A model generated the notes under the pieces. The model was given only the letters and a program-made list of their open reading frames with translations. It did no database searches and was not told the origin of the DNA. DNA of 58,237 nucleotides from an uncultured Gammaproteobacteria bacterium (GTDB lineage Bacteria > Patescibacteriota > Microgenomatia > Daviesbacterales > UBA10151), in assembly GCA_964432475.1 (NCBI GenBank), contig CAYSNN010000001.1, positions 1 through 58,237 of the forward strand, in the 5' to 3' direction. This document shows positions 1 through 58,237 of the stretch, piece by piece (the stretch's first letter is position 1; each line of letters starts with the position of its first letter). The translations under genes were made by a program, and so were the position numbers.

Positions 1-160
1 GTTTAATTTTCAAGTCACTCCAATATCTTCGAGGAATGGTACTTCCAGTTAACACCTCTACTACATCGACAACGGAAAAGTACCACTTTTCTTGGTTCTG
101 ATCCCAGTGACGACGGATTCTTTTTCCTTCAAAAATTGCTATTTTGGATTTTTTTACCAC
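1..160 (-). CDS. partial CDS running off the left edge; N-terminus of a Bro-N/antirepressor-like DNA-binding protein
   Basis: Not in the ORF track (under 60 aa within the window). A minus-strand GTG at 160-158 follows an in-frame TAA at 172-170. It reads VVKKSKIAIFEGKRIRRHWDQNQEKWYFSVVDVVEVLTGSTIPRRYWSDLKIK to the window edge. The IRR.W...WYFSVVDV...YW pattern resembles Bro-N-type N-termini from memory. Confidence 0.4.
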   Translation of the reverse strand, partial: MVKKSKIAIFEGKRIRRHWDQNQEKWYFSVVDVVEVLTGSTIPRRYWSDLKIK

Positions 161-451
161 GACATCATTTTATCAGATTCTTAAATGGATAATAACCTGA
201 ATTTTTGCTATAGTAACGTTACCGAATGATCCCTGTGCCTGCCCGCCTCTGGAGGGGTGAAAGCACCTTTTTTTGGGAACAAGCGTTGGCACAAGTACAC
301 TTGTGATCGATCTCGGATGAGTTTTACTCTTCCTGCCACGGAGACCGATTTTATTCTTACTCTAGATTCTCCTCAATATCTCTTGATTTATTCAATAAAT
401 ATCTGCATACTTAAATTATTATGATAAGAAAGGAGGTGTATTTTATTCAAT

Positions 452-655
452 ATGAAGATACTTCCCGATAAGAAATTATTTTTAATTTCCTATGCAATAG
501 CATTTGTGCTTAACATAGGAACTTTTTTTAGAGTAGATGGTCTTCCTAAACTGTTGGGATGGCTATTGATAGACAATTTGATATACGCCATCATAGTCAT
601 GGTTGTATTAAGAATTGCAGTGTGGGTTGGCAAAAAGGCTGGTCTAGTTAAATGA
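452..655 (+). CDS. hypothetical small membrane protein (two predicted TM helices)
   Basis: 67-aa ORF with two hydrophobic stretches (LFLISYAIAFVLNIGTFF and LIYAIIVMVVLRIAVWV). AGGAGG at 431-436 lies about 15 nt upstream of the ATG. Confidence 0.45.
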   Translation: MKILPDKKLFLISYAIAFVLNIGTFFRVDGLPKLLGWLLIDNLIYAIIVMVVLRIAVWVGKKAGLVK

Positions 656-719
656 TTCAATACCCACACCTTTAACCTATCTATAAGCTAAAATTTAAGA
701 TATAATCCACTCTGCAACC

Positions 720-1004
720 ATGGTAAGCAGAAAATATGTTGTGCATATAAGTGGGGTAGGATTAGCGGTAGTTTTAACTATCTACGCTACAAGTTGTCAA
801 CCTCTTTTACCTTCTCAGACTACTCAAATAGCTCGACAATATGTTAATCCGGCATGTGTGGTACAGTCCTACAATATAGAAGTTCCTAAACTTCCTCAAA
901 ATCCTTATAGCACTCAACAACTTAACAATAGTGCTGTACTTGGTACACCAGCCAGTAATGTTAGCATTTCAGCCGTTTCAGGAACTCTAACACTACTTGG
1001 TTAA
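720..1004 (+). CDS. hypothetical secreted or lipoprotein-like small protein
   Basis: 94-aa ORF with an N-terminal hydrophobic segment ending ...TIYATSC, a weak lipobox-like Cys. The rest is Gln/Ser/Thr/Pro rich. No recognisable family. Confidence 0.35.
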   Translation: MVSRKYVVHISGVGLAVVLTIYATSCQPLLPSQTTQIARQYVNPACVVQSYNIEVPKLPQNPYSTQQLNNSAVLGTPASNVSISAVSGTLTLLG

Positions 1005-1169
1005 TAGATCATTTTATTAGTTACCTCAATGCATTCTTCTATAAGATAAGGTTCGACTCCGGTCTCCGGTATAAATCTCTTGAAGCTAGTAAAATTCCTT
1101 TTCAAAAGAAGGCTCGAACCCTTCGGCAGGCTCAGGGCTATAGCTGGAGAAAATCTTGCTTTGAAGGGT

Positions 1170-1198
1170 AAAAATGGAAGGTTTTTAAAAACCATTCC
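1170..1198 (-). terminator. hairpin plus T-run directly downstream of tRNA-Gly
   Basis: The minus strand reads GGAATGGTTTTTAAAAACCTTCC followed by ATTTTTA. The stem GGAA(T)GG pairs with CCTTCC, and the TTTTT/AAAAA loop extends it. Confidence 0.5.
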
Positions 1199-1202
1199 GG
1201 TC

Positions 1203-1277
1203 TGGAGCGGTGGAAGGGATTTGAACCCTCGACCTTCTCCTTGGGAAGGAGACATTCTACCACTGAACTACCACCGC
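1203..1277 (-). tRNA. tRNA-Gly (anticodon CCC), CCA encoded
   Basis: The reverse complement GCGGTGGTAGTTCAGTGGTAGAATGTCTCCTTCCCAAGGAGAAGGTCGAGGGTTCAAATCCCTTCCACCGCTCCA folds as a 75-nt cloverleaf. Acceptor is GCGGTGG/CCACCGC, anticodon arm TCTCC-TTCCCAA-GGAGA, T-arm GAGGG-TTCAAAT-CCCTT. Confidence 0.92.
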
Positions 1278-1325
1278 GTAGATGATATTTTACCAAATTC
1301 GTGGTATCTTATGGCTTAGTAAATT

Positions 1326-2057
1326 ATGTCATATAAATACCGCTCAAGACGATCAGTGAAAAAAATAGCCCACAAGAGTAAAAGGAACTTTATTCTCACG
1401 CTTGCCTTAGTTACCTTTATTCTTTATGCTACTCTAGCTTGGGTTCTCCCCTTTTTTATTACAGGGCTTGGATTTATAACCGGATCTCTCAAACCACCTC
1501 AAAAAGTAAACCCTGATATTACAGATAGTGCCACTCTTGCTCCACCTATTTTAAATATCCCTTATGAAGCAACAAGCACTGCTCAAATTAATGTTAAAGG
1601 GTATGCAACACCAAATGCCAAAGTTAAACTGTTTTTAGATGACGAAGTTATAGATACAGTGAGCATATCAGATAGCGGCGAGTTTGAAGTACGGGATCTA
1701 TCCTTAAGATTGGGAACAAACAACTTTTATGCAAAAGCTGTAGATGAAAAAGATCAAGAGAGCCTCCCCTCAAAAACAATAAAGGTAGTATACGATAACG
1801 AAAAACCGTCACTAACTTTAAATGAACCGGAAGACAATAAAACGATTCAGGGAGGAGATAAAAAGGTTAAGCTTTCAGGCAAAACAGAGGTAGGTATACA
1901 TATTTTTATAAATGACAGCCAGATTATTATAGATAATGACGGCAACTTTAGTACTGAGCAACCACTAAACGAAGGAGATAATAACTTCAATATCAAGGCA
2001 GTAGATCAAGCGTCTAATTCTGTTGAAATCTCAAGAAAAGTCACTTACTCTCCTTAA
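1326..2057 (+). CDS. membrane-anchored protein with two Ig-like beta-rich repeats
   Basis: Basic N-terminus plus a TM (FILTLALVTFILYATLAWVLPFFI). Two similar modules follow, ending NNFYAKAVDEKDQES and NNFNIKAVDQASNS, as in bacterial Ig-like repeats. Confidence 0.6.
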   Translation: MSYKYRSRRSVKKIAHKSKRNFILTLALVTFILYATLAWVLPFFITGLGFITGSLKPPQKVNPDITDSATLAPPILNIPYEATSTAQINVKGYATPNAKVKLFLDDEVIDTVSISDSGEFEVRDLSLRLGTNNFYAKAVDEKDQESLPSKTIKVVYDNEKPSLTLNEPEDNKTIQGGDKKVKLSGKTEVGIHIFINDSQIIIDNDGNFSTEQPLNEGDNNFNIKAVDQASNSVEISRKVTYSP

Positions 2058-3118
2058 GACACCCAGTAACCATTGATAAACAAAATTGCATAAACACTAA
2101 GCAACATTAAAGATATAAATTGATAAAATGTTATTAAATATTGGTTTTTTATAAAACTTAAAACGATAAATATTGGAAAAATTGTTAACAGATATCTAGG
2201 TAAGGCAACAATTGTTGGGGAGAAAAAGGGTAATACTAAAGAAACTATGCTAAATATTGTATAGTCCAAACTTAATTTTTTTGAAACTTTTATAACCATT
2301 AAAATTCCGAAGGTTGCAAATAAAAAATCCAGCAAATTCCTAAAATTGTTAACAATAAAATTTGGTGTAAGTAACTGTTTAAGACTATATAAAAATGAAG
2401 ACCCCGGAATAACCAGTCCACCTTGCCAAAAATGCGATTCAGCCTGGATAAAATAAAAGGGATCGCCAGTCCGGTTATATAGATAATAACAATATAGTAA
2501 AAATCCTACTGGAGACAGTAGTACAAACCAATTTTTCCTATTTATTTTTTCTGTTAAAAGAATCGAAAAAATCAAACTTAAAACTATTGCTAAACCGGAA
2601 AGTCTTGTGGCAGATGCTAAGCTTGCTGTAATTGTTGCTAGAAAAAGTTTCCTCTTCCTCATGAATAAAAATGTTGTAATAACCAATAAAAGAAATAGAC
2701 TTTCACTATAGACTGTTAGAAAATGAAAGGATAATGGGAAAGATAGAAACATCAGTAACACCTTTGGTGCAAAAACTTTACCAAAATCTAAGGAAACTAA
2801 TTGATATAGGGAGTTTATTGCCAGCAGGGTACTTATAAGACTAATCAGTAGCCCTGCTGTTAGAAAATCTCCGGTTATCCTACTGACTAAATTAATAAAT
2901 AATGGGAAAAGAGGAAAAAATACATATTGGGAATTTATAGCATAACTATTTTGGGCAATTCCCAAATAGTGTCCCCCATCCCAATTTGCTAAGTTTCTTA
3001 AAAAATTACCTGGGAATAAGTCTGTACGGGGAATTGATGAAAACCCAAAGTAAAGTAATACAAATATTGATATTGCCCAAATACTAAAAATTAAAGTTGC
3101 ACTGGAGTATAATTTCAT
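2054..3118 (-). CDS. polytopic GT-C-type glycosyltransferase, PIG-V/mannosyltransferase-like
   Basis: 354 aa with about 9 hydrophobic helices. The motif NWDGGHYLGIAQNSY resembles the WD..Y..IA..GY signature of PIG-V-like mannosyltransferases. Confidence 0.6.
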   Translation of the reverse strand: MKLYSSATLIFSIWAISIFVLLYFGFSSIPRTDLFPGNFLRNLANWDGGHYLGIAQNSYAINSQYVFFPLFPLFINLVSRITGDFLTAGLLISLISTLLAINSLYQLVSLDFGKVFAPKVLLMFLSFPLSFHFLTVYSESLFLLLVITTFLFMRKRKLFLATITASLASATRLSGLAIVLSLIFSILLTEKINRKNWFVLLSPVGFLLYCYYLYNRTGDPFYFIQAESHFWQGGLVIPGSSFLYSLKQLLTPNFIVNNFRNLLDFLFATFGILMVIKVSKKLSLDYTIFSIVSLVLPFFSPTIVALPRYLLTIFPIFIVLSFIKNQYLITFYQFISLMLLSVYAILFINGYWVS

Positions 3119-3119
3119 A

Positions 3120-4271
3120 ATGACTCTTTTATCTCCTCTTTTGGTTATATCGATTTTAGCAGGTCAACTCATCAAGATTCCACTTGTAAATAGTTTAGGT
3201 CCTACATTGCTTGATTTTTACATCACATTAACTTGTCTTGTAGGACTGATTAGTTTGAAGTTTAAGCTCAAAAAGCCTCCCCTTTTTATAATTTTTGGAC
3301 TTCTATTTATACTTACCGGAACACTTTCGCTTGTGCTTACCCCACTACAGTTGAAATCTTCCGAATATATTTTAAGCTTTTCTTATATAATCAGATTTTC
3401 CCAAATCTTACTTTTCAGTTGGCTTATTTTTTCAAAAGCTTTTGAAAAATTTAAAGTGCAAATCTACAGTACACTTGTTATGTCGGGAATAGGACTTGCT
3501 GTTTTGGGACTGCTACAACTTATTGTAATTCCTGATTTGCAATTTTTATCAAGATACGGCTGGGACCCTCATTATTTTAGAACAGTTTCTACTTTTTTAG
3601 ACCCAAATTTTGTCGGAGCATATTTTGTATTAACACTTATTTTGCTATTTCATAAATTCCCCATTCAGAAAAAGTGGTTGATGCTTGCTACATCTGTGGT
3701 ATCTCTTGCTCTCCTGACAACCTTTTCAAGAAGCAGTTATCTAATGTTTTTAATAAGCGGCTTAACATTTTCTTTTCTTGAAAAATCTCTCAAGCTCATT
3801 ATAGTTACAATCTTACTTTTCATTTTTCTAATAATTGGTTTTCAAATATATGCCCAGCAAGTAACTAAACCCAGAAATATTGACAGAGCTCAATCAGCAT
3901 CTTTTCGCTTTAGTAGCTGGCAGCAAGGTTTGACTATTTTCCAAATATCTCCAATTTTAGGAGTAGGTTTTAACAGTTATAGATATGCAATAAGAGATTA
4001 TAATTTAGCTGATCTGAGCTTTTTAGAAAGCCACGGATCAACAAGCAATGATTCGAGTTTGCTTTCAGTACTGGCAACAACCGGCGTAATCGGTCTATTT
4101 TTCTATCTGCTGTTTTTTATAGCACTGATAAAAGAATCACTTATCAGGAAAAATTTTGCTCTTACTGCAGGGCTTGCGGGACTTATCATTCATAGTTTTT
4201 TCGCAAATAGCCTTTTTTTTCCGGCTATCTTTATTTGGATAATGATTAAAGCGCCTGATATAAAAGGTTAA
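3120..4271 (+). CDS. O-antigen ligase/polymerase-like (Wzy_C family) membrane protein
   Basis: 383 aa and multi-TM. The TTFSRSSYLMFLISGL segment, the following loop (RNIDRAQSASFRFSSWQQG...GVGFNSY) and the C-terminal TMs fit the Wzy_C pattern. Confidence 0.65.
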   Translation: MTLLSPLLVISILAGQLIKIPLVNSLGPTLLDFYITLTCLVGLISLKFKLKKPPLFIIFGLLFILTGTLSLVLTPLQLKSSEYILSFSYIIRFSQILLFSWLIFSKAFEKFKVQIYSTLVMSGIGLAVLGLLQLIVIPDLQFLSRYGWDPHYFRTVSTFLDPNFVGAYFVLTLILLFHKFPIQKKWLMLATSVVSLALLTTFSRSSYLMFLISGLTFSFLEKSLKLIIVTILLFIFLIIGFQIYAQQVTKPRNIDRAQSASFRFSSWQQGLTIFQISPILGVGFNSYRYAIRDYNLADLSFLESHGSTSNDSSLLSVLATTGVIGLFFYLLFFIALIKESLIRKNFALTAGLAGLIIHSFFANSLFFPAIFIWIMIKAPDIKG

Positions 4272-5364
4272 GCTTCTTTACAGATTTTTGCCAGGAAAAT
4301 TTCTTTAAATGAACAAATCCTTTGTTTATCAATGTTTTCCTTAGTTCTGAATCTTCTATTTTTATCAAAGCATCTGTCAAACTTTCTAACCTCTCGGGGT
4401 TAATATAAATCACAGCCTCTCCCCCTGCTTCAACTAATGAAGAATTTTTTGAACAGATTACCGGCACTCCTTGGGACAATGCTTCGAGTACCGGAATTCC
4501 AAAGCCTTCATAAGTTGATGGGTACACAAAACAAAAAGCTTGACGATAAATTTGTGGTAAGTCCTCATCTGGTATAAAACCTGTTGCAATAATTTTGTCA
4601 CGATTTTTATGAATTAATTCAAACAGCTCGCTACTTTCCCATCCTCTAATCCCAACCAGAACCAATTTTCTTTTTGTATTACTTTTTAAATATGCTTCTA
4701 TTAAGATTTTTATATTCTTTCTTGGTTCCAAAGTTCCAACCGATAAAATATATCCGTTTTCTAAATTGTACTTTGTCAATATTTCTTTTCCTTGGCCTAT
4801 TTTTTTAAAAAAGTTTTCCGAAACAGCCGGATAAATCACTTCTACTTTTTTCCCAGGAGCAAATTTTAAAAAATCATCTTTCGTACTTTCGGAAATTGCT
4901 ATCACCAAATCTGCTTTTTGTTTTATCCTCTCTAGTCTTACTTTTTCAAGTTGTATTGTTTTTGGCAAGTGAAATTTTGGGAAAAGCTGTGGGGTTAAAT
5001 CATAAATTGTTGCAACTCGTTTACCAAACTGCTGTGGAGGTAAATACCAATTAAAAGAATGAGAGATATCTACCTTACCAACAAAACTCTCAATAGGCGG
5101 CCAGTTTATTTTTTGCCAGAGTAAAAAAGCAGTCCTGAATGCACGGGCACTCAAACGATTAACTTTTATCTCTACATTAGGATAACTTTTAAAGGGGAGA
5201 TTTTTTAGATACTCAAAAGTTTCAAAAGTGGAAATTCCAAAAAGAATAAACCTATCGCTAATGTTTAATTTCAGCAGTGCATCAATTAAATTGTAACAGT
5301 AGACTGCAATACCTGTTTTTTGTTTGTCATTTAAAACCGATATATCCAAACCTATCGTTTTCAT
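4246..5364 (-). CDS. glycosyltransferase family 4 (GT-B, retaining)
   Basis: The E-x7-E region YPSTYEGFGIPVLEALSQGVPVICS is present. The 372-aa size is typical. Confidence 0.85.
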   Translation of the reverse strand: MKTIGLDISVLNDKQKTGIAVYCYNLIDALLKLNISDRFILFGISTFETFEYLKNLPFKSYPNVEIKVNRLSARAFRTAFLLWQKINWPPIESFVGKVDISHSFNWYLPPQQFGKRVATIYDLTPQLFPKFHLPKTIQLEKVRLERIKQKADLVIAISESTKDDFLKFAPGKKVEVIYPAVSENFFKKIGQGKEILTKYNLENGYILSVGTLEPRKNIKILIEAYLKSNTKRKLVLVGIRGWESSELFELIHKNRDKIIATGFIPDEDLPQIYRQAFCFVYPSTYEGFGIPVLEALSQGVPVICSKNSSLVEAGGEAVIYINPERLESLTDALIKIEDSELRKTLINKGFVHLKKFSWQKSVKKLNLLYQAL

Positions 5365-5369
5365 ACTTA

Positions 5370-6047
5370 TTATTTATCAAAAACTGCAAATACTTCTGTA
5401 TGATAAATCGTTTTTGGTAATATTAAAAAAACCAATTTTCTTACGATTTTTATTAAGATTTGAGGTGCCCTAAAAAGCGATAAAAAGATAGTTTCATTAT
5501 ATAAAGGATGAACAGATTTTATAAGTTTCAGTCTTAATCCTGCATCTTTTGCCAAACCCTGGATGCCTTTTTCTGTGTATTCTCTTTGGTGAGACTTATC
5601 TAAGTAATGTCTAAAAATTACTCCGCTTTGCTCAAGCTTTGAATCAACTGTTTTAGGAACAATTACCAAAATTCTTTTCTTTGTTACCCTTTTTGCCTCT
5701 GCTAAGATTTTTTTATCATCCCCATGCTCTAGAATATCAAATAAAAACGTTGTATCGAACTGTTTTTCTACAAAAGGTAAACTATCAGCTTTGGCTTTAA
5801 TAAAATTACCTTTTTTTGTCTTTTTTGCTTTTTCAATAAATTGGTTAACAAAATCTACTCCCGTAACATTAAATCCTAACAAACTAAGATAATCTACATA
5901 TGCTCCGGTTCCACAACCAATATCTAGGATACTTTTACCTTTGATAAACTTTTTAAGTAACAAAATCCTCTCTTTATCTAAATGGGAATCATCTGCCCAT
6001 CCCGATTTGGAAGCAAAGTCTGTATAGTATTTAGCCGACTTAATCAT
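5370..6047 (-). CDS. class I SAM-dependent methyltransferase
   Basis: Motif I is ILDIGCGTGAY, followed by VTGVDF and FDTTFLFDILEHG. Confidence 0.8.
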   Translation of the reverse strand: MIKSAKYYTDFASKSGWADDSHLDKERILLLKKFIKGKSILDIGCGTGAYVDYLSLLGFNVTGVDFVNQFIEKAKKTKKGNFIKAKADSLPFVEKQFDTTFLFDILEHGDDKKILAEAKRVTKKRILVIVPKTVDSKLEQSGVIFRHYLDKSHQREYTEKGIQGLAKDAGLRLKLIKSVHPLYNETIFLSLFRAPQILIKIVRKLVFLILPKTIYHTEVFAVFDK

Positions 6048-7269
6048 TTGAGGAAATTGATCTGTTTATAAACAAGAAAAGTAATCCCGTACTTAGAATG
6101 TCAGAAAAAACAGTTATCCAGGATGCAGCAATAAAACCATATTTAGGGATAAAGAACAAATTTGCGAAAATATTAAAACTTAGAGGAATTAAAGAAAATA
6201 ATATAACTTGTTTTAAATACTTATCCGATGAAAGCAAAACAGATGAGGCTGGTACATGAATAAACATGAAAGGAATTGCCAAAGAAAGTATCTGTATAAC
6301 TGCAATTGCAGGAAGATAATTTGGTAAAAATGTTCTAATTATCAAAGGTACAAAGAAAATAAAAACTGCTGTTATAAAAACTCCAAGCAAAAACATAAGT
6401 TTTGTGCTTTTTGCCAAAAGCTTTCTGATTTCTGAAGGATTATTTTTATGAAGATCTACAAATCGGGGGAAAAGGGCAAAACTTAAAGCATTAGGGATAA
6501 AAACTAAACTTTCCAAAAACTTGTATCCGGCTGCATAAATACCTGTCTCAAAATTTCCCTTAATATATGACAGTAAAACTGTATCAATTCTAAAATACAA
6601 TAGACCAAGTATGGCAAGCAGTCCATAAGGAAGCGACCCCCACAAAGCTTCTTTTAAAATAGACATCTTAACTTTTGATAATTTTATGCCAAAGGTAAGA
6701 AAAAGCAAAAATATTAAAACAACTGCAAAAATAAACTGACCAAAAATCACTGCATTAACTGCCCCAAAAACTGCAAATCCTTTACTAATAAGTATTAGTC
6801 CTAAAATTGCTGTTGAAATACTGGCAACAAAAGCTCCAACAGCAGAAAATTGTAATTTCTTTAAGGCTACAAATATTCCATCAAAAGTCACGGCAACAGC
6901 CTGAGGAAAAACCGCCAAAGCGGCAACCAGTATAATACTCACTCTCATCTTATCCGGATCAAAGAAATATAAAACAACCGAAAACACTGCAAAAAAGATT
7001 GAAATTAAAGTAAGCCGTAACATTAAAATATTACAGACTAACTCCCATGTCCTGGATCTTTCTTTTGCAACCTCACGAATTAAAAATCTGTTAAATCCAA
7101 AATCTGCCAAAGAAGAAATTATGGAAAAGTATGCAAGAGCCAAGGAATACAAACCAAAATCTAGAACTCCTAAACTTCTTGCTAAAAAAATTGTATAAAA
7201 AAACCCGATAATTCTTGTAACTACTTGAGCCACCAGCAACCAAGAAGTTTGCCTTAAAATCCCCTGCAT
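6040..7269 (-). CDS. Wzx-like polysaccharide flippase (MOP superfamily)
   Basis: 409 aa with about 12 TM helices and the N-terminus LVAQVVTRIIGFFYTIFLARSLG, typical of polysaccharide biosynthesis/Wzx proteins. Confidence 0.75.
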   Translation of the reverse strand: MQGILRQTSWLLVAQVVTRIIGFFYTIFLARSLGVLDFGLYSLALAYFSIISSLADFGFNRFLIREVAKERSRTWELVCNILMLRLTLISIFFAVFSVVLYFFDPDKMRVSIILVAALAVFPQAVAVTFDGIFVALKKLQFSAVGAFVASISTAILGLILISKGFAVFGAVNAVIFGQFIFAVVLIFLLFLTFGIKLSKVKMSILKEALWGSLPYGLLAILGLLYFRIDTVLLSYIKGNFETGIYAAGYKFLESLVFIPNALSFALFPRFVDLHKNNPSEIRKLLAKSTKLMFLLGVFITAVFIFFVPLIIRTFLPNYLPAIAVIQILSLAIPFMFIHVPASSVLLSSDKYLKQVILFSLIPLSFNIFANLFFIPKYGFIAASWITVFSDILSTGLLFLFINRSISSND

Positions 7270-7275
7270 TAATAA

Positions 7276-7284
7276 ATTGTATCA
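7276..7284 (-). promoter_or_regulatory. extended -10 box (TGATACAAT) 6 nt upstream of the wzx-like ATG
   Basis: The minus strand reads CTTCTGATACAAT-TTATTA-ATG. There is no Shine-Dalgarno between the box and the start. Confidence 0.4.
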
Positions 7285-7303
7285 GAAGTAATAACTACGC
7301 GCT

Positions 7304-7342
7304 ACCCACCCCAGGTGTGTCGTAGCCTGACACCTAAGGATA
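7304..7342 (+). repeat. REP-like 39-nt GC-rich hairpin element, copy A
   Basis: ACCCACCCCAGGTGTGTCGTAGCCTGACACCTAAGGATA. It is near-identical to the copies at 13545 and 25593. Hairpin is GTGTC-[GTAGCCT]-GACAC. Confidence 0.8.
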
Positions 7343-7362
7343 AGGTAGCTTTGCATATGATG

Positions 7363-7434
7363 TGGACGACGTTGGGATTGAACCAACGGCCTCCTCGATG
7401 TGAACGAGGCGCTCTACCGCTGAGCTAGTCGTCC
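7363..7434 (-). tRNA. tRNA-Val (anticodon CAC), CCA not encoded
   Basis: The reverse complement GGACGACTAGCTCAGCGGTAGAGCGCCTCGTTCACATCGAGGAGGCCGTTGGTTCAATCCCAACGTCGTCCA folds as a 72-nt cloverleaf. Anticodon arm is CCTCG-TTCACAT-CGAGG, T-arm GTTGG-TTCAATC-CCAAC. Confidence 0.92.
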
Positions 7435-7462
7435 CGGCTTTCCTATTCTAACATTCGTACTC

Positions 7463-7492
7463 TTGCATCTCAAGCTCAAATTCTGCGATAAT
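7463..7492 (+). promoter_or_regulatory. candidate lepB promoter (TTGCAT-N18-TGcGATAAT)
   Basis: -35 TTGCAT at 7463-7468 and extended -10 TGCGATAAT at 7484-7492. Only 7 nt separate the box from the GTG start at 7500. Confidence 0.45.
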
Positions 7493-7499
7493 AAGACTC

Positions 7500-8090
7500 G
7501 TGGATCCAAATACTCTATACGATTATCAGCCCCAGCAAAAAGGGTTCTTTGAAAACTTAGGCTCTCATGTTATTGATTTCATTGAAACGCTAGTTGTATT
7601 TGGTGCTGTTTTTGCTCTAATTTATCTTTTTGTTGCTCAATTTCATAAAGTTTCCGGTAATTCCATGTTTCCAACTATGCATGATGGAGACTATCTAATA
7701 ACAGAAAAAATTAGCTACAGACTTGGAGAACCCAAAAGGGGAGAAATAGTTGTTTTGAAAAACCCCAGAAATGAATCTCAGGATTTTATAAAAAGAATTA
7801 TTGCTATACCGGGAGATACAATAGGAATAGAAAGAAACTCTGTTTTTGTAAATGGAGGTCTCATCCCCGAAAAATATCTTCCTCTTAACACACCAACCCA
7901 TGCAGGAGCATTTATAACAGAAGGAAACTCAATCAAAGCCGGGCCCAATCAATATTTTGTTATAGGAGATAATCGTAATCACTCATCCGACTCAAGAGAA
8001 TGGGGACCTGTTACCAAAAAAGAGATTATAGGAAGAGCTTTATTTAGGTATTGGCCACCCCAGAGTATTGGTCTTTTGACCAACAAATAA
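7500..8090 (+). CDS. lepB: signal peptidase I
   Basis: Ser box GNSMFPTMHDGD, Lys box FIKRIIAIPGD and GDNRNHSSDSREWG are present. N-terminal TM and GTG start. Confidence 0.92.
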   Translation: MDPNTLYDYQPQQKGFFENLGSHVIDFIETLVVFGAVFALIYLFVAQFHKVSGNSMFPTMHDGDYLITEKISYRLGEPKRGEIVVLKNPRNESQDFIKRIIAIPGDTIGIERNSVFVNGGLIPEKYLPLNTPTHAGAFITEGNSIKAGPNQYFVIGDNRNHSSDSREWGPVTKKEIIGRALFRYWPPQSIGLLTNK

Positions 8091-8092
8091 CA

Positions 8093-8941
8093 TTAATCAC
8101 CAAGATTAAAGTATCCTACAATTGCCTGACGAATATCCTCTAAAACTGCCGTAGTCTTGCTTGGATCTCCCTCAATCAGTAGTTCGACTTTTGCCCTTCT
8201 TCCGGTTTGTATACATTTAACCTGCGCTTTTTCTGCTCTTTTAGAGATTGCATCACTTAATTCACTTTGAACGCGGTCAATTTCTTCAGACATTATATGC
8301 ATTGAATTTACATCTGCACTCTTTTTAGGACCCATCCCCTGTCTTGCTCTGAGTCTTCGAACCAATTCTTCAGTGCCTCTGACAGATAAATTTCTTTTTA
8401 ATACGTCCTTGTAAGCAGCAATAATAGCATGAGGATCCTCTAAAGCAGCTAAAGCTCTGGCATGACCCTCAGTTGTTGCACCGGACATTAAAGCATCCTT
8501 TAATGCATCAGGTAGTGTTAAAAGTCTAATGGTGTTTGAGATGTATGAGGGACTTTTGGAAACTCTTTCTGCAATTTCAGCATTAGTTAAACCAAATTCT
8601 TCCATAAGTCTTCTATATGCTTGTGCTCTCTCCAGTGGGTTTAAATCAATCCTTTGGACATTTTCAACAATTGCCATTTCCAGCATGCCTTGCGGACTTG
8701 TTTCGCGGATGATTACCGGCACTTTCAAAGATCCGATTAATTTAGAAGCTCTCCACCGCCTTTCTCCTGCAATGATTTGATAACCTGCCGGAGTTTTGGC
8801 AACCACTAAAGGCTCAAGTATTCCGTGTGCTTTAATGGATTCCGCCAGTTCAGATAAAGATTCAGGGGAGATTAAGCCACGGGGCTGCAAGGGGTTTGGC
8901 TGAAGTAAATCAATTTCTAACTCATAAATCTGCTCATCCAT
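8093..8941 (-). CDS. parB: ParB/Spo0J-family partition protein
   Basis: LQPNPLQPR, the GERRWRASK box and an HTH region (LTNAEIAERVSKSPSYISNTIRLL) are present. Confidence 0.9.
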   Translation of the reverse strand: MDEQIYELEIDLLQPNPLQPRGLISPESLSELAESIKAHGILEPLVVAKTPAGYQIIAGERRWRASKLIGSLKVPVIIRETSPQGMLEMAIVENVQRIDLNPLERAQAYRRLMEEFGLTNAEIAERVSKSPSYISNTIRLLTLPDALKDALMSGATTEGHARALAALEDPHAIIAAYKDVLKRNLSVRGTEELVRRLRARQGMGPKKSADVNSMHIMSEEIDRVQSELSDAISKRAEKAQVKCIQTGRRAKVELLIEGDPSKTTAVLEDIRQAIVGYFNLGD

Positions 8942-8958
8942 AAGGGTATATAAGTTGC

Positions 8959-9204
8959 TTACTTTACATTAACTATCTTTTTGCTAAGCTTTTTACTAAA
9001 CTCTACAATTCCCTCTGTTACAGCAAAAATCGTATAATCATTACCTTGCTTAGTGCCTACTCCCGGGTAAAATTTGTTTCCTTTTTGTCTTACAATTATA
9101 TTTCCTGATATGACTTTTCCTCCACCATAAACTTTAACGCCTAAACGCTTTGATACTGAATCCCTATTCTTCCTAGTACTTCCGCCACCAGTTTTATGTG
9201 CCAT
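8959..9204 (-). CDS. rpmA: 50S ribosomal protein L27
   Basis: [28 protein letters not shown]... is the canonical L27 N-terminus. Confidence 0.95.
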
Positions 9205-9505
9205 ACTTTTTCAAAGCTAGAACAACTTTTGTCTTTTTCGGTCGGATACCTGTAACTTTACGAAAGTTTGCTTTAGCATGAAATTTTGCCACCCGGATTT
9301 TATCTGCTTTTACCATCTCTAAGCAATCTAATGTTAATTTCTCTTTTAAGTATGGTGTTCCGAGTTTAATTTTCCCACCTTCAGAAAGCATCAAAACAGA
9401 AGCTTCAATCTTTTTATCAGTCTCACCTAAGAAATCCACCTCCAAAGGCTGATTTGGAATGACTTTATATTGTTTACCGGAAATCTCACAGATTGCATAA
9501 TCCAT
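9194..9505 (-). CDS. rplU: 50S ribosomal protein L21
   Basis: [15 protein letters not shown]... and ...[19 protein letters not shown] match the L21 pattern. The gene sits immediately upstream of rpmA. Confidence 0.93.
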
Positions 9506-9515
9506 TATGTGCTAG

Positions 9516-9544
9516 ATTTTACATTTTCACAGAAGAAAATGCAA
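9516..9544 (-). promoter_or_regulatory. candidate rplU-rpmA promoter (TTGCAT-N17-TAAAAT)
   Basis: The minus strand reads TTGCAT tttcttctgtgaaaatg TAAAAT ctagcacata ATG. The predicted leader is very short and has no SD. Confidence 0.5.
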
Positions 9545-9557
9545 GGCCGGGGGAAGT

Positions 9558-10622
9558 TCAGTCAAAATCAATTTTCCTTTGAAACCTCGTAATGGAGGAG
9601 ACCAGTCCTAAACAAACTAAGGTCACAACCAAAGAGCTGCCTCCATAAGAGATAAGCGGTAAGGTTATTCCTGTTATAGGCAGTATTCCTAAATTCATAC
9701 CTACATTTACAAATATTTGAAAAAGCAGCATGGAAAAAACCCCCAGAGTCAATACAAAGCTAAGTCTATCCTCCACTTTATTCGCAATCCTTAAGCAAAC
9801 GGTTAGTAAATACCAGTAAATGGCAAGAATTACTATCGCACCCAAGAATCCCATCTCTTCCGCAATCGAGGCAAATATAAAATCAGTTCTAAATTCCGGC
9901 AAAAATTGTAAACGGGACTGAGTTCCCCTGCCTAACCCCCTACCTGTCAACTGTCCTGATCCTACTGCTATAGTGGATTGAATAAGATTATAACCGCTCC
10001 CCAGCGGGTCTGCTCCCGGAGTTAAAAATCCGGTAATTCTCTGTTTTTGATAATCTTGTAAAACCAACCAACTCAAGGGGATTATTAAGCTTGCAATCAA
10101 AATTAAGATTAAAATCTTCTTTATGGAAATCCGTGCTGCAAGCAGCATTCCAATCCAGATTGCCATAAGGGTTAAAGAAGATCCTAGATCAGGCTGTCTA
10201 AACACCAAAATTACAGGTGGAGCAACCCAAAGCAGACTTTTAAAAATATTAGTCCATGTCGGAGCATTTTTCTCCCAAAAAGAAGCAAGGGCCAAAAGCA
10301 AAACAGGCTTTGCAAATTCCGAAGGTTGGATATTAAAAAATCCAAGCGGTATCCATCTCACCGATCCCCGGGTTTCTATACCTAAAATAAGTACCACTAG
10401 CAAAAGTATAAGTGTCAAAATATATAAAGGATTTATAAGTCTTCTTAAAGACCCTAATCCTAAATGCGAAATAAATAAAAACAATGCAAACCCAAGTACT
10501 GTAAATATAAACTGCTGCAAGGCCAGTTCCAAAGAAGAAGAATAAATTACCAAGATCCCAATAGAAATTAAAAGCAAGCTTGACAAACTAATTGGCCAAT
10601 TAACGAAGTTTAATATTTTCAT
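9558..10622 (-). CDS. rodA: SEDS-family peptidoglycan glycosyltransferase, RodA-like
   Basis: FRQPDLGSSL, GSGYNLIQSTIAVGSGQLTGRGLG and PEFRTDFIFA are present. This is the second SEDS paralog, located outside the dcw cluster. Confidence 0.85.
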   Translation of the reverse strand: MKILNFVNWPISLSSLLLISIGILVIYSSSLELALQQFIFTVLGFALFLFISHLGLGSLRRLINPLYILTLILLLVVLILGIETRGSVRWIPLGFFNIQPSEFAKPVLLLALASFWEKNAPTWTNIFKSLLWVAPPVILVFRQPDLGSSLTLMAIWIGMLLAARISIKKILILILIASLIIPLSWLVLQDYQKQRITGFLTPGADPLGSGYNLIQSTIAVGSGQLTGRGLGRGTQSRLQFLPEFRTDFIFASIAEEMGFLGAIVILAIYWYLLTVCLRIANKVEDRLSFVLTLGVFSMLLFQIFVNVGMNLGILPITGITLPLISYGGSSLVVTLVCLGLVSSITRFQRKIDFD

Positions 10623-13498
10623 CCAACTTTAGTAATCTGTAAAGTCTCACCTTCAGATATAGAAACTGAGGCAGTACTTTTTAAAATTAGTTCTTCAAAG
10701 GCTTTTGGCCATTTTGGAGAAAGAATTTGGGTCCTATCAGCCAATGTTAAGTTCTGCTCTTTCCTCATCTGCTGTATTTGCCTTATCAAATCCCTTGCTT
10801 CGCCTTCTTCAGCAAGCTCTGGAGTAATATCTGTGTTCAATTCTACTTCAGGTTCAATTTTTGAAGACTTTTGATACTCTACTTTTTTAACATTAAGCTC
10901 CTGAGCTAAAATATTTTCTAAATCTGAATCTAATTTCTGAGACAATTTATATATTATGGATAAAAGAGGTTGTCTAAGCTTAACCCCAGCCTCTTTTCTT
11001 TTTGCATTACCCATTTCAGCTATCTTTCTGACAACAGTCATATCTTTAATTAACTTTGTATCAAGCAAATCCATTTCCGGCTTTGGAAAGTCTTGTAGAT
11101 GTACCGACTCTTCCTTTGTTAAATTTCTAAAGATTTCTTCGGAAATAAAAGGCATGAAAGGGGCCAAAAGCTTGCTTAAGTTAAGTAAAACCGTATACAT
11201 AGTCGAAAGACATCTGTTTCTATCTTTTAAATCCGCCTCTAACCCAACTCTATCTCTTGATCTTCTAATATACCAGGTTGAAAAATCACTGACTACAAAC
11301 TCCTCGAGTGAACGTGACGCTGTCATAGCATCATATTTTTCTAAACACTCACTTACTATCTTTGTTACCTCGGTAATTCTTGCCATTATCCATTTATCTA
11401 AAACCGTAGGTTCCCCCTTTTCAAGTTCATTGCTCCAGTCACTAAGCGACGCGTAGTCTATAAAAAATTTATAGGTATTCCAAAAAATCAAATAGAACCT
11501 TCTTCTAATCTGATCTGTTACACCATATCCAAAATTTAAATTATATTCCGGATTTTGGGTGACATACAACCACCTCATTACATCAACACCAATTTTATCT
11601 GCAGCCTCATTGAATTCAATTGCATTACCTTTTGATTTATGCATCTCCCCACCTTTTTCATCAACCACATTGGCAAAGCCTAGTAAGTTTTTGAAAGGAT
11701 TTTCGTTTTTAAGTACCGTACTCATAGCAATCAAAGAATAGAACCAGTTTTTAAACTGTCCGGGAAAACCTTCGGTCACAAAATCAGCCGGAAACCAACC
11801 TTGAGGCATAGTAGAATAGGGGACAATACCCGCATCCAACCAAGGATTGCCTACATCCGGAATTCTAAAACTCACTTCATCACAACTTAGACATCTTATT
11901 TTTATCTCATCAACCCAAGGGCGATGTGGAGAATTCCCCTGAAATTTATCCCATCCTTCAACTGCCAACTTTTCCAGCTCTTCTTTACTACCTATAACCT
12001 CAAATTTTCCGCACTTACTACATTCCCAGATAGGCAAAGCCAGTCCCCAGTATCTTTTCTTAGAAATTAGCCAATCATGCATATTTTTCAGCCAGTCTAA
12101 TTCCCGATCGAGGCCCCAAGATGGCATCCAGTTTATTTTTTTGGCTACCTCAATCATCTGCTCACGATATGTCTTACCGCTTTGATCCTTTTTCTCCATG
12201 GCAATATACCACTCATCAACCACTCTCCAAACGAGTTCTGTTTTGCAGCGCCAGCAAGTTGGATATCTATGAGTATAATTTTTGATCGTTAACAAAAATT
12301 CCTCATTTTCTTTTAAGTAATTAATTATTAGACTTGGGTCAGTCTTTGCGTTCATACCACTAAGGTCTCCCATCCCATCTAAGTAATTTGCACCCTCATC
12401 AATCACTTCTATAACAGGAAGACCATACTTTTTACCCAATTGAAAATCTTCGGTGCCGGCACCAGTTGCTACATGGACTAAACCCGTCCCCTCCTCGCTA
12501 CTCACTGGTAAAATCTGTTCGTCACCAGCCACTACTCTGTGTTTATAGCGTCCTAACGACTTTTTAACTCGCTCTAAATTATCAAAAGGCCCTGTGTATT
12601 CCCAACCTACTAACTTATTTCCCCTGCTTCCCTCATTTCCCCTGCTTCCCTCACCTTCTAAAATCCCTTCCTGGATCAACCTATCTAATGCCTTTTTCAT
12701 TACCCAGACTTTTCCATCCTGAATAGGATAAGCTACATATACTTCATCAACATTTACTGCTACAGCCACATTAGCAGGGATGGTCCATGGAGTTGTTGTC
12801 CAAACTAACAAATATTCATTATCTTTTCCTATAATTGGCAGTTTAAAATAAACTGACTCATGAGTTAATTCTTTATACTCCTCAGTTAATATCTCATGTT
12901 GAGAGATAGCCGTACCGCACCTGGGACACCAAGGCACACTGTCATGACCTTTATATAACCACCCCTTTTCATGGACTGTTTTTATAAAATTCCAAATTGC
13001 GTAATTATTACTTTCTGAGGAGGTGTGATAGGAATTATCCCAATCCATAAAATATCCCAAACGTTTTGATTGCTCGGTTTGAACTCCTGAGTATTTTTTG
13101 ACTCTTTCTTTGCAAAGATTGATAAATTTTTCTAAGCTTTTATATTTATCCCCGGGTACTAAATTTTCTATATCTTTTTTACTTTTTAAACCTAACTCTT
13201 TTTCAACTTCTACCTCAACCCAAAGGCCTTGTTCATCAAATCCATTTTGAAATCTCTGTTTGTACCCTGACATATTAAAAAACCTTTGCCAAAGATCTTT
13301 ATAAGTCCTTCCCCAAGCATGATGTACCCCCATCGGGTTATTGGCAGTTATCGGCCCGTCCAAAAAGGAGAATTTCTTATCAGAAGACTGATTTCTTTTC
13401 AAATATTTCTCAACAATCCCCTCTTTGTACCAGAAATCCAAAAGTTCTCTCTCAAGTAAGGAAAAATCAACCTGAGATGAAACTGGTTTAAATGCCAT
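10619..13498 (-). CDS. ileS: isoleucyl-tRNA synthetase
   Basis: 959 aa with a HIGH-like PMGVHHAWGR and a KMSKS-like EMHKSKGN. Zn-type CxxC pairs are WCPRCGT and CWRCKT, and the WTTTPWTIP editing-domain entry is present. Confidence 0.95.
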   Translation of the reverse strand: MAFKPVSSQVDFSLLERELLDFWYKEGIVEKYLKRNQSSDKKFSFLDGPITANNPMGVHHAWGRTYKDLWQRFFNMSGYKQRFQNGFDEQGLWVEVEVEKELGLKSKKDIENLVPGDKYKSLEKFINLCKERVKKYSGVQTEQSKRLGYFMDWDNSYHTSSESNNYAIWNFIKTVHEKGWLYKGHDSVPWCPRCGTAISQHEILTEEYKELTHESVYFKLPIIGKDNEYLLVWTTTPWTIPANVAVAVNVDEVYVAYPIQDGKVWVMKKALDRLIQEGILEGEGSRGNEGSRGNKLVGWEYTGPFDNLERVKKSLGRYKHRVVAGDEQILPVSSEEGTGLVHVATGAGTEDFQLGKKYGLPVIEVIDEGANYLDGMGDLSGMNAKTDPSLIINYLKENEEFLLTIKNYTHRYPTCWRCKTELVWRVVDEWYIAMEKKDQSGKTYREQMIEVAKKINWMPSWGLDRELDWLKNMHDWLISKKRYWGLALPIWECSKCGKFEVIGSKEELEKLAVEGWDKFQGNSPHRPWVDEIKIRCLSCDEVSFRIPDVGNPWLDAGIVPYSTMPQGWFPADFVTEGFPGQFKNWFYSLIAMSTVLKNENPFKNLLGFANVVDEKGGEMHKSKGNAIEFNEAADKIGVDVMRWLYVTQNPEYNLNFGYGVTDQIRRRFYLIFWNTYKFFIDYASLSDWSNELEKGEPTVLDKWIMARITEVTKIVSECLEKYDAMTASRSLEEFVVSDFSTWYIRRSRDRVGLEADLKDRNRCLSTMYTVLLNLSKLLAPFMPFISEEIFRNLTKEESVHLQDFPKPEMDLLDTKLIKDMTVVRKIAEMGNAKRKEAGVKLRQPLLSIIYKLSQKLDSDLENILAQELNVKKVEYQKSSKIEPEVELNTDITPELAEEGEARDLIRQIQQMRKEQNLTLADRTQILSPKWPKAFEELILKSTASVSISEGETLQITKVG
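12617..12652. repeat. perfect 18-bp tandem duplication inside ileS
   Basis: ATTTCCCCTGCTTCCCTC occurs twice (12617-12634 and 12635-12652). It encodes EGSRGN-EGSRGN in frame. Confidence 0.95.
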
Positions 13499-13508
13499 AA
13501 TGTGTAAG

Positions 13509-13517
13509 ATTTTAGCA
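13509..13517 (-). promoter_or_regulatory. extended -10 box (TGCTAAAAT) 10 nt upstream of the ileS ATG
   Basis: The minus strand reads TTCTGCTAAAAT-cttacacatt-ATG, with no SD. Confidence 0.4.
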
Positions 13518-13544
13518 GAATATAACCTTTTAGGCTAGCGCCAC

Positions 13545-13583
13545 ACCCACCCCAGGGGTGTCGTAGGTTGACACCTAAGGATA
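13545..13583 (+). repeat. REP-like 39-nt GC-rich hairpin element, copy B, directly 5' of the RAYT-like gene
   Basis: ACCCACCCCAGGGGTGTCGTAGGTTGACACCTAAGGATA, with a perfect 6-bp stem GGTGTC-[GTAGGTT]-GACACC. Confidence 0.8.
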
Positions 13584-13603
13584 AACAACTTAAACTATAT
13601 TTA

Positions 13604-14278
13604 ATGCCCTATCGTAAAACCCCTTTGGTTACCGAACAGATCTATCACGTATTCAACAGAAGCGTTGCACGTCAGCCAATATTTTTGACCAATAGTGACT
13701 ATCAACGGGCACTAGCAGTTTTAGAGTATTATTGTTACTTTAAACCATCCTTAAGATTTTCACACTACAACCGCCTGCTCCAACCCTTTAAAGACGAATT
13801 TCGTAAAAACCTCAAGCAAAATAACGAGCACTCTATAAAACTGTTAGCATTCTGCTTCATGCCAAACCATGTACACTTTTTAATTAAAGAAATAAGAGAA
13901 AACGGTATAGCCGCTTTTATGAGTAATTTCCAAAACAGCTATGCAAAATACTTTAATCTTAAAAATGGTAGAACAGGGGCTTTATTTCAAGCTATGTTTA
14001 AAGCTGTTTTAATTGAAACCGATGAACAACTACTCCATGTAGTTCGATATATACACTTAAATCCCTTAACATCATTTATCCTGAAAAATATTGAAGACTT
14101 AGCAAAATACCCATGGTCTTCATTCCAAGAATATTTAGGCAAAAGCAAATGGAATATTGTAGATAAAGATTTTATCTTAAGCTTTTTTCCATCACTTAAG
14201 CATTTCATTGACTTTACTAAAGACCAAATAGACTACCAAAGGGAACTGGATAAAATTAAGCATTTAACTTTCGAATAA
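13604..14278 (+). CDS. HUH-Y1 transposase, IS200/COG1943 (REP-associated tyrosine transposase-like)
   Basis: HUH motif MPNHVHFLI, GRTGALFQAMFKAV, catalytic Tyr region VVRYIHLNPL and YPWSSF are present. The ATG at 13604 is preferred over the TTG at 13568, which lies inside the repeat. Confidence 0.85.
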   Translation: MPYRKTPLVTEQIYHVFNRSVARQPIFLTNSDYQRALAVLEYYCYFKPSLRFSHYNRLLQPFKDEFRKNLKQNNEHSIKLLAFCFMPNHVHFLIKEIRENGIAAFMSNFQNSYAKYFNLKNGRTGALFQAMFKAVLIETDEQLLHVVRYIHLNPLTSFILKNIEDLAKYPWSSFQEYLGKSKWNIVDKDFILSFFPSLKHFIDFTKDQIDYQRELDKIKHLTFE

Positions 14279-14316
14279 CCTAAAGATGCCTACCTTGTAC
14301 ACTCTTAGGGTGGGTT
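14279..14316 (-). repeat. degenerate inverted copy of the REP-like element, 3' of the RAYT-like gene
   Basis: The reverse complement reads AACCCACCCTAAGAGTGTACAAGGTAGGCATCTTTAGG. The ACCCACCC core is identical and GTGT, GTAGG and TAGG segments are retained. Identity is roughly two-thirds by eye and the stem is not preserved. Confidence 0.45.
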
Positions 14317-14407
14317 TATCTTTCATTGGTCTAGTTTTCTGATTTTCCCAACAGGAGGTTTTGGTATAGGCTTCCAGTTAGAATAGTCATTTCCTTCAAC
14401 CACTCTT

Positions 14408-14605
14408 TTAGGATCCTTCCACTATTTCTCTTTCCGTATTTATTTGTGCTGCTAGTTTATCGAGAGCTTCCATGATTGGTTTTGGAGGAATCTCTTGTAA
14501 TGAGCCTGTACCGGTAAATCCATTGAGATTTCCATTTTCATCAAGATTTGGGTAAACATCAATAGTGTCAACAAGCATTCCTGTTGTTCCTCTAATAGGG
14601 TCCAA
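14408..14605 (-). CDS. hypothetical small protein; lies in frame downstream of a TAA-terminated 15-codon ORF
   Basis: 65 codons from TTG. An internal ATG (MLVDTIDVY...) with AGAGGAA upstream is an alternative start. No family recognised. Confidence 0.35.
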   Translation of the reverse strand: MDPIRGTTGMLVDTIDVYPNLDENGNLNGFTGTGSLQEIPPKPIMEALDKLAAQINTEREIVEGS

Positions 14606-14653
14606 TTAACAAGAAGACTCACCCCCTTGATCTAAATTATGTTCTACAGCCAT
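14606..14653 (-). CDS. 15-codon mini-ORF (MAVEHNLDQGGESSC) with a strong RBS
   Basis: AAAGGAG lies 5 nt upstream of the ATG at 14653. The TAA at 14608-14606 is in frame with the following 65-codon ORF. Confidence 0.3.
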   Translation of the reverse strand: MAVEHNLDQGGESSC

Positions 14654-14680
14654 ATTTTCTCCTTTCAAAGATCTTTGTGA

Positions 14681-14709
14681 ATTATACAAAAAGCCCCTGT
14701 GTTAAGCAA
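14681..14709 (-). promoter_or_regulatory. strong sigma70-like promoter (TTGCTT-N17-TATAAT) for the small ORF pair
   Basis: The minus strand reads TTGCTT aacacaggggctttttg TATAAT, directly after the ftsZ stop. Confidence 0.55.
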
Positions 14710-14731
14710 ATAATCGATTAGTTTAACAAAC

Positions 14732-15895
14732 TTAGCGGTTGGATCTTAGAAATGCTGGGATTTCTAAATCTTCATCTTCTTCTCTATCTTGCTCTTGCAC
14801 AACTTCTTCAGGTTCTGAAGCTGACTGAGCTACTGTTGTCTCTTCTCTACTATTAGTCCAGGAAGAAGGAGGAGCGCTTTGTTGGTTATGTAAAGGTGCA
14901 GATCCTATCCCTGTTCCAATATACTCCCTTAGTCTTCTTCTGGTTTCATCAAACCCAGTTGCAATTACAGAAATCTTAACCTGATCCAGTTGATCTTCTT
15001 TAATTGTTGCACCAAAAATAATGTTTGCATCAGGATCTGCAGCTTGGGCAATAATTTGGGCCGCCTCATTTACCTCAGTCATAGAAAGATCAGATCCACC
15101 TACAATATTAAACAACACTCCCTTTGCCCCATCAATTGAAATCTCAAGTAAAGGTGAAGCAATAGCCATTCTGGCTGCAGCAGCTGCTCTGTTTTCTCCA
15201 CCGGCAACTCCAATACCCATCAAAGCTGATCCTGCATTAGACATAATTGTTTTAACGTCTGCAAAGTCAACATTAATCAGTCCGGGCATGGTAATCAAAT
15301 CTGAAATTCCCTGTACCCCTTGACCCAAAACTGAATCAGCCAGCTTAAACGCTTCCTGAAGAGTCATATTTTTTTCAACTGATTCAAGCAATCTTTGGTT
15401 TGGTATAGTAATTAAAGCATCAACCTTATCCTTTAGCTTCTCAATCCCCTCTTCGGCTACAACCATCCGTCTTGTTCCTTCAAAAGCAAAGGGTTTAGTG
15501 ACAACGGCTACAGTTAAAGCTCCCATATTTTTGGCAATTTGAGCGATAATAGGAATAGAACCGGTACCTGTCCCCCCACCCATTCCTGCTGTCAAAAACA
15601 CCATATCTGCATCCTGTAAAACATCTTCCAGCTTCTGTGTGGACTCCTCAGCAGCTTGTCTACCCACTTCCGGATCTCCACCAGATCCTAAACCTCGTGT
15701 TAACGTTTCTCCAATTTGAACTTTTGTCGGAGACTGATTATTCATCAAAGCCTGAGCATCTGTGTTAATTGCCACAAACTCAACACCTTGAATTTGCTGC
15801 AGAGAAATCATGGAATTTAAAGAGTTTGAACCACCACCACCAAGTCCAACAACCTTAATTTTTGCAAACCTTTGTACGTCCGGTTTAATCAGCAT
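14732..15895 (-). CDS. ftsZ: cell division GTPase FtsZ
   Basis: GLGGGGSN, the tubulin signature [10 protein letters not shown], and the C-terminal peptide DLEIPAFLR are present. Confidence 0.97.
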
Positions 15896-15913
15896 AATTG
15901 TGAGTTTGAGGGC

Positions 15914-15943
15914 ATTCTAACAAATGATTGTAAAGTTTACAAT
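15914..15943 (-). promoter_or_regulatory. candidate ftsZ promoter (TTGTAA-N17-TAGAAT) overlapped by a perfect 8-1-8 palindrome
   Basis: -10 is at 15919-15914 and -35 at 15942-15937. The palindrome ATTGTAAA-G-TTTACAAT spans 15927-15943. Confidence 0.5.
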
Positions 15944-15962
15944 CCCTTTCTGGGCATATGGT

Positions 15963-17267
15963 TTAGGGCAGGAAAGATTTCACTAAAGCAATACCTTTTT
16001 GAATCATCCCTTTAAGCGGCAGGCTTCCGGAAAGTACAGGAATATGTATCTCTCCCGGAGTACCCTGAGTAGTACCATATAATATTAAACCGGCCGCGCT
16101 GGCAAATGATGGGGAATCGATCTCTTCAATCAAACCGGAAAGTCCGTCTATTTGTCCGCCTCTTGCCGGAAAACCTAATACATATTTTGCCTGGTCTAAA
16201 ACCCCAATGGTTTGAGCTCCACCTCCGCAAACTACTAATCCGGAAGGAATCTGAGTACCAAATCCGCTCTTTTTGATCTCCTTACCTACATATTTAAATA
16301 TTTCCTGAAGCCTTGGCCTGATAATACCATCCACTACTGCTTTTTTGGAAATCTTTTGCACATCTTCTGCAATCCCTAAGGATTTAATGTCCAAAAGCTC
16401 ATCCTCTTTTTTCTTCACTGTATTTGATTTACCCCCATTGGCAATTTCTTTTTCCTCTGCAAGTGCCGGCACCTTTGTGATTTTACCTAGAGACAGCTTG
16501 ATCTTTTCCGCAGACTCCAGAGAAACCCGTAGACCAACAGCCATATCCGAGGTAATGTGACGTGCTCCAATCGGAATAACAGATGAGTAGGCAACAGACC
16601 CGTCAATGAAAATAACAACATCCGTTGTCTCCCCGCCAATATCAACCAAAACCACGCCCAATTCTTTTTCCGTATCTGTTAACACCGAAATAGACGCTGC
16701 AATACCGGAAAAAACCAATTCATTTACATCTATACCTACTTCAGAAACACACTTTACCAGATTCCTCATCGAGGTAGATGAACCGGTGATTATATGAGTT
16801 TCAGTTTCCAGACGTACACCTGTCATGCCAATCGGATCTTTAATTCCCTCCTGACCATCAACTGTAAAAGTTCTTGGTATAACATGTAGTATCTCTCGGG
16901 AAGAAGCAAGAGGTATGGCTCTAGCGGCCTCATTAACCCTTTGAATATCACTCTCCTTTATCTCTCCCTCAGGCTCAGAAACTGCCACCACTGCGTGTTG
17001 GTTAATGCTTTCAATTTGAGGTCCTCCAAGTGAAACAAAAGCTGCGGATATTGAATAACCTGCCATCCTCTCTGCTGCCTCAACAGATTCGGTTATGGCA
17101 TTTACTGCTTCATCAATATCTACAACCTGGTTTTTTCTAACCCCTTTAGAGACTGTTGAGGATACGCCAATTAAATTAATTTTTCCGTTCTCATCAACCG
17201 AGGCAATAAGGGTTGCAATTTTTGATGAGCCAACGTCTATTCCGCAAATAATTTTATCTTTCGCCAT
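15963..17267 (-). CDS. ftsA: cell division protein FtsA
   Basis: Actin-fold motifs GIDVGSSK, VDIGGETTD and VVCGGGAQT are present. The start is set at the ATG at 17267 (MAKDKIICGIDVG), 1 nt after the ftsQ stop. The track ORF extends to 17321. Confidence 0.93.
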   Translation of the reverse strand: MAKDKIICGIDVGSSKIATLIASVDENGKINLIGVSSTVSKGVRKNQVVDIDEAVNAITESVEAAERMAGYSISAAFVSLGGPQIESINQHAVVAVSEPEGEIKESDIQRVNEAARAIPLASSREILHVIPRTFTVDGQEGIKDPIGMTGVRLETETHIITGSSTSMRNLVKCVSEVGIDVNELVFSGIAASISVLTDTEKELGVVLVDIGGETTDVVIFIDGSVAYSSVIPIGARHITSDMAVGLRVSLESAEKIKLSLGKITKVPALAEEKEIANGGKSNTVKKKEDELLDIKSLGIAEDVQKISKKAVVDGIIRPRLQEIFKYVGKEIKKSGFGTQIPSGLVVCGGGAQTIGVLDQAKYVLGFPARGGQIDGLSGLIEEIDSPSFASAAGLILYGTTQGTPGEIHIPVLSGSLPLKGMIQKGIALVKSFLP

Positions 17268-17268
17268 A

Positions 17269-18072
17269 TTAGTTTTGAGTTTTAATTTTTTTTGGGGCAA
17301 ATTTAACAATGGGTTTATCAAATCGTAGATCGATAAACTCCGGACTTATATCGTCTATTTTAGCGATCTTTAGGATCAATTGTAAAGATGCAATTTGTTT
17401 ATCAATCTCATCATCCAGCCTGAAAACTACCCTGGGAACTGAAAATAGAACAAAGAAATTATCCTTTATCTGGGATTTTTTAGTATCTAATCCGATTATC
17501 TGCACTTTTTCTAAAATTTCTAAAGCCTTTTTGATGAAACTCCCGGACAGTCTCTGGCCGAAAGTCACCTTCTGATCACTTACAAATATCCTTGCGATAT
17601 CTAAGTTGCCTTTGTCTGCTGAATAAACTACTCCTTCCTTATCAACAATAAAAGAATCTAAAGCCTGCTCGGCACTTGGAGTTGCTATAGTTTCAAAAGA
17701 CGAAGAAGGTGAAGCCTCTACGTCATTTATATTGGACAATATTGCAAACCCTTCCCTACCCAAAACACTAACCTTTACTCTATTAGGGAATATTTTAGAA
17801 AAGTTTAACCCTTTTATACAAATAAACTTTTCATTTATTTTTTTTGCAGCATTTTCTGTATTTAGAAAAATTAAATTTTGACCTTTAAGCTCTGCTGAAT
17901 CTTTTAATTGATCAAAAGTTGTGCACTCTAAATTATCACCCTCTACCTCAACTGAACTAATGTTAAACAAATTATTTTTGAAAAATAAAAATAGGGGAAT
18001 GAGTAAAATAACTAAAAGACCCAAAAACAGTAGTTTGGTATAATTTTGCTTTTTTCTAGAATATTTTCTCAT
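17269..18072 (-). CDS. ftsQ: FtsQ/DivIB-like cell division protein (TM plus POTRA)
   Basis: N-terminal TM (LLFLGLLVILLIPLFLFF) followed by a POTRA-like ISSVEVEGDN...IFPNRVKVSV. Positioned between murG and ftsA. Confidence 0.8.
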   Translation of the reverse strand: MRKYSRKKQNYTKLLFLGLLVILLIPLFLFFKNNLFNISSVEVEGDNLECTTFDQLKDSAELKGQNLIFLNTENAAKKINEKFICIKGLNFSKIFPNRVKVSVLGREGFAILSNINDVEASPSSSFETIATPSAEQALDSFIVDKEGVVYSADKGNLDIARIFVSDQKVTFGQRLSGSFIKKALEILEKVQIIGLDTKKSQIKDNFFVLFSVPRVVFRLDDEIDKQIASLQLILKIAKIDDISPEFIDLRFDKPIVKFAPKKIKTQN

Positions 18073-19169
18073 CTTCCTAAAAGTACAACTTCCAAAGCTA
18101 ACCTTTTTGTTGCATCTGAAATTACAATCTTTTTTGCATTCTCTGCCTGGCTTGTCAAACTCCCTAAATTTTTAACACTAGATCTTATATTTTCCACAAG
18201 GGTCTGTGCTGATAATTTTGATTGAGGTAAGATTTTAACAGATCCCAGCTTTTCAAAATATTTTGCATTCTTTACCTGCTCATCCTGGTAAAGAGGCTCA
18301 AATGGTATTATTAGCGCAGGTTTTCCAAAAAAAGCAAGCTCATTTAAGGTATTTGCTCCGGCCCGGCTTATTACAAAATCAACCTTAGATAAAATTCCTC
18401 CTATCTCATCACCGATCCACTTTTTCACCAAATAATTTTCATTCTCTAAAAGCTTTAATCTTTCGAAATCCCCAAAAGCAGAATCCCCGGTTTGATGAAT
18501 AACACAAGCCAGTTTAGATAACTTATTTAAACACTGCTCTATTACAACATTTATGGAATGTGACCCTTGATTTCCACCTAAAACTAAAACTGTTGGCAAA
18601 TTCTTTTTCTTAGCGCATTCAAAAATCTGATTAAATTCAGAAGGAATATTTTTGATCGGATTTATTATTTCTTTTCTTAAAGGATTACCGGTAATAATTG
18701 TCCGGCCATTCTTTTTAGGTGAGTCAAAAGATAGACAGATCTTATCTGCAAAAAGCGCGCTTAATCTGTTGGCTAAACCCGATACCAAAGTTTGCTCATG
18801 AATAATTATAGGTATTGAAAAAAACCACCCGATTATTACAATTGGTACAGCAACATATCCTCCAAAAGATAAGATTACATCAGGCTTTTCCTTAAATAAA
18901 ATATAGATAGATTGAATAATTCCAATGGGGATTTTAAGCAGTGAGGGAATTGTATAAATTGTAAATTTTCTTTGTAATCTTCCGGTTATAATCGGAATAA
19001 ATTTTATACCAAGCTTAGGAAAAACTTGAGATTCCCTTGACAAGGTATTGTCTCCTTCTAAGGTCGTTTTTCTCCCCACATAAACTACCGATACATTTTT
19101 AATTTTTTTTAGCTCCTCTGCTACAGCAACAGCCGGAGTAAAATGAGCACCAGTCAGCAAAACTTTCAT
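18069..19169 (-). CDS. murG: UDP-GlcNAc:lipid I GlcNAc transferase MurG
   Basis: The C-terminal SRAGANTLNELAFFGKPALIIP matches MurG. The N-terminal G-loop is divergent (LLTGAHFTPAVAVA). Sits in dcw context. Confidence 0.88.
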   Translation of the reverse strand: MKVLLTGAHFTPAVAVAEELKKIKNVSVVYVGRKTTLEGDNTLSRESQVFPKLGIKFIPIITGRLQRKFTIYTIPSLLKIPIGIIQSIYILFKEKPDVILSFGGYVAVPIVIIGWFFSIPIIIHEQTLVSGLANRLSALFADKICLSFDSPKKNGRTIITGNPLRKEIINPIKNIPSEFNQIFECAKKKNLPTVLVLGGNQGSHSINVVIEQCLNKLSKLACVIHQTGDSAFGDFERLKLLENENYLVKKWIGDEIGGILSKVDFVISRAGANTLNELAFFGKPALIIPFEPLYQDEQVKNAKYFEKLGSVKILPQSKLSAQTLVENIRSSVKNLGSLTSQAENAKKIVISDATKRLALEVVLLGR

Positions 19170-19187
19170 ATCTAGTGTAATTATATA

Positions 19188-20291
19188 TTAAGAGGTGTGC
19201 TTTGAGATATTAAGTAAAATCCCTACCGCTGTCAGGTTTGCAACCAGTGCAGAACCGCCATAAGAAATAAAGGGGAGCGGTACGCCTGTCAGGGGCAAAA
19301 GTGCCACCATAGAGGATAGATTAATAACAACCTGAATCCCAAGCCAACAAGTCAAACCAAGCGCTAAAATTTTACCAAAATTATCCGGAGCATTTTGGGA
19401 AATCTTAATTCCTCTAAGAATTACAACTGTAAATAATCCTAATAGTAAAAGTCCGCCTAAAAAGCCCAGCTCCTCTCCGATTATGCCAAAGATAGAATCC
19501 GTTGACACCTCAGGAATATATTCAAACTTCTGTCTTGAATGTCCCAAACCCAAACCCAGTAACCCTCCTGAACCTAAGGCTATCAATACCTGCGAGATAT
19601 GGTAAGTAAACCCCTGAGGATCAGAGAAAGGATCCATAAAGGCTAAAACTCTTTTACTTCTATATGAAGAGGTAGAAATGAGTAAATAAAGAGCAAGCAA
19701 ACCAAAAGGGAATGTTGCTAAAAAATGCCAAATAGGTGCACCGCTTGCAAAGTACATTAATGTGGCTGTGGCCACAAATACCAGTGTTGTTCCTAAGTCT
19801 TTTTGTAAAATTGCCGTTATGATGGGTACACTTACTATAAGTATTAAAAAAGGTGCCAGCCTGCTTTTCTTCTCAAAAACTGCAGCTAAAAATATGACCC
19901 CTGTGAGCTTAATAATTTCTGCCGGCTGAATGGTTACGGATCCGATCTTTAACCATCTATGAGCACCCCCGCCTGCTGCACCAAGTCCGGGAATAAAAAC
20001 TGCCAGCAAAAGTAAAAACGAAAGTAAGATTAAAGGAAGGGCGTATTTTCTAAATATTCTATAGTCAAATTTTGCGAAAAAAACCATTGATAAAATACCC
20101 AGAACTACCCAGATCAGTTGTTGCCTAATATAGTAGTAACTATCTTTAAAATCTTTAAGTCCCTGAACAGCGGATGCATCATAAACCATGATTATTCCAA
20201 ATATTACTAGGGCTATAATCGCCGCCAGGAAAGGTACGTCCACGCCTTTTGTCTGAGATTGAAGTGAAGAAGTTTTATGGTGCAGCCTCAT
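19188..20291 (-). CDS. ftsW: SEDS-family lipid II flippase/polymerase FtsW
   Basis: IQPAEIIKL, QKDLGTTL and PEVSTDSIFGIIGEELG are present. The ATG at 20291 forms an ATGA overlap with the mraY stop. The track ORF extends to 20348. Confidence 0.88.
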   Translation of the reverse strand: MRLHHKTSSLQSQTKGVDVPFLAAIIALVIFGIIMVYDASAVQGLKDFKDSYYYIRQQLIWVVLGILSMVFFAKFDYRIFRKYALPLILLSFLLLLAVFIPGLGAAGGGAHRWLKIGSVTIQPAEIIKLTGVIFLAAVFEKKSRLAPFLILIVSVPIITAILQKDLGTTLVFVATATLMYFASGAPIWHFLATFPFGLLALYLLISTSSYRSKRVLAFMDPFSDPQGFTYHISQVLIALGSGGLLGLGLGHSRQKFEYIPEVSTDSIFGIIGEELGFLGGLLLLGLFTVVILRGIKISQNAPDNFGKILALGLTCWLGIQVVINLSSMVALLPLTGVPLPFISYGGSALVANLTAVGILLNISKHTS

Positions 20292-21295
20292 CTTGAAAGT
20301 AATGCTATCCAAAGACCAAATATTGCAAATAATCCCTGTGCTAACCAAAATCTAGTAACTATTTTCGGCTCTTCCCAACCAACATATTTAAAATACATAT
20401 GAATGGGGGAAACAGGCAGTATTTTTCTGTGTAAGAATTTCTTAGAGATTATCTGAATTAGTGAGGAGGAAACTATTATTACAAACATTCCGCCAATTAT
20501 AGCAAGAGCCAGTATCTTACCGGTTAAAAGTCCGACAACCGCAAGCGTTGCTCCAAATGCAAAAGAGCCGGCATCTCCTAAAAAAATCCTTGCCGGCCAG
20601 ATATTAAAATAAAGAAAAGAAAACAGCGCACCTATCCAAATACCAATAAATGAAGCAAGGGTTAAATCTAAAGATTGAGATGTAAGTGCCAGGAAAGCAA
20701 ATAAACAAATTAGCAAAAGACCGGCTGATAAGCCGTCTAATCCGTCAGAGATATTGTAGGCATTGGCAAAAGAAATAATCACAAAAGCAGCCAGCGGAAT
20801 ATACCAGCTATCTATAACAAAATTTCCTAAACCGGAAATATAGATATTATTTAACCCTCCCATAAAATAAAGCATACCAGCAACTGAAACAGATAACAGA
20901 AGCTGGATAATAAACATTTTCCTCCTTCCAAGACCGATAAACTTTCCTGACCTTTTTGTAATGATTAATTTAATATCGTCAATAAGTCCTAATAACCCGA
21001 ATGAAATAAGAGTAAATAGTAAGATTTTCAAACTAGTCCCATCAACCGAGGCATTAACTAATCCGTATCCAATACTTAAAATTATCAGAATTGAAATAAT
21101 CAAAATTCCCCCTCCGGACGGAGTAGCAATATCCGCTTTCATGAGCTTGTCATGAATTGGGGTTTCAGATTTTTTTAATTCATCAGAGCTTCTTTGGAAA
21201 CGCTTTTTTAAATAGTAAAGCAGATCTATAAACGGCACCATACAGACGGATGTTGCGGCAAATGATAATAAAACTAAACCTAAAAGCTGGGTCAT
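20288..21295 (-). CDS. mraY: phospho-N-acetylmuramoyl-pentapeptide transferase MraY
   Basis: ANAYNISDGLDGLSAGL and LGDAGSFAFGATLA motifs are present. Confidence 0.95.
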   Translation of the reverse strand: MTQLLGLVLLSFAATSVCMVPFIDLLYYLKKRFQRSSDELKKSETPIHDKLMKADIATPSGGGILIISILIILSIGYGLVNASVDGTSLKILLFTLISFGLLGLIDDIKLIITKRSGKFIGLGRRKMFIIQLLLSVSVAGMLYFMGGLNNIYISGLGNFVIDSWYIPLAAFVIISFANAYNISDGLDGLSAGLLLICLFAFLALTSQSLDLTLASFIGIWIGALFSFLYFNIWPARIFLGDAGSFAFGATLAVVGLLTGKILALAIIGGMFVIIVSSSLIQIISKKFLHRKILPVSPIHMYFKYVGWEEPKIVTRFWLAQGLFAIFGLWIALLSR

Positions 21296-22488
21296 TTTTT
21301 TGCAATGCGTTTAACTACCTCATCTAATCTTACAGCACGGGACCCCTTAATTAAAACTACGTCCCCTTTTCCTAAATTCTTAAGTAACCTGCTGACAATC
21401 TGTGAATTTTGTAAATTTCCCTCAACTCTTTCCTCCCAATACCCTAACCCTTTTAACTCATCTTCAATAATTTGCGTATCCCCCTGGCCTAAAAATACAA
21501 AGTCTAACTTTTCTTTATAAATTCTTTGGGCAACCTGACGGTGTAGCTTTTCCGAATACTCCCCAAGCTCTTTCATTTCTCCTAAAACTAAAAACCTTCT
21601 TCTGGCGTTTACTTCCAGCAAAGTATCTATGGCAGCATCTAAAGCTGCCGGAGATGAATTATATGTATCATCCAAAATAAACGAACCGTTTGGCCCTGTC
21701 AGTACCTGCATCCTATGGTTTGAAGGTTTCACAGACTCTAAAGCCAGTTTAATCTTTGTTAAAGGAATATTATTGACAACCCCCAAAGCCGCTGCGGCCA
21801 ATGCAGAATAGATCTGATGCGAACCCAAAAGCTCAAAATATACTTTAACTCTTTCCACCCCCAAGTTTAGCTCAAAGACTGTCTGGAAGTTTTCTATTTT
21901 TATATTGCCCGCCCACACAGTGCAATTTTGGACATCTGTTCCGTAGTAGACTACCGAACCTTTACATTTTTTTGCTAATTCTTGAGAGATGGGATCATCA
22001 AAGTTTAATATTGCTACCCCATCTTCTTCCAATTGCTCAATAAGCTTACCCTTCTCCTCAATAATCTCTTTTAAACCCCCCAAAAATTGGCTGTGAGCAT
22101 AAGCAATTTTGGTAAAAATCACTGTTTGAGGTTTTATCAGTGATAAGTAAAAATCCAACTCTCCTTTATACTCAATCCCCATCTCAAGTACTACTCTTTT
22201 GACAGCCGGACTCATCTGTAAAAGTGTATCGGGTATATTTAAAATCGGGTCTAAATCAGGCTTAGTGCTAATGGTATTGAATTTTTGAGATAAAACTGCA
22301 ACAGCTGACTGTATAGTAGATGTTTTACCAACAGAGCCGGTTACCCCAATGAATGTTTTTTTGGGAAATAATTTAACGTATTGTTTTGCCAAATAGATTC
22401 TAAAAAGATGAAATGGTTTTTTAAAGGCGGAAATTTTCGTTTTGTAAGGTGTAGTCTGTTTCCAAATGGGGTGATCATAAATATCCAC
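21292..22488 (-). CDS. murF: UDP-MurNAc-tripeptide:D-Ala-D-Ala ligase MurF (short N-terminus)
   Basis: P-loop GVTGSVGKTST and DDTYNSSPAAL are present. GTG start, 398 aa. Confidence 0.85.
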   Translation of the reverse strand: MDIYDHPIWKQTTPYKTKISAFKKPFHLFRIYLAKQYVKLFPKKTFIGVTGSVGKTSTIQSAVAVLSQKFNTISTKPDLDPILNIPDTLLQMSPAVKRVVLEMGIEYKGELDFYLSLIKPQTVIFTKIAYAHSQFLGGLKEIIEEKGKLIEQLEEDGVAILNFDDPISQELAKKCKGSVVYYGTDVQNCTVWAGNIKIENFQTVFELNLGVERVKVYFELLGSHQIYSALAAAALGVVNNIPLTKIKLALESVKPSNHRMQVLTGPNGSFILDDTYNSSPAALDAAIDTLLEVNARRRFLVLGEMKELGEYSEKLHRQVAQRIYKEKLDFVFLGQGDTQIIEDELKGLGYWEERVEGNLQNSQIVSRLLKNLGKGDVVLIKGSRAVRLDEVVKRIAKK

Positions 22489-22518
22489 GCAGGTAATTAT
22501 ATCACGCAGTAATACAAG

Positions 22519-23781
22519 TTATGCTTCAACCCTTTCGATTTCAGCACCTAAGTTTTTTAGTTTTCCAACTACATCCTCATAACCTCTTTCTATAAGTTCT
22601 GCCTGATTAATGACACTTTTACCTTTGGCAACAAGCGCAGCTAAAACCAAAGCCATTCCGGCCCGAATATCAGGAGTTTCTAAACTGCGCGCCTTAAGCT
22701 TAGTTGGTCCATAAACCAGTACTCTATGCGGATCAGCTAAAACAATTTGAGCACCCATAGAAATTAATTTATCTATAAAAAACATCCGCGATTCATACAT
22801 CCAGTCGTGACACAAACTTACTCCTTTTGATTGAGAAGCCAAAACAATCACTACACTCATCAAGTCTGTTGGAAATCCCGGCCAGATATTGGTAATAATC
22901 TTTGCCGGAGATTTTAGTCTTTCTGCTGAAACCGTAAGACTGTTGTTATTCTTGGCAATTTTAATACCAAAGCTTTGAAGAGGTAAAAGAACAGGACTTA
23001 AATCTGTCTCATCCAGGCCTTCAAGTTGCAGTTTACCTCCTGTTATAGCAGCAGCTACTACATATGTACCAATCTCCACATAATCAATCCCTATTCTGAA
23101 TTTGGTACCAAATAACTTACTCACCCCTACTATAGTTAGTGTATCTGTACCAACCCCTTCCAATTTAGCGCCCATTTGAGTAAGCATTTTGCATAAATCA
23201 GTAATATGAGGTTCTTTTGCGCAGTTTCTCAGTGTCACTGTTTGCTTACCCAAAACAGACGCTAAAATTAAGTTTTCCGTTGCCGTAACTGATGCCTCCT
23301 GCAGAAAAATATCTACAACACTACTTTTTGTATCCCGTGTGAAAGTCAACAAATATTTTAAATTATCTCTTTTTACAACCGCTCCAAGTGCTCTAAACCC
23401 TTCTAAATGAGTGTCAATACTTCTTCTGCCGATTATATCTCCGCCCGGATGCCAAAAATTTACTTTCCCGACTCTTGCTAAAACACTCCCAACCAAAACC
23501 AATGCGCCGCGAAGTTTTGTCATCAATTCCTCAGGAAGCGAAAAGTGGCTTAGTATCTGCGCTTTGATAATAAGAGTAGTGCCTTCTTTTTTAACAGAAA
23601 CGCCTAATTTTCTAAGAATTTTTATTAAAACCTCTGTATCTTTTAAATCAGAGATATTCTCCAATATAACCTCTTCTTCTGTTAAAAGCGCTGCAGCTAC
23701 ACAGGGAAAAACGGAATTTTTATTTCCGGAAATTCTCACGCTCCCAGCCAATTTTTTTCCTCCCTTTATGATATATCGCAT
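22519..23781 (-). CDS. murA: UDP-GlcNAc 1-carboxyvinyltransferase MurA (Asp at the catalytic Cys115 position)
   Basis: ISGNKNSVFPCVAAALL is present. The active-site loop HPGGDIIGRRSIDTH aligns with E. coli PGGCAIGARPVDLH. Confidence 0.95.
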   Translation of the reverse strand: MRYIIKGGKKLAGSVRISGNKNSVFPCVAAALLTEEEVILENISDLKDTEVLIKILRKLGVSVKKEGTTLIIKAQILSHFSLPEELMTKLRGALVLVGSVLARVGKVNFWHPGGDIIGRRSIDTHLEGFRALGAVVKRDNLKYLLTFTRDTKSSVVDIFLQEASVTATENLILASVLGKQTVTLRNCAKEPHITDLCKMLTQMGAKLEGVGTDTLTIVGVSKLFGTKFRIGIDYVEIGTYVVAAAITGGKLQLEGLDETDLSPVLLPLQSFGIKIAKNNNSLTVSAERLKSPAKIITNIWPGFPTDLMSVVIVLASQSKGVSLCHDWMYESRMFFIDKLISMGAQIVLADPHRVLVYGPTKLKARSLETPDIRAGMALVLAALVAKGKSVINQAELIERGYEDVVGKLKNLGAEIERVEA

Positions 23782-24366
23782 TTAATTTTTCGCCTTAATT
23801 TTAAATACTGCAGATAAAACAATATGCTTCCTGGGCCTTAAATCCTCCACTGAAATCTCATCAATTTCAGATACATGATCTAATACTTTAATACTTTTAA
23901 CTTTAGTTTGCAAAAGGTGGCTCAAAAACAGATTGCCACCGATACTGCCTGGGATACCGGCAATTTCGCTGGTAGAAAGACCCTGCGAATCTAAATATTC
24001 TGAAAATTTACTGATACTTACACCTGATTCAACTTCTACCAGTGCTTCCTCAACTCCTATCCCATATTTAGTAACCTTGCCTTTTACAGAAATTGTCTGA
24101 ATAATTTTAGTGCGGTTTTTAACCACAAGTCCATCAAAACCTGCATCAGACATCATAATCTTACTGCCGGTCCCAAAAACAAAAATCGGCAGTTTCAATT
24201 CCCGACACATCTTTACAATCTTTACAAGTTCATTGCTCGTAAAAGCTATGAAAAAAAGCTTTGCCGGACCGCCTGCCTTTAGCGCTGTATAACTTTTGAG
24301 AGGTTCACTAAATTTAAACCTGTCTTTCCCAAAAGAATCTACAACTAACTTAAATTTACTATCCAT
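23782..24366 (-). CDS. MurB-like protein, FAD-binding N-terminal domain only (truncated relative to canonical MurB)
   Basis: 194 aa with YTALKAGGPAKLFF, FVFGTGSKIMMSD, GFDGLVVKN and IAGIPGSIGGN matching MurB N-terminal motifs. There is no room for a C-terminal domain because the stop abuts the murA start. Confidence 0.7.
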   Translation of the reverse strand: MDSKFKLVVDSFGKDRFKFSEPLKSYTALKAGGPAKLFFIAFTSNELVKIVKMCRELKLPIFVFGTGSKIMMSDAGFDGLVVKNRTKIIQTISVKGKVTKYGIGVEEALVEVESGVSISKFSEYLDSQGLSTSEIAGIPGSIGGNLFLSHLLQTKVKSIKVLDHVSEIDEISVEDLRPRKHIVLSAVFKIKAKN

Positions 24367-25561
24367 TCAGTGCTGTCCTTATTGCTTCAACATCTGACCA
24401 GGAAATTTCTTTTTTTCCGTCTAAATTCATGGAGGTCTCATGTCCTTTTCCAAAAATACCAATAGTATCTCCTCTTTTTGCTAAATTATTGACAGCAAAA
24501 TCAATCGCTTCCTGTCTGTCATTAATAAAAAATAGGTTTCTGTCTAAAACTGCTCCTGCCTTTTTAGCACCCTCAGATATCTGCCTATTAATAATCTCAA
24601 TTTGCCCCCTTGGATCAACAGCAGTAACAATAACAACATCAGATAACTTTTGGGCAATCTCTCCCATCATCGACCTTTTACCTTCGTCCCGAAATCCTTC
24701 AGCTCCAATTAAAGCAATTAATCTTCCGGACTTATATTGAGAACGTAACGTCTTTAAGGCTTGCTCCAATCCATTTGGGGTATGTGCAAAATCTACATAA
24801 AGTCTTATACCTTTGTTATTTTCTACTTCCTCCATTCTACCCGTCAGATTTTTAAAATTTTCTAAAGCCTTTTTGGCCACTTCTTTTTTAATATCCATTA
24901 CAAAAGCCGTAGCTAGCGCCGCCAAAGCGTTTTCCATATTATAATCCCCGACAACTGCTAATTTTAATTTAACGTCTTTTTGATTGAAATCTCCCTTACT
25001 TAAACCAAAAGTTATCACCTTACTACCCCGAATTCCCCTAATCCCCTGATTAACAATAGCCGTTTTAACACCTTGTATAAGCTTAAGTTTTGTCTGTAAA
25101 TAATTGTCAAATGTTTTGTGATAATCCAAATGCTCGTGCGTAACATTTGTGATTACTCCGACTTCAAAACTTACCCCCCAAAACCTGTACTGATCTAGGG
25201 CATGAGAAGTTACCTCCATTACCAAATACTCATCCCCTGCATCTTTTGCCTCCTTTGCAAACCCCTGGATTGTAAAAGGATCAGGTGATGTTACATGAAA
25301 ACCTGTATCGTAAGATTTCCCGGCAATCTCTGCTTTAACTGTGGAAATCATAGAAACTTTTTTCCCGGCAGATTTTAAAATCTGATAAATCATATTTGTA
25401 GTTGTTGTCTTCCCATCCGTGCCGGTTACTCCAATTACTTTTAACCTCTTTGTCGGAAATCCGTAAAGAAAGTTTGCCAAAACAGCTTTTGGAAGGTGGT
25501 AAAATTTGTTAATTAGTCTTTGAGATAAAATACCCCGCAGAACTTGTTTAAACAGACTCAT
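24359..25561 (-). CDS. murE: Mur ligase, MurE-like (UDP-MurNAc-L-Ala-D-Glu:diamino acid ligase), lacking the N-terminal domain
   Basis: P-loop GVTGTDGKTTTT and DFAHTPNGLEQAL (the MurE-type DxAHTPD.L motif) are present. Positioned after ftsI. Confidence 0.82.
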   Translation of the reverse strand: MSLFKQVLRGILSQRLINKFYHLPKAVLANFLYGFPTKRLKVIGVTGTDGKTTTTNMIYQILKSAGKKVSMISTVKAEIAGKSYDTGFHVTSPDPFTIQGFAKEAKDAGDEYLVMEVTSHALDQYRFWGVSFEVGVITNVTHEHLDYHKTFDNYLQTKLKLIQGVKTAIVNQGIRGIRGSKVITFGLSKGDFNQKDVKLKLAVVGDYNMENALAALATAFVMDIKKEVAKKALENFKNLTGRMEEVENNKGIRLYVDFAHTPNGLEQALKTLRSQYKSGRLIALIGAEGFRDEGKRSMMGEIAQKLSDVVIVTAVDPRGQIEIINRQISEGAKKAGAVLDRNLFFINDRQEAIDFAVNNLAKRGDTIGIFGKGHETSMNLDGKKEISWSDVEAIRTALNG

Positions 25562-25569
25562 TGAAGCTA

Positions 25570-25578
25570 ATTATATCA
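25570..25578 (-). promoter_or_regulatory. extended -10 box (TGATATAAT) 8 nt upstream of the murE ATG
   Basis: The minus strand reads CTTCTGATATAAT-tagcttca-ATG, placed between REP-like copy C and murE. Confidence 0.4.
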
Positions 25579-25592
25579 GAAGCTCCTCCGCA

Positions 25593-25631
25593 ACCCACCC
25601 CCGGGGTGTCGTAGCCTGACACCTAAGGATA
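25593..25631 (+). repeat. REP-like 39-nt GC-rich hairpin element, copy C, between ftsI and murE
   Basis: ACCCACCCCCGGGGTGTCGTAGCCTGACACCTAAGGATA with stem GGTGTC-[GTAGCCT]-GACACC. It overlaps the last two codons and the TAG stop of ftsI. Confidence 0.8.
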
Positions 25632-27326
25632 TTCCGCAGGAGCAATTTTATAATATGTAAAAAGTTGTTTGGCTATTTCAAAAAATGTTGGAGCAGCAGT
25701 TTCTGCTCCAAATATAGAAGATGTCGGCTGATCATATCTAACAAGCATGACAAACTTTGGATCATCTGCCGGAGCAAAGCCAACAAATGAAGCAATGGTT
25801 TTATTGGGGTCATAATGACCTGCAACTGGGATCTGGGCAGTACCGGTTTTACCAGCAACTCTAAACCCGCGAACTTTAGTAAACTTCGCTTCACCGTTCT
25901 CAACAGCCGCTACCATCATCTCTTTAACCATTTTAGATGTTGAATCCGAAATTACCTGTCTGATTACTTTCGGTTTTATTTCATAGGTACTTTCTCCATC
26001 CTTTATTTCTTTTACAACATGCGGCTCCATTAGAAAACCTCCGTTTGCAATTGCCGCAACAGCCCTGACCATCTGAATAGGCGTTACTGCAATCCCCTGT
26101 CCGAATGAGGCGGTTGCCAAATCAATCTCTTTCCATGCATTTTTAGGTCTTATATCCGGCACAGACTCATCCTGTAAATCTATATCTGTTGAATCACCAA
26201 ACCCAAAATTATTTAAATAAGCATAAAATTTATCCAAACCTAGTTTTTTTGCAGCATACACCATACCAGTATTATCTGAATGAACTATTACTTCTGTCAT
26301 TGTAGTATCTATTCGATACTGATTATTCCAAGTCCTAATCGTGAATCCACCCATAGATATAGGACCCGAACATATATCACATCTTGTATCAGGCTTTACC
26401 AGATCCTCATTTAAACTCGCTGCCATAACCAGTACTTTAAAAGTAGAACCGGGTTCATACTGATCAGCCACCACAGAATTTTTATAATACTCTTTCGGAA
26501 AACTAAAATATTTTTGCGGATCGTAACTTGGAAAAGATGCTAAAGCCAAAACAGCACCTGTTTTAGGATCCATCACAACAGCTGAGGCAGCTTTGGCTCC
26601 ATACTTTTCTAGTCCGCTTTTCAAACTTTGTTCAACAATAAACTGAACCGTTCTGTCAATATTTAGACTCAGGTCCTTACCATTTCTTGAATCAGATTTT
26701 AAAAAATTCCCTATTAAAATAGGTAGACCCAAAGCATCCTTTTCATGTCTAACTAAACCTGCCACACCTTTTAGTTCTCTCTCATAAAACCCTTCCAAAC
26801 CAAAATAGCCTTGACTCTCCCCCCTTGCATTAGATCCGACAAAGCCTAAAATCTGTGCAGAAGAAGAACCTTCAGGATAAAAACGGCTGCTGGTCTGATC
26901 AAAACCGATACCTGATAGATTTAAAGCCTCAATCTGTTTTTTCTCTTGTAAGGTTACACTCTTTCTTAAAAGTACCCAATATAAATCCTGCGACAATTTA
27001 CTGATAAAATCTTTCGCAAGACTCTCAATCTCCTCCTCATCCTGTGTTAAAGTTTTTGCGAGTAAATATCCGATTCTAACCTTACTATCCTTGTCAATTA
27101 ACTTAGGTTGTCCAAAAAGAGAAAAAGAGGGATTTGACGCAGCCAAAATAAATCCGTCACTAAATAAAATATTACCTCTTAAAGCTTTTACTTTGACATC
27201 TGTAAAATGCTGTTTTTCAGCCTGAGCCTGTAAATATTCCGCCCGAACAACCTGCCAATAAAACAACCTCATTAGGATAGCAGAGAAAAACAACAGGAAA
27301 AAAAATTTTATTAAAAATATCCGCAT
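25623..27326 (-). CDS. ftsI: class B penicillin-binding protein / transpeptidase FtsI
   Basis: STFK (EPGSTFKV), SxN (HSDNTG) and KTG (GKTGTA) boxes are present, with an N-terminal TM. Confidence 0.93.
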   Translation of the reverse strand: MRIFLIKFFFLLFFSAILMRLFYWQVVRAEYLQAQAEKQHFTDVKVKALRGNILFSDGFILAASNPSFSLFGQPKLIDKDSKVRIGYLLAKTLTQDEEEIESLAKDFISKLSQDLYWVLLRKSVTLQEKKQIEALNLSGIGFDQTSSRFYPEGSSSAQILGFVGSNARGESQGYFGLEGFYERELKGVAGLVRHEKDALGLPILIGNFLKSDSRNGKDLSLNIDRTVQFIVEQSLKSGLEKYGAKAASAVVMDPKTGAVLALASFPSYDPQKYFSFPKEYYKNSVVADQYEPGSTFKVLVMAASLNEDLVKPDTRCDICSGPISMGGFTIRTWNNQYRIDTTMTEVIVHSDNTGMVYAAKKLGLDKFYAYLNNFGFGDSTDIDLQDESVPDIRPKNAWKEIDLATASFGQGIAVTPIQMVRAVAAIANGGFLMEPHVVKEIKDGESTYEIKPKVIRQVISDSTSKMVKEMMVAAVENGEAKFTKVRGFRVAGKTGTAQIPVAGHYDPNKTIASFVGFAPADDPKFVMLVRYDQPTSSIFGAETAAPTFFEIAKQLFTYYKIAPAEYP

Positions 27327-27622
27327 TAGCGAATATATAATATACTTTGACTCGAAGAAAATCCAAGTTGTGCCGATTTTGATGCAATATTTACTAATGC
27401 TGCATTTTTTGCAATCTCATTTTCTAGAACCTGATTTTCCATTTTAAGGTTATTCTCAAGCGCAGATAATTTTTCAAACTTTTCACCATATGCAATCATA
27501 GTATTACTAACCCAAATCTCAATTAAAGTTAAAGTAAATAAGCTCAAAGCAGTTAAAATGATATACTTCTTTGAAAACTTCTTTTGATTTTCTTCCGGGT
27601 CAAATTTTTTAATTATTGTCAT
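27326..27622 (-). CDS. ftsL: FtsL-like small bitopic division protein
   Basis: 98 aa with a TM (IILTALSLFTLTLIEIWV) followed by a coiled-coil-like segment. Positioned between rsmH and ftsI. Confidence 0.7.
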   Translation of the reverse strand: MTIIKKFDPEENQKKFSKKYIILTALSLFTLTLIEIWVSNTMIAYGEKFEKLSALENNLKMENQVLENEIAKNAALVNIASKSAQLGFSSSQSILYIR

Positions 27623-27634
27623 CGTATGTCTCCT

Positions 27635-28525
27635 TTAAGTTAATTTTTTAAAAACTCTCATTTTAGCTGAACGGGATCTTGGGTTGATGGACACTTCCTC
27701 ATCTGTAGGTGTCATCGGTTTTTTGGTTAAAATCTGCCCCAATTCCCTTTCCTCCCATTCTCTAAAAGTATTTTTAACGATCCTGTCCTCAAGTGAGTGA
27801 AAGCTCAAAACCACAATGCGACCATTTTTTCCAACTAAATCTACTGCCTGATTTATCCCTTCTGATAGAGCATTTAGCTCATCGTTTACTGCTATGCGTA
27901 AAGCCTGGAATACTCTGGTTGCCGGATTAATTTTTTCTTTTCTTCCGACTGCTCGCTCAATTATCTTTGCAAGCTCCAAAGTGTTTTCGATTTTTTTTAC
28001 TTTACGGGCGCTGACCAAAGTATTAGCCAAACGCCAAGAATATTTCTCTTCACCCAAATTATTAAATAATTCATAGATCTCCTTTCTTGACAAGTTATTC
28101 ACAAGATCCAAAGCTTGAATACCCAAACTAGGGTCCATCCTCATATCCAAGGGGCCCTCTTTAATAAAAGAAAAACCCCTCTCGGGGCTCTCGAGTTGCA
28201 AACTGGAAACCCCTAGGTCAAAGACTGCACCAGCAATCTTTAGTCTAAGCATGTCCATCTGCTTTTGTATTAAATTTTTTAAATCCCTAAAATTACCCTG
28301 TATTAACCTAAACTTATCTTTCGTAATTCCTAAATCTTCAAATCTCTTTCGCACTCTTTCAAGGGCTTGCGGGTCAACGTCAATTCCGAATACTTTCCCA
28401 CCCCGCGAAATAATTTCTATCGAATGCCCACCGTCACCCAGCGTACAATCTAAATACCAGGCATCCCTGATACTAAGTGCATCTACCACCTCCTTTGGGA
28501 GGACACTTCTATGATACCCTTCCAT
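27635..28525 (-). CDS. rsmH: 16S rRNA (cytosine1402-N4)-methyltransferase RsmH/MraW
   Basis: HRSVLPKEV, DCTLGDGGHS, DLGVSSLQL and SFHSLEDRIVK are present. Confidence 0.95.
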   Translation of the reverse strand: MEGYHRSVLPKEVVDALSIRDAWYLDCTLGDGGHSIEIISRGGKVFGIDVDPQALERVRKRFEDLGITKDKFRLIQGNFRDLKNLIQKQMDMLRLKIAGAVFDLGVSSLQLESPERGFSFIKEGPLDMRMDPSLGIQALDLVNNLSRKEIYELFNNLGEEKYSWRLANTLVSARKVKKIENTLELAKIIERAVGRKEKINPATRVFQALRIAVNDELNALSEGINQAVDLVGKNGRIVVLSFHSLEDRIVKNTFREWEERELGQILTKKPMTPTDEEVSINPRSRSAKMRVFKKLT

Positions 28526-28922
28526 TTTTCTTCCCCAGTCTTTCCTGCTGCTTTTCCCAAAGATCTAAATCCCAAACCTCAAAATGATCACCCGCTCCGA
28601 TTATTAATACCTCTTCCTTAAAATTTAATTTCTCCATAAACTCTTGGGGTAAAATAAACCTTCCTTGGCTGTCTAGAGTACACTCCTCGGCCTTTGGAAA
28701 AAGCTTAAGTCTTCTTACCCTACCTTCTTCAGTAGAAAGCGGGAACTTTAAGACACTTTCTGTAAGTTTCATCCAGTTTAATGGATCAAATCCCCAAATT
28801 TCTCCATTTTCCCCCAAAAGTATATAAAACTTATCTTCATTACCCAATTCTTTCCTAAATCTCTTTGGTAATATTAATCTATTTTTTCCGCTGAAATAAG
28901 TTTTAAAGCTACCCAAAAACAT
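28509..28922 (-). CDS. mraZ: transcriptional regulator MraZ
   Basis: MFLGSFKTYFSGKNRLILPKRFR and a second SpoVT/AbrB-like half (LDSQGRFILPQEF) are present. It is the first gene of the dcw cluster. Confidence 0.9.
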   Translation of the reverse strand: MFLGSFKTYFSGKNRLILPKRFRKELGNEDKFYILLGENGEIWGFDPLNWMKLTESVLKFPLSTEEGRVRRLKLFPKAEECTLDSQGRFILPQEFMEKLNFKEEVLIIGAGDHFEVWDLDLWEKQQERLGKKNGRVS

Positions 28923-28940
28923 ATTTTTTGGGCAGTTTCA

Positions 28941-28997
28941 CCATCTATTCTCATTTTCCGCCATTTAATAATATTTTGTCAAGAGGTAACTTGTGAA
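28941..28997 (-). promoter_or_regulatory. mraZ upstream region: candidate promoter (TTCACA-N18-TATTAT) plus three ARATGR boxes at 10-nt phase
   Basis: The minus strand reads AAATGGCGGA/AAATGAGAAT/AGATGGTGAA. Plus-strand CCAT/TCAT/CCAT fall at 28941, 28951 and 28961. -10 is at 28973-28968 and -35 at 28997-28992. Confidence 0.35.
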
Positions 28998-28998
28998 A

Positions 28999-29904
28999 TT
29001 ATTTTTTAGGGGTTAACACAGCAAAGATTCCACCGCCTGAGGCTTTGCCTGAAAACTTACTTCCTTCAAACTTTCCTTCTGTTTCCTCCCACCTGTTCTC
29101 AGAGGAATTAAAACGATTTAGCCTTGCATCAGCAGACGGGTTCTCTGCCAATTCCAAGCTAACAGACCCCGGCTTCAGCTTCTTAGTAATTGGGATGTTT
29201 AACGAGTAAACTTTTCCCAAAACTTGTTTTCCTGAAGGCAGTTTAGGTACACCGGTTAAGTCGTTTATTATAGAAAACCCAATATTTGATAGCTCCTGTT
29301 TATCTCCTTCGACCTTAAAGGACAAATGCTCGTCTCCTGAGGTTAAAACACCCAAAGCTACATCAGGTTTTTGCAAATGCCACTGGGTCACCATTCTATA
29401 TACTTTGTTACCCTTTTTAATCCGCAGAGTTAAGGTACCGTTTCCCACCCCCTGATCGTATTTACAGACATTTTTACTGCAGGTTCCAAATAAAATTTCC
29501 TGCTCATACTCGCCTTTTTTCTCTTTAGTGTCAATTGTACCAACCACACCTCTGTCTATGCTCTCGCTATTTACAGAACCGCCCGATTCCCCCTCATCTA
29601 ATATTTTATTGCCTTGTACTGCAGTTTCCAAAACCTTGCTTGTATAAGCAAGTTCATAAGTAATTGTGTCATAACTCGCTGTTCTTTTGAGATTCAATAT
29701 TAAGGCGTTTCCGTCACGCCTTGGGGATAAAATTGCATAAGGACCCTCTGGTTCAAAAGCCAAATCTACTTCTTCTAAAGCTCCGCTTTCTTTATTAGTT
29801 AACTTTTGAACCCCCAACCACCCTAAAATCCCTAACAACCCCAAAATCAACACCAGGAAAACAGTAGTCCTATGAAGGGAAAGAAAAACTTTTATCTTTT
29901 CCAT
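28999..29904 (-). CDS. hypothetical N-terminally anchored extracytoplasmic protein
   Basis: 301 aa with a TM (TVFLVLILGLLGILGWLGV). The remainder is hydrophilic and beta-rich. The start overlaps the glyQS stop by 1 nt. Confidence 0.6.
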   Translation of the reverse strand: MEKIKVFLSLHRTTVFLVLILGLLGILGWLGVQKLTNKESGALEEVDLAFEPEGPYAILSPRRDGNALILNLKRTASYDTITYELAYTSKVLETAVQGNKILDEGESGGSVNSESIDRGVVGTIDTKEKKGEYEQEILFGTCSKNVCKYDQGVGNGTLTLRIKKGNKVYRMVTQWHLQKPDVALGVLTSGDEHLSFKVEGDKQELSNIGFSIINDLTGVPKLPSGKQVLGKVYSLNIPITKKLKPGSVSLELAENPSADARLNRFNSSENRWEETEGKFEGSKFSGKASGGGIFAVLTPKK

Positions 29905-31235
29905 TATTTTATCTTACCATCAATGTAGTTGTTTAAGTCAACTATCTTAATTCTCTCCTGCTCGGCAGTGTCTCTATTCCTGACTGTGACTGCCTCATCT
30001 TCTAAACTTTGAAAATCCACGGTAATACAAAAAGGTGTCCCTATCTCATCCTGCGCAGCATATCTTTTTCCGATATTACCCCTATCATCCCAAGCTACCA
30101 TAAAATCCTGTTTTAAATCCAAATATATTGAGCGTGCTTTTTCTACAAGTTCCGGTTTATTTGCAAGTAAAGGAAATACCGCCACTTTTATTGGGGCAAG
30201 CTTTGGATGAAGCTTTAAGACCACTCGACCGTTTTCTTCGGAATACGCATCTATTATCAGAAATAGGATAGAGCGGTCGACTCCGGCTGAAGTTTCAATA
30301 TCCCAAGGTAGATACTCTGTTCCTGTTTGGGGATCACGATAAGTCAAATCCTGACCGGAATACTTTTGATGTCTGGACAAATCCCAGTCACCTCGATGAT
30401 GTATTCCCATAAACTCTGACCAGCCAAATGGGGCATGATATTCTATATCACAAGCTGCTCTCGCATAATGTGCTCTTTCGTGAGTTTCGTGGTCTCTAAA
30501 TCTTAAGTTTTCTCTCTTCATTCCCAAAGACAAGTACCAATCCATCCTTTCCTGTTTCCAATACTCAAACCACTTTTGTCCCTCACCTTCATCTGGTTTA
30601 ATATAAAACTGCACCTCCATCTGTTCAAACTCTCTTGAGCGAAAAGTAAAATTTCCCGGAGTAATTTCATTTCTGAAAGCTTTACCAATTTGGGCAATTC
30701 CAAAAGGGATTTTCACTCTTGTAGAATCTAGTACATTTTTGAAATTAACATGAACCCCGTTAGTTATCTCTCCCCTTAAAAAAATTTCAGATTGTTTTCC
30801 TTCTAAAACCCCCAGATATGCTTTAACAAGTAAATTAAATTGTTTGGGTTGGGTCCATTCCACCTTACTACCCTCACTTCCCTTACCACCCATATGTTCT
30901 TCCTCATGAGCTTTAATTTCCTCCTCTTTATCTGCCCTAAACCTTTGGTTGCAAATTTTACATTCAATAAGTGGATCAGTAAATGCTTCCACATGCCCGG
31001 AGGCTTCCCAAGCTTTAGGATTCATCATGATAGCTGCATCCACCCCGACAATATCCTCCCGGAGTTGCACCATCTCTTTCCACCACAGATCTTTTAAGTT
31101 CTTTTTCATTAAAGACCCGACCGGGCCATAATCCCAAGTCCCCCCCAGTCCGCCGTATATTTCAGAGCCAGGGTAGGTAAAGCCTCTTCTTTTGCAAAGT
31201 GCAACTATTTTATCCATTATATTTTGAGTATCCAT
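29904..31235 (-). CDS. glyQS: glycyl-tRNA synthetase (alpha2 dimeric type)
   Basis: RRGFTYPGSEIYGGLGGTWDYGPVG, FRNEITPGNFTFRSREFEQME and a class II core are present. Confidence 0.95.
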   Translation of the reverse strand: MDTQNIMDKIVALCKRRGFTYPGSEIYGGLGGTWDYGPVGSLMKKNLKDLWWKEMVQLREDIVGVDAAIMMNPKAWEASGHVEAFTDPLIECKICNQRFRADKEEEIKAHEEEHMGGKGSEGSKVEWTQPKQFNLLVKAYLGVLEGKQSEIFLRGEITNGVHVNFKNVLDSTRVKIPFGIAQIGKAFRNEITPGNFTFRSREFEQMEVQFYIKPDEGEGQKWFEYWKQERMDWYLSLGMKRENLRFRDHETHERAHYARAACDIEYHAPFGWSEFMGIHHRGDWDLSRHQKYSGQDLTYRDPQTGTEYLPWDIETSAGVDRSILFLIIDAYSEENGRVVLKLHPKLAPIKVAVFPLLANKPELVEKARSIYLDLKQDFMVAWDDRGNIGKRYAAQDEIGTPFCITVDFQSLEDEAVTVRNRDTAEQERIKIVDLNNYIDGKIK

Positions 31236-31240
31236 ATTTC

Positions 31241-31885
31241 CTAAATCTTTTTTAAAAACTGTCTGCTTTTAAGATGGCCTTCTATCACTTTCTCTACATG
31301 ATATCTTAAGATCCGCTCAAGTTCCATAGCCTCTTTTTCGGAAATCTTTATCCTTGCTATCTCCTCCCAAGATGCACTTTCAAGCTTTTTAAGTAACTCC
31401 CTAATCTCTCCAATATCCCCAACCTCCCTAACATCCCGGGTAAAACTGATAAAACCTAATTTTGAAAGCAGCTTAGCCTCAAAAGCTCTAATAAGTAGTT
31501 GTCTTGGATTATTTGACAACCTTGTTAAAACTTCCAGTAAATCATTGTAAATTGCGGGACTCTCTTGGTTTTCTGCTGTTAGCTTATCAATTAGCTCTAT
31601 TAAATGGTAGGAATAGGTCGAAAGTTTTAAATCACCCTTAAGTTTTTGAAAAGTATCTAAAGAAGTTGCCTCAGTCAGTATTAAAAAATTTTTTCCCGGA
31701 TGTAAATACATCTGCACTCGGTTTAGCAGTTCCACGTTCCCTGCTCTTCTTGAAGTAATCTTTCTCACTCCTCTTGCCAAAACCGGGACCTTCCCCCGAT
31801 GCAGGGTAAAGACAGTCAATATCCTATCCGCTTCCCCAAAGTTTCTTCTTTTTAAAATTATCCCCTCAGTCTTAAACCCTAACAT
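31241..31885 (-). CDS. recO: DNA repair protein RecO
   Basis: TEGIILKRRNFGEADRILTVFT marks the OB-fold N-terminus typical of RecO. 214 aa. Confidence 0.85.
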   Translation of the reverse strand: MLGFKTEGIILKRRNFGEADRILTVFTLHRGKVPVLARGVRKITSRRAGNVELLNRVQMYLHPGKNFLILTEATSLDTFQKLKGDLKLSTYSYHLIELIDKLTAENQESPAIYNDLLEVLTRLSNNPRQLLIRAFEAKLLSKLGFISFTRDVREVGDIGEIRELLKKLESASWEEIARIKISEKEAMELERILRYHVEKVIEGHLKSRQFLKKI

Positions 31886-31897
31886 AGTGGAGAAGGT

Positions 31898-33802
31898 TTA
31901 CCCCACCTTAAACTTAAATTCTTTATCCTCATCTAATTTAAAGTCTTCCATTTGTCTGCCATTAAGTTTAATTTTATATCTAAAATCTTTTGCCCCGGGT
32001 TGCTTTTGAATTAATAATCCGTACTCTCCCTGCGGATTGTAAGGGATAGTATACTCTAACTCCACTTTTCTTTTGTTCTGGGGCCTGACTGTAATAAATC
32101 CTTCAAAAACAGTTTTCCCTAAATCATCCTCTATAGTTCTAAAACCATCTTCAGAGCCTTTTCCGGAAATGAGCTTTGCTCCTCTGGGAACATAAAATCT
32201 GACATAATCACGGTTTATACCATTAAGCCATATTCCAAAAGGTTGGGGATTTTCATATTCTATTGTTATCTTCTTCTTCACTTCATCTTTTTGTATATTA
32301 ATTTCTTGGGTCACAGTTTGTTGAACGTATAAATTAGATTTTCCCCCCGCAAAGTTTGAATCATTAATATGGAGAAAATCCCCGTCAAACTGCTTGATCT
32401 CTCCTGTCCAGTCTAATTTTGACAAAGCTGTCTGGGTTGCTTGATCATGCATAAAAAACATTACATGTTTGTGATTGGCAAGCCTTGCAATAGTTTCGGC
32501 AAGCTGGGGTATTTTTTCAACGTCTGCCCCCACAGATCTTGCTAAAATCTGTTGCATTAATACTCCGAGTATTGCCTTTCTGTCTTTTTCTCCTTTAGCT
32601 GCAATTTCTGCATAAGACTCAAGTTCATATATCACATTCGGACAGTTACACCTTTTATCAGTTTCTGAAGAATATATAGTACCGAAAACATCAATAGGGC
32701 CTGTTACATCTATCATTTCCTCAACAACCTGTGAGTCTATAAAAATAATTCCGTCAAATGGCAAACCCTCCCCTAAAAGCTGATACATCCGTTCAAACTC
32801 TTTTGCTGCAGTTGGGACATCGGGTGAAATATTAGAATCCCTCATACTCCATGCAGACCTGGGTTTTCCTGAAACTTCGGGTAAATATTTAATAATCGGA
32901 GCTGGGGGAGTCAACGGGCATATTTTATTTAAGCAAACATTTAACAGCTTTTCATCCAGCCTATAAATATCATCGGAAGTTGTTGCCGAAACCTGTCCGT
33001 TTTGAATCTTCAAAGTTGCAAAAGCTGTGATAAAGCCGCCGGTTGGTCTGATTTCTTTATCGTTTTGGAAAAGTAATAGATAATTTTTTGTATCAGGTAC
33101 ACCTAAAGCTTTAGGTGCAATTACTAATGCATCCTTGCCTTCATCTACAGCAATAGAAGCGCCAATTATAAAATTTTTAGCAACTTCTATATTCTTTCTG
33201 ACTGTTCTGCCTTTGAAGCTTTCCGGGTATTTACTGGTATCAATATCCCAAACTTTCTCTGCACCTTTTCTTAAATTACCTTCAATTTTATTTACCAGAG
33301 GGATGGTTTTATTTAATATCTTAACTCCTTGAGTCACTCTGTCAGGTCCGCTTTTAGGGTGACCATCAAATCCTAACTCGTCTTTGCTTTGTTCAAGGTT
33401 TGCTAAAATTGTAGTTAAAGCAGACATTTCTTGAACTCCTGCACCGATAAACCCCTTGGTATCTGAATAGTATCCCCCTAATACAGGAATCGGTTTAATC
33501 CAAAACAGAAAATTTAAAGAGAAATTAATCTTTTGCAATCCGCCCCTTGTTGCACTTACCTCATTTTTCAAATTATTAAAATTTTGCTCTTTGTATGCAC
33601 CAATTAGAGCCTTTCCGTGAGTTGAAACTTCCTTAAAACCAAGAAAAATAAATACGGAAGGGATAATAGTTAGAATAATTAGTATCCCCAGCACCACCGA
33701 AAGCCTAATAAGCAGAACCTTTTTTTTATTACGCCTTGTGTTTCCATGTAAGCTGTCTATTTTGCTGTTTAAATTTAACAACTTCATAATACTAGACTGC
33801 AC
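31898..33802 (-). CDS. DUF4012-like membrane-anchored extracytoplasmic protein
   Basis: 634 aa with an N-terminal TM. The segment NYLLLFQNDKEIRPTGGFITAF matches the remembered DUF4012 signature (N..E.R.TGGF). Adjacent to the sugar transferase. Confidence 0.65.
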   Translation of the reverse strand: MQSSIMKLLNLNSKIDSLHGNTRRNKKKVLLIRLSVVLGILIILTIIPSVFIFLGFKEVSTHGKALIGAYKEQNFNNLKNEVSATRGGLQKINFSLNFLFWIKPIPVLGGYYSDTKGFIGAGVQEMSALTTILANLEQSKDELGFDGHPKSGPDRVTQGVKILNKTIPLVNKIEGNLRKGAEKVWDIDTSKYPESFKGRTVRKNIEVAKNFIIGASIAVDEGKDALVIAPKALGVPDTKNYLLLFQNDKEIRPTGGFITAFATLKIQNGQVSATTSDDIYRLDEKLLNVCLNKICPLTPPAPIIKYLPEVSGKPRSAWSMRDSNISPDVPTAAKEFERMYQLLGEGLPFDGIIFIDSQVVEEMIDVTGPIDVFGTIYSSETDKRCNCPNVIYELESYAEIAAKGEKDRKAILGVLMQQILARSVGADVEKIPQLAETIARLANHKHVMFFMHDQATQTALSKLDWTGEIKQFDGDFLHINDSNFAGGKSNLYVQQTVTQEINIQKDEVKKKITIEYENPQPFGIWLNGINRDYVRFYVPRGAKLISGKGSEDGFRTIEDDLGKTVFEGFITVRPQNKRKVELEYTIPYNPQGEYGLLIQKQPGAKDFRYKIKLNGRQMEDFKLDEDKEFKFKVG

Positions 33803-34421
33803 CTTTACCGGAAAGAACTGCCGGAATTGTTTTTAACATAATCCAAAAGTCATAAATTAGTGACCGCTTCTTAACATACCAGGCATCCAGTTCTACTCTT
33901 TTATCAAAATTGATCTCAGATCTTCCTGTGACTTGCCAAATACCTGTTAATCCGGGTTTTCCTGATAATATTATCTTAACAAATTTCTTAGACGAAGGAT
34001 ACTTTTCCTGTTGCTCTTCTAGCTCATAAGGATAGTAAGCCCTGGGTCCAACCAGACTCATCTCTCCCTTTAAAATATTAAGAAACTGAGGAAATTCATC
34101 GATAGAAAATCTTCTGATAAATTTTCCAACACCTGTCACTCTTGGATCATTAAAAATCTTGTAGCTGTTTTTTTTGTACTCATCAAGCAGAAGAGGGTTA
34201 TTTTCTAGTAACTCCTGCGCATTTTGTACCATAGACCGAAACTTATATATCCTAAACAATCTTCCGTTTTTTCCTGCTCTCATCGGAGTATCAGCTAGAA
34301 CCGGTCCGGGTGAATCTAATTTTATAGCGAGTGCAACAAGCATTAGTAGGGGAGAAAGAAATATCAGACCCACCAGTGAACCAACAACATCAATGGATCT
34401 TTTGGAGAAACTATAGATCAT
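33792..34421 (-). CDS. polyprenyl-phosphate phosphoglycosyl transferase (Bac_transf/WbaP-C-like initiating enzyme)
   Basis: RIYKFRSM, DEFPQFLNILKGEMSLVGPR and GLTGIWQVTGRS are present. Confidence 0.92.
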   Translation of the reverse strand: MIYSFSKRSIDVVGSLVGLIFLSPLLMLVALAIKLDSPGPVLADTPMRAGKNGRLFRIYKFRSMVQNAQELLENNPLLLDEYKKNSYKIFNDPRVTGVGKFIRRFSIDEFPQFLNILKGEMSLVGPRAYYPYELEEQQEKYPSSKKFVKIILSGKPGLTGIWQVTGRSEINFDKRVELDAWYVKKRSLIYDFWIMLKTIPAVLSGKGAV

Positions 34422-34428
34422 ATAACTT

Positions 34429-35502
34429 TTAAGTGTACACTAAATCATCAACTGTTTGCTTAAAATTTTTCAAAAAACGTTCTTTACTGAAACGACCGGC
34501 ATTTTCTCTGCAAAGAGTTTCATTGAATTTTACAGAATTTAATTTATTTATTGTATCCTTTAAGCTGCTTACTGTTTGATAGTCAAAAAGAAGACCTGTT
34601 TTACCCTCAATTACAGTCTCAGATGCACCGCCTAATCTGTAAGCTATAACTGGTTTGCCTAAAGCTTGTGCCTCAAGTGAGGTTAGACCAAAATCTTCAA
34701 TTCCCGGAATAATAAGCGCTCTGGCACCGAAAAGAACTAAAGCAAGTGTTTCATCATCGATGTCCTCTAAAAACTCTATATTCCCAGAGCCACATAGATT
34801 CTTAAGATTACCTGACTCGGGCCCTACTCCGACAATTTTTAATCTTACACCCAACTCCAAACAAGCTCTAACTGCCAAATCAACTCTTTTGTACTTATTC
34901 AGTCTTGCAATAACTAAAAAATATCCCCCGTCAAAACTTTCTAAATTATCAAATCTATTAATATCTACAAAAGGATAAACTAATACCGAATCTCTTCTAT
35001 ATGCTTTCTTTATTCTTTTCTGAGCGTTCTTAGACCCTGCTAAAAAGTAATCCACTCTATGCGAAAAAATTTGATCAGCAATTCTTAAATTGCTTAGAAG
35101 AAACTGACCAATCTTATATTTTTCTGCTCCTGAATAATTCCATAAAAATCTGGGCGGTGTATGACAATAGCTAATATGCAAAGTCTCAGGTTTTGTAATT
35201 ATAGATTTTGCAAAACGGGTGGTATGAGAAATAACTAAATCATATCCATCAAACACAAACTGCTCAAAAGCTAAAGGGTAAAGCGGCAAGAAAACTTTAT
35301 ATAGTTTTTTCCATCCGGGAATTTTTTGTAAAAAAGAAGTATAAATTTTTTTTGTACCAAAGTTTTGCAAAAGCTGGGGATTACTATAATCAAAAACAGA
35401 TGTAAAAATTGGAGCATCCGGAAAAATCTCGCAAAGCCCAACCAGCACTCTTTCCGCTCCTCCCCACTGGACTAAATCATCATGCACTAAGGCAACACGC
35501 AT
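34429..35502 (-). CDS. glycosyltransferase family 4
   Basis: GT-B C-terminal region PGIEDFGLTSLEAQALGKPVIAY. 357 aa. Confidence 0.8.
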   Translation of the reverse strand: MRVALVHDDLVQWGGAERVLVGLCEIFPDAPIFTSVFDYSNPQLLQNFGTKKIYTSFLQKIPGWKKLYKVFLPLYPLAFEQFVFDGYDLVISHTTRFAKSIITKPETLHISYCHTPPRFLWNYSGAEKYKIGQFLLSNLRIADQIFSHRVDYFLAGSKNAQKRIKKAYRRDSVLVYPFVDINRFDNLESFDGGYFLVIARLNKYKRVDLAVRACLELGVRLKIVGVGPESGNLKNLCGSGNIEFLEDIDDETLALVLFGARALIIPGIEDFGLTSLEAQALGKPVIAYRLGGASETVIEGKTGLLFDYQTVSSLKDTINKLNSVKFNETLCRENAGRFSKERFLKNFKQTVDDLVYT

Positions 35503-36611
35503 TTTTTATATACCTCCAAAGTCTGTTCAGCCAATCTTTTCCAATTAAATAATTTAACTCTTTTTTTACCTTTTGAAATAAGGCTTTTTTTGTAGTCTTC
35601 ATCATCCAAAACTTTAGATATTTTATTAATTAGATCTTTTTGATCTGATGGATCAAAAAAAATTGCAGCATTACCTGCAACTTCCGGTAAGCTGGAGGTA
35701 TTTGAGCAAACCACCGGACATCCGCAAGCCATTGCTTCTAAAACAGGTATGCCAAATCCTTCCTCAAAGGATGGTAATACGAAAAGCCTGGCTGATTTGA
35801 AAAGCGCTACCAGCTCTTCATCTGAAACAAACCCTGTATAAATAATAGATGGATCATTAGATTCTTTTCTTACCCTTTCCCAAAAATAATGATCATAACC
35901 TGAAAGCACTAATTTCAAATTGGGGTATCTTTGCTTTAATATAAGGAACGCCTTTATCAACCCATCAACATTTTTATGCGGATGCGCATTTCCCACATAA
36001 AATATGAAATCACCGTTTATCTTAAACTTTTGCAGAACTTTTTCAATATTTTTTCCGGCAATTTTTTCATTTATGGAAAGTATTTCGTTATCCACTGCCT
36101 CGTGAGTAACGATAATCTTTTCCGTACCTACATTCCATTCATCAACTAAAAGTTTTTTAACCGACTCAGAAGGGACTAAAACCTTAAGTGACTTTGTTAC
36201 TGCAGTTTTAAATACTTTTCTATAACCGAATTGTTTAATTTTGAAAGTAAAAGGGTTTAAGGTTGTTGCCCGTGTCATGGCATGATGCTGATGAATTAAA
36301 TCATGAATTGTCACTACAAATTTTCCGGTATAAAAAATGGGTACGTTAAAATGGGGAAAATGAACTAAGTCTAAATTGTACTGTTTTAAAAGTTTAGGCA
36401 GGTTAAATTGTTCTGCAAAACCATACCAGCTGCATTCAGTCTTAACCTTTTGAAAGTTTTTAGAGTTTTCAAATTCATCAAAATCCTTCGGCAATAAAAA
36501 AATGAAATACTCATTTTTTTTGTCTGAAACCATTAAATTGCTGATCAAATTTCTTAGATATCTTCCCACCCCTGACTCACTATAAAACCTGGCATCTATT
36601 CCGATTCTCAT
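35487..36611 (-). CDS. glycosyltransferase family 4
   Basis: LPSFEEGFGIPVLEAMACGCPVVCS (E-x7-E) is present. Confidence 0.88.
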   Translation of the reverse strand: MRIGIDARFYSESGVGRYLRNLISNLMVSDKKNEYFIFLLPKDFDEFENSKNFQKVKTECSWYGFAEQFNLPKLLKQYNLDLVHFPHFNVPIFYTGKFVVTIHDLIHQHHAMTRATTLNPFTFKIKQFGYRKVFKTAVTKSLKVLVPSESVKKLLVDEWNVGTEKIIVTHEAVDNEILSINEKIAGKNIEKVLQKFKINGDFIFYVGNAHPHKNVDGLIKAFLILKQRYPNLKLVLSGYDHYFWERVRKESNDPSIIYTGFVSDEELVALFKSARLFVLPSFEEGFGIPVLEAMACGCPVVCSNTSSLPEVAGNAAIFFDPSDQKDLINKISKVLDDEDYKKSLISKGKKRVKLFNWKRLAEQTLEVYKKCVLP

Positions 36612-37799
36612 CTATCTTCCTCCCAAACTTTGATAAATACTGCTTAACTTACTTGCAATCGGGTCCCAATCATATTCTACGTTTACCATCTCCCTTGCTT
36701 TCTTTATGATTTTATTATAAAGCTTTTTATCATTTAGCAACCGTACAACCGCATCGGCTATATCGGCAGGATTATCTTCTATAATTACCTCAACACCATC
36801 TTTAGCTTTAGTACCTCTAATCCCGATAGGGGTCGTCACAACCGGCAGACCGGACGCAAATGCCTCAAAATTCTTATAACGGGTCCCTCCCCCGCCATAA
36901 ATAGGTGCAACTAGAATCGAGGCTTGTTGGTAAACTGCCCGGACGTCCCGCACTTCCTCTACTCTGATATCTTTGGACCCAAGCTTTGGAAAAAATTCCT
37001 TGGCATCTTTACCGATAATCCAAAGCTTTGCACTCGGGATTATAGTTTTAACCTTAGGCCATATTTGATTGACTAATATATTTACCGCCTCTCTGTTTTG
37101 CAGCCAAGTAAAGTTTCCCAAATAAAGAATGATCGGATCTTTTAACCTTTCTTTAACTTTTTCTCCAAAAAAACGGCTATCTACACCATTGGGTACGATA
37201 TCTACATTTAAGCCTGGTAATTGGGATAACATTGATTTTTTATCTTGCTCGGACATAGCTACCACTTTTGCTGCCTTCTGCCAATATTTTAATTCCCAAT
37301 ACTTCATTTTTAAAACATCGATATATAAAAGGTGTTTAATAAACGACAGCTTAAACTCGTCTGCAAAATGACGATAGACTAAATACTCAATTGTTTGCTC
37401 AACAAGAAGTATTGGAATATTGGTTTTTGGAATATGGGGCATCACATAAAAGGTTTCTGCGTGAATTAAATCAAATTGACCTCTCTTTAATTTTTCTTGT
37501 ATAGCTTTTTTTTCACCCCAGGCCCAATTTCTTATTACCAGAAAAGGGAAGTAACTAAATCCGGTCCGTAAAATATTTATTAAGGTCCACGGCTTTTGTG
37601 GACGGTTAAAAACTTGAACCTCCGTACAAAACTTCTGCAGCTCTGGTACATATTCCCTTTCACTGTCATCTTTCACTAAACAAAATAAAGTTATTTCATG
37701 GTTCAACTGCGATAACCTTTTAATTAAGTTGTATGATCTGGTCTGGCCACCTGTTAAAAGAGGATATGGAAGATATGGTGTTAACATCAGTATCTTCAT
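36612..37799 (-). CDS. glycosyltransferase family 4-like (GT-B)
   Basis: The N-terminal PYLPYPLLTGGQTRSYNL and C-terminal GGGTRYKNFEAFASGLPVVTT are present. Confidence 0.75.
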   Translation of the reverse strand: MKILMLTPYLPYPLLTGGQTRSYNLIKRLSQLNHEITLFCLVKDDSEREYVPELQKFCTEVQVFNRPQKPWTLINILRTGFSYFPFLVIRNWAWGEKKAIQEKLKRGQFDLIHAETFYVMPHIPKTNIPILLVEQTIEYLVYRHFADEFKLSFIKHLLYIDVLKMKYWELKYWQKAAKVVAMSEQDKKSMLSQLPGLNVDIVPNGVDSRFFGEKVKERLKDPIILYLGNFTWLQNREAVNILVNQIWPKVKTIIPSAKLWIIGKDAKEFFPKLGSKDIRVEEVRDVRAVYQQASILVAPIYGGGGTRYKNFEAFASGLPVVTTPIGIRGTKAKDGVEVIIEDNPADIADAVVRLLNDKKLYNKIIKKAREMVNVEYDWDPIASKLSSIYQSLGGR

Positions 37800-37800
37800 T

Positions 37801-39267
37801 TTAAGGCTCCGGGTCTTTAGGATTTAAAGGTTTTTCAATAAACCTTAAATCAGCAATCACAAATTTAGGATTATTTTCTAAAATACGGAAGTGTCTTAAT
37901 ACCCAGTTTGTTTTATCATCCCGTGAGGTAGAAACAAAGTGAGTTACTCCGTAATCGGAAACTAAATCAACCAGCGGCAACGCAGTTACAGGCCAACCCG
38001 GTCTGTTAGTCTGGTACAAAAATGCAGTATCACCATTATATGGCGCAACCACCACTGCATCCTTTGGTAAAATTTTATCCGCGAGCTTTCCCGCTTCGAT
38101 AATCACCGGATTATTTATTTGGTAAAATCCTTTTACCTGAGTCCAGCTAAAATAGAAAGACAAAGGTAAAAATAGCAAGGCAACTGCTATGGTCCAAAAT
38201 CTTGGCAAAAATGCCGGAACACCTCTTGTTAGAAACAGAAATCCTTGAGTGAAAAATACTGCAACCACCGGCACAGAAATATACTGGTAATAATTATGTC
38301 TCACATTTCCTGTGGCAAAAACAATAAAATATAAAAAAATGGACAAAACCCAAATATGAAGAAAGAGATTTTTCGGCCTGGCAATTAAACCTAAAACAAA
38401 CAATACTAAGCCGGTTGCCCCTAATATCTCTCTGCCTAATCTCTCGGATACTAACCACCACCAAAATGCCGGACGGAAACGGATATGATCTCCATTTAAC
38501 AACCAGTTTGATGCGGGGATTCCCTGGGGCTGCTGTAAAATCCAAAGTCTCCAAATAACAAACGGAAGCAATGCAATTATTCCCGGTAAGACAAACTTTT
38601 TTGAAAAATCCCTAATACTTCTAGAATTAATCAGGGCAGAATATATTAAAGGAGGTGTAAAAAATAATGCCCAAGGTTTTATTAAAAACGCCAGCATAGT
38701 AAACAACACCCCCCAAATACCCCAAATCACCCTTCTCTCCCAAATCCACTTATCAACAAAATACATCATTCCCAAAGCAAAAAAAAGAAATGTGGGTTCA
38801 GGTAGGGTAGTCCGCGAAAAAAATACATTAAATGGAAGAAGTGAATAGATGGCTGCAGTAAAAAGTGAATTTATTTTTCCTAAATATCTTTTGCAGATAA
38901 AATATAAAAAAACAATACTCCCGAGTGAAAACAAAACTGAAACAAGCCGGGAATATTTATCATCTATCCCGAAAAATAAATAAAAGGGTAAAGTTGCCAA
39001 ATTGTATATCGGAAACTCAACAAATCTGAAACGTGCAGGATTTGCTAGTGGGTTTTCAGAAACTCCCGACATATCATCATAGCGGGGGTATAAAACATTT
39101 AAGCCTTCCTTTACAAAATTCCTTGTTACCGCTGCGGTATCCGCTTGCCGCCAAGAATGCCAATCAGCAATAGGTGAATCAATTCTATAGAGTCTGGCGG
39201 TTAGTGCAATTAGTAAAATAAGAGTCAACCACAAATATTGATTTTTTAAAACATTAATTAGTTTCAT
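37801..39267 (-). CDS. GT-C glycosyltransferase, family 39/ArnT-PMT-like
   Basis: Polytopic, with the first loop ADWHSWRQADTAAVTRNF. The ATG at 39267 forms an ATGA overlap with the upstream stop. The track ORF extends to 39309. Confidence 0.7.
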   Translation of the reverse strand: MKLINVLKNQYLWLTLILLIALTARLYRIDSPIADWHSWRQADTAAVTRNFVKEGLNVLYPRYDDMSGVSENPLANPARFRFVEFPIYNLATLPFYLFFGIDDKYSRLVSVLFSLGSIVFLYFICKRYLGKINSLFTAAIYSLLPFNVFFSRTTLPEPTFLFFALGMMYFVDKWIWERRVIWGIWGVLFTMLAFLIKPWALFFTPPLIYSALINSRSIRDFSKKFVLPGIIALLPFVIWRLWILQQPQGIPASNWLLNGDHIRFRPAFWWWLVSERLGREILGATGLVLFVLGLIARPKNLFLHIWVLSIFLYFIVFATGNVRHNYYQYISVPVVAVFFTQGFLFLTRGVPAFLPRFWTIAVALLFLPLSFYFSWTQVKGFYQINNPVIIEAGKLADKILPKDAVVVAPYNGDTAFLYQTNRPGWPVTALPLVDLVSDYGVTHFVSTSRDDKTNWVLRHFRILENNPKFVIADLRFIEKPLNPKDPEP

Positions 39268-40679
39268 TTGAATTTTAAAGCTGCCAAATTTAACCCTAGA
39301 ATCATCCAAAACAAAGAGGCCACTTTCGACGCCTCAAAAACATCAATAAACAAACTGTTTAAAATAAAGGCCAGCATTAAAGACAAAACTCCTGCCGAGA
39401 AATATTTGATAAATTTTTCACTGCTTTTAAACAAAACCCAAATTCTTTTTGAGATATCGATCAAAAGCAGTATAAACGCTGAGGTACCCAGTAAACCCAC
39501 CTCCCCCAGTGAACGCAATACGTCATTATCTGTAGCAATACCCAGAGATGAATAACCTGTTCCCAGTATTGGATTTTTTATTAAGGCCGCAATAGCTCTT
39601 GGCCATTCTATGTTTAATCTGATAGAAAAAGATCTATAAACCCCAAGTTCAGTAGTATCCACAGGTTCACCGGGAGTGATGTCGGTTGGTACAGCCGAAT
39701 CTGTTGCAAAGGTAGACGTTTCAGCCGAGCTACTCGATGTCTTTATAGCCAAAGTTGGAATATTCAGCCTATTTCTTATTCTTTGATCATCCGTCTTACC
39801 CTGGTAACTCTGCCATTGGTTTAGAAGATTTACTGTAACTGTTGAAATAAGCCGATTTCTCAAATTTGAGGGATATACCAAAACCAAAGCTAAAACAATG
39901 ACTAAAAACAGCAGGTATTTTTTTTTGCCGATTAAAAAAAGTGATGCTACAATTCCGAAGATTGCTGCAACAAACGAAACTCTTGCCGATGTCATTACAA
40001 GCACTACTGAGGAAAAAGCACCCAGAATTAAGATCCAAAACTTAATGCTTTTTCCTGCTACAAAAAACAGCGGCACCATTAAACATAAAGCCATCGTTAA
40101 AAATGCTGCAAAATCATAGTGCCCTGCAAATGAAGAGTTCACTCTTGCCTCAGGGGATAACCTTAAAATTAATCCTTTCGCAAACTCTGAATTAGTTGTC
40201 GATATAACAGGCCAGTTTAAATATTGCTGCCCTAAAGCATATATATTCGTTGATAGTAAAACCAATGACAGGACAACTAAGCTGAAAACCAGCTGTTTTT
40301 TTGTCTTAAAAACAGAAACAACAACTGGAAGCAGTAACATAAATTCAACTCTACGTAGCCAGTGAAATAAAGCCAAATTTAAACTCACTGTATGAGTTAA
40401 AAAAACCGCGGAAAAAAGAGAAAGTAAACCAATACTCAAAAAAAGTATTATTAGCTGATTTGTTCTGTATGCAAAAAAATTTTTTACTTCATTAGACAAT
40501 AAAAGAGTTAGTGACCATACAACTATTACAAAAGCAATTAAAGTATCCTCCAATCTAATTGCCACAAAAGTCCCTTTAACATTAAGTAGGGGAAACTTTG
40601 GATAGAGAGGAATAAATATAAATAGAAAAAGAACCGGCCAAAAAAGAAGCGAATTAATTTTTGTAGCTAGCTGTTTCAT
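39264..40679 (-). CDS. O-antigen ligase/polymerase-like (Wzy_C family) membrane protein with a Ser/Thr-rich loop
   Basis: 471 aa and multi-TM. TSARVSFVAAIFGI is present, as is a large loop AIKTSSSSAETSTFATDSAVPTDITPGEP...GTGYSS. Confidence 0.65.
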   Translation of the reverse strand: MKQLATKINSLLFWPVLFLFIFIPLYPKFPLLNVKGTFVAIRLEDTLIAFVIVVWSLTLLLSNEVKNFFAYRTNQLIILFLSIGLLSLFSAVFLTHTVSLNLALFHWLRRVEFMLLLPVVVSVFKTKKQLVFSLVVLSLVLLSTNIYALGQQYLNWPVISTTNSEFAKGLILRLSPEARVNSSFAGHYDFAAFLTMALCLMVPLFFVAGKSIKFWILILGAFSSVVLVMTSARVSFVAAIFGIVASLFLIGKKKYLLFLVIVLALVLVYPSNLRNRLISTVTVNLLNQWQSYQGKTDDQRIRNRLNIPTLAIKTSSSSAETSTFATDSAVPTDITPGEPVDTTELGVYRSFSIRLNIEWPRAIAALIKNPILGTGYSSLGIATDNDVLRSLGEVGLLGTSAFILLLIDISKRIWVLFKSSEKFIKYFSAGVLSLMLAFILNSLFIDVFEASKVASLFWMILGLNLAALKFK

Positions 40680-41224
40680 TAACTTGTTATCACCTTTCGA
40701 CCCAACTTATATAAATATATCGTGCTTAAAACTATCCCTATCCAAACAAGCAGTCTTACCCAAAGAGGGGAAGGGTAGAAACGAAGTGTAACTTTTGTGT
40801 CCCACTTATGACCAAACGTATTAAACTGGGAAGCACCCCAATATTTTGGAGTACTGTCAGGATAAAAGGGTTCAAAACCATTTATGTAAATTGAATCTCT
40901 TAAAGGATACACCAATTCTTCTAAATACGTTGAATCGGTATGCTTTTTAATCACATTCCAAGAAAACTCAGGGGGATAATTTAATCTAAGCGGGGGTAAT
41001 GGTAAAAAAGTACCTTTCCAATAATTTGCTCTATAAAACGGAATGACAAATTCCCGATAGTTGTTGGAAAAATATGCTGAGACATTGGGTATTTGCCAGG
41101 TATCTCCTGCCAGGTCCGATTTATCTGAATTAGGCAAAGCTTTGAAATCCGAAATCTGACTTGGCCCGGGCCAGACCATATATATTAAAAGTAATATCGA
41201 GGAAAAAATAAATATTTTTTTCAT
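40679..41224 (-). CDS. hypothetical protein with N- and C-terminal TM anchors and an aromatic/Pro-rich ectodomain
   Basis: 181 aa. TMs lie at both ends (IFIFSSILLLIYMVW and LLVWIGIVLSTIYLY). No recognisable motif. Confidence 0.55.
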   Translation of the reverse strand: MKKIFIFSSILLLIYMVWPGPSQISDFKALPNSDKSDLAGDTWQIPNVSAYFSNNYREFVIPFYRANYWKGTFLPLPPLRLNYPPEFSWNVIKKHTDSTYLEELVYPLRDSIYINGFEPFYPDSTPKYWGASQFNTFGHKWDTKVTLRFYPSPLWVRLLVWIGIVLSTIYLYKLGRKVITS

Positions 41225-41904
41225 TGGAACAGCCTTGCTCTTCCTAACTTATAATGCAGATCTTTAACTTTTCTTTCACCTATCACCGCTGCCGGCACCC
41301 CTCCAACTACTTCGTATTCTCCCACATCTTTAGTTACTACAGCTCCGGCTGCAATCACTGCTCCTTTGCCTATTTTAACTCCGGGTAAAATTATAGCCCT
41401 CGGACCAATAAATACATAGTTTGCTATGTAAACAGCTGCACAGATTGCGTGAAAATCTTCAGAGTTTATGTCATGCTCTGAATTTAGTATCATCACATCG
41501 GAGGCAATATCTACATAATCTCCAATGGTTAGTTTATCCCTCCCATCCAAAAAAGCATTCTGGCCAATGATTGTCCCCTCGCCAATATCTACTTTTGCCG
41601 GATTAAAAAACTGAGCACCCATATGAATATGTGAATTTTTGCCAATTCTTACACCGGCTGCAAGATATATCAGATACCTGATTGTGTAGATTGGAATTAA
41701 TCCGGCAATCCTGACTATTAAAAGCTCCAGGTCCAAGACGTAGTTTAGCATTCTGTTAATCATTTTAGATAAACTTTGTGTAAATGTTAACTTCCTCCCC
41801 ATTTTATCTTTAAAAAATAAGTAAGGAAATCCGTGCTTGCTACTGATTCCGATATGTTCTAGAAACAGCATAGTGATATCAAGTATACCATCAAAGTGCT
41901 TCAA
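41221..41904 (-). CDS. hexapeptide-repeat (LbH) O-acetyltransferase with a membrane-associated N-terminus
   Basis: IGEGTIIGQNAFL, IGDYVDIASDV, FIGPRAIILPGVKIGKGAVIAAGAVVTKDV and VGGVPA are present. The true start may be an internal Met. Confidence 0.82.
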   Translation of the reverse strand: MKHFDGILDITMLFLEHIGISSKHGFPYLFFKDKMGRKLTFTQSLSKMINRMLNYVLDLELLIVRIAGLIPIYTIRYLIYLAAGVRIGKNSHIHMGAQFFNPAKVDIGEGTIIGQNAFLDGRDKLTIGDYVDIASDVMILNSEHDINSEDFHAICAAVYIANYVFIGPRAIILPGVKIGKGAVIAAGAVVTKDVGEYEVVGGVPAAVIGERKVKDLHYKLGRARLFQ

Positions 41905-42991
41905 AAACCTTTGATATAACCTCTGCCATTTTGTCCCAGGAAAACTTTCTAGCCTGCTTAAGGCCTAGTTTTACAAGCCTCATCCTAAGTTTTTTATCGT
42001 GACAAACTGTCCGGATTGCCTGCTCCATCTGATCCTCAGAATACGGATCAAATAGCAGTCCTGCGTTACCTACCACTTCGGGTAAGGAAGAAATATTGGA
42101 AACAAGTACCGGTACCCCGCAGGCCATTGCCTCCACCACCGTAATACCAAACCCTTCCCACAAAGAAGGTTGGATTAAAGCTAAAGCACCGGATATAAGA
42201 ACTGGCAGCTCACTGGATTCTACGTATCCTGTAAAAACTACCCGATCCTCAATGCCTAAAAGCTTCGGCCTTTCCAGTATTTCTTTATACATCCAGCCTT
42301 CTCTACCCTCACCTGAGCTTTTCCCAACTACCAAAAGCTTTAAACCATCAATTTTTGCAACTACATTGATTAATCTTATTAAATTTTTCCTTGGCTGCAG
42401 CGTCCCTATATATATAATGTAGTTATCCCCCACTTTATACTTGCTTTTAATCTTATTTAAATTGAAAATTTCTCTATTATATCCTGGATATGCCACAGTA
42501 ATTTTGGCTTCATCAACTTTATATTGTTCTATAATACCCTGCTTGGAGAAGTTGGAAATGGTAATAATATGGTCTGCTGTTTTCATAGAAAGCTTTGTCC
42601 AGTTTTTCAGCTTCCAAAGGTCACTTTTTGTAAACATCTCAGGGAAATGTAAAAAAGATAAATCAAATATTGTGACAACCTTTCTAACTTCGGAAGGAAC
42701 AAATCTTGGCAGATAATGTGTGGGGGAGAAAAATAAATCGGGTTTTGTTTTACTTGTATATAAATAAAGCGGGAGGGCAATTTGGGTCCAAAGCCTTTTG
42801 GGCTTTAGGATTTTATATCTAAAGCCGGTTCTCGCCTTGGGCAAATCCTCCAGCGGGGGAGAGGGCAATAATATTGTATATTCATTTACCCTATCTGTTT
42901 GTTCCAAACTTTTTAGAAGTTCAAAGGCAACTTGGGAAGAACCCAGTCTTTGTCTGACATTTGCCTCGTATCCATCTATGGCAATTTTCAT
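41891..42991 (-). CDS. glycosyltransferase family 4
   Basis: QPSLWEGFGITVVEAMACGVPVLVS is present. Confidence 0.88.
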   Translation of the reverse strand: MKIAIDGYEANVRQRLGSSQVAFELLKSLEQTDRVNEYTILLPSPPLEDLPKARTGFRYKILKPKRLWTQIALPLYLYTSKTKPDLFFSPTHYLPRFVPSEVRKVVTIFDLSFLHFPEMFTKSDLWKLKNWTKLSMKTADHIITISNFSKQGIIEQYKVDEAKITVAYPGYNREIFNLNKIKSKYKVGDNYIIYIGTLQPRKNLIRLINVVAKIDGLKLLVVGKSSGEGREGWMYKEILERPKLLGIEDRVVFTGYVESSELPVLISGALALIQPSLWEGFGITVVEAMACGVPVLVSNISSLPEVVGNAGLLFDPYSEDQMEQAIRTVCHDKKLRMRLVKLGLKQARKFSWDKMAEVISKVFEAL

Positions 42992-42997
42992 ACCATA

Positions 42998-43642
42998 TTA
43001 TTTTACTCTATTTGCCAGTCTAAAAATCAGATTAATTAATTTTATGGCGCCAAAACTACTGATTATTATAAAAGGCAGGTACATATTTATTGCCTTTAAA
43101 ACATTGGGCGGCTGAAAATCTAAAGCTGGTACGAGAGGTGCAGCAAACAGCCAGATTAAGATTGCCTCCCAACCCCTTGGTGATTTCACTATTATCCAAA
43201 AACCTATCCCCGCAAATAAAGCATCAAACAAATACAAAAAAATGCCGTTTGTAAAAAGGAAATCTCCCCTAAAATAATCAAGGTAATGGCTTAAATAAGA
43301 TAGGCAGTAATTGACAACCTTATTATGCATGATCAAAACTTCTAAATTATCGTAGTTTAGCCCATGCTCTCTTCTTTGCTCATCGGTTAACCAGACCGGT
43401 ACAAGATTTCCCTTAATGCCGAAGTCAAAAGGCCCAGCTAAAACACTTGTTGATATTACGAAAAGAAAAATTGCCGAAAAAAGCCAAGCTGATTTTTTTA
43501 CCTTTTTCTGTATCAGTATTACCCCAAACGCTGTTATCAGTAGCGGTATAAGAAATCCCCAGTTTTTGACACTAAAATTAAGGAACACTAAAACCCTGAG
43601 AGTAACAATTACAATTAAAGCAATTAACATTTTTCTGCTCAT
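42998..43642 (-). CDS. hypothetical polytopic membrane protein
   Basis: 214 aa with about 6 hydrophobic helices. It has an ATGA overlap with the upstream GT39-like gene. No motif recognised. Confidence 0.55.
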   Translation of the reverse strand: MSRKMLIALIVIVTLRVLVFLNFSVKNWGFLIPLLITAFGVILIQKKVKKSAWLFSAIFLFVISTSVLAGPFDFGIKGNLVPVWLTDEQRREHGLNYDNLEVLIMHNKVVNYCLSYLSHYLDYFRGDFLFTNGIFLYLFDALFAGIGFWIIVKSPRGWEAILIWLFAAPLVPALDFQPPNVLKAINMYLPFIIISSFGAIKLINLIFRLANRVK

Positions 43643-45222
43643 ATAGTTTCTATTATTTTAAATAATGGAAAACCGTTTAAATCTTTAATCTCCCCTACCG
43701 ATTTGTAAGAAGAAGAATACTTTGACTGCTGATTCAGTTTGTATACCGGCATTACATATAAAATCCCGGCCTCAGGTTTTTTGACCGACCAATCAATATC
43801 TGAGAATTCAATATTATCTAATCTTGAGACCAAACCCATATCTTTACCCTCTTTATTTGGTATAAAAACTTCTTTAACAACCCTTTGATATCTTTCTGGG
43901 TCATACTTTTGGTAAAAAAGGAAGAAAATATAGGGATGTTCGTAGCTTTGTTGTACTAAAACTTGCGGATACTGAGACTGAAAGGTATTAACTTTTTCTA
44001 CAATTTGTTTATAACCATATTGCCAGGCATCGTTCTTTTTCGGCCCATGCACAAAATATTGGTCTAAAAAATATAGATAATTCAGAGAATAAAAAAATAT
44101 TAAGGTAAAAAGCAGAACACTTATAAATCTTTTATTAAAACCTTCCAAAAGCTTGTCTATTCCTATTGCCATCAATATAATTATCGGCATAAAAACAGGA
44201 AGTATTCTTTCAAAATTTACTTTTTCAATAGTCAGGGCAGAAGGCAGTGATAAAAGCAGTAGTCCTAAGAAAATAAACAATTTTTGAGGCTTTGTTCCCG
44301 CTCTTACAAGTGTAATAATTCCAACTATCAAAAATACTATGTCTAGAAACAAAAAGGGGCCGGTATTTGGGGCAGTATGTTGAGGATTAGTGTCACCACT
44401 AAGAAAAAGCGAGCTTGGGGCATAAAAAGAAAACCATCTGTTTAATATTGACTGAAAAAGAGGATAACCGCTTTGGTATGAAAATATGCTAAGAGTCGTA
44501 AGTCTGGTGATTTGGCCACCGATAATACTTTGTAGTATCGGAATAACAAATAATAAACTTATCAAACAGGATAATAAAATCAATTTTTTGTTTATTTTTC
44601 TCAATTTATTGAAAAAAGAAAAAGATAGGATCAGTATTAAAACAGGAGTTGAAAATTTTGCTGTATGAGAAGTTAGTAAGGTTAACCCAAAAAGTAAGGC
44701 AGAAAATACAATTAAGATATCTTTCCCATAAAATGCCTTTAGGAAAAAATAAATTCCCGCCAGAGTCAAAGCCAAAGATACATTTACTTCCCAGGCTCCT
44801 CTGGAAAAAGCTATATTAATTGGAGAAATTGCAAAAATAAGAGCGGATATAAAAGCTAATCTGATTTTGGCAAAGAGTAGATTCATGATTTCATATATTA
44901 GCCAAACCGATATGATCCCGGCCAGTGCTGAAGGCACTCTCACAGCAACTTCATTCAACCCTAAGACAGAAATAAACGGGACTGTCAGATATACATAAAG
45001 ACCCATCTTAAAGTCACCAAATGACTGAAAAACAACAGGAAGAAACCGCCCATGTTCATCCTTATTTGTTTGTAATATCGAGTAAGCGTTATAGCCTAAT
45101 GCAGCTTCATCATTTCTTAAATGCGGAGGGATATTCTGTAAATTCCATAACCTTAAACCTGAAGCAACAAGTAAAATAGCAAGCAGTATTTTATATTGTG
45201 TTGAAAATTTAGGTTTTGCCAC
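43639..45222 (-). CDS. GT-C glycosyltransferase, family 39/ArnT-PMT-like
   Basis: The first loop LRLWNLQNIPPHLRNDEAALGYNAYS carries a DE motif. 527 aa and polytopic. Confidence 0.78.
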   Translation of the reverse strand: MAKPKFSTQYKILLAILLVASGLRLWNLQNIPPHLRNDEAALGYNAYSILQTNKDEHGRFLPVVFQSFGDFKMGLYVYLTVPFISVLGLNEVAVRVPSALAGIISVWLIYEIMNLLFAKIRLAFISALIFAISPINIAFSRGAWEVNVSLALTLAGIYFFLKAFYGKDILIVFSALLFGLTLLTSHTAKFSTPVLILILSFSFFNKLRKINKKLILLSCLISLLFVIPILQSIIGGQITRLTTLSIFSYQSGYPLFQSILNRWFSFYAPSSLFLSGDTNPQHTAPNTGPFLFLDIVFLIVGIITLVRAGTKPQKLFIFLGLLLLSLPSALTIEKVNFERILPVFMPIIILMAIGIDKLLEGFNKRFISVLLFTLIFFYSLNYLYFLDQYFVHGPKKNDAWQYGYKQIVEKVNTFQSQYPQVLVQQSYEHPYIFFLFYQKYDPERYQRVVKEVFIPNKEGKDMGLVSRLDNIEFSDIDWSVKKPEAGILYVMPVYKLNQQSKYSSSYKSVGEIKDLNGFPLFKIIETI

Positions 45223-46243
45223 TTGAGTTTACTAAATTGCGGTAAATTTGGGCTGTTTGTTGGGCTGCTTTTTTCCAAGAAAATCTTTTTACATTCTCCA
45301 GTCCCCTTTCTATTAACTCTTCCCTGACTTCCCCAATATCCCTAATTCCCCGGGTTATATCTTCTGTGGAATAAGGATTTACCAATATAGCTCCCCTTCC
45401 GGCTACTTCGGGCATAGCTGAAACATTAGAAGTAACCACAGGACATCCACAAGCCTGAGCATCCAGTATCGGCAGACCAAAGCCTTCATAGAGTGAAGGG
45501 TAAAGCAGAAGTTGAGCAGAACTATAAAGCAGTTCCAATTCACTGATACTCAACCAGGGGAGTGTATGGCCTGCAATTATTAGAGGATAATCTCTGCACG
45601 CTTCTTTTATCCTGACCAAATTCCTTCTCTCCCCTATTCCCCCAATCGCCAGGATAAATTTATCAGGTAATTTATATTTCTCTTTAAATCTTTTTATCTG
45701 CTCCGGAGGTTGGGGTTTAAAATCTGCCGCAGGCGCCTCATAAACAACAGTAATTTTACTTTCGGGAATATGGGAAACCTCCAGCAAATCTCTTTTGGTA
45801 GACTCAGAAACTGCAATTACGCAGTCTACTTCCTTTTCCACCAACCTTAATCTTCTTTTGTGGACAGCTACTATTTTTGGGTGAGACCAGGCAGGATATT
45901 TTAAAGGGACTACATCATGGTAAGTAGTCACCTTCTTAGCCTTGGTTGGAGGTTGAATCCAGTCAGAACTGTGAAAAATATCAATCTGACCGATAAATTT
46001 TTCAATATCTATATTTCTCCATCTGTTAAAAAGCAGTTCAAAAAGCGTTGGCGGTAATCTATATGATTTGACGTTCCCATGGATAAAAAGAGGGGCTTTT
46101 TTTCTAAGGGAAGAAAAAAAGTAAACCATTTCCAAGCCCGTAATGTCAGATAATCCTTCACTTAAGTTTTGAGTATATGCTGCCACACCTCCAGGGTGAG
46201 CCAGTTGCGATATATCCATGCCAACAGATATTTTACCGGTCAT
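45209..46243 (-). CDS. glycosyltransferase family 4
   Basis: YPSLYEGFGLPILDAQACGCPVVTS is present. Confidence 0.88.
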   Translation of the reverse strand: MTGKISVGMDISQLAHPGGVAAYTQNLSEGLSDITGLEMVYFFSSLRKKAPLFIHGNVKSYRLPPTLFELLFNRWRNIDIEKFIGQIDIFHSSDWIQPPTKAKKVTTYHDVVPLKYPAWSHPKIVAVHKRRLRLVEKEVDCVIAVSESTKRDLLEVSHIPESKITVVYEAPAADFKPQPPEQIKRFKEKYKLPDKFILAIGGIGERRNLVRIKEACRDYPLIIAGHTLPWLSISELELLYSSAQLLLYPSLYEGFGLPILDAQACGCPVVTSNVSAMPEVAGRGAILVNPYSTEDITRGIRDIGEVREELIERGLENVKRFSWKKAAQQTAQIYRNLVNSSGKT

Positions 46244-47571
46244 TTTTTCCTCAGAATTTCTGTATCCCCAACAACATCTATTCTCTCATAATTTTTGCCA
46301 ATATACTGATCAATCTCTTTGGCAAAATCAGTCAACTTAATTCCCTCGATTTGTAGTGTCCGGTTAGAAACTATAATTTCCGGCCTGTCTTTTTCAATAC
46401 CGGCTAAAATCCGCTCCTTGGCTACTTGCAAAAACCAAGGAAATTGAAATACAAAAACATCTCCTGCAGGCAAAGTCTCAGACATTTGGTAAAGATGCGG
46501 CGCAGCGCCATATACAAATATTTTCTCCGATGGCCGGGTATAACCTTTAAGCTTTTCTGCCAGGTTTTTGGTATCAGGATCAAAAGAGATTACCCGATCT
46601 CCTAAGTGGCCTTTGTAAAAAATAGCCAGCCACCAGATCAGAATCAAACTGTACAAACTTATTATCCCCACCCTCCCCAATCCCCCTAACCATCCTGATG
46701 CATAAACTGTAGCAATCAATGCAAATGGTAAAGCAGGCTGGAAATGCACAAAGTCAAATCTGGTGGAAAGACCAATTAATGTTCCGGCTAAAAAGATTAA
46801 CAGAATCTGCACTTGGGCTAATTTAATTTTTCTAAAATTTATCAAGGGAAAACCAAACACTAAAAATACCCTGGATAAATGTGCTGGCATCGGACCTGAT
46901 CCTCTGCCAAACTGGGCATATGTTGTCAAATTAAAAACAACAGTCCAGTACCAAAAATCCCTCAAAACCCCGATAGCCCAAAAATAGGTAATTACCAAAA
47001 CAATAGGAAACAGGAGTCCTGTTAAATATTCCAAAACATTTTTGAATCTTTTTTCTTTCCAAAAAACATAAAGTAAAACTAAGACCGAGAGGGGAATTAA
47101 TACCTGTTTAAAAACAATACCTATGCCGAGTAATAATCCTGTCAAAAAGAACTTTCTTTTAATAAAAGCGTAAAAGGCTGGTAATAATATTAGCGGTAAA
47201 AATGAATCAATCCAAAAAACCCAACCCTCAAAAAAGGGTTGCCAAACTAGAAAAAGAACATTTACCAAAAGAGCTTTATATCGGTTTTTAAAAACATAAT
47301 TTGATATTAAAAACAAAAGCAGATGAGTAATTACAACTATACCTATTAACCAACCTCTTGCAATAGTCTCATTTGTCATTCCCAAATTATCGAAATTGAC
47401 CGGTAAAAACATAAGTCCCGGAAAGTGCTGATCCAAAATTTGTGCATAGGGCTTAAGCCCATGGTTAGTTAAATACGGATAGATAAAAACTTCAGGGTAT
47501 GGAAAAAATATTATCTTTGTTAATACAAAAGAATGGATAATAATTATAACAAACAATAGAATCTTTGCCAT
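46240..47571 (-). CDS. polytopic membrane protein, possible GT-C-like glycosyltransferase
   Basis: 443 aa with about 10 TM helices plus a soluble C-terminal domain of about 110 aa. There is no clear DE motif. The call rests on context within the GT-C cluster. Confidence 0.45.
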   Translation of the reverse strand: MAKILLFVIIIIHSFVLTKIIFFPYPEVFIYPYLTNHGLKPYAQILDQHFPGLMFLPVNFDNLGMTNETIARGWLIGIVVITHLLLFLISNYVFKNRYKALLVNVLFLVWQPFFEGWVFWIDSFLPLILLPAFYAFIKRKFFLTGLLLGIGIVFKQVLIPLSVLVLLYVFWKEKRFKNVLEYLTGLLFPIVLVITYFWAIGVLRDFWYWTVVFNLTTYAQFGRGSGPMPAHLSRVFLVFGFPLINFRKIKLAQVQILLIFLAGTLIGLSTRFDFVHFQPALPFALIATVYASGWLGGLGRVGIISLYSLILIWWLAIFYKGHLGDRVISFDPDTKNLAEKLKGYTRPSEKIFVYGAAPHLYQMSETLPAGDVFVFQFPWFLQVAKERILAGIEKDRPEIIVSNRTLQIEGIKLTDFAKEIDQYIGKNYERIDVVGDTEILRKK

Positions 47572-47573
47572 TG

Positions 47574-49016
47574 TTATTCCCTGATATAATGATAAACAAA
47601 CCCTATGCCGTTAAAGTTTTTAATATCCTTCTTCTTATACCCGAGTTCAGTCAATCTTTTAGCTACTAATCTGTTTGGGTCACTAATTTGCACTAAATAA
47701 TCAACTAAATACGCTTCATTGTAATCTATTAATAAATCTCCTAGATTTGAAACTGAACTTTCCTCTTTTGCAGGGAAATCTTTCAACGCCCCCTTAACAC
47801 TTAGAGTCCCCTGGGCATAATATTCAAAAGCAGGAAACGTTCCTGAGCTTTCAAGCAGGATAATTTCCGGCTTGATATCTTTAAAAAAGGCCACTAACCC
47901 TTTCCAATCTTCTCTTTGATTGGAGGGGATTAATAAATAAAGTAAGGAACAAAAAAGCTCTGTTAAAACAACAATCACTAAAAGTCCATACCTCAACCTT
48001 TTTTTAAACGATAAAATACCAAATGCCAGCAAGATCAAAAATCCGGGGACAATATAAAGCACTCTAAAATAACTGAAAACCGGAATTATTAGAGAAATAA
48101 TAGTCGCAATCAAGAGAGGAACAATTACCCAGGATAATAGTAATTTTTTAGGAATGCTGTCCAGCTTTGCGATACCACTCCATAGTATGTATACAAACAG
48201 ACTGCCAACCGGCAGGAGCAGTGCTGCATATATAAGTTTATTAGCCAAACTAATTCTGCCGATAATGATCTTTACAAAAGTTAAGGGCAGCGTCTTAAAG
48301 TCAAATCCTCCGTTGACAAATTTCCAAGTTGGTAAATTTGCAGAAGCAGTTGCACCGGTATCCAGTTGTTTTAAAAATATAGGCCACCAAAAAAAATTCA
48401 GAATGACCGCGGCAGTTAACCCGATGGCCCATTTTTTGACAATTTCTTTTCTTTTTAAAAGTAACAGAAAGATTAATTGTGCTGGAAAAATAAAATAGGC
48501 AATATAATCCGACAAAAGAATAAAAAGATTACTGAAAATGAGTAATATTGTATTTACTTTTTCTCCTTGAATTACTCTGGTAAGTAAATAAAGATTAACT
48601 GTTACTGCTAAGGCTGCTAAGGCATACATTCTTGCTTCCTGACTATAATAAATATGCAAAGGATTGATACTGAGAAGCAATGCCGCCAGCAAACCTATTC
48701 TTGGGGAGACCAATTTTTTACCTATAAGATAAGTAATATATATTGTTACTATGCCAAATATTACTGAGGGAATTCTTAGGACAGTTTCAGAATAACCGAA
48801 TAGTTTCCCCCAGACCCATAAAGTTGCAAACCAACCAGGGGGGTGGAAATCAGCAACTGCATACTGGGTCAGCATCCCCAAAAAAGAAAAGCTCCTGGCG
48901 GCCATGATATTGATGCCTTCATCAAACCATAAGCTTTGGTTTAAACTGATAAGTCTCAGTAAAATCCCTATACCTAAAATGGCCCAAATCATCACTTTTG
49001 TCTCTCCAGTTCCCAC
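47574..49016 (-). CDS. GT-C glycosyltransferase, family 39/ArnT-PMT-like
   Basis: LRLISLNQSLWFDEGINIMAARS carries a DE motif. Polytopic with a soluble C-terminal domain. An alternative start at 48992 gives a TGATG overlap. Confidence 0.78.
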   Translation of the reverse strand: MGTGETKVMIWAILGIGILLRLISLNQSLWFDEGINIMAARSFSFLGMLTQYAVADFHPPGWFATLWVWGKLFGYSETVLRIPSVIFGIVTIYITYLIGKKLVSPRIGLLAALLLSINPLHIYYSQEARMYALAALAVTVNLYLLTRVIQGEKVNTILLIFSNLFILLSDYIAYFIFPAQLIFLLLLKRKEIVKKWAIGLTAAVILNFFWWPIFLKQLDTGATASANLPTWKFVNGGFDFKTLPLTFVKIIIGRISLANKLIYAALLLPVGSLFVYILWSGIAKLDSIPKKLLLSWVIVPLLIATIISLIIPVFSYFRVLYIVPGFLILLAFGILSFKKRLRYGLLVIVVLTELFCSLLYLLIPSNQREDWKGLVAFFKDIKPEIILLESSGTFPAFEYYAQGTLSVKGALKDFPAKEESSVSNLGDLLIDYNEAYLVDYLVQISDPNRLVAKRLTELGYKKKDIKNFNGIGFVYHYIRE

Positions 49017-49744
49017 AACTTAACCATTACCTCCATTTGATAAATCATCATTAAAATTGTTAGTGTAAATCCGTAAAACCCATCAAGAAATCCGGCGTGT
49101 CTTATGAATCTAACTAAAAATTCTCTGCCTGGTTTCCAAAAAAAACTAAACCAGGAAAATTTAACCCCGCTATTATAAAGATTTTCAGCTTCAATGGTGG
49201 AGTATCTATTTTGCCTGTCCATAAATTCCTTTACGGACCTGTAACCATAATGTAGTATGGCAAAATCTTCTCTAGCTTCTAAATCTAAGACTTTACCTGA
49301 AACTATTGGATACTGATGAATTGTTTTGTTCCATTTAACTAATCCTTTTTTAAAAAAACGGACATGTTTATCCGGCCACCAATTAGTATGAGCAATAAAG
49401 CGACCAAAAAAGATATTCTTTCTGGGAATATTAACTGCTGCAAACTTTTTCTCTGCTACAACCTCATTTAACTTAACCTTTAAATTACTGTTAATTTGCT
49501 CATCAGGATCTAAAACTAAAATCCAATCCCCCGCGGCTTTAGAAATAGCAAAATCGCGCACTTTCTCAACATAGCGAACAAATTCATGTTTATAAATATG
49601 TGCTTGGTATTTTTTTGCTATTTCCGAAATATAATTTGAGGATCCGATATCAATAATAACAATTTGCGCAAAATCTTTTACGCTTTCCAAACAAGCTTCA
49701 ATTTGCTCGGTTTCATCAAAGTAAACAATCACCGCAGAGATCAT
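48992..49744 (-). CDS. glycosyltransferase family 2
   Basis: ISAVIVYFDETEQIEACLESV... and DWILVLDPDEQI (DxD) are present. Confidence 0.82.
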   Translation of the reverse strand: MISAVIVYFDETEQIEACLESVKDFAQIVIIDIGSSNYISEIAKKYQAHIYKHEFVRYVEKVRDFAISKAAGDWILVLDPDEQINSNLKVKLNEVVAEKKFAAVNIPRKNIFFGRFIAHTNWWPDKHVRFFKKGLVKWNKTIHQYPIVSGKVLDLEAREDFAILHYGYRSVKEFMDRQNRYSTIEAENLYNSGVKFSWFSFFWKPGREFLVRFIRHAGFLDGFYGFTLTILMMIYQMEVMVKLWELERQK

Positions 49745-50691
49745 GTATTCATTTTATCATCTATTAAGTGCTGATATTTTTCAGCTTGTATTTCCCAAGA
49801 AAACTTTTCTGCTTGTTTTCTTGGTTTATCATCCCAGATTGTATTCAAACAATCTGTTATGGCTTTTGCATATTTCTTTGAATCTCCTACCTGAGTTAAA
49901 ATCCCTGCTTCTCCTACAATTTCTCGTCTTGGAGAATCATCCGGCGCAACAACAGGCAAATTACTAGCCATTGCTTCTATATAAACAATACCAAAAGCCT
50001 CTCTGTCCCAAGACGGCAAGGTAAAAAGGTTGCAGGACCTGTATATTTTTGGCATATCTTCATAATTGAAATTGACAATCTTAAACCTGTCTCCTAAGAG
50101 CTTTCTACCTATTTTTTCTAATTTATCTTTTTCCGGCCCCCGCCCTACAATTAAAAGAGACCCTCCCCCAGCCTCCCCAACCGCCCTAATCACCTTATCG
50201 TGATATTTGTACCAAACCAGAGCACCTACAGTTAGAATAATGGGTTTCGGCAACCCTAAATTAACCTTAGAACCTGTTGGTGTAAATTTATTTAGGTCCA
50301 CTCCGTTATTTATTTTAACAACCCTGCTGTTCCAAGCCCATCTTTTAACCCATTCCGCCATATAATCTGTCACCGCTACAAATACATCCGGTTGAACTAC
50401 TGCCGTATTCCATATTGCTATCCTGCCTATCCCAGCCTCACCAACTATTACCAGTTTATAAGGACTAAAAATGCGCCCTATTGATGCTTTTAAACTTTGA
50501 AATCCCCCATTCATTGAGATAACAATGTCATATTTCCCCAACAATATCTTTGTTAATGAATCAGACTCACTGCCTGTTAAAATATCCACTTGGTTTTTCT
50601 TTTTTAACCTGCCGGAGAGCTCATAAACAAATGTTTCTGCCCCTCTTTGGACTCTGTTTTGGAAACGGGATAAAATAGCTATCTTACTCAT
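49741..50691 (-). CDS. glycosyltransferase family 4-like (short GT-B)
   Basis: LPSWDREAFGIVYIEAMASNLPVVAP is present. 316 aa. Confidence 0.75.
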   Translation of the reverse strand: MSKIAILSRFQNRVQRGAETFVYELSGRLKKKNQVDILTGSESDSLTKILLGKYDIVISMNGGFQSLKASIGRIFSPYKLVIVGEAGIGRIAIWNTAVVQPDVFVAVTDYMAEWVKRWAWNSRVVKINNGVDLNKFTPTGSKVNLGLPKPIILTVGALVWYKYHDKVIRAVGEAGGGSLLIVGRGPEKDKLEKIGRKLLGDRFKIVNFNYEDMPKIYRSCNLFTLPSWDREAFGIVYIEAMASNLPVVAPDDSPRREIVGEAGILTQVGDSKKYAKAITDCLNTIWDDKPRKQAEKFSWEIQAEKYQHLIDDKMNT

Positions 50692-52204
50692 TTTTTCTGA
50701 TATATGCCCTGTAGCCTCCTTCCTTAATAGATTGTAGATGAGAAAGATCTTCTTTAAGAGGAATCCTGTCTTCAGACAGTATTACCGTATATTTTGATGG
50801 CTCTTTACTGATTTCATCAGGATATAACCACCCCAGGTTTTTATCCGTGTAACTTTGGTTTGGTACTCTACCATAAATTTTGAAAAGATATCTCCACCCT
50901 TCATAATCGTGACATATTCCCCGTCCTTCAATTGAAAAAGGATCATTTTCTACAACCTTCATTACCTTATTTATTAATATCTTTTTAGGTCTTAGGCTAA
51001 ACTCGTCTGATATTTTTAAAACAGTGTTAATTCCTGCCAAAGGCGCCAAAATGATTAAGAGAATAGGTAACTGAGAGTTTTTCATTTTGCTAATTAAAAT
51101 TCCCGGGACAAAAGTAAACAAAACCAATATAGATAAAGCGTAATACTCGGAGGAACCGCCGGGGAAAATAGTAAAAAATAGCAAAGCAGCCGCTAAAAAA
51201 ATTCCCAATAATCTTTCTTGTCTGCTTTTACTCTTTATACTTACTGCCAAAAAAATCAATAAAGAAGCTGCAGTAATTAAAGATAGCCACCGGGGTGCAT
51301 AAGTTCTGTGGGCATACTTATCAATGATTTTAAATTCCGGTTTTACTGATAAAGATGTACAACCAAAATTTATCTCATCGGCATTAGGGTTGCCTTGCTT
51401 TAAATACCAAAACCTCCCTAAACTATCAAAAAGGGTTTTATACTTGGCAGTTGGATTAAAGGCAATCTTTGATTGATTAAGCTGGTCATTAAACTTAGGA
51501 AAAATTGCCCAGTTACTAAAATTATGATTGTAATCAAAAACCGCCAAAGGCCAATAGAAGATAACAAACACTATTAAACACACAAGTAGAAGTTTTATCT
51601 TTTTAAAGTAACCGCCTTTAATAAAATACCAAACCCCAATTAAGATCAGGGGGGCTGGTTCCAGGTGGGTTTCCAATACAACCCCAAAAAGCGCTGCAAA
51701 TAATACCCACCACCAGTAAGATTTTTTAATTAAATACATTGCCACAAAAAGTAAAATAGTTATCAGCGGAACAAACATTGTATTCCAATACTTTTGGTCA
51801 AAGAAAACAAATAGCGGCAAGGATGCATAAAGCAGTGAAGCGGTAATTCCCGTTTTTAAACTGAAAATTTTCCAACCCGTAAAAAAGACAGCAACCGTAG
51901 TTACAACACCTAAAAAGGCGGCAAAATAGGCAGTAATCATCGGATCACCATGAGAAATAGCTAAAAGTATGGCCGTAAAGTAGGTAAAATAGGGCCCAAG
52001 GTAAAAATCCAAAAAAGACGAACTGACCCCAATCCAAATAGGATGGGGGTCCAAAACTTGCGTCCACGCATAAGTTGCCTGGTACTCTTCGTCAAAATTA
52101 AAAACATATATATTAGAGAGGTTATGAAATCTTAATAATGCCGAAAGGGCAATTATAAGGATCAAAAAAATAATTGCTTTATATTGTTTAATAATTCTTT
52201 TCAT
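50684..52204 (-). CDS. GT-C glycosyltransferase, family 39/ArnT-PMT-like
   Basis: LLRFHNLSNIYVFNFDEEYQATYAW carries a DE motif. 506 aa and polytopic. Confidence 0.78.
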   Translation of the reverse strand: MKRIIKQYKAIIFLILIIALSALLRFHNLSNIYVFNFDEEYQATYAWTQVLDPHPIWIGVSSSFLDFYLGPYFTYFTAILLAISHGDPMITAYFAAFLGVVTTVAVFFTGWKIFSLKTGITASLLYASLPLFVFFDQKYWNTMFVPLITILLFVAMYLIKKSYWWWVLFAALFGVVLETHLEPAPLILIGVWYFIKGGYFKKIKLLLVCLIVFVIFYWPLAVFDYNHNFSNWAIFPKFNDQLNQSKIAFNPTAKYKTLFDSLGRFWYLKQGNPNADEINFGCTSLSVKPEFKIIDKYAHRTYAPRWLSLITAASLLIFLAVSIKSKSRQERLLGIFLAAALLFFTIFPGGSSEYYALSILVLFTFVPGILISKMKNSQLPILLIILAPLAGINTVLKISDEFSLRPKKILINKVMKVVENDPFSIEGRGICHDYEGWRYLFKIYGRVPNQSYTDKNLGWLYPDEISKEPSKYTVILSEDRIPLKEDLSHLQSIKEGGYRAYIRKNE

Positions 52205-52209
52205 TGATG

Positions 52210-52938
52210 CTAATCGGAAAATCTAAATTTTAATATGGTCCAAATAGCTTTTAATCCGTCAACAAAACCGATCTTTTTACCTTCCTCATAATTTCTCGGT
52301 TTTACCTTAATAGGGACTTCAATAATATCAAAACCTGCTTTGACAATTTTGCTGGTTATCTCCGGTTCAAATTCGAAGCGGTTGGACTTTAAACTTATCT
52401 TATTTAAAATCTCTTTCGAAAATAATTTGTAACAAGTCTCCATATCTGTCAGGTTTGAGCCATAAATGAAATTAAATAATGCGGTTAAGAATTTATTGGC
52501 TATTAAGTGGGAAGGTAAAACGGTTTTGTTTCTTCCCCAAAGCTTTAAGGGGTAATTTACTAACCTTGTGCCATATACTACTTCTGACCGGTTTTGTATA
52601 ATGGGTTCCAATAATCTATTATAGTCCCACGGGTCATATTCCAAATCTGCATCCTGGATTATTATAAATTCCCCTGATGCTTCGTTTAACCCGGTTTTGA
52701 TCGCTGCCCCTTTACCTAAATTTTTTTTATGCTGAAGAAATTTAAATTTTACGAATTTTACTTTCGAGAGGACAGCAGATGTTTGGTCGGTCGAACAATC
52801 GTCAATTACAATGATTTCTTTTTTAAAATCTTTCTGCAAATTAACTTCACCTACCTTTTTAAGCAGCTCCTTAACTGTTTTTTCTTCATTAAAAACCGGG
52901 ATAATAATAGAAAGTGTTTTCATACTACTTTTTAGCAA
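52210..52938 (-). CDS. GT2 polyprenyl-phosphate glycosyltransferase (Dpm1/GtrB/ArnC-like)
   Basis: [34 protein letters not shown] and [11 protein letters not shown] are present. The likely true start is the ATG at 52923 (MKTLSIIIP). Confidence 0.8.
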
Positions 52939-53614
52939 TTACCAAAATCGAAAGCCCAAAAGGTGCACCGAAAATTTGTTCAAGCGATAAAGCAATGGGA
53001 GCAATTAAATTAAAAATTCTTATTTTTTCCTCTTCGACCATGTTATTTTTTAAAACCTTGGCAGAAACAAACCAACCGATGGCGCCTAATATATTTAAAA
53101 ATTTTGTTTTGACAATATTAAAACCGCATCCTTCTAAAAGCTTTGTCAGCTTTTTTTTACTATACCTGCGGTGGTGTAAAATTGCACGATCTATTTCTCC
53201 ATATAAAAATTGGTGGGCTGGTACAAGCAAAATTAAGTGGCCGCCAACTTTTAAAAGTTGATACATGTTTTTAAGCGCCTGTTCGTCATTTTTTATATGC
53301 TCTAAAACATTAATGCAAACTATATTATCGAATAATTTTTCTCCGAAAAAATATTTTCCGCTTTCTATATCCCCAAAACCTGCCTGATCCTTTTTATTAA
53401 TTTTTCTTTTTGTAATCCCGATGTAATCCCGATTAATATCGATTGCATACACATTACCGTATGTTTCTAAAGTTTTGGTGAAGTTTCCTATTCCACATCC
53501 TATTTCTAAAATGTCGCCTTTTAGTAATTTACTAAACTGACTCAAGGTCCAGCGGTTATACCAAGCTGCCTGACTCATAGATTCCAAGGTTACAGTTCCG
53601 TTAGTATTACTCAA
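52925..53614 (-). CDS. class I SAM-dependent methyltransferase
   Basis: [12 protein letters not shown] (motif I), VYAIDIN and [10 protein letters not shown] are present. Confidence 0.82.
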
Positions 53615-54429
53615 AACAGTATTCTCCTTTTCAATTTCCTGATAGGTGTTAATAATTTTGCCCTAAATAACTGCACTCCCAAGATCCTATTCCAAGGAGA
53701 CCTGACTGATGACGGATATTCCCTGAAGAAAACTTCCGGAAAATTAAATTTATCGGAAACCTGACTGCCCAACTCATATTTAAATTTATTTTCTCTATTT
53801 GGCTGACTGGATCTTTTTAGGTGAGTGACATGTAAAAAAGGCGCGTCTAAAAAAATAATATCTTTTCTTTCCTGAATTTTTGTATTTTCTTCATCAAAAT
53901 AGCCTTCCTTTGGATAAGGTAAATCTGTATGCAACCCGGGAATTTTTTTGTTAATAACTTTTAAACTAAGGTGGCCTGTCCTGCCAAGAATTTTATACCT
54001 GCCGGCCTTTTCTTCCTGTATATGATAAATATCCCCTACCGGAACTACCATAGGAACGACTATCCCGCTACTTTGTGCATTCTTATTGATTTCGTTAACT
54101 AATTTTTTTATTGAAGAATTCCACCAAATTTCATCCCCGTCCAAAATCAGTATCCAATCACAATCAGACTCTTCAAGCATTCTCTGCCGCATTTTGGTAA
54201 AGGCATATTTATCAACTGCTCCTACTTGTTTAAACTCCACTTTTTTCCCTTTAATCTTTATAATTTCTTCAATAATTTTAACTGTTTCATCGGTTGAACC
54301 GGTATCATAAATCAACACTTTATCTACAAAGTCTACAACACTCATGACAGCAAACCAAATAAAATTTTCTTCATTATTTACAATAGTATGTGCCCAAATT
54401 TTCATCTTCGTAATTTGATTAGTAACCAA
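53611..54429 (-). CDS. glycosyltransferase family 2-like
   Basis: IVNNEENFIWFAVMSV..VLIYDTGSTDET and WILILDGDEIW (DxD) are present. The likely start at 54405 gives an ATGA overlap with the wzx stop. Confidence 0.72.
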   Translation of the reverse strand: MVTNQITKMKIWAHTIVNNEENFIWFAVMSVVDFVDKVLIYDTGSTDETVKIIEEIIKIKGKKVEFKQVGAVDKYAFTKMRQRMLEESDCDWILILDGDEIWWNSSIKKLVNEINKNAQSSGIVVPMVVPVGDIYHIQEEKAGRYKILGRTGHLSLKVINKKIPGLHTDLPYPKEGYFDEENTKIQERKDIIFLDAPFLHVTHLKRSSQPNRENKFKYELGSQVSDKFNFPEVFFREYPSSVRSPWNRILGVQLFRAKLLTPIRKLKRRILF

Positions 54430-55670
54430 ATCAACGGGTAAATAAAATTAAACGCAGTACCAACCAATACTGTAATTGAGGCGCCAATTATTCCAAAATT
54501 TGAAATCATTATATATCCTAATCCTCCTGTTAGAATTAAGTTGCCGATCGCAACTCCTATAAATATATCCGGCCTGCCAAAATAAAAAATTACACTACTG
54601 TGAACGGGAACTGAAATAAGAAAAACAAGCATAGCGAGAAGTAAGAAGATAAACGGGATTATTGTCTGTTGGTATTCTTTCCCATAAATAACTGGAATCA
54701 AGTAGGATATTATAGGGATGGATAAAACTCCTAATAAAAAAATGCCGGAAACAAACAGTTGAAATTTCTTAAAATAAATAACCATTTGTCCGTCATTTTG
54801 AAAGCCGGAAAATTTAGGAGCGGCAACCAATCCTAAAGCAGTAACCAATTGGGGTACCACTTGTACCAGTTGGTTGGCTGCGCCATAAATTCCAACTTCC
54901 TTTGCGCTCAGCAAGGCTGCATTTAAAAATGTATCTAACCTGGATGAAAAAGCAGAAATTATTGTAAAAATTGCCACCGGGATATTATATTTAAACAATT
55001 CTCTGGAAAGCATAAGCTCATTTTTGCTTTCCAATATTTTTCTGGTTGGTAAAAAGTAAAGGCTCATAAAAAATCCAAAAAAAGGTAAAATTATATATAC
55101 AAGTAAACTACTTTGGATATTGACTCCTAAAGAGTAAATCAACAAAACGAGTAAAGCTAATCTTGATAGATTTGTCGTAATATTTATTCCGCTCCAGAGA
55201 AAATATTTTTGGAAAGCCTGGAGGGAAGATGTTGCAAAAGAAAATAAAAGTGCTCCGCCCACCCCAAACGCTACCAGGCGCAATGGTAAAATTAGCTGCT
55301 CTTTATGAAAAATCTCCTGAGCCAAAACCGGAGCGGAAAAGGAAATTATCAAGAAAACAACCAACCAAACTGCTATCTTTATCTCCAGGGTTAATTTCAA
55401 AAATCTCATTGCTTTGTCCTGATCATAAGTTAAATTGGATGACACAAAACGAATAAGTCCGGTGTTAGTACCAATATCTGCCATATCAGCAACTAGAGTA
55501 AGAGTAACTATAGAAATAGTTAATAAACCAAATTCCTCCGGCCCCATAATCCTTGCGACCAAGATATAGAATAAAGCACCAAGCAGACCATTTAACATGG
55601 TTCCCGCGACCGTTATGCCGGATTGCCTGAATGTTGCGGTGTTAACAATAATCTCCAAAAATTTCTTCAT
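54402..55670 (-). CDS. Wzx-like polysaccharide flippase (MOP superfamily)
   Basis: 422 aa with about 12 TM helices. The N-terminus reads GITVAGTMLNGLLGALFYILVARIMGPEEFG. Confidence 0.75.
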   Translation of the reverse strand: MKKFLEIIVNTATFRQSGITVAGTMLNGLLGALFYILVARIMGPEEFGLLTISIVTLTLVADMADIGTNTGLIRFVSSNLTYDQDKAMRFLKLTLEIKIAVWLVVFLIISFSAPVLAQEIFHKEQLILPLRLVAFGVGGALLFSFATSSLQAFQKYFLWSGINITTNLSRLALLVLLIYSLGVNIQSSLLVYIILPFFGFFMSLYFLPTRKILESKNELMLSRELFKYNIPVAIFTIISAFSSRLDTFLNAALLSAKEVGIYGAANQLVQVVPQLVTALGLVAAPKFSGFQNDGQMVIYFKKFQLFVSGIFLLGVLSIPIISYLIPVIYGKEYQQTIIPFIFLLLAMLVFLISVPVHSSVIFYFGRPDIFIGVAIGNLILTGGLGYIMISNFGIIGASITVLVGTAFNFIYPLIWLLIKLRR

Positions 55671-55679
55671 CAGCTTCCA

Positions 55680-58181
55680 TTATACTAAAAGTAGGAATAG
55701 AGAGGCTAATAAGGTTAAGATTGAGATTACCAGTCCGGGCAGGATATATCTTTGTGGCTCAAAGCTCAATTCGTATTGACCACTCTTTTCTATACTATAT
55801 CCATTCAACAGACTGTAAACCGGAAAGGGAGACCTGCCGTCTAATTTCCACTTGTTGTCAAAGCTCTGCGAGAAAATAAGCATGCTAGGTTGTTTTAAAT
55901 TTTGAATTGAAACTATATATTTAGTAGGATTAATTTGTTTATAGCCGACTGAAGCACTTGCCTCATGAGCTCCTTTACCAAAGCTGACTACTCTGTCTTG
56001 ATAAACTTTTGCTTTGTTTTTATTTCCCTGCCATAGGGAAAGCGGCAATACAGCTAGGGCATTTACCACATTAATCTCACCTTGAGTTTTGATAGTTAGC
56101 TCACTATCATCAATTAAACTTCCTACTTCAAACCATCTGACATTATCACCGGGACTTTTTGTATTAATTTGACCTATTAACCTTTCTCCTTCATAAAAAC
56201 TTACCTGTCCGCTCCTGGTACTTTCTAAAACTCTTGCCAGCAGAATTTTTCCTTTTGTAAATTGTAAATTGTAAATTGTAAATTGTCTCTCCCCCTCTCC
56301 GACCGCCCATCCTCCACCCAGGTCAAAATCCTGGTTATTAATACCATATTTTGTTTTAAGAAAATCCCTCCAGTTAATTAAATCTGCTGCTTCTTGCTTC
56401 CACCAACCAGATGCGTCCGGATCGTGTTTTAATCTGTTAGCCGGAAAGATTAAATCGTTCTTTTTTAAAAAGCTGGCAGCTAAATCCAGAGACGTTTTAT
56501 GGTTTAAAATTATTTTTGCCTGAGGTACTTCATCAAATCTTTGACCTAACTCAGAGAATTCCTCTGTAAATATGAGCGCATTCTTAGAGAGTTTTAGGTT
56601 TGCGCTTTTTGTGGCTTCATTATAGACACTATCTGACCCTATCACCCACCAAGCATTTGGTGTGATGAAAAATCTATCCTGGTGTTCTGATACTTTGAGA
56701 AGTGGAATTGTAGAATTATCTACTCTTGTTAACCAGGATCTGTTTGAGAGTTGGTCTAAGAAAGTGTAGTAATATTTAATATTATCCGGATGCATATTGT
56801 CTCGTCTTTGATCAAGATAGGGATAAGCAATATAGCCAATTCCTGCAACATCAAAAATTTCCCCCATGTAAGGTGCTTCTCTCAGGAAATTATATGTTTC
56901 ATAGGTACCCTTTACCCCTGCGTTGAAGGGTCTTCGCTGTACCAGGCGTGCAGCTTCCACCCTGGGATGAATTTTGCTGGAATAACCTAATGAAGGAAAT
57001 GAGGGTATCCAGAATATCCGGCTAAAATTCTTATCTCTTTCTATAAATTGACTTAAGTTTGCAAACTCATGTTGAAATACGGGCTGAGTAAATGTACCGG
57101 TCATCTGCCCAAGCCAAACCTGCCGCAGGAGCAATATAAAATAGCTACACAAAAAAATAATAAAAATTTTTTTAAGCTTAGGTCTTGTTATCCTTTTAAG
57201 AATTTCTTCCGTAGTTATTCCCAATAAGACACTGTACGAAAGCGCTACAAGAAAGAAGAATTTAGTTGAATCACGAAATAACGAAAAACCTGGTATATGC
57301 GAAAAAAGCCAGGGATAAGCTGCCGATAAAGGCTCCGATGATCCTTTAGTTAAGAATATGGAAAATATAGAGATTAATAACCAGAATCCGACAACGGGGT
57401 TATTAGGGCGCAAAATAGGCGCTAAAAATACAAGCATCGGAATAAAAATAAATTCAGGACGAAGAGTTGTGATATTACCAAAGATATTTTTAAACCAATG
57501 AGGCGTAAGCAACAATATACTATGACCTAGATTTATAAAGCTTAAAAAAGAAGTCTGGGTAAAAAAAGCATAAGTACCGGAGGAGATGGGGTTATTAAAT
57601 AACGGTAATAACCAATAAGCATTTAACCCTGCCACTATTATACCAATAATTACTCCACTGTTTATCCAGCCAAAAAACAAAGAGATTCTTTTTTTAGGAT
57701 CCAATAACAATTGATAAAAAAACATTGCCAGGCTAAGCAACAATAAAACATAAATAAATCTAAAATCAAAAAAACCTAAAATTGAAACTGCTAAACCCGC
57801 CCGGACTTTTTTATTAAAACCTCCAATAATTGATTTTTCTAATGCCAGGAAGGCTAGAGGAAACCAGGCATAGGCAAGTGCTATAGATAATTGTCCACCA
57901 TCAATAACTAAAATAATATAAGTAGTTGTTAAATAGAACAAAGAGGCAATAAATCTGGCAGCATCAGTTAATTTAATGCTTCCGCAAAATTTCCAAATTC
58001 CAATACACCCTATAAGCAAAAAGGGTATTAAAAAAAGTACTCTTTCTATAATATCAAAACCTAAACCAACATTTGCCAGAATACCCGATATTAATGAGGT
58101 CGGCCAAGACCAAAGGAAAAATGTCGAATACTCCCCTAACCCTTCTGCACCATTCTCTGACCAGACGAAAGGTAAAATCAT
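55680..58181 (-). CDS. large polytopic membrane protein with an extracytoplasmic domain of about 380 aa and a C-terminal TM anchor (GT-C-like candidate); may be 5'-partial
   Basis: 833 aa from the first Met. The frame stays open upstream to the window edge (…PKVANDFPIVPDSLLKSS-MILPFVW). About 12 N-terminal TM helices, a soluble region, then the terminal TM LPGLVISILTLLASLFLLLV. Confidence 0.6.
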   Translation of the reverse strand: MILPFVWSENGAEGLGEYSTFFLWSWPTSLISGILANVGLGFDIIERVLFLIPFLLIGCIGIWKFCGSIKLTDAARFIASLFYLTTTYIILVIDGGQLSIALAYAWFPLAFLALEKSIIGGFNKKVRAGLAVSILGFFDFRFIYVLLLLSLAMFFYQLLLDPKKRISLFFGWINSGVIIGIIVAGLNAYWLLPLFNNPISSGTYAFFTQTSFLSFINLGHSILLLTPHWFKNIFGNITTLRPEFIFIPMLVFLAPILRPNNPVVGFWLLISIFSIFLTKGSSEPLSAAYPWLFSHIPGFSLFRDSTKFFFLVALSYSVLLGITTEEILKRITRPKLKKIFIIFLCSYFILLLRQVWLGQMTGTFTQPVFQHEFANLSQFIERDKNFSRIFWIPSFPSLGYSSKIHPRVEAARLVQRRPFNAGVKGTYETYNFLREAPYMGEIFDVAGIGYIAYPYLDQRRDNMHPDNIKYYYTFLDQLSNRSWLTRVDNSTIPLLKVSEHQDRFFITPNAWWVIGSDSVYNEATKSANLKLSKNALIFTEEFSELGQRFDEVPQAKIILNHKTSLDLAASFLKKNDLIFPANRLKHDPDASGWWKQEAADLINWRDFLKTKYGINNQDFDLGGGWAVGEGERQFTIYNLQFTKGKILLARVLESTRSGQVSFYEGERLIGQINTKSPGDNVRWFEVGSLIDDSELTIKTQGEINVVNALAVLPLSLWQGNKNKAKVYQDRVVSFGKGAHEASASVGYKQINPTKYIVSIQNLKQPSMLIFSQSFDNKWKLDGRSPFPVYSLLNGYSIEKSGQYELSFEPQRYILPGLVISILTLLASLFLLLV
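56255..56286. repeat. heptanucleotide tandem repeat (TTGTAAA x 4.6) inside the 833-aa membrane-protein gene
   Basis: Plus strand: ttgtaaa ttgtaaa ttgtaaa ttgtaaa ttgt. The coding strand reads ACAATTT x4 and encodes QFTIYNLQFT. Confidence 0.95.
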
Positions 58182-58237
58182 AGACGATTTAAGTAAAGAG
58201 TCCGGGACTATTGGGAAATCATTGGCTACTTTTGGAC

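Follow-up and report, generated by a model that had tools for sequence, protein, structure and literature searches.

A probable TIRtron with a RAYT-related Y1 HUH transposase gene in Daviesbacteria of the CPR

INTRODUCTION

IS200 enzymes are transposases of about 150 aa with a Y---Q motif, belonging to multicopy elements that have direct subterminal hairpins and often a tnpB gene. In the REPtron, the E. coli TnpAREP/RAYT protein is reportedly associated with REP/BIME sequences, in work attributed to Nunvar in 2010, Ton-Hoang in 2012, and Messing in 2012 (PDB 4er8). A further kind of unit, the TIRtron, together with its protein, the TIRYT, has already been named by Di Nocera, De Gregorio & Rocco (2013, BMC Genomics 14:522, PMC3733652). 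TIRYTs are equivalent to TnpA-Y1 subclass 2.1 (Quentin et al. 2018, PMC6006769) and to RAYT group 1 (Bertels et al. 2017, PMC5581495). Proteins of this subclass are recognized by an NHVH or NH[YF]H motif, a W[EQ] or FQ motif, a YIELNP or Y[IV]HLNP motif, and an SS in the proximal tail (Table 1 of PMC6006769), and their distal domain is HTH-like (Bac_DnaA_C, HTH_23, or HTH_28), being heterogeneous in group 2.1.2 (PMC6006769). They form the largest RAYT group, for which Quentin et al. found no DNA partner; no REPs were recovered, and the region that reads GTAG was reported to be different (PMC6006769). Bertels et al. found group 1 to be the most IS-like of the five groups of the RAYT clade, with group 6 clustering with IS200 (PMC5581495).

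Here we describe a locus at positions 13545 to 14316 of a 58,237-nt stretch of DNA (the window, i.e., the whole of the sequence analyzed) that is probably a TIRtron, that is, a RAYT-related Y1 HUH gene (TIRYT, subclass 2.1) inside two terminal inverted repeats (TIRs) of 37 to 39 nt.

RESULTS AND DISCUSSION

The transposase gene and its product

The ORF at positions 13604 to 14278 on the + strand codes for a Y1 HUH tyrosine transposase-like protein of 224 aa of the TnpA-Y1 subclass 2.1/TIRYT type. The MPNHVHFLI, VVRYIHLNPL, GRTGALFQAMFKAV, and YPWSSF motifs named in the original prediction all lie within it, and the family assignment made there is borne out by a match to the Pfam domain Y1_Tnp (PF01797; E value of 1.4e-9, 38.5 bits against a cut-off of 23); no second Pfam domain was found at E values of up to 0.1. 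The HUH motif is predicted to consist of H89 and H91 (NHVH) and the catalytic tyrosine to be Y149 (RYIHLNP), with YPWSSF in the tail; H89, H91, and R148-Y149 are invariant across 30 homologues. Homologues are 58 to 75% identical to the protein, and near-identical copies are absent. The ORF is annotated here as an intact Y1 HUH enzyme. We place its start at the ATG at 13604 rather than the TTG at 13568 because the homologues all begin with MPYRK or MSYRK. The database gene call (P0101, 139 aa) begins at the internal M86, which is why look-ups of the exact protein, as the 224- and 236-aa versions, came back empty.

Searches of the PDB by sequence were weak (E value of 0.14 with the single sequence and 0.014 to 0.07 with a profile), and a fold search was therefore needed. 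With the AlphaFold model (mean pLDDT of 84.7) as the query, the top Foldseek match is E. coli TnpAREP (4er8; E value of 6e-6, TM of 0.64 on the target), which comes before the ISDra2 and IS608 TnpA proteins; IS200 transposases are also matched, pointing to the HUH/Y1 fold. The C-terminal part of the model consists of helices only (residues 154 to 223), with a final long helix at 198 to 223. This order of matches, along with the class-2 Y---NP motif, upholds the earlier placement of the protein on the RAYT side rather than the IS200 side. Within the RAYT-like proteins, its PNHVHF, LFQAMF, RYIHLNP, and YPWSSF stretches make up the signature of subclass 2.1, by a comparison of motifs only. No tnpB gene was found near the transposase gene.

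The flanking repeats and their copies in the window

A 39-mer is present at positions 7304, 13545, and 25593, always on the + strand and with at most three mismatches (0 in 100 shuffles), so that the near-identical copies earlier noted at 7304 and 25593 are real matches. When the window is scanned with a position weight matrix derived from 22 copies of the repeat in the family, exactly four sites are recovered, with scores of 63.0, 61.5, 61.1, and 28.4 bits against a shuffled maximum of 1.9 bits. Such shuffle statistics overstate the support, because neither the two ends of an element nor the related lineages are independent of each other. The left TIR (13545 to 13583, + strand) has three arms: a, CACCCC (13549 to 13554); b, GGGGTGTC (13556 to 13563); and c, GACACC (13570 to 13575). 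The right TIR (14279 to 14316, - strand; reverse complement ACCCACCCTAAGAGTGTACAAGGTAGGCATCTTTAGG) is the fourth site of the scan (14279 to 14315), the inverted, degenerate copy that had been noticed after the stop codon; it lies directly 3' of that codon and scores higher as the right type than as the left type. Its arm c is broken, its arms a and b mismatch at one position, and the GGTGTC/GACACC stem is lost. We regard it as real but decayed, since it retains 15.5 bits even when all window copies are excluded from the matrix. As a transcription terminator, the right TIR was rejected: it is terminator-like in the window, but the T-run is not consistent in the relatives. An Rfam scan of the window returned two tRNAs only, so the repeat matches no known RNA family.

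The same layout recurs in 10 related loci, namely, a left repeat, about 20 nt, the ATG, 224 codons, the stop codon, and a right inverted repeat. The window gene and all 10 of these loci have TIRs of 37 nt, with both ends present in 9 of the loci and the left end only in L010; the left copy stands at a constant offset from the ATG, and the intact right TIRs of the relatives follow the stop codon. The bracketing of the gene by inverted structured repeats, first proposed from the window alone, is also seen at the 10 related loci.

The left repeat also appears to contain part of the promoter of the gene. A predicted sigma-70-type promoter at 13568 to 13596 (+ strand) has its -35 element (TTGACA, 13568 to 13573) inside the left TIR, followed by a 17-nt spacer and a -10 element (TAAACT, 13591 to 13596), and matches 10 of the 12 consensus positions. 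TTGACA lies 35 to 38 nt before the ATG in 10/10 related loci and the -10 element 5 to 9 nt before it. This fixed TTGACA-ATG distance suggests that the transposase gene is transcribed into a leaderless mRNA, which is probable in the window, as only 7 nt separate the -10 element from the ATG.

Three covarying arms and the question of a REP

Across the family, the repeat is made up of arm a, CACMCC; arm b, GGKGTG(TC); and arm c, GACACM. Arm b can pair with a as well as with c, giving two alternative, overlapping hairpins or palindromes. The perfect hairpin GGTGTC-N7-GACACC of the original prediction does exist, but a second palindrome, CACCCC-N-GGGGTG, overlaps it, and its folding as ssDNA is unremarkable (z of -0.2 to -0.9); more generally, thermodynamic calculations gave no support for ssDNA hairpins over shuffled sequences (z of +0.5 to -1.1). 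Since the folding z-scores are not significant, we turned to covariation for evidence of hairpins. All three arms vary jointly between lineages: palindrome P1 is 97.7% paired with compensatory change in 3/6 pairs, and palindrome P2 is 89% paired with compensatory change in 4/8 pairs, compared with a pairing of only 22 to 69% in slid controls. This three-way covariation could equally stem from three double-stranded binding sites for one protein.

The GTAG stressed in the original prediction falls within the 7-nt loop of P2. It is conserved among the close Daviesbacteria copies, but the position reads GATGAAT in L007, GTTAGCT in L015, ACTAGCT in L016, and GAATACG in L020. This bears directly on the interpretation of the locus as a REP/RAYT-type system, i.e., a canonical REPtron in which the 39-nt elements would be REPs read via GTAG and spread to high copy by the RAYT. 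Inverted structured repeats do flank the gene and solo copies that covary with the resident flanking copy do occur elsewhere; the protein has the class-2 Y---NP motif, has TnpAREP as its top structural match, and partially matches the NCBIfam family REP_Tyr_transpos (NF047646; E value of 5e-14). However, that match amounts to 52.3 bits, under the cut-off of 80; GTAG sits in the loop, away from the 5' side of the stem foot, and is replaced in four lineages; FQ takes the place of WQ in the GTAG-reading region, in a subclass for which Quentin et al. reported no REPs; and the window holds just two solo copies in 58 kb, neither of them paired in REPIN/BIME-like fashion. A metagenome scan likewise gave 4 gene-adjacent repeat copies versus 1 solo. 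On these grounds, the REP/RAYT assignment is not sustained, and we consider a canonical REPtron quite improbable.

Solo copies

The two solo left-type copies of the window lie between genes. E1 (7304 to 7342, + strand) is situated between a tRNA-Val(CAC) gene (7362 to 7434, - strand) and the start of a polysaccharide-synthesis gene (6040 to 7269, - strand), and E3 (25593 to 25631, + strand) between an ftsI-like PBP gene, whose stop codon overlaps it, and the start of a murE-like gene. The E1 site is empty at the orthologous position in L002, L004, and L010, and E1 is therefore specific to the lineage of the window; at least one solo is a lineage-specific gain. A copy upstream of murE, at the E3 site, is also present in L001/L014 and L022 and absent in L023, L024, and L025; it is about 89% identical over three lineages, and the adjoining spacer diverges. 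The arm variant of a solo is that of the gene-adjacent TIR in its own genome, CACCCC/GGGGTG in the window and CACACC/GGTGTG in contig Ga0209343_10000882. Most of the 20-kb related loci have no solo repeats, and a scan of genome contigs with the repeat, in a set without the window's own genome, returned one locus. Solos are scarce and unpaired, and their sites vary from lineage to lineage.

The + strand is C-rich throughout the window, from which it follows that the minus strand is the leading strand and the transposase gene is head-on to replication. Both solos are in the orientation of the left TIR, and with just two of them (p = 0.25) no strand bias can be claimed.

The positions of the solos raise the alternative that the repeat is a host cis-regulatory site, an operator or promoter for minus-strand operons (the polysaccharide gene, ileS, and murE), its link to the transposase being incidental. 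The three + strand copies do lie 31 to 46 nt upstream of a minus-strand ATG, beside extended -10 boxes (TGATATAAT, TGATACAAT), and the copy upstream of murE is kept in three lineages despite the divergence of the spacer. Yet the spacing to the -10 box and ATG is variable: the window has values of 31, 34, and 46 nt, and L001 has one of about 55 nt. Close lineages with unchanged promoters differ in whether they have the site, and the ileS promoter (TAGCCT-17-TAAAAT) is outside the repeat and intact at empty sites. Moreover, the repeat accompanies the transposase gene into unrelated contexts (recA/recX and NUDIX/UbiA), always inverted on the two sides of the gene and with constant spacing to its ATG and stop codon. 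A host cis-regulatory site is, in our estimation, very improbable.

Genomic contexts, inheritance, and mobility

Seven Daviesbacteria lineages have the gene order ileS|tnp|ftsZ (the order of the window is common to L002, L004, L010, L011, L012, and L015), and these lineages have diverged to 59 to 78% IleRS identity. The ftsZ|ileS site is empty in two other Daviesbacteria lineages, L022 and L024. In other Microgenomates, family members lie in contexts outside ileS/ftsZ, between recA and recX in L007, between NUDIX and UbiA genes in L016, and in yet another context in L020. Between the right TIR and ftsZ, L002, L004, and L015 have an ORF of 151 to 257 aa, with Pfam blank for the L002 ORF scanned; no counterpart of it is detectable in the window at 14317 to 14731.

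Such a distribution could be produced by an autonomous, still active TIR insertion sequence that moves whole, with the solos as scars of deleted insertions. The unrelated contexts in different Microgenomates and the empty ftsZ|ileS sites in some Daviesbacteria are in keeping with this, as is the IS-like standing of group 1 within the RAYT clade (Bertels et al., PMC5581495). The insertion in L011 has a 10-bp duplication, CTAACCGCTA, on its two sides, at 14 and 28 nt beyond the tips of the TIRs, which again favors such an element. Target duplications are not normally made by Y1 transposases. Further, the identity of the transposases tracks that of IleRS poorly (61% versus 78% for L011; 75% for L015), so that purely vertical descent is not established. 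Against an active element, the unit is single copy, with no locus having two copies of the window's transposase family; the second Y1 protein of L004 is a different paralogue, and a reading of its flanks revealed no matching TIRs. An identical protein always occurs in one context only across samples (up to 24 contigs), one insertion site is common to seven diverged lineages, and the homologues differ by 25 to 40%, with near-identical copies lacking. In the window, the right TIR is decayed, yet the ORF is intact and all catalytic residues are kept. We therefore view an insertion sequence that is still moving whole as unlikely; the unit looks low-activity or domesticated.

Proposed mechanism and significance

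By analogy to TnpAREP and IS608 TnpA, the TIRYT of the window probably binds the hairpins of the repeat in ssDNA, for instance, at replication forks. Beside the hairpins, DNA would be cleaved and rejoined by the protein via a 5'-phosphotyrosine on Y149, with a metal held by H89 and H91. This activity would now be rare, a single left-type repeat being occasionally copied or moved and the whole unit far more rarely; because its right end is decayed, the unit of the window is probably immobile as a whole. The TTGACA of the left repeat would serve as the -35 element of the gene, so that binding of the protein there would also repress its own leaderless transcript.

A more far-reaching proposal, which we hold only tentatively and think doubtful, is that of a domesticated TIRYT, vertically inherited in Daviesbacteria beside the division/cell-wall cluster, for which the solos are maintained binding sites and not selfish debris. 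The protein would then still recognize the three-arm repeat, with the solos upstream of murE in three lineages covarying with the resident TIR, and the enzyme might act on the chromosome via the solos, e.g., in the processing of ssDNA at forks or the control of operon boundaries in a streamlined genome.

For a RAYT group that is large and lacks a reported DNA partner, the TIRtron-like family of the CPR offers a clean, compact case, with a short protein, a 37-nt repeat whose three arms covary over many lineages, a predicted promoter within the repeat, natural filled and empty sites, and a handful of solos. These features furnish specific oligonucleotide substrates and predictions regarding the DNA that TIRYTs bind and cleave. 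The long-term retention of such a unit in CPR genomes of extreme gene density also bears on the question of whether the enzymes have been domesticated.

Comparison with known systems

With the IS200/IS605 TnpA proteins (IS608, ISDra2), the window protein shares the HUH/Y1 fold and the catalytic residues, and recognition of the ends as ssDNA hairpins is expected. It differs in having YIHLNP and 224 aa, and the unit differs in occurring once per locus, between inverted repeats and with no tnpB nearby. The likeness to the REPtron is greater: TnpAREP is the nearest solved structure, the class-2 Y---NP motif is common to both, a single-copy gene lies between inverted structured repeats also found elsewhere in the genome, and repeat and protein seem to coevolve. 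However, the foot of the hairpin in the repeats of the window has no 5' GT[AG]G guide; the protein, longer by about 60 aa, has FQ where E. coli TnpAREP has WQ and is devoid of the GTAG readers W94, Q95, and R104; and the repeats found number a few, not hundreds, with no REPIN/BIME pairs in the window.

The closest correspondence is with the TIRYTs, as RAYT-like Y1 HUH proteins of about 225 to 240 aa that have a WSS tail and the motifs NHVH, FQ (or W[EQ]), and Y[IV]HLNP and are encoded by low-copy genes that lie within long TIRs rather than GTAG REPs. In both, the right TIR adjoins the stop codon or extends into it, certain genomes contain solo TIRs in small families, and double palindromes occur in a subset of the TIRs. 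The TIR sequence differs, however: the GGGGWSAS motif of many, but not all, TIRYT TIRs is matched at only 7/8 positions by GGGGTGTC or GGGGTGGG and at 6/8 by GGTGTGTC, the form in most relatives. The closest plasmid-borne relative, WP_033954923 of Pseudomonas aeruginosa (NZ_CP116719; 28.7% identity over 93% of the query, E value of 1e-19), has NHVH, WE, YIELNP, and YPWSSY, and its unit has the same geometry as that of the window, with perfect 32-nt TIRs containing GGGGACAG, an exact fit to GGGGWSAS. The window protein differs as a short, 224-aa form in which Pfam detects no C-terminal HTH, and its host belongs to the CPR/Patescibacteria (Daviesbacteria and other Microgenomates), outside the surveys of 2013 to 2018.

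The original prediction had held the system to be undescribed. As to its kind, this was wrong, given that the TIRYT/TIRtron label already exists (PMC3733652); for the CPR, we found no description of a TIRtron or TIRYT in the literature, and it is apparently only there that the system is undescribed. Apparently new relative to earlier TIRYTs are three covarying arms, a leaderless layout whose -35 element falls inside the left TIR, and prolonged synteny beside the dcw cluster.

Gene, repeats and layout of the unit

The Y1 transposase-like ORF at 13604-14278 (+ strand, 224 aa) displays the HUH (MPNHVHFLI) and Tyr (RYIHLNPL) motifs, as well as GALFQAMF and YPWSSF, and matches the Pfam Y1_Tnp model above its gathering score. 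The 39-nt repeat first noticed was recovered at 7304, 13545 and 25593, always on the + strand and with at most three mismatches, with zero matches in shuffled sequence. A weight matrix derived from 22 family copies, scanned against the 58-kb window and shuffles, returned exactly four window sites (63.0, 61.5, 61.1 and 28.4 bits; shuffle maximum, 1.9). The weakest of these is the degenerate inverted copy at 14279-14315, directly 3' of the stop codon, which still scores 15.5 bits once all window copies are dropped from the matrix. Together, the four sites and this residual score confirm the repeat arrangement first noticed.

Comparison with loci from other Daviesbacteria or Microgenomates (L001 to L025) revealed a single layout at ten related loci: a 37-nt left repeat starting with ACCCAC, a spacer of about 20 nt, an ATG, 223 to 224 codons and a stop codon directly followed by an inverted repeat copy. 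The relatives keep the right copy well, as in L004 (left repeat, ACCCACACCAGGTGTGTCGTAGCTTGACACATACGG; right repeat, reverse complement, ACCCACACCAGGTGTGTGCTAGGTAGACACATAAGG), indicating that inverted-repeat bracketing is a family trait and that the right end in the window is merely a decayed example. A search of the species-representative genome set gave one match, in a Candidatus Daviesbacteria MAG. The database holds 1,755 relatives of the transposase (E <= 1e-5), the best 120 of which are 58 to 75% identical and nearly all 223 to 224 aa long, with the named members among them coming from Daviesbacteria or Levybacteria.

Placement among Y1 enzymes

The window protein scores 52.3 bits against the NCBIfam REP_Tyr_transpos model, under that model's cut-off of 80. 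It possesses the motif set NHVH, FQ, YIHLNP and WSS, which corresponds to that of TnpA-Y1 subclass 2.1 (NHVH/NH[YF]H; W[EQ]/FQ; YIELNP/Y[IV]HLNP; an SS tail; median length, 238 aa), a subclass equated with Bertels' RAYT group 1 and probably, pending confirmation, with the TIRYTs (Quentin et al. 2018, Table 1; PMC6006769). The latter are RAYT-like genes lying within long terminal inverted repeats (TIRs), the whole being termed a TIRtron, and are sometimes accompanied by a small set of solo TIRs (Di Nocera et al. 2013; PMC3733652). Structural and sequence tests agree with this placement. An AlphaFold model of the protein (pLDDT 84.7) retrieved Escherichia coli TnpAREP (4er8) as its top structural match (E 6e-6), with the ISDra2 and IS608 TnpA proteins ranking below it (about 1e-3 to 1e-2). 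A tblastn search of plasmids recovered a Pseudomonas aeruginosa protein (28.7% identity over 93%; E 1e-19) with the motifs NHVH, WE, YIELNP and YPWSSY, whose gene has a perfect 32-nt TIR at each end, the right one overlapping the stop codon; these TIRs include GGGGACAG, which fits GGGGWSAS exactly. Geometrically, this locus matches the window unit, and it represents a textbook TIRtron. The repeats of the family studied here match GGGGWSAS at only 6 to 7 of 8 positions, and a Pfam search found no distal HTH domain in the window protein.

Repeat structure

A gapless alignment of 22 repeat copies (9 left, 10 right and 3 solo) shows three arms, a (CACMCC), b (GGKGTG(TC)) and c (GACACM), with b complementary to both a and c, thereby generating two overlapping palindromes. 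P1 (a/b) is paired in 97.7% of cells with compensatory change in 3 of 6 pairs, and P2 (b/c plus an outer CC/GG) in 89% with compensatory change in 4 of 8, these being non-independent data drawn from the two ends of the element and from related lineages. P1 occurs as CACACC/GGTGTG, CACCCC/GGGGTG, CACCCT/AGGGTG and CATGCC/GGCATG; when the partner columns are slid, pairing falls to 22 to 69%. The hairpin GGTGTC-N7-GACACC noted at first is present, yet its folding as single-stranded DNA does not surpass that of shuffles, and the three-way covariation would also be expected of three double-stranded sites for one coevolving protein. The GTAG proposed as the recognition signal falls in the P2 loop and is replaced in L007, L015, L016 and L020; hence, it is not the signal of this family.

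At L007 (9924-9978), an extra inverted arm lies upstream of the left end (GGGTGTCAAGCATGTACACCCC and AGGGGTGTGATGAATTGACACC), and there is also a minus-strand matrix match of 24.4 bits; from its sequence, this end resembles an inverted dimer of the REPIN kind with overlapping units. Partial tandem duplications of the outer TIR tip or adjoining sequence occur just outside left repeats in L016 (about 5700-5735, CTACCCACCC twice), in L011 (6096-6125, ACACCCACACCAG twice) and beside a solo in L001 (5850-5894, the 14-nt CTAATTCTAACCCC twice), and may be traces of repeated tip cleavage and rejoining.

Predicted promoter elements

All ten left repeats contain TTGACA, with TAGACA at that position in right repeats. 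It starts 35 to 38 nt 5' of the ATG and is followed after 16 to 18 nt by a -10-like hexamer ending 5 to 9 nt 5' of the ATG. Spaced in this way, the elements predict a leaderless mRNA with its start at or beside the ATG, which would explain why the automatic database gene call (P0101) begins at the internal Met86. The three + strand copies also lie 31 to 46 nt upstream of a minus-strand ATG, beside extended -10 boxes, which at first suggested a host promoter element. We rejected this reading because the spacing varies, reaching about 55 nt in L001, promoters are intact at empty sites and the repeat accompanies the transposase gene wherever the latter occurs.

Genomic site and inheritance

The window shares with L002/L003, L004-L006, L010, L011, L012 and L015 a transposase gene placed between ileS and ftsZ and encoded on the opposite strand; in these relatives, IleRS and FtsZ are 59 to 78% and 83 to 88% identical to those of the window. 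Two other Daviesbacteria, L022 (20850-20925) and L024 (20885-20965), have an empty site, where the ileS -35 region overlaps the ftsZ stop codon in AACCGCTAGCCT. Relative to these, the L011 insertion (flanks 5280-5324 and 6096-6185) has a 10-bp direct duplication, CTAACCGCTA, that does not abut the TIR tips but lies 14 and 28 nt beyond them; the doubled sequence is this very overlap, which leaves the end of ftsZ and the promoter of ileS preserved. The empty sites and the duplication indicate that the filled state is derived. Target duplications are not normally expected from Y1 transposases.

In other Microgenomates, the unit occurs in three further contexts: between recA and recX (L007), between NUDIX and UbiA genes (L016) and beside a tRNA-synthetase gene (L020). 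Each identical protein, on up to 24 contigs, was seen in one context only, and no locus examined holds two copies of the family. Transposase and IleRS identities rank differently (61% against 78% in L011; transposase 75% in L015); strictly vertical descent therefore does not follow.

L004 (16092-16787) and L005 carry a further Y1_Tnp paralogue, 231 aa long with a Pfam E of 2.5e-12, within the dcw cluster between murG and ftsW; no TIRs of the studied family were seen around the L004 copy, and this position is devoid of a gene in the window. The window's right TIR is separated from ftsZ by about 415 nt (14317-14731) with just one 65-aa ORF lacking a Pfam match; the corresponding interval holds a codirectional ORF of 151 to 257 aa in L002, L004 and L015 and measures only 16 nt in L011, and the window segment may be an eroded gene. 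The + strand GC skew is negative across the entire window, 1-58237 (-0.06 to -0.25), and nearly all genes from 8 kb on are on the minus strand, making the transposase gene one of the few head-on genes.

Solo copies

Both solo copies in the window score as left type. The spacer that holds E1 (7304, +) is 92 nt long and separates tRNA-Val from a polysaccharide-synthesis gene; in L002 it is 22 nt and free of the element, which is likewise missing in L004 and L010. E3 (25593, +) lies between ftsI and murE, where a copy upstream of murE is also present in L001/L014 and L022 and absent from L023, L024 and L025; L014 shares a contig with the L011 TIRtron. The arm variant of a solo matches that of the TIRs in the same genome (CACCCC/GGGGTG in the window; CACACC/GGTGTG on contig Ga0209343_10000882), pointing to a persisting link with the resident protein, to gene conversion or to independent hot-spot insertion. 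A metagenome scan found four gene-adjacent copies and one solo, marking solos as rare and unpaired, unlike a REP population.

L013 has a degenerate right-type solo (1809-1845, 20.8 bits) about 1 kb downstream of the TIRtron. Beside the murE-upstream solo of L022 (9932-9968) is a second related three-arm element (9880-9916, - strand) with different arms (CTAACCCC-A-GGGGTTAA-CTAGCTTC-AAACCCC), and remnants of its first arm occur at the same place in L001; several repeat families may share this spot as an insertion hot spot. Different extra genes also separate ftsI and murE, a UbiE-type methyltransferase in L022 (9105-9869) and a PHP-domain protein in L023 (9152-9922), supporting a junction that tolerates or attracts insertions.

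Relationship to known systems

As a whole, the window unit is probably best explained as a TIRtron, i.e., a gene for a TIRYT-type Y1 enzyme with structured TIRs. Daviesbacteria have long retained it, as a single copy, next to the dcw cluster, alongside a few polymorphic left-type solos. By analogy with TnpAREP and IS608, the protein would recognize the repeat hairpins and use Tyr149 to cut single strands, and autoregulation would act through the -35 box of the left repeat. The unit does not fit the canonical REP/RAYT system originally proposed on four counts: its NCBIfam score, where GTAG lies and how well it is conserved, the residues that read GTAG and, to the extent visible here, copy number and pairing. 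The novelty is narrower than proposed: the presence and detailed anatomy of TIRtrons in CPR bacteria appear undescribed in the literature searched, whereas the TIRtron/TIRYT kind itself is already known from work of 2013 to 2018.

Follow-up and report, generated by a model that had tools for sequence, protein, structure and literature searches.

Several described pathways for envelope glycan assembly share components with the locus examined here. Mycobacterial and corynebacterial arabinogalactan and LM/LAM are built with several GT-C enzymes (AftA-D, Emb and Mpt) that lengthen a lipid-linked glycan outside the membrane from polyprenyl-phosphate sugars, with Ppm1/PpgS as the associated synthases. 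The three-component systems, which include GtrA/GtrB/GtrC, GacI-L, CsbB/GtcA/YfhO and the GT136 pentofuranose system of Kelly et al. 2024 (PMC11127046), combine a GT2 polyprenyl-phosphate-sugar synthase with GT-C transferases, and can consist of the synthase, a flippase of the MATE/MOP type and a CBM-bearing GT-C enzyme (PMC11127046). Wzx/Wzy-type O-antigen and EPS loci, and especially the EPS cluster of Bifidobacterium longum 105-A (PMC5412050), encode a phosphoglycosyl transferase (PGT), GT4 and GT2 enzymes, a Wzx-type flippase, a Wzy_C protein, an acetyltransferase and a DUF4012 protein beside the priming enzyme. The rhamnose-rich cell-wall polysaccharides of lactococci and streptococci are conserved, viability-linked wall glycans, some parts of which are added outside by GT-C enzymes from Und-P-sugars (PMC10821137, PMC11754754).

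We analysed a 58,237-nucleotide stretch of DNA (the window) whose best protein matches are to Candidatus Daviesbacteria, in agreement with the CPR-like host proposed in the initial annotation. The window contains a 26-kb, 23-gene block that is a sugar-polymer assembly operon unusually rich in GT-C enzymes. This block had been put forward as a candidate for an undescribed system, and in the literature we found neither a characterised pathway with this gene set nor a description of the cluster. It represents known assembly logic in a new combination and involves no new principle. The reading towards which we lean is that the locus builds a lineage-conserved Microgenomates envelope glycan by combining two known routes in a hybrid pathway.

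Genomic arrangement of the cluster

The cluster consists of 23 consecutive minus-strand ORFs that run from position 58181 down to 31898 (~26 kb), and all cluster ORFs and the downstream context described below lie on this strand. The ORF listing and junction analysis confirm the tight spacing originally reported: the largest gap between cluster ORFs is 9 nt (55670/55680), and exact 4-nt overlaps of the ATGA type occur at five junctions. Three apparently long overlaps (-46, -25 and -28 nt) become ATGA or GTGA overlaps when the next in-frame start is used. Terminator-like sites in the cluster are no more frequent than expected by chance, and its GC content matches that of the rest of the window. 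The final ORF had been listed as 55680-58181, but it is incomplete and cut by the window end. Its frame is open to 58235 and its orthologues are ~880 aa long, and the upstream boundary of the cluster therefore lies outside the window.

In the other direction, the array continues to 28999 with gaps of 12 nt or less, as had been claimed, and takes in recO, glyS and a 301-aa ORF (spacing of 12, 5 and -1 nt). Pfam matches place recO, glyS and this 301-aa TM protein ahead of the dcw cluster (14732..31885 for the entire downstream context), whose members are, in the order given, mraZ, mraW, an ftsI-like PBP, Mur ligases, murB, murA, mraY, ftsW, murG, ftsQ, ftsA and ftsZ. The glycan cluster immediately precedes recO-glyS-mraZ and the dcw genes, on their upstream side. 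The minus strand carries almost everything from 8093 to 58237, and co-directionality is not specific to the cluster. Furthermore, because recO and glyS are located between the cluster and the dcw genes, their proximity could be a matter of general CPR synteny and not of function.

Components of the two proposed routes

Pfam and NCBIfam searches placed 20 of the 23 ORFs in families, and Pfam supports nearly every assignment of the initial annotation. The candidate priming enzyme is a small monotopic polyprenyl-phosphate PGT (33792..34421, Bac_transf 205.8 bits) that corresponds to only the C-terminal catalytic domain of WbaP/WcaJ, with NCBIfam matches to EPS_sugtrans (251 bits) and WbaP (249 bits) that cover the C-terminal ~200 profile positions. 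The six GT4 and three GT2 enzymes reported alongside it are all matched in Pfam. The GT4 enzymes are encoded at 34429..35502 (Glycos_transf_1 75 bits), 35487..36611 (Glycos_transf_1 141.8 bits), 36612..37799 (Glyco_trans_1_4 79.5 bits; TIGR03087 149 bits), 41891..42991 (Glycos_transf_1 124.8 bits), 45209..46243 (Glycos_transf_1 64.8 bits, Glyco_transf_4 60 bits) and 49741..50691 (Glycos_transf_1 91.4 bits), the last of which has a short N-terminal domain. Two of the GT2 enzymes reside at 48992..49744 and 53611..54429 (Glycos_transf_2 54.8 and 46.7 bits, respectively). Pfam also agrees with the methyltransferase, acetyltransferase, Wzx and DUF4012 assignments at 52925, 41221, 54402 and 31898. 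The SAM-dependent methyltransferase (52925..53614; Methyltransf_23/11/12, 60-68 bits) is probably a sugar O-methylase, and the left-handed beta-helix (LbH) acetyltransferase (41221..41904; Hexapep 66.8 bits) is a WcaF-like polysaccharide O-acetyltransferase (NCBIfam WcaF family, 94 bits).

The third GT2 enzyme (52210..52938, Glycos_transf_2 112.9 bits), which lacks a TM helix, had been described as Dpm1/GtrB-like, and both NCBIfam and PDB matches place it in the Dpm1/GtrB/ArnC/AglJ/PpgS-like family of polyprenyl-phosphate-sugar synthases. Its NCBIfam scores (AglJ 114 bits, PpgS 63.9, PgfS 63.1 and ArnC 60.4) all fall under the equivalog cut-offs and so identify the family only. Among PDB entries, it matches Pyrococcus DPMS (5mlz, E 1.6e-14 over residues 5-211), as well as ArnC and GtrB sll0501.

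This single synthase is accompanied by a predicted six GT-C enzymes, four recognized by PMT_2 matches, one (46240) through its orthologues, and one (55680) by its modelled fold. The PMT_2 and PMT matches are consistent with the view that the ORFs initially called GT39-like are glycosyltransferases. Two core enzymes are encoded at 37801..39309 (PMT_2 54.6 bits; present in 41 of 41 genomes), for which ATG at 39267 is the likely start, and at 47574..49016 (PMT_2 53.8 bits, NCBIfam Agl23 39.6 bits; 40 of 46 genomes). A divergent, RgtA/B/C/D-like core enzyme is encoded at 46240..47571. This copy has no Pfam match, but many of its orthologues match PF13231 (30.8-45.9 bits), and its UniRef name is ‘Glycosyltransferase RgtA/B/C/D-like domain-containing protein’. 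Two accessory enzymes occupy variable positions. In slot A, 50684..52204 scores just under the PMT_2 cut-off (25.1 versus 26.1 bits), although orthologues reach 26.4 and 29.4 bits, and the gene is present in 14 of 41 genomes. In slot B, 43639..45222 (PMT_2 42.7 bits, PMT 30.1 bits) is found in four of 45 genomes. Four ORFs were said to carry a DE-type loop-1 motif; in its strict form, this holds for 43639 (RNDEA), 47574 (WFDEG) and 50684 (FDEE), whereas 37801 has DWHSWRQAD.

Three further ORFs had been considered polytopic candidates, and two of them, 46240 and 55680, are now predicted to be GT-C enzymes. The third (42998..43642), a 214-aa membrane protein with ~5 TM helices, has no Pfam, NCBIfam or PADLOC family. 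It travels with accessory enzyme 43639, as the two co-occur in three loci where both flanking genes are present (L004, L021 and L023); in L060, which is truncated at the start, 42998 and its downstream neighbour are also present. The AftD-like enzyme (55680..58237) has extracytoplasmic, CBM-like beta-sandwich domains followed by a C-terminal TM helix; the window end cuts off ~45 residues of its N-terminus, TM1 among them. No Pfam domain was detected in this protein or in ~300 orthologues (~880 aa), and NCBIfam gave a weak MmpA match. However, an AlphaFold2 model of an orthologue (P0002; pLDDT 84.8, pTM 0.82) has mycobacterial AftD (6w98) as its top Foldseek match in the PDB (E 2.8e-12, TM 0.51), followed by AglB, AftA, PglB and ArnT. 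Its C-terminal domains match CBM6, and hhalign relates 55680 to a paralogue that bears Pfam GT-C_AftD with 97.5% probability. The predicted CBM6-like domains argue for a glycan acceptor.

Membrane transfer is represented by a MOP-family, Wzx-like flippase (54402..55670; Polysacc_synt 87 bits, Polysacc_synt_3 74.5 bits; ~10 TM helices), whose cargo could be an Und-PP-oligosaccharide or a polyprenyl-P-sugar donor. The polytopic protein at 39264..40679 (~10 TM helices) had been called Wzy_C-like, and it does match Wzy_C, but at 31.2 bits it falls slightly under the cut-off of 31.7. This marginal match would fit a polymerase, a ligase and an O-oligosaccharyltransferase alike, and sequence searches gave no relative in the PDB or NCBIfam. 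The protein is encoded in 43 of 43 genomes and has invariant residues R233, R276, R349, R354, H187 and D189. A second, stronger Wzy_C protein (58 bits) is encoded elsewhere in the window, at 3120-4271. Always adjoining the 39264 gene is an ORF for a 181-aa bitopic protein (40679..41224; 45 of 45 genomes) that has a TM helix at each end, a ~130-aa outer domain and invariant residues Y15, S36, D41, R57, P85-E86, P107 and K144; family searches gave no match.

Pfam detected no Wzz/PCP protein among the 23 ORFs, and no small membrane ORF matched GtrA even at E<=5. Likewise, no canonical LCP ligase, Wzz/PCP protein, GtrA-like flippase or sugar-nucleotide gene was found in the cluster or within 10 kb of it in 133 related loci. 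Attachment, chain-length control and donor flipping therefore have no assigned protein. The DUF4012 protein (31898..33802; 88.3 bits) was evaluated as an LCP ligase and showed neither the LCP fold nor its sequence signature: the Foldseek matches include LCP protein 3tep no higher than rank 42 (E 0.045, TM 0.31), and LytR_cpsA_psr gave no match at E<=10 in 22 DUF4012 family members. Its AF2 model (pLDDT 75.4, pTM 0.74) comprises an N-terminal TM helix, a long helical bundle, a central alpha/beta domain and a C-terminal beta-sandwich, all extracytoplasmic. This model has no Foldseek match in the PDB below 1e-3, profile searches likewise revealed no PDB relative, and there is no detectable PCP similarity despite the long helical bundle. 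The DUF4012 family is enriched in CPR bacteria and Gram-positives, and its adjacency to a PGT is also seen in the Bifidobacterium longum EPS locus (PMC5412050).

Conservation across Microgenomates

Gene order was compared at 50 genome loci anchored on 46240, from a scan with two peptide patterns only that samples breadth and absences incompletely. In 45 of 48 other species-level genomes (Daviesbacteria, Woesebacteria and Amesbacteria), 19 core genes keep a strictly collinear order, and this recurrence means that the arrangement is more than chance. The genes of the cytoplasmic route and those for GT-C enzymes are interleaved in one order that is kept down to 30-40% identity, and among the genomes that cover a given core gene, 87-100% contain it. 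Variation is confined to slots A and B, in which GT-C cassettes come and go. Median identity is 64% for the glycan genes versus 67% for the dcw genes of the same 19 loci. As judged from these identities, the glycan genes diverge at a housekeeping rate, unlike capsule and O-antigen loci. Of the ~35 long metagenome loci that extend through recO-glyS-hypothetical gene into mraZ-mraW-PBP, most are likewise collinear from the glycan cluster onwards, with local changes in L105-L107, L118 and L129. Given that the order is kept in ~50 Microgenomates species beside cell-wall and division genes, the product is probably a core envelope glycan. We consider a polysaccharide or lipoglycan anchored in the wall or membrane more likely than a variable capsule.

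Proposed pathway and alternative explanations

From the observed gene content, folds, conservation and synteny, and with every function assigned by homology, we infer the following order of steps, donors, sugars and acceptor. PGT 33792 would prime polyprenyl phosphate with a sugar-1-phosphate at the cytoplasmic face, and the six GT4 and two GT2 enzymes would lengthen this primer to an oligosaccharide of up to ~nine sugars, which could receive O-acetyl groups from the WcaF-like LbH enzyme and methyl groups from the SAM-dependent methyltransferase. MOP flippase 54402 would carry the lipid-linked material to the outer face, where Wzy_C-like protein 39264 and its invariable 181-aa partner (40679) might polymerise the unit or ligate it to an acceptor. 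In parallel, the Dpm1/GtrB-family enzyme 52210 is predicted to produce a polyprenyl-phosphate monosaccharide, the putative donor with which core GT-C enzymes 37801, 46240 and 47574 and AftD-like 55680 would extend or branch the glycan outside the membrane. Optional GT-C cassettes (50684; 43639 with 42998) in the two slots might add species-level variation to a conserved core. The original proposal of two coupled routes that yield one product gains support from the interleaving, co-inheritance and fixed order of both sets of genes in ~50 species.

This proposed system had been likened to LM/LAM-type logic rather than to O-antigen assembly. The AftD-like enzyme lends support to the first part, and the PGT/Wzx/Wzy_C half follows classical O-antigen/EPS logic; thus, the system is best viewed as a hybrid. 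Parallels to LM/LAM extend to the AftD fold and carbohydrate-binding modules of 55680, the shared synthase family (PpgS and DPMS matches of 52210), and a product that would be a conserved core envelope polymer. However, the cluster has a WbaP-type PGT as primer in place of WecA and also encodes a MOP flippase and a Wzy_C protein, 55680 has only ~9% identity to AftD (880 versus ~1400 aa), and the host is a monoderm-like CPR bacterium. Moreover, the DPA pathway (UbiA-type PRPP transferase, DprE1/E2) was absent among the window ORFs scanned, and no Lcp ligase or PI-anchor genes are in view in the window. As in three-component systems, a MOP-family flippase (54402) adjoins a CBM-bearing GT-C enzyme (55680), and optional GT-C cassettes vary the decoration. 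No GtrA-like protein was detected in the cluster, although a MOP flippase could substitute (PMC11127046), and the locus has six GT-C enzymes instead of one; four of these belong to the invariant core and are not serotype-converting accessories. Unlike Wzx/Wzy loci, the cluster has no Wzz/PCP protein or tyrosine kinase, is not hypervariable, is interleaved with GT-C genes and is fixed beside the dcw cluster. With rhamnose-rich polysaccharide loci it shares a conserved core with variable parts and a large single-strand locus, but it carries no rhamnose biosynthesis genes or ABC transporter and employs a different initiating enzyme.

The same components could also serve general protein O-glycosylation, an explanation that we judge possible but rather unlikely. 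In such a system, the Wzy_C-like protein would act as an O-oligosaccharyltransferase of the PglL/WsaB type that moves an Und-PP-oligosaccharide en bloc to surface proteins (S-layer, pilin or others), and PMT_2 GT-C enzymes would add single sugars from polyprenyl-P-sugar to protein Ser/Thr residues or to a protein-bound glycan. O-oligosaccharyltransferases belong to the Wzy_C family, PMT_2/PMT is the protein O-mannosyltransferase family whose PMT_2 enzymes can glycosylate proteins, and 52210 also matches PgfS and AglJ, which serve protein glycosylation. The absence of PCP/Wzz and the ~nine cytoplasmic glycosyltransferases are more in keeping with a defined oligosaccharide than with a polymer, and general glycosylation systems are typically conserved across a lineage, as is this cluster. 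A precedent exists in streptococci, where a GtrB-type synthase and a GT-C enzyme glycosylate Ser/Thr-rich regions of membrane proteins (PMC12041528). However, AftD-like 55680 bears CBM6-like domains, and polysaccharides are the substrates of the proteins nearest to it in structure. The cluster also contains no gene for a candidate substrate protein, and the second Wzy_C protein could equally be the ligase or transferase. To our knowledge, no protein O-glycosylation system uses as many as five or six GT-C paralogues.

It is quite improbable that independent pathways merely share one operon, such that a Wzx/Wzy-type polysaccharide (PGT, GT4s and Wzy_C) is produced separately from three-component systems (52210, 54402 and GT-C enzymes) that decorate further envelope components, for example a teichoic-acid-like polymer, peptidoglycan or proteins. 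The block 55680-54402-53611-52925-52210 does resemble a self-contained three-component system, and CPR genomes keep long co-directional arrays of unrelated genes, with recO and glyS part of the array here. However, GT-C genes are interleaved with GT4 genes instead of being grouped, the complete order has been inherited together in 45 of the 48 genomes, with no instance of the halves lying apart, and if 54402 flips a monosaccharide donor, the PGT route would have no flippase in the cluster. The gene classes present (PGT, GT4, GT2, Wzx, Wzy_C and acetyltransferase) are also those of EPS loci, and in the EPS locus of Bifidobacterium longum DUF4012 adjoins the priming glycosyltransferase, as would be expected of an ordinary, horizontally acquired and strain-variable capsule or exopolysaccharide island. 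We consider such an island extremely improbable: Daviesbacteria, Woesebacteria and Amesbacteria share its order and content, its genes diverge at the same rate as the dcw genes, the GC content is the same as that of the flanks, and the chromosomal position is fixed. These conservation data strongly oppose a strain-variable capsule island.

Gene content and layout of the cluster

The initial annotation had described 23 consecutive ORFs on a single strand (31898-58181) with no intergenic gap larger than 9 nt. The ORF list agrees that all 23 lie on the minus strand, and measurement of every junction revealed none wider than this value. Exact 4-nt overlaps of the ATGA type occur at five junctions, and the long apparent overlaps at 39309, 49016 and 54429 become ATGA or GTGA overlaps when the next in-frame start codon is used. 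Close spacing also extends beyond the cluster to 28999, as had been proposed, through recO (31241-31885), glyS (29904-31235) and an ORF for a 301-aa protein. Co-directionality is not special to the cluster, since almost all genes between 8093 and 58237 lie on the minus strand. Scans for promoter-like and terminator-like sites found both at chance frequency and offered nothing firm on operon structure.

Pfam agrees almost item for item with the gene content that had been assigned earlier. On the minus strand, with each ORF named by its lower coordinate, there are matches to DUF4012 (31898), Bac_transf (33792), GT4 (34429, 35487, 36612, 41891, 45209 and 49741), GT2 (48992, 52210 and 53611), PMT_2 (37801, 43639 and 47574), Hexapep (41221, an LbH enzyme that is WcaF-like by NCBIfam), a SAM methyltransferase (52925) and Polysacc_synt (54402). 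Two further assignments fall just below the Pfam cut-offs, namely PMT_2 for 50684 (25.1 bits, cut-off 26.1) and the Wzy_C-like protein 39264 (31.2 bits, cut-off 31.7). NCBIfam aligns the phosphoglycosyl transferase 33792 with the C-terminal, catalytic domain of WbaP/WcaJ. The same database matches the GT2 protein 52210 to AglJ (114 bits) and to PpgS, PgfS and ArnC (about 60 bits each), and PDB sequence matches include the Pyrococcus DPMS 5mlz (E 1.6e-14) as well as ArnC and GtrB. By these similarities, 52210 is a member of the polyprenyl-phosphate-sugar synthase family.

Three additional polytopic proteins had been put forward as candidates, of which two were upheld. ORF 46240 lacks a Pfam match in the window copy, and hhalign detected no signal between its family and the neighbouring PMT_2 enzyme 47574. 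Many of its orthologues match PMT_2, which favours its assignment as a GT-C enzyme, and one orthologue is named RgtA/B/C/D-like. ORF 55680 is predicted to have an AftD-like fold. The third candidate, 42998, has about five transmembrane helices and no family match. The cluster therefore encodes six GT-C enzymes. For 42998, for the bitopic 181-aa protein 40679, which carries a conserved outer domain and lies beside the Wzy_C-like gene, and for the 301-aa protein 28999, searches of NCBIfam, PADLOC and Pfam (the last with a threshold as loose as E<=5) found no family.

Conservation and chromosomal position

Best matches come from Candidatus Daviesbacteria, and the closest named genome is RIFCSPLOWO2_02_FULL_38_15 (89% identity for ORF 46240). 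With ORF 46240 as the anchor, each GTDB species was scanned through a single genome, which recovered 50 loci from Daviesbacteria, Woesebacteria, Amesbacteria and unclassified Microgenomates. The initial annotation had called for a comparison of synteny, and tblastn searches of these loci with all window proteins revealed 19 core genes that occur in the same order in 45 of the 48 informative loci. Each core gene occurs in 87-100% of the loci covering it, and collinearity persists where identity is as low as 30-40%. In a metagenome scan anchored on DUF4012, most of the approximately 35 long contigs that reach that far carry a single collinear block made up of the cluster, recO, glyS, the 301-aa ORF, mraZ, mraW, a PBP gene and the mur genes, with local exceptions in L105-L107, L118 and L129. 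For 19 contigs that carry both gene sets, the median identity is 64% for glycan genes versus 67% for genes of the cell-wall and division (dcw) cluster.

The locus thus behaves as a housekeeping locus rather than as a capsule or O-antigen locus. A capsule or horizontally acquired island is rejected in view of this conservation, the fixed position and the GC content, which is uniform across the window (0.34-0.39). Bacteria of the CPR/Patescibacteria are ultra-small, mostly uncultured and live attached to other cells, and to our knowledge almost nothing has been established about their envelope chemistry. A locus of about 20 glycan genes that resides beside the peptidoglycan genes and is equally conserved provides a concrete genetic entry point to an envelope polymer which, peptidoglycan aside, may be the principal one of the whole class.

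Several other features of the region were recorded. The 301-aa protein (28999-29904, between glyS and mraZ) has one N-terminal transmembrane helix and no family match, and is retained at the same position in all long related contigs with 28-70% identity. A murB-like ORF (23782-24366) encodes only 194 aa and matches the FAD_binding_4 domain alone; since relatives have an orthologue with 63-71% identity, so short a version may be usual in this lineage. An IS200-like Y1 transposase gene (13568-14278, plus strand; Y1_Tnp 38.3 bits) lies on the opposite strand between an isoleucyl-tRNA synthetase-like gene and ftsZ, and no other mobile element is obvious in the window. In addition, many public records of metagenome-assembled genomes that carry this Microgenomates-type locus (L004, L008, L012-L018, L021, L022, L024, L029, L031-L034, L037 and L051) bear the title 'uncultured Gammaproteobacteria bacterium' (the binchicken TPA assemblies), while the title of one reads 'Alphaproteobacteria'. 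Judged by gene content and by identity to Daviesbacteria, these titles appear to be wrong.

An AftD-like family and two variable slots

ORF 55680 is listed as 55680-58181 (833 aa). Its frame is open to 58235, without a stop before the window end, which therefore truncates the gene; PKVANDFPIVPDSLLKSS precedes the listed Met. Orthologues carry about 45 extra N-terminal residues, among them the first transmembrane helix and a 'PRVAxDFP' loop whose Asp is invariant. There are about 300 such orthologues of about 880 aa each, none with a Pfam domain. One of these, P0002 (73% identical to 55680), was modelled with AlphaFold2 (pLDDT 84.8, pTM 0.82). The best PDB fold match of the model is mycobacterial AftD (6w98; E 2.8e-12, TM 0.51), followed by AglB, AftA, PglB and ArnT, and CBM6 modules match its C-terminal beta-sandwich domains. 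By hhalign, the 55680 family also aligns (97.5% probability, E 5.9e-12) with a 1164-aa paralogue of a relative that bears Pfam GT-C_AftD. A weak NCBIfam match of 55680 to MmpA fits this assignment, since MmpA and AftD have a common membrane domain (PMC8698533). PDB sequence and profile searches with the AftD-like, 46240, Wzy_C and DUF4012 families gave nothing useful; what information there was came from the fold search alone. When 1.84 billion representative proteins were searched with a profile of the AftD-like family, 8040 relatives were returned at a threshold of E<=0.001 and 1595 at the stricter threshold of E<=1e-30. The family is thus large and unannotated, and AftD-like GT-C enzymes are shown to occur outside Actinobacteria.

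The region past 58237 was studied in relatives. Upstream of the 55680 orthologue (L001:778-7979 and L002:1-9786, two related loci) reside two to three giant polytopic AftD-like paralogues of 1008-1177 aa, which have about 11 N-terminal transmembrane helices, a 'YGGGD.GLPT' loop and a C-terminal transmembrane helix; Pfam GT-C_AftD is matched in one. The same region encodes further GT-C-like proteins (500-550 aa) and small membrane proteins (113-164 aa). Given these extra GT-C genes, the full locus is larger than the part within the window.

Variation among the loci is concentrated at two sites. The site between 52210 and 49741 is empty in most covering loci (gap 2-85 nt); in the others it is occupied by a 50684-like GT-C gene or by two of them, in some cases accompanied by an additional LbH gene. 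The site between 45209 and 41891 is empty in just over half of covering loci (gap about 3-110 nt) and otherwise holds 43639 with 42998, a 50684-like GT-C gene or an unrelated ORF of about 510 aa. Both are filled in the window genome. The pattern is clear: a conserved core is interrupted by two slots for GT-C cassettes, an arrangement that could be the basis of species-specific recognition at the surface.

Possible pathways and products

The predicted enzymes combine two established schemes. Following Wzx/Wzy logic, an oligosaccharide linked to polyprenyl diphosphate would be assembled in the cytoplasm and flipped by the MOP protein 54402. Following the logic of three-component systems (PMC11127046) or of mycobacterial AG/LAM assembly, the GT-C enzymes would glycosylate extracytoplasmically from a polyprenyl-phosphate sugar, and the flippase cargo might be a monosaccharide donor rather than an oligosaccharide. 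The initial annotation had joined both routes to one product, a view favoured by the gene sets, whose interleaving and joint inheritance argue for a single product. The Wzy_C-like protein 39264 is a candidate polymerase, ligase or O-oligosaccharyltransferase. No LCP ligase, Wzz/PCP, GtrA-like flippase or sugar-nucleotide gene was found in the cluster or its neighbourhood, and a regex search for canonical LCP motifs found none in any window ORF or in 133 loci.

The main rival reading is a general protein O-glycosylation system, for which speak the PMT_2 family membership of the GT-C enzymes, the PgfS and AglJ matches of 52210 and a streptococcal precedent (PMC12041528). The CBM-like domains of the AftD-like protein 55680 point instead to a glycan acceptor. 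We tentatively propose, as a possibility on the doubtful side, that the product is a wall glycopolymer or lipoglycan that defines the Microgenomates lineage and is probably indispensable to it. Such a product would be the CPR equivalent of arabinogalactan/LAM or of streptococcal rhamnopolysaccharides, and its synthesis would be chromosomally coupled to the dcw cluster. As part of this same tentative proposal, the missing steps of attachment and export would fall to proteins that are as yet uncharacterised, with DUF4012 serving as a novel type of ligase or scaffold alongside the 181-aa protein that accompanies Wzy_C, and swappable GT-C cassettes would vary the surface for host attachment or phage recognition.

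The closest systems are mycobacterial AG/LAM assembly, three-component glycosylation systems, Wzx/Wzy EPS loci and the rhamnose-rich wall polysaccharides of lactic acid bacteria (PMC10821137). A literature search found no paper describing the cluster, its conservation or its GT-C content. Its principles are already known; what is new is their combination, the number of GT-C enzymes, the lineage-wide conservation and the position beside the dcw cluster. The locus also places three families in context: DUF4012, the 181-aa bitopic protein and the 880-aa AftD-like family.

The DUF4012 family is enriched in CPR and Gram-positive bacteria (PMC6744442), and in the Bifidobacterium longum EPS locus its gene also adjoins that of a priming glycosyltransferase (PMC5412050). 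The modelled protein 31898 (pLDDT 75.4) comprises a transmembrane helix, a long helical bundle, an alpha/beta domain and a beta-sandwich, and Foldseek returned no significant PDB match. An LCP-like ligase, to which the LCP protein 3tep at rank 42 had offered a lead, was rejected as unsupported: the E value was 0.045, and there was neither a sequence signal in 22 family members nor a PDB profile match.

A smaller glycan gene set (2054-7269) lies across the dcw cluster from the main one. It encodes a PIG-V-like GT-C protein (2054-3118, minus strand; Mannosyl_trans2 23.7 bits), a Wzy_C protein with a strong match (3120-4271, plus strand; 58 bits), a GT4 enzyme (4246-5364), a methyltransferase (5370-6047) and a MOP flippase (6040-7269; Polysacc_synt 105 bits, and MatE). 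The window therefore encodes two Wzy_C proteins and two MOP flippases, which are only distant relatives of their counterparts, and one such pair could supply the ligase or donor flippase that the main cluster lacks. A 243-aa protein (1326-2057, plus strand), in which a bacterial Ig-like domain (Big_6) is combined with a Glucodextran_B domain, may be a surface protein that binds glycans.
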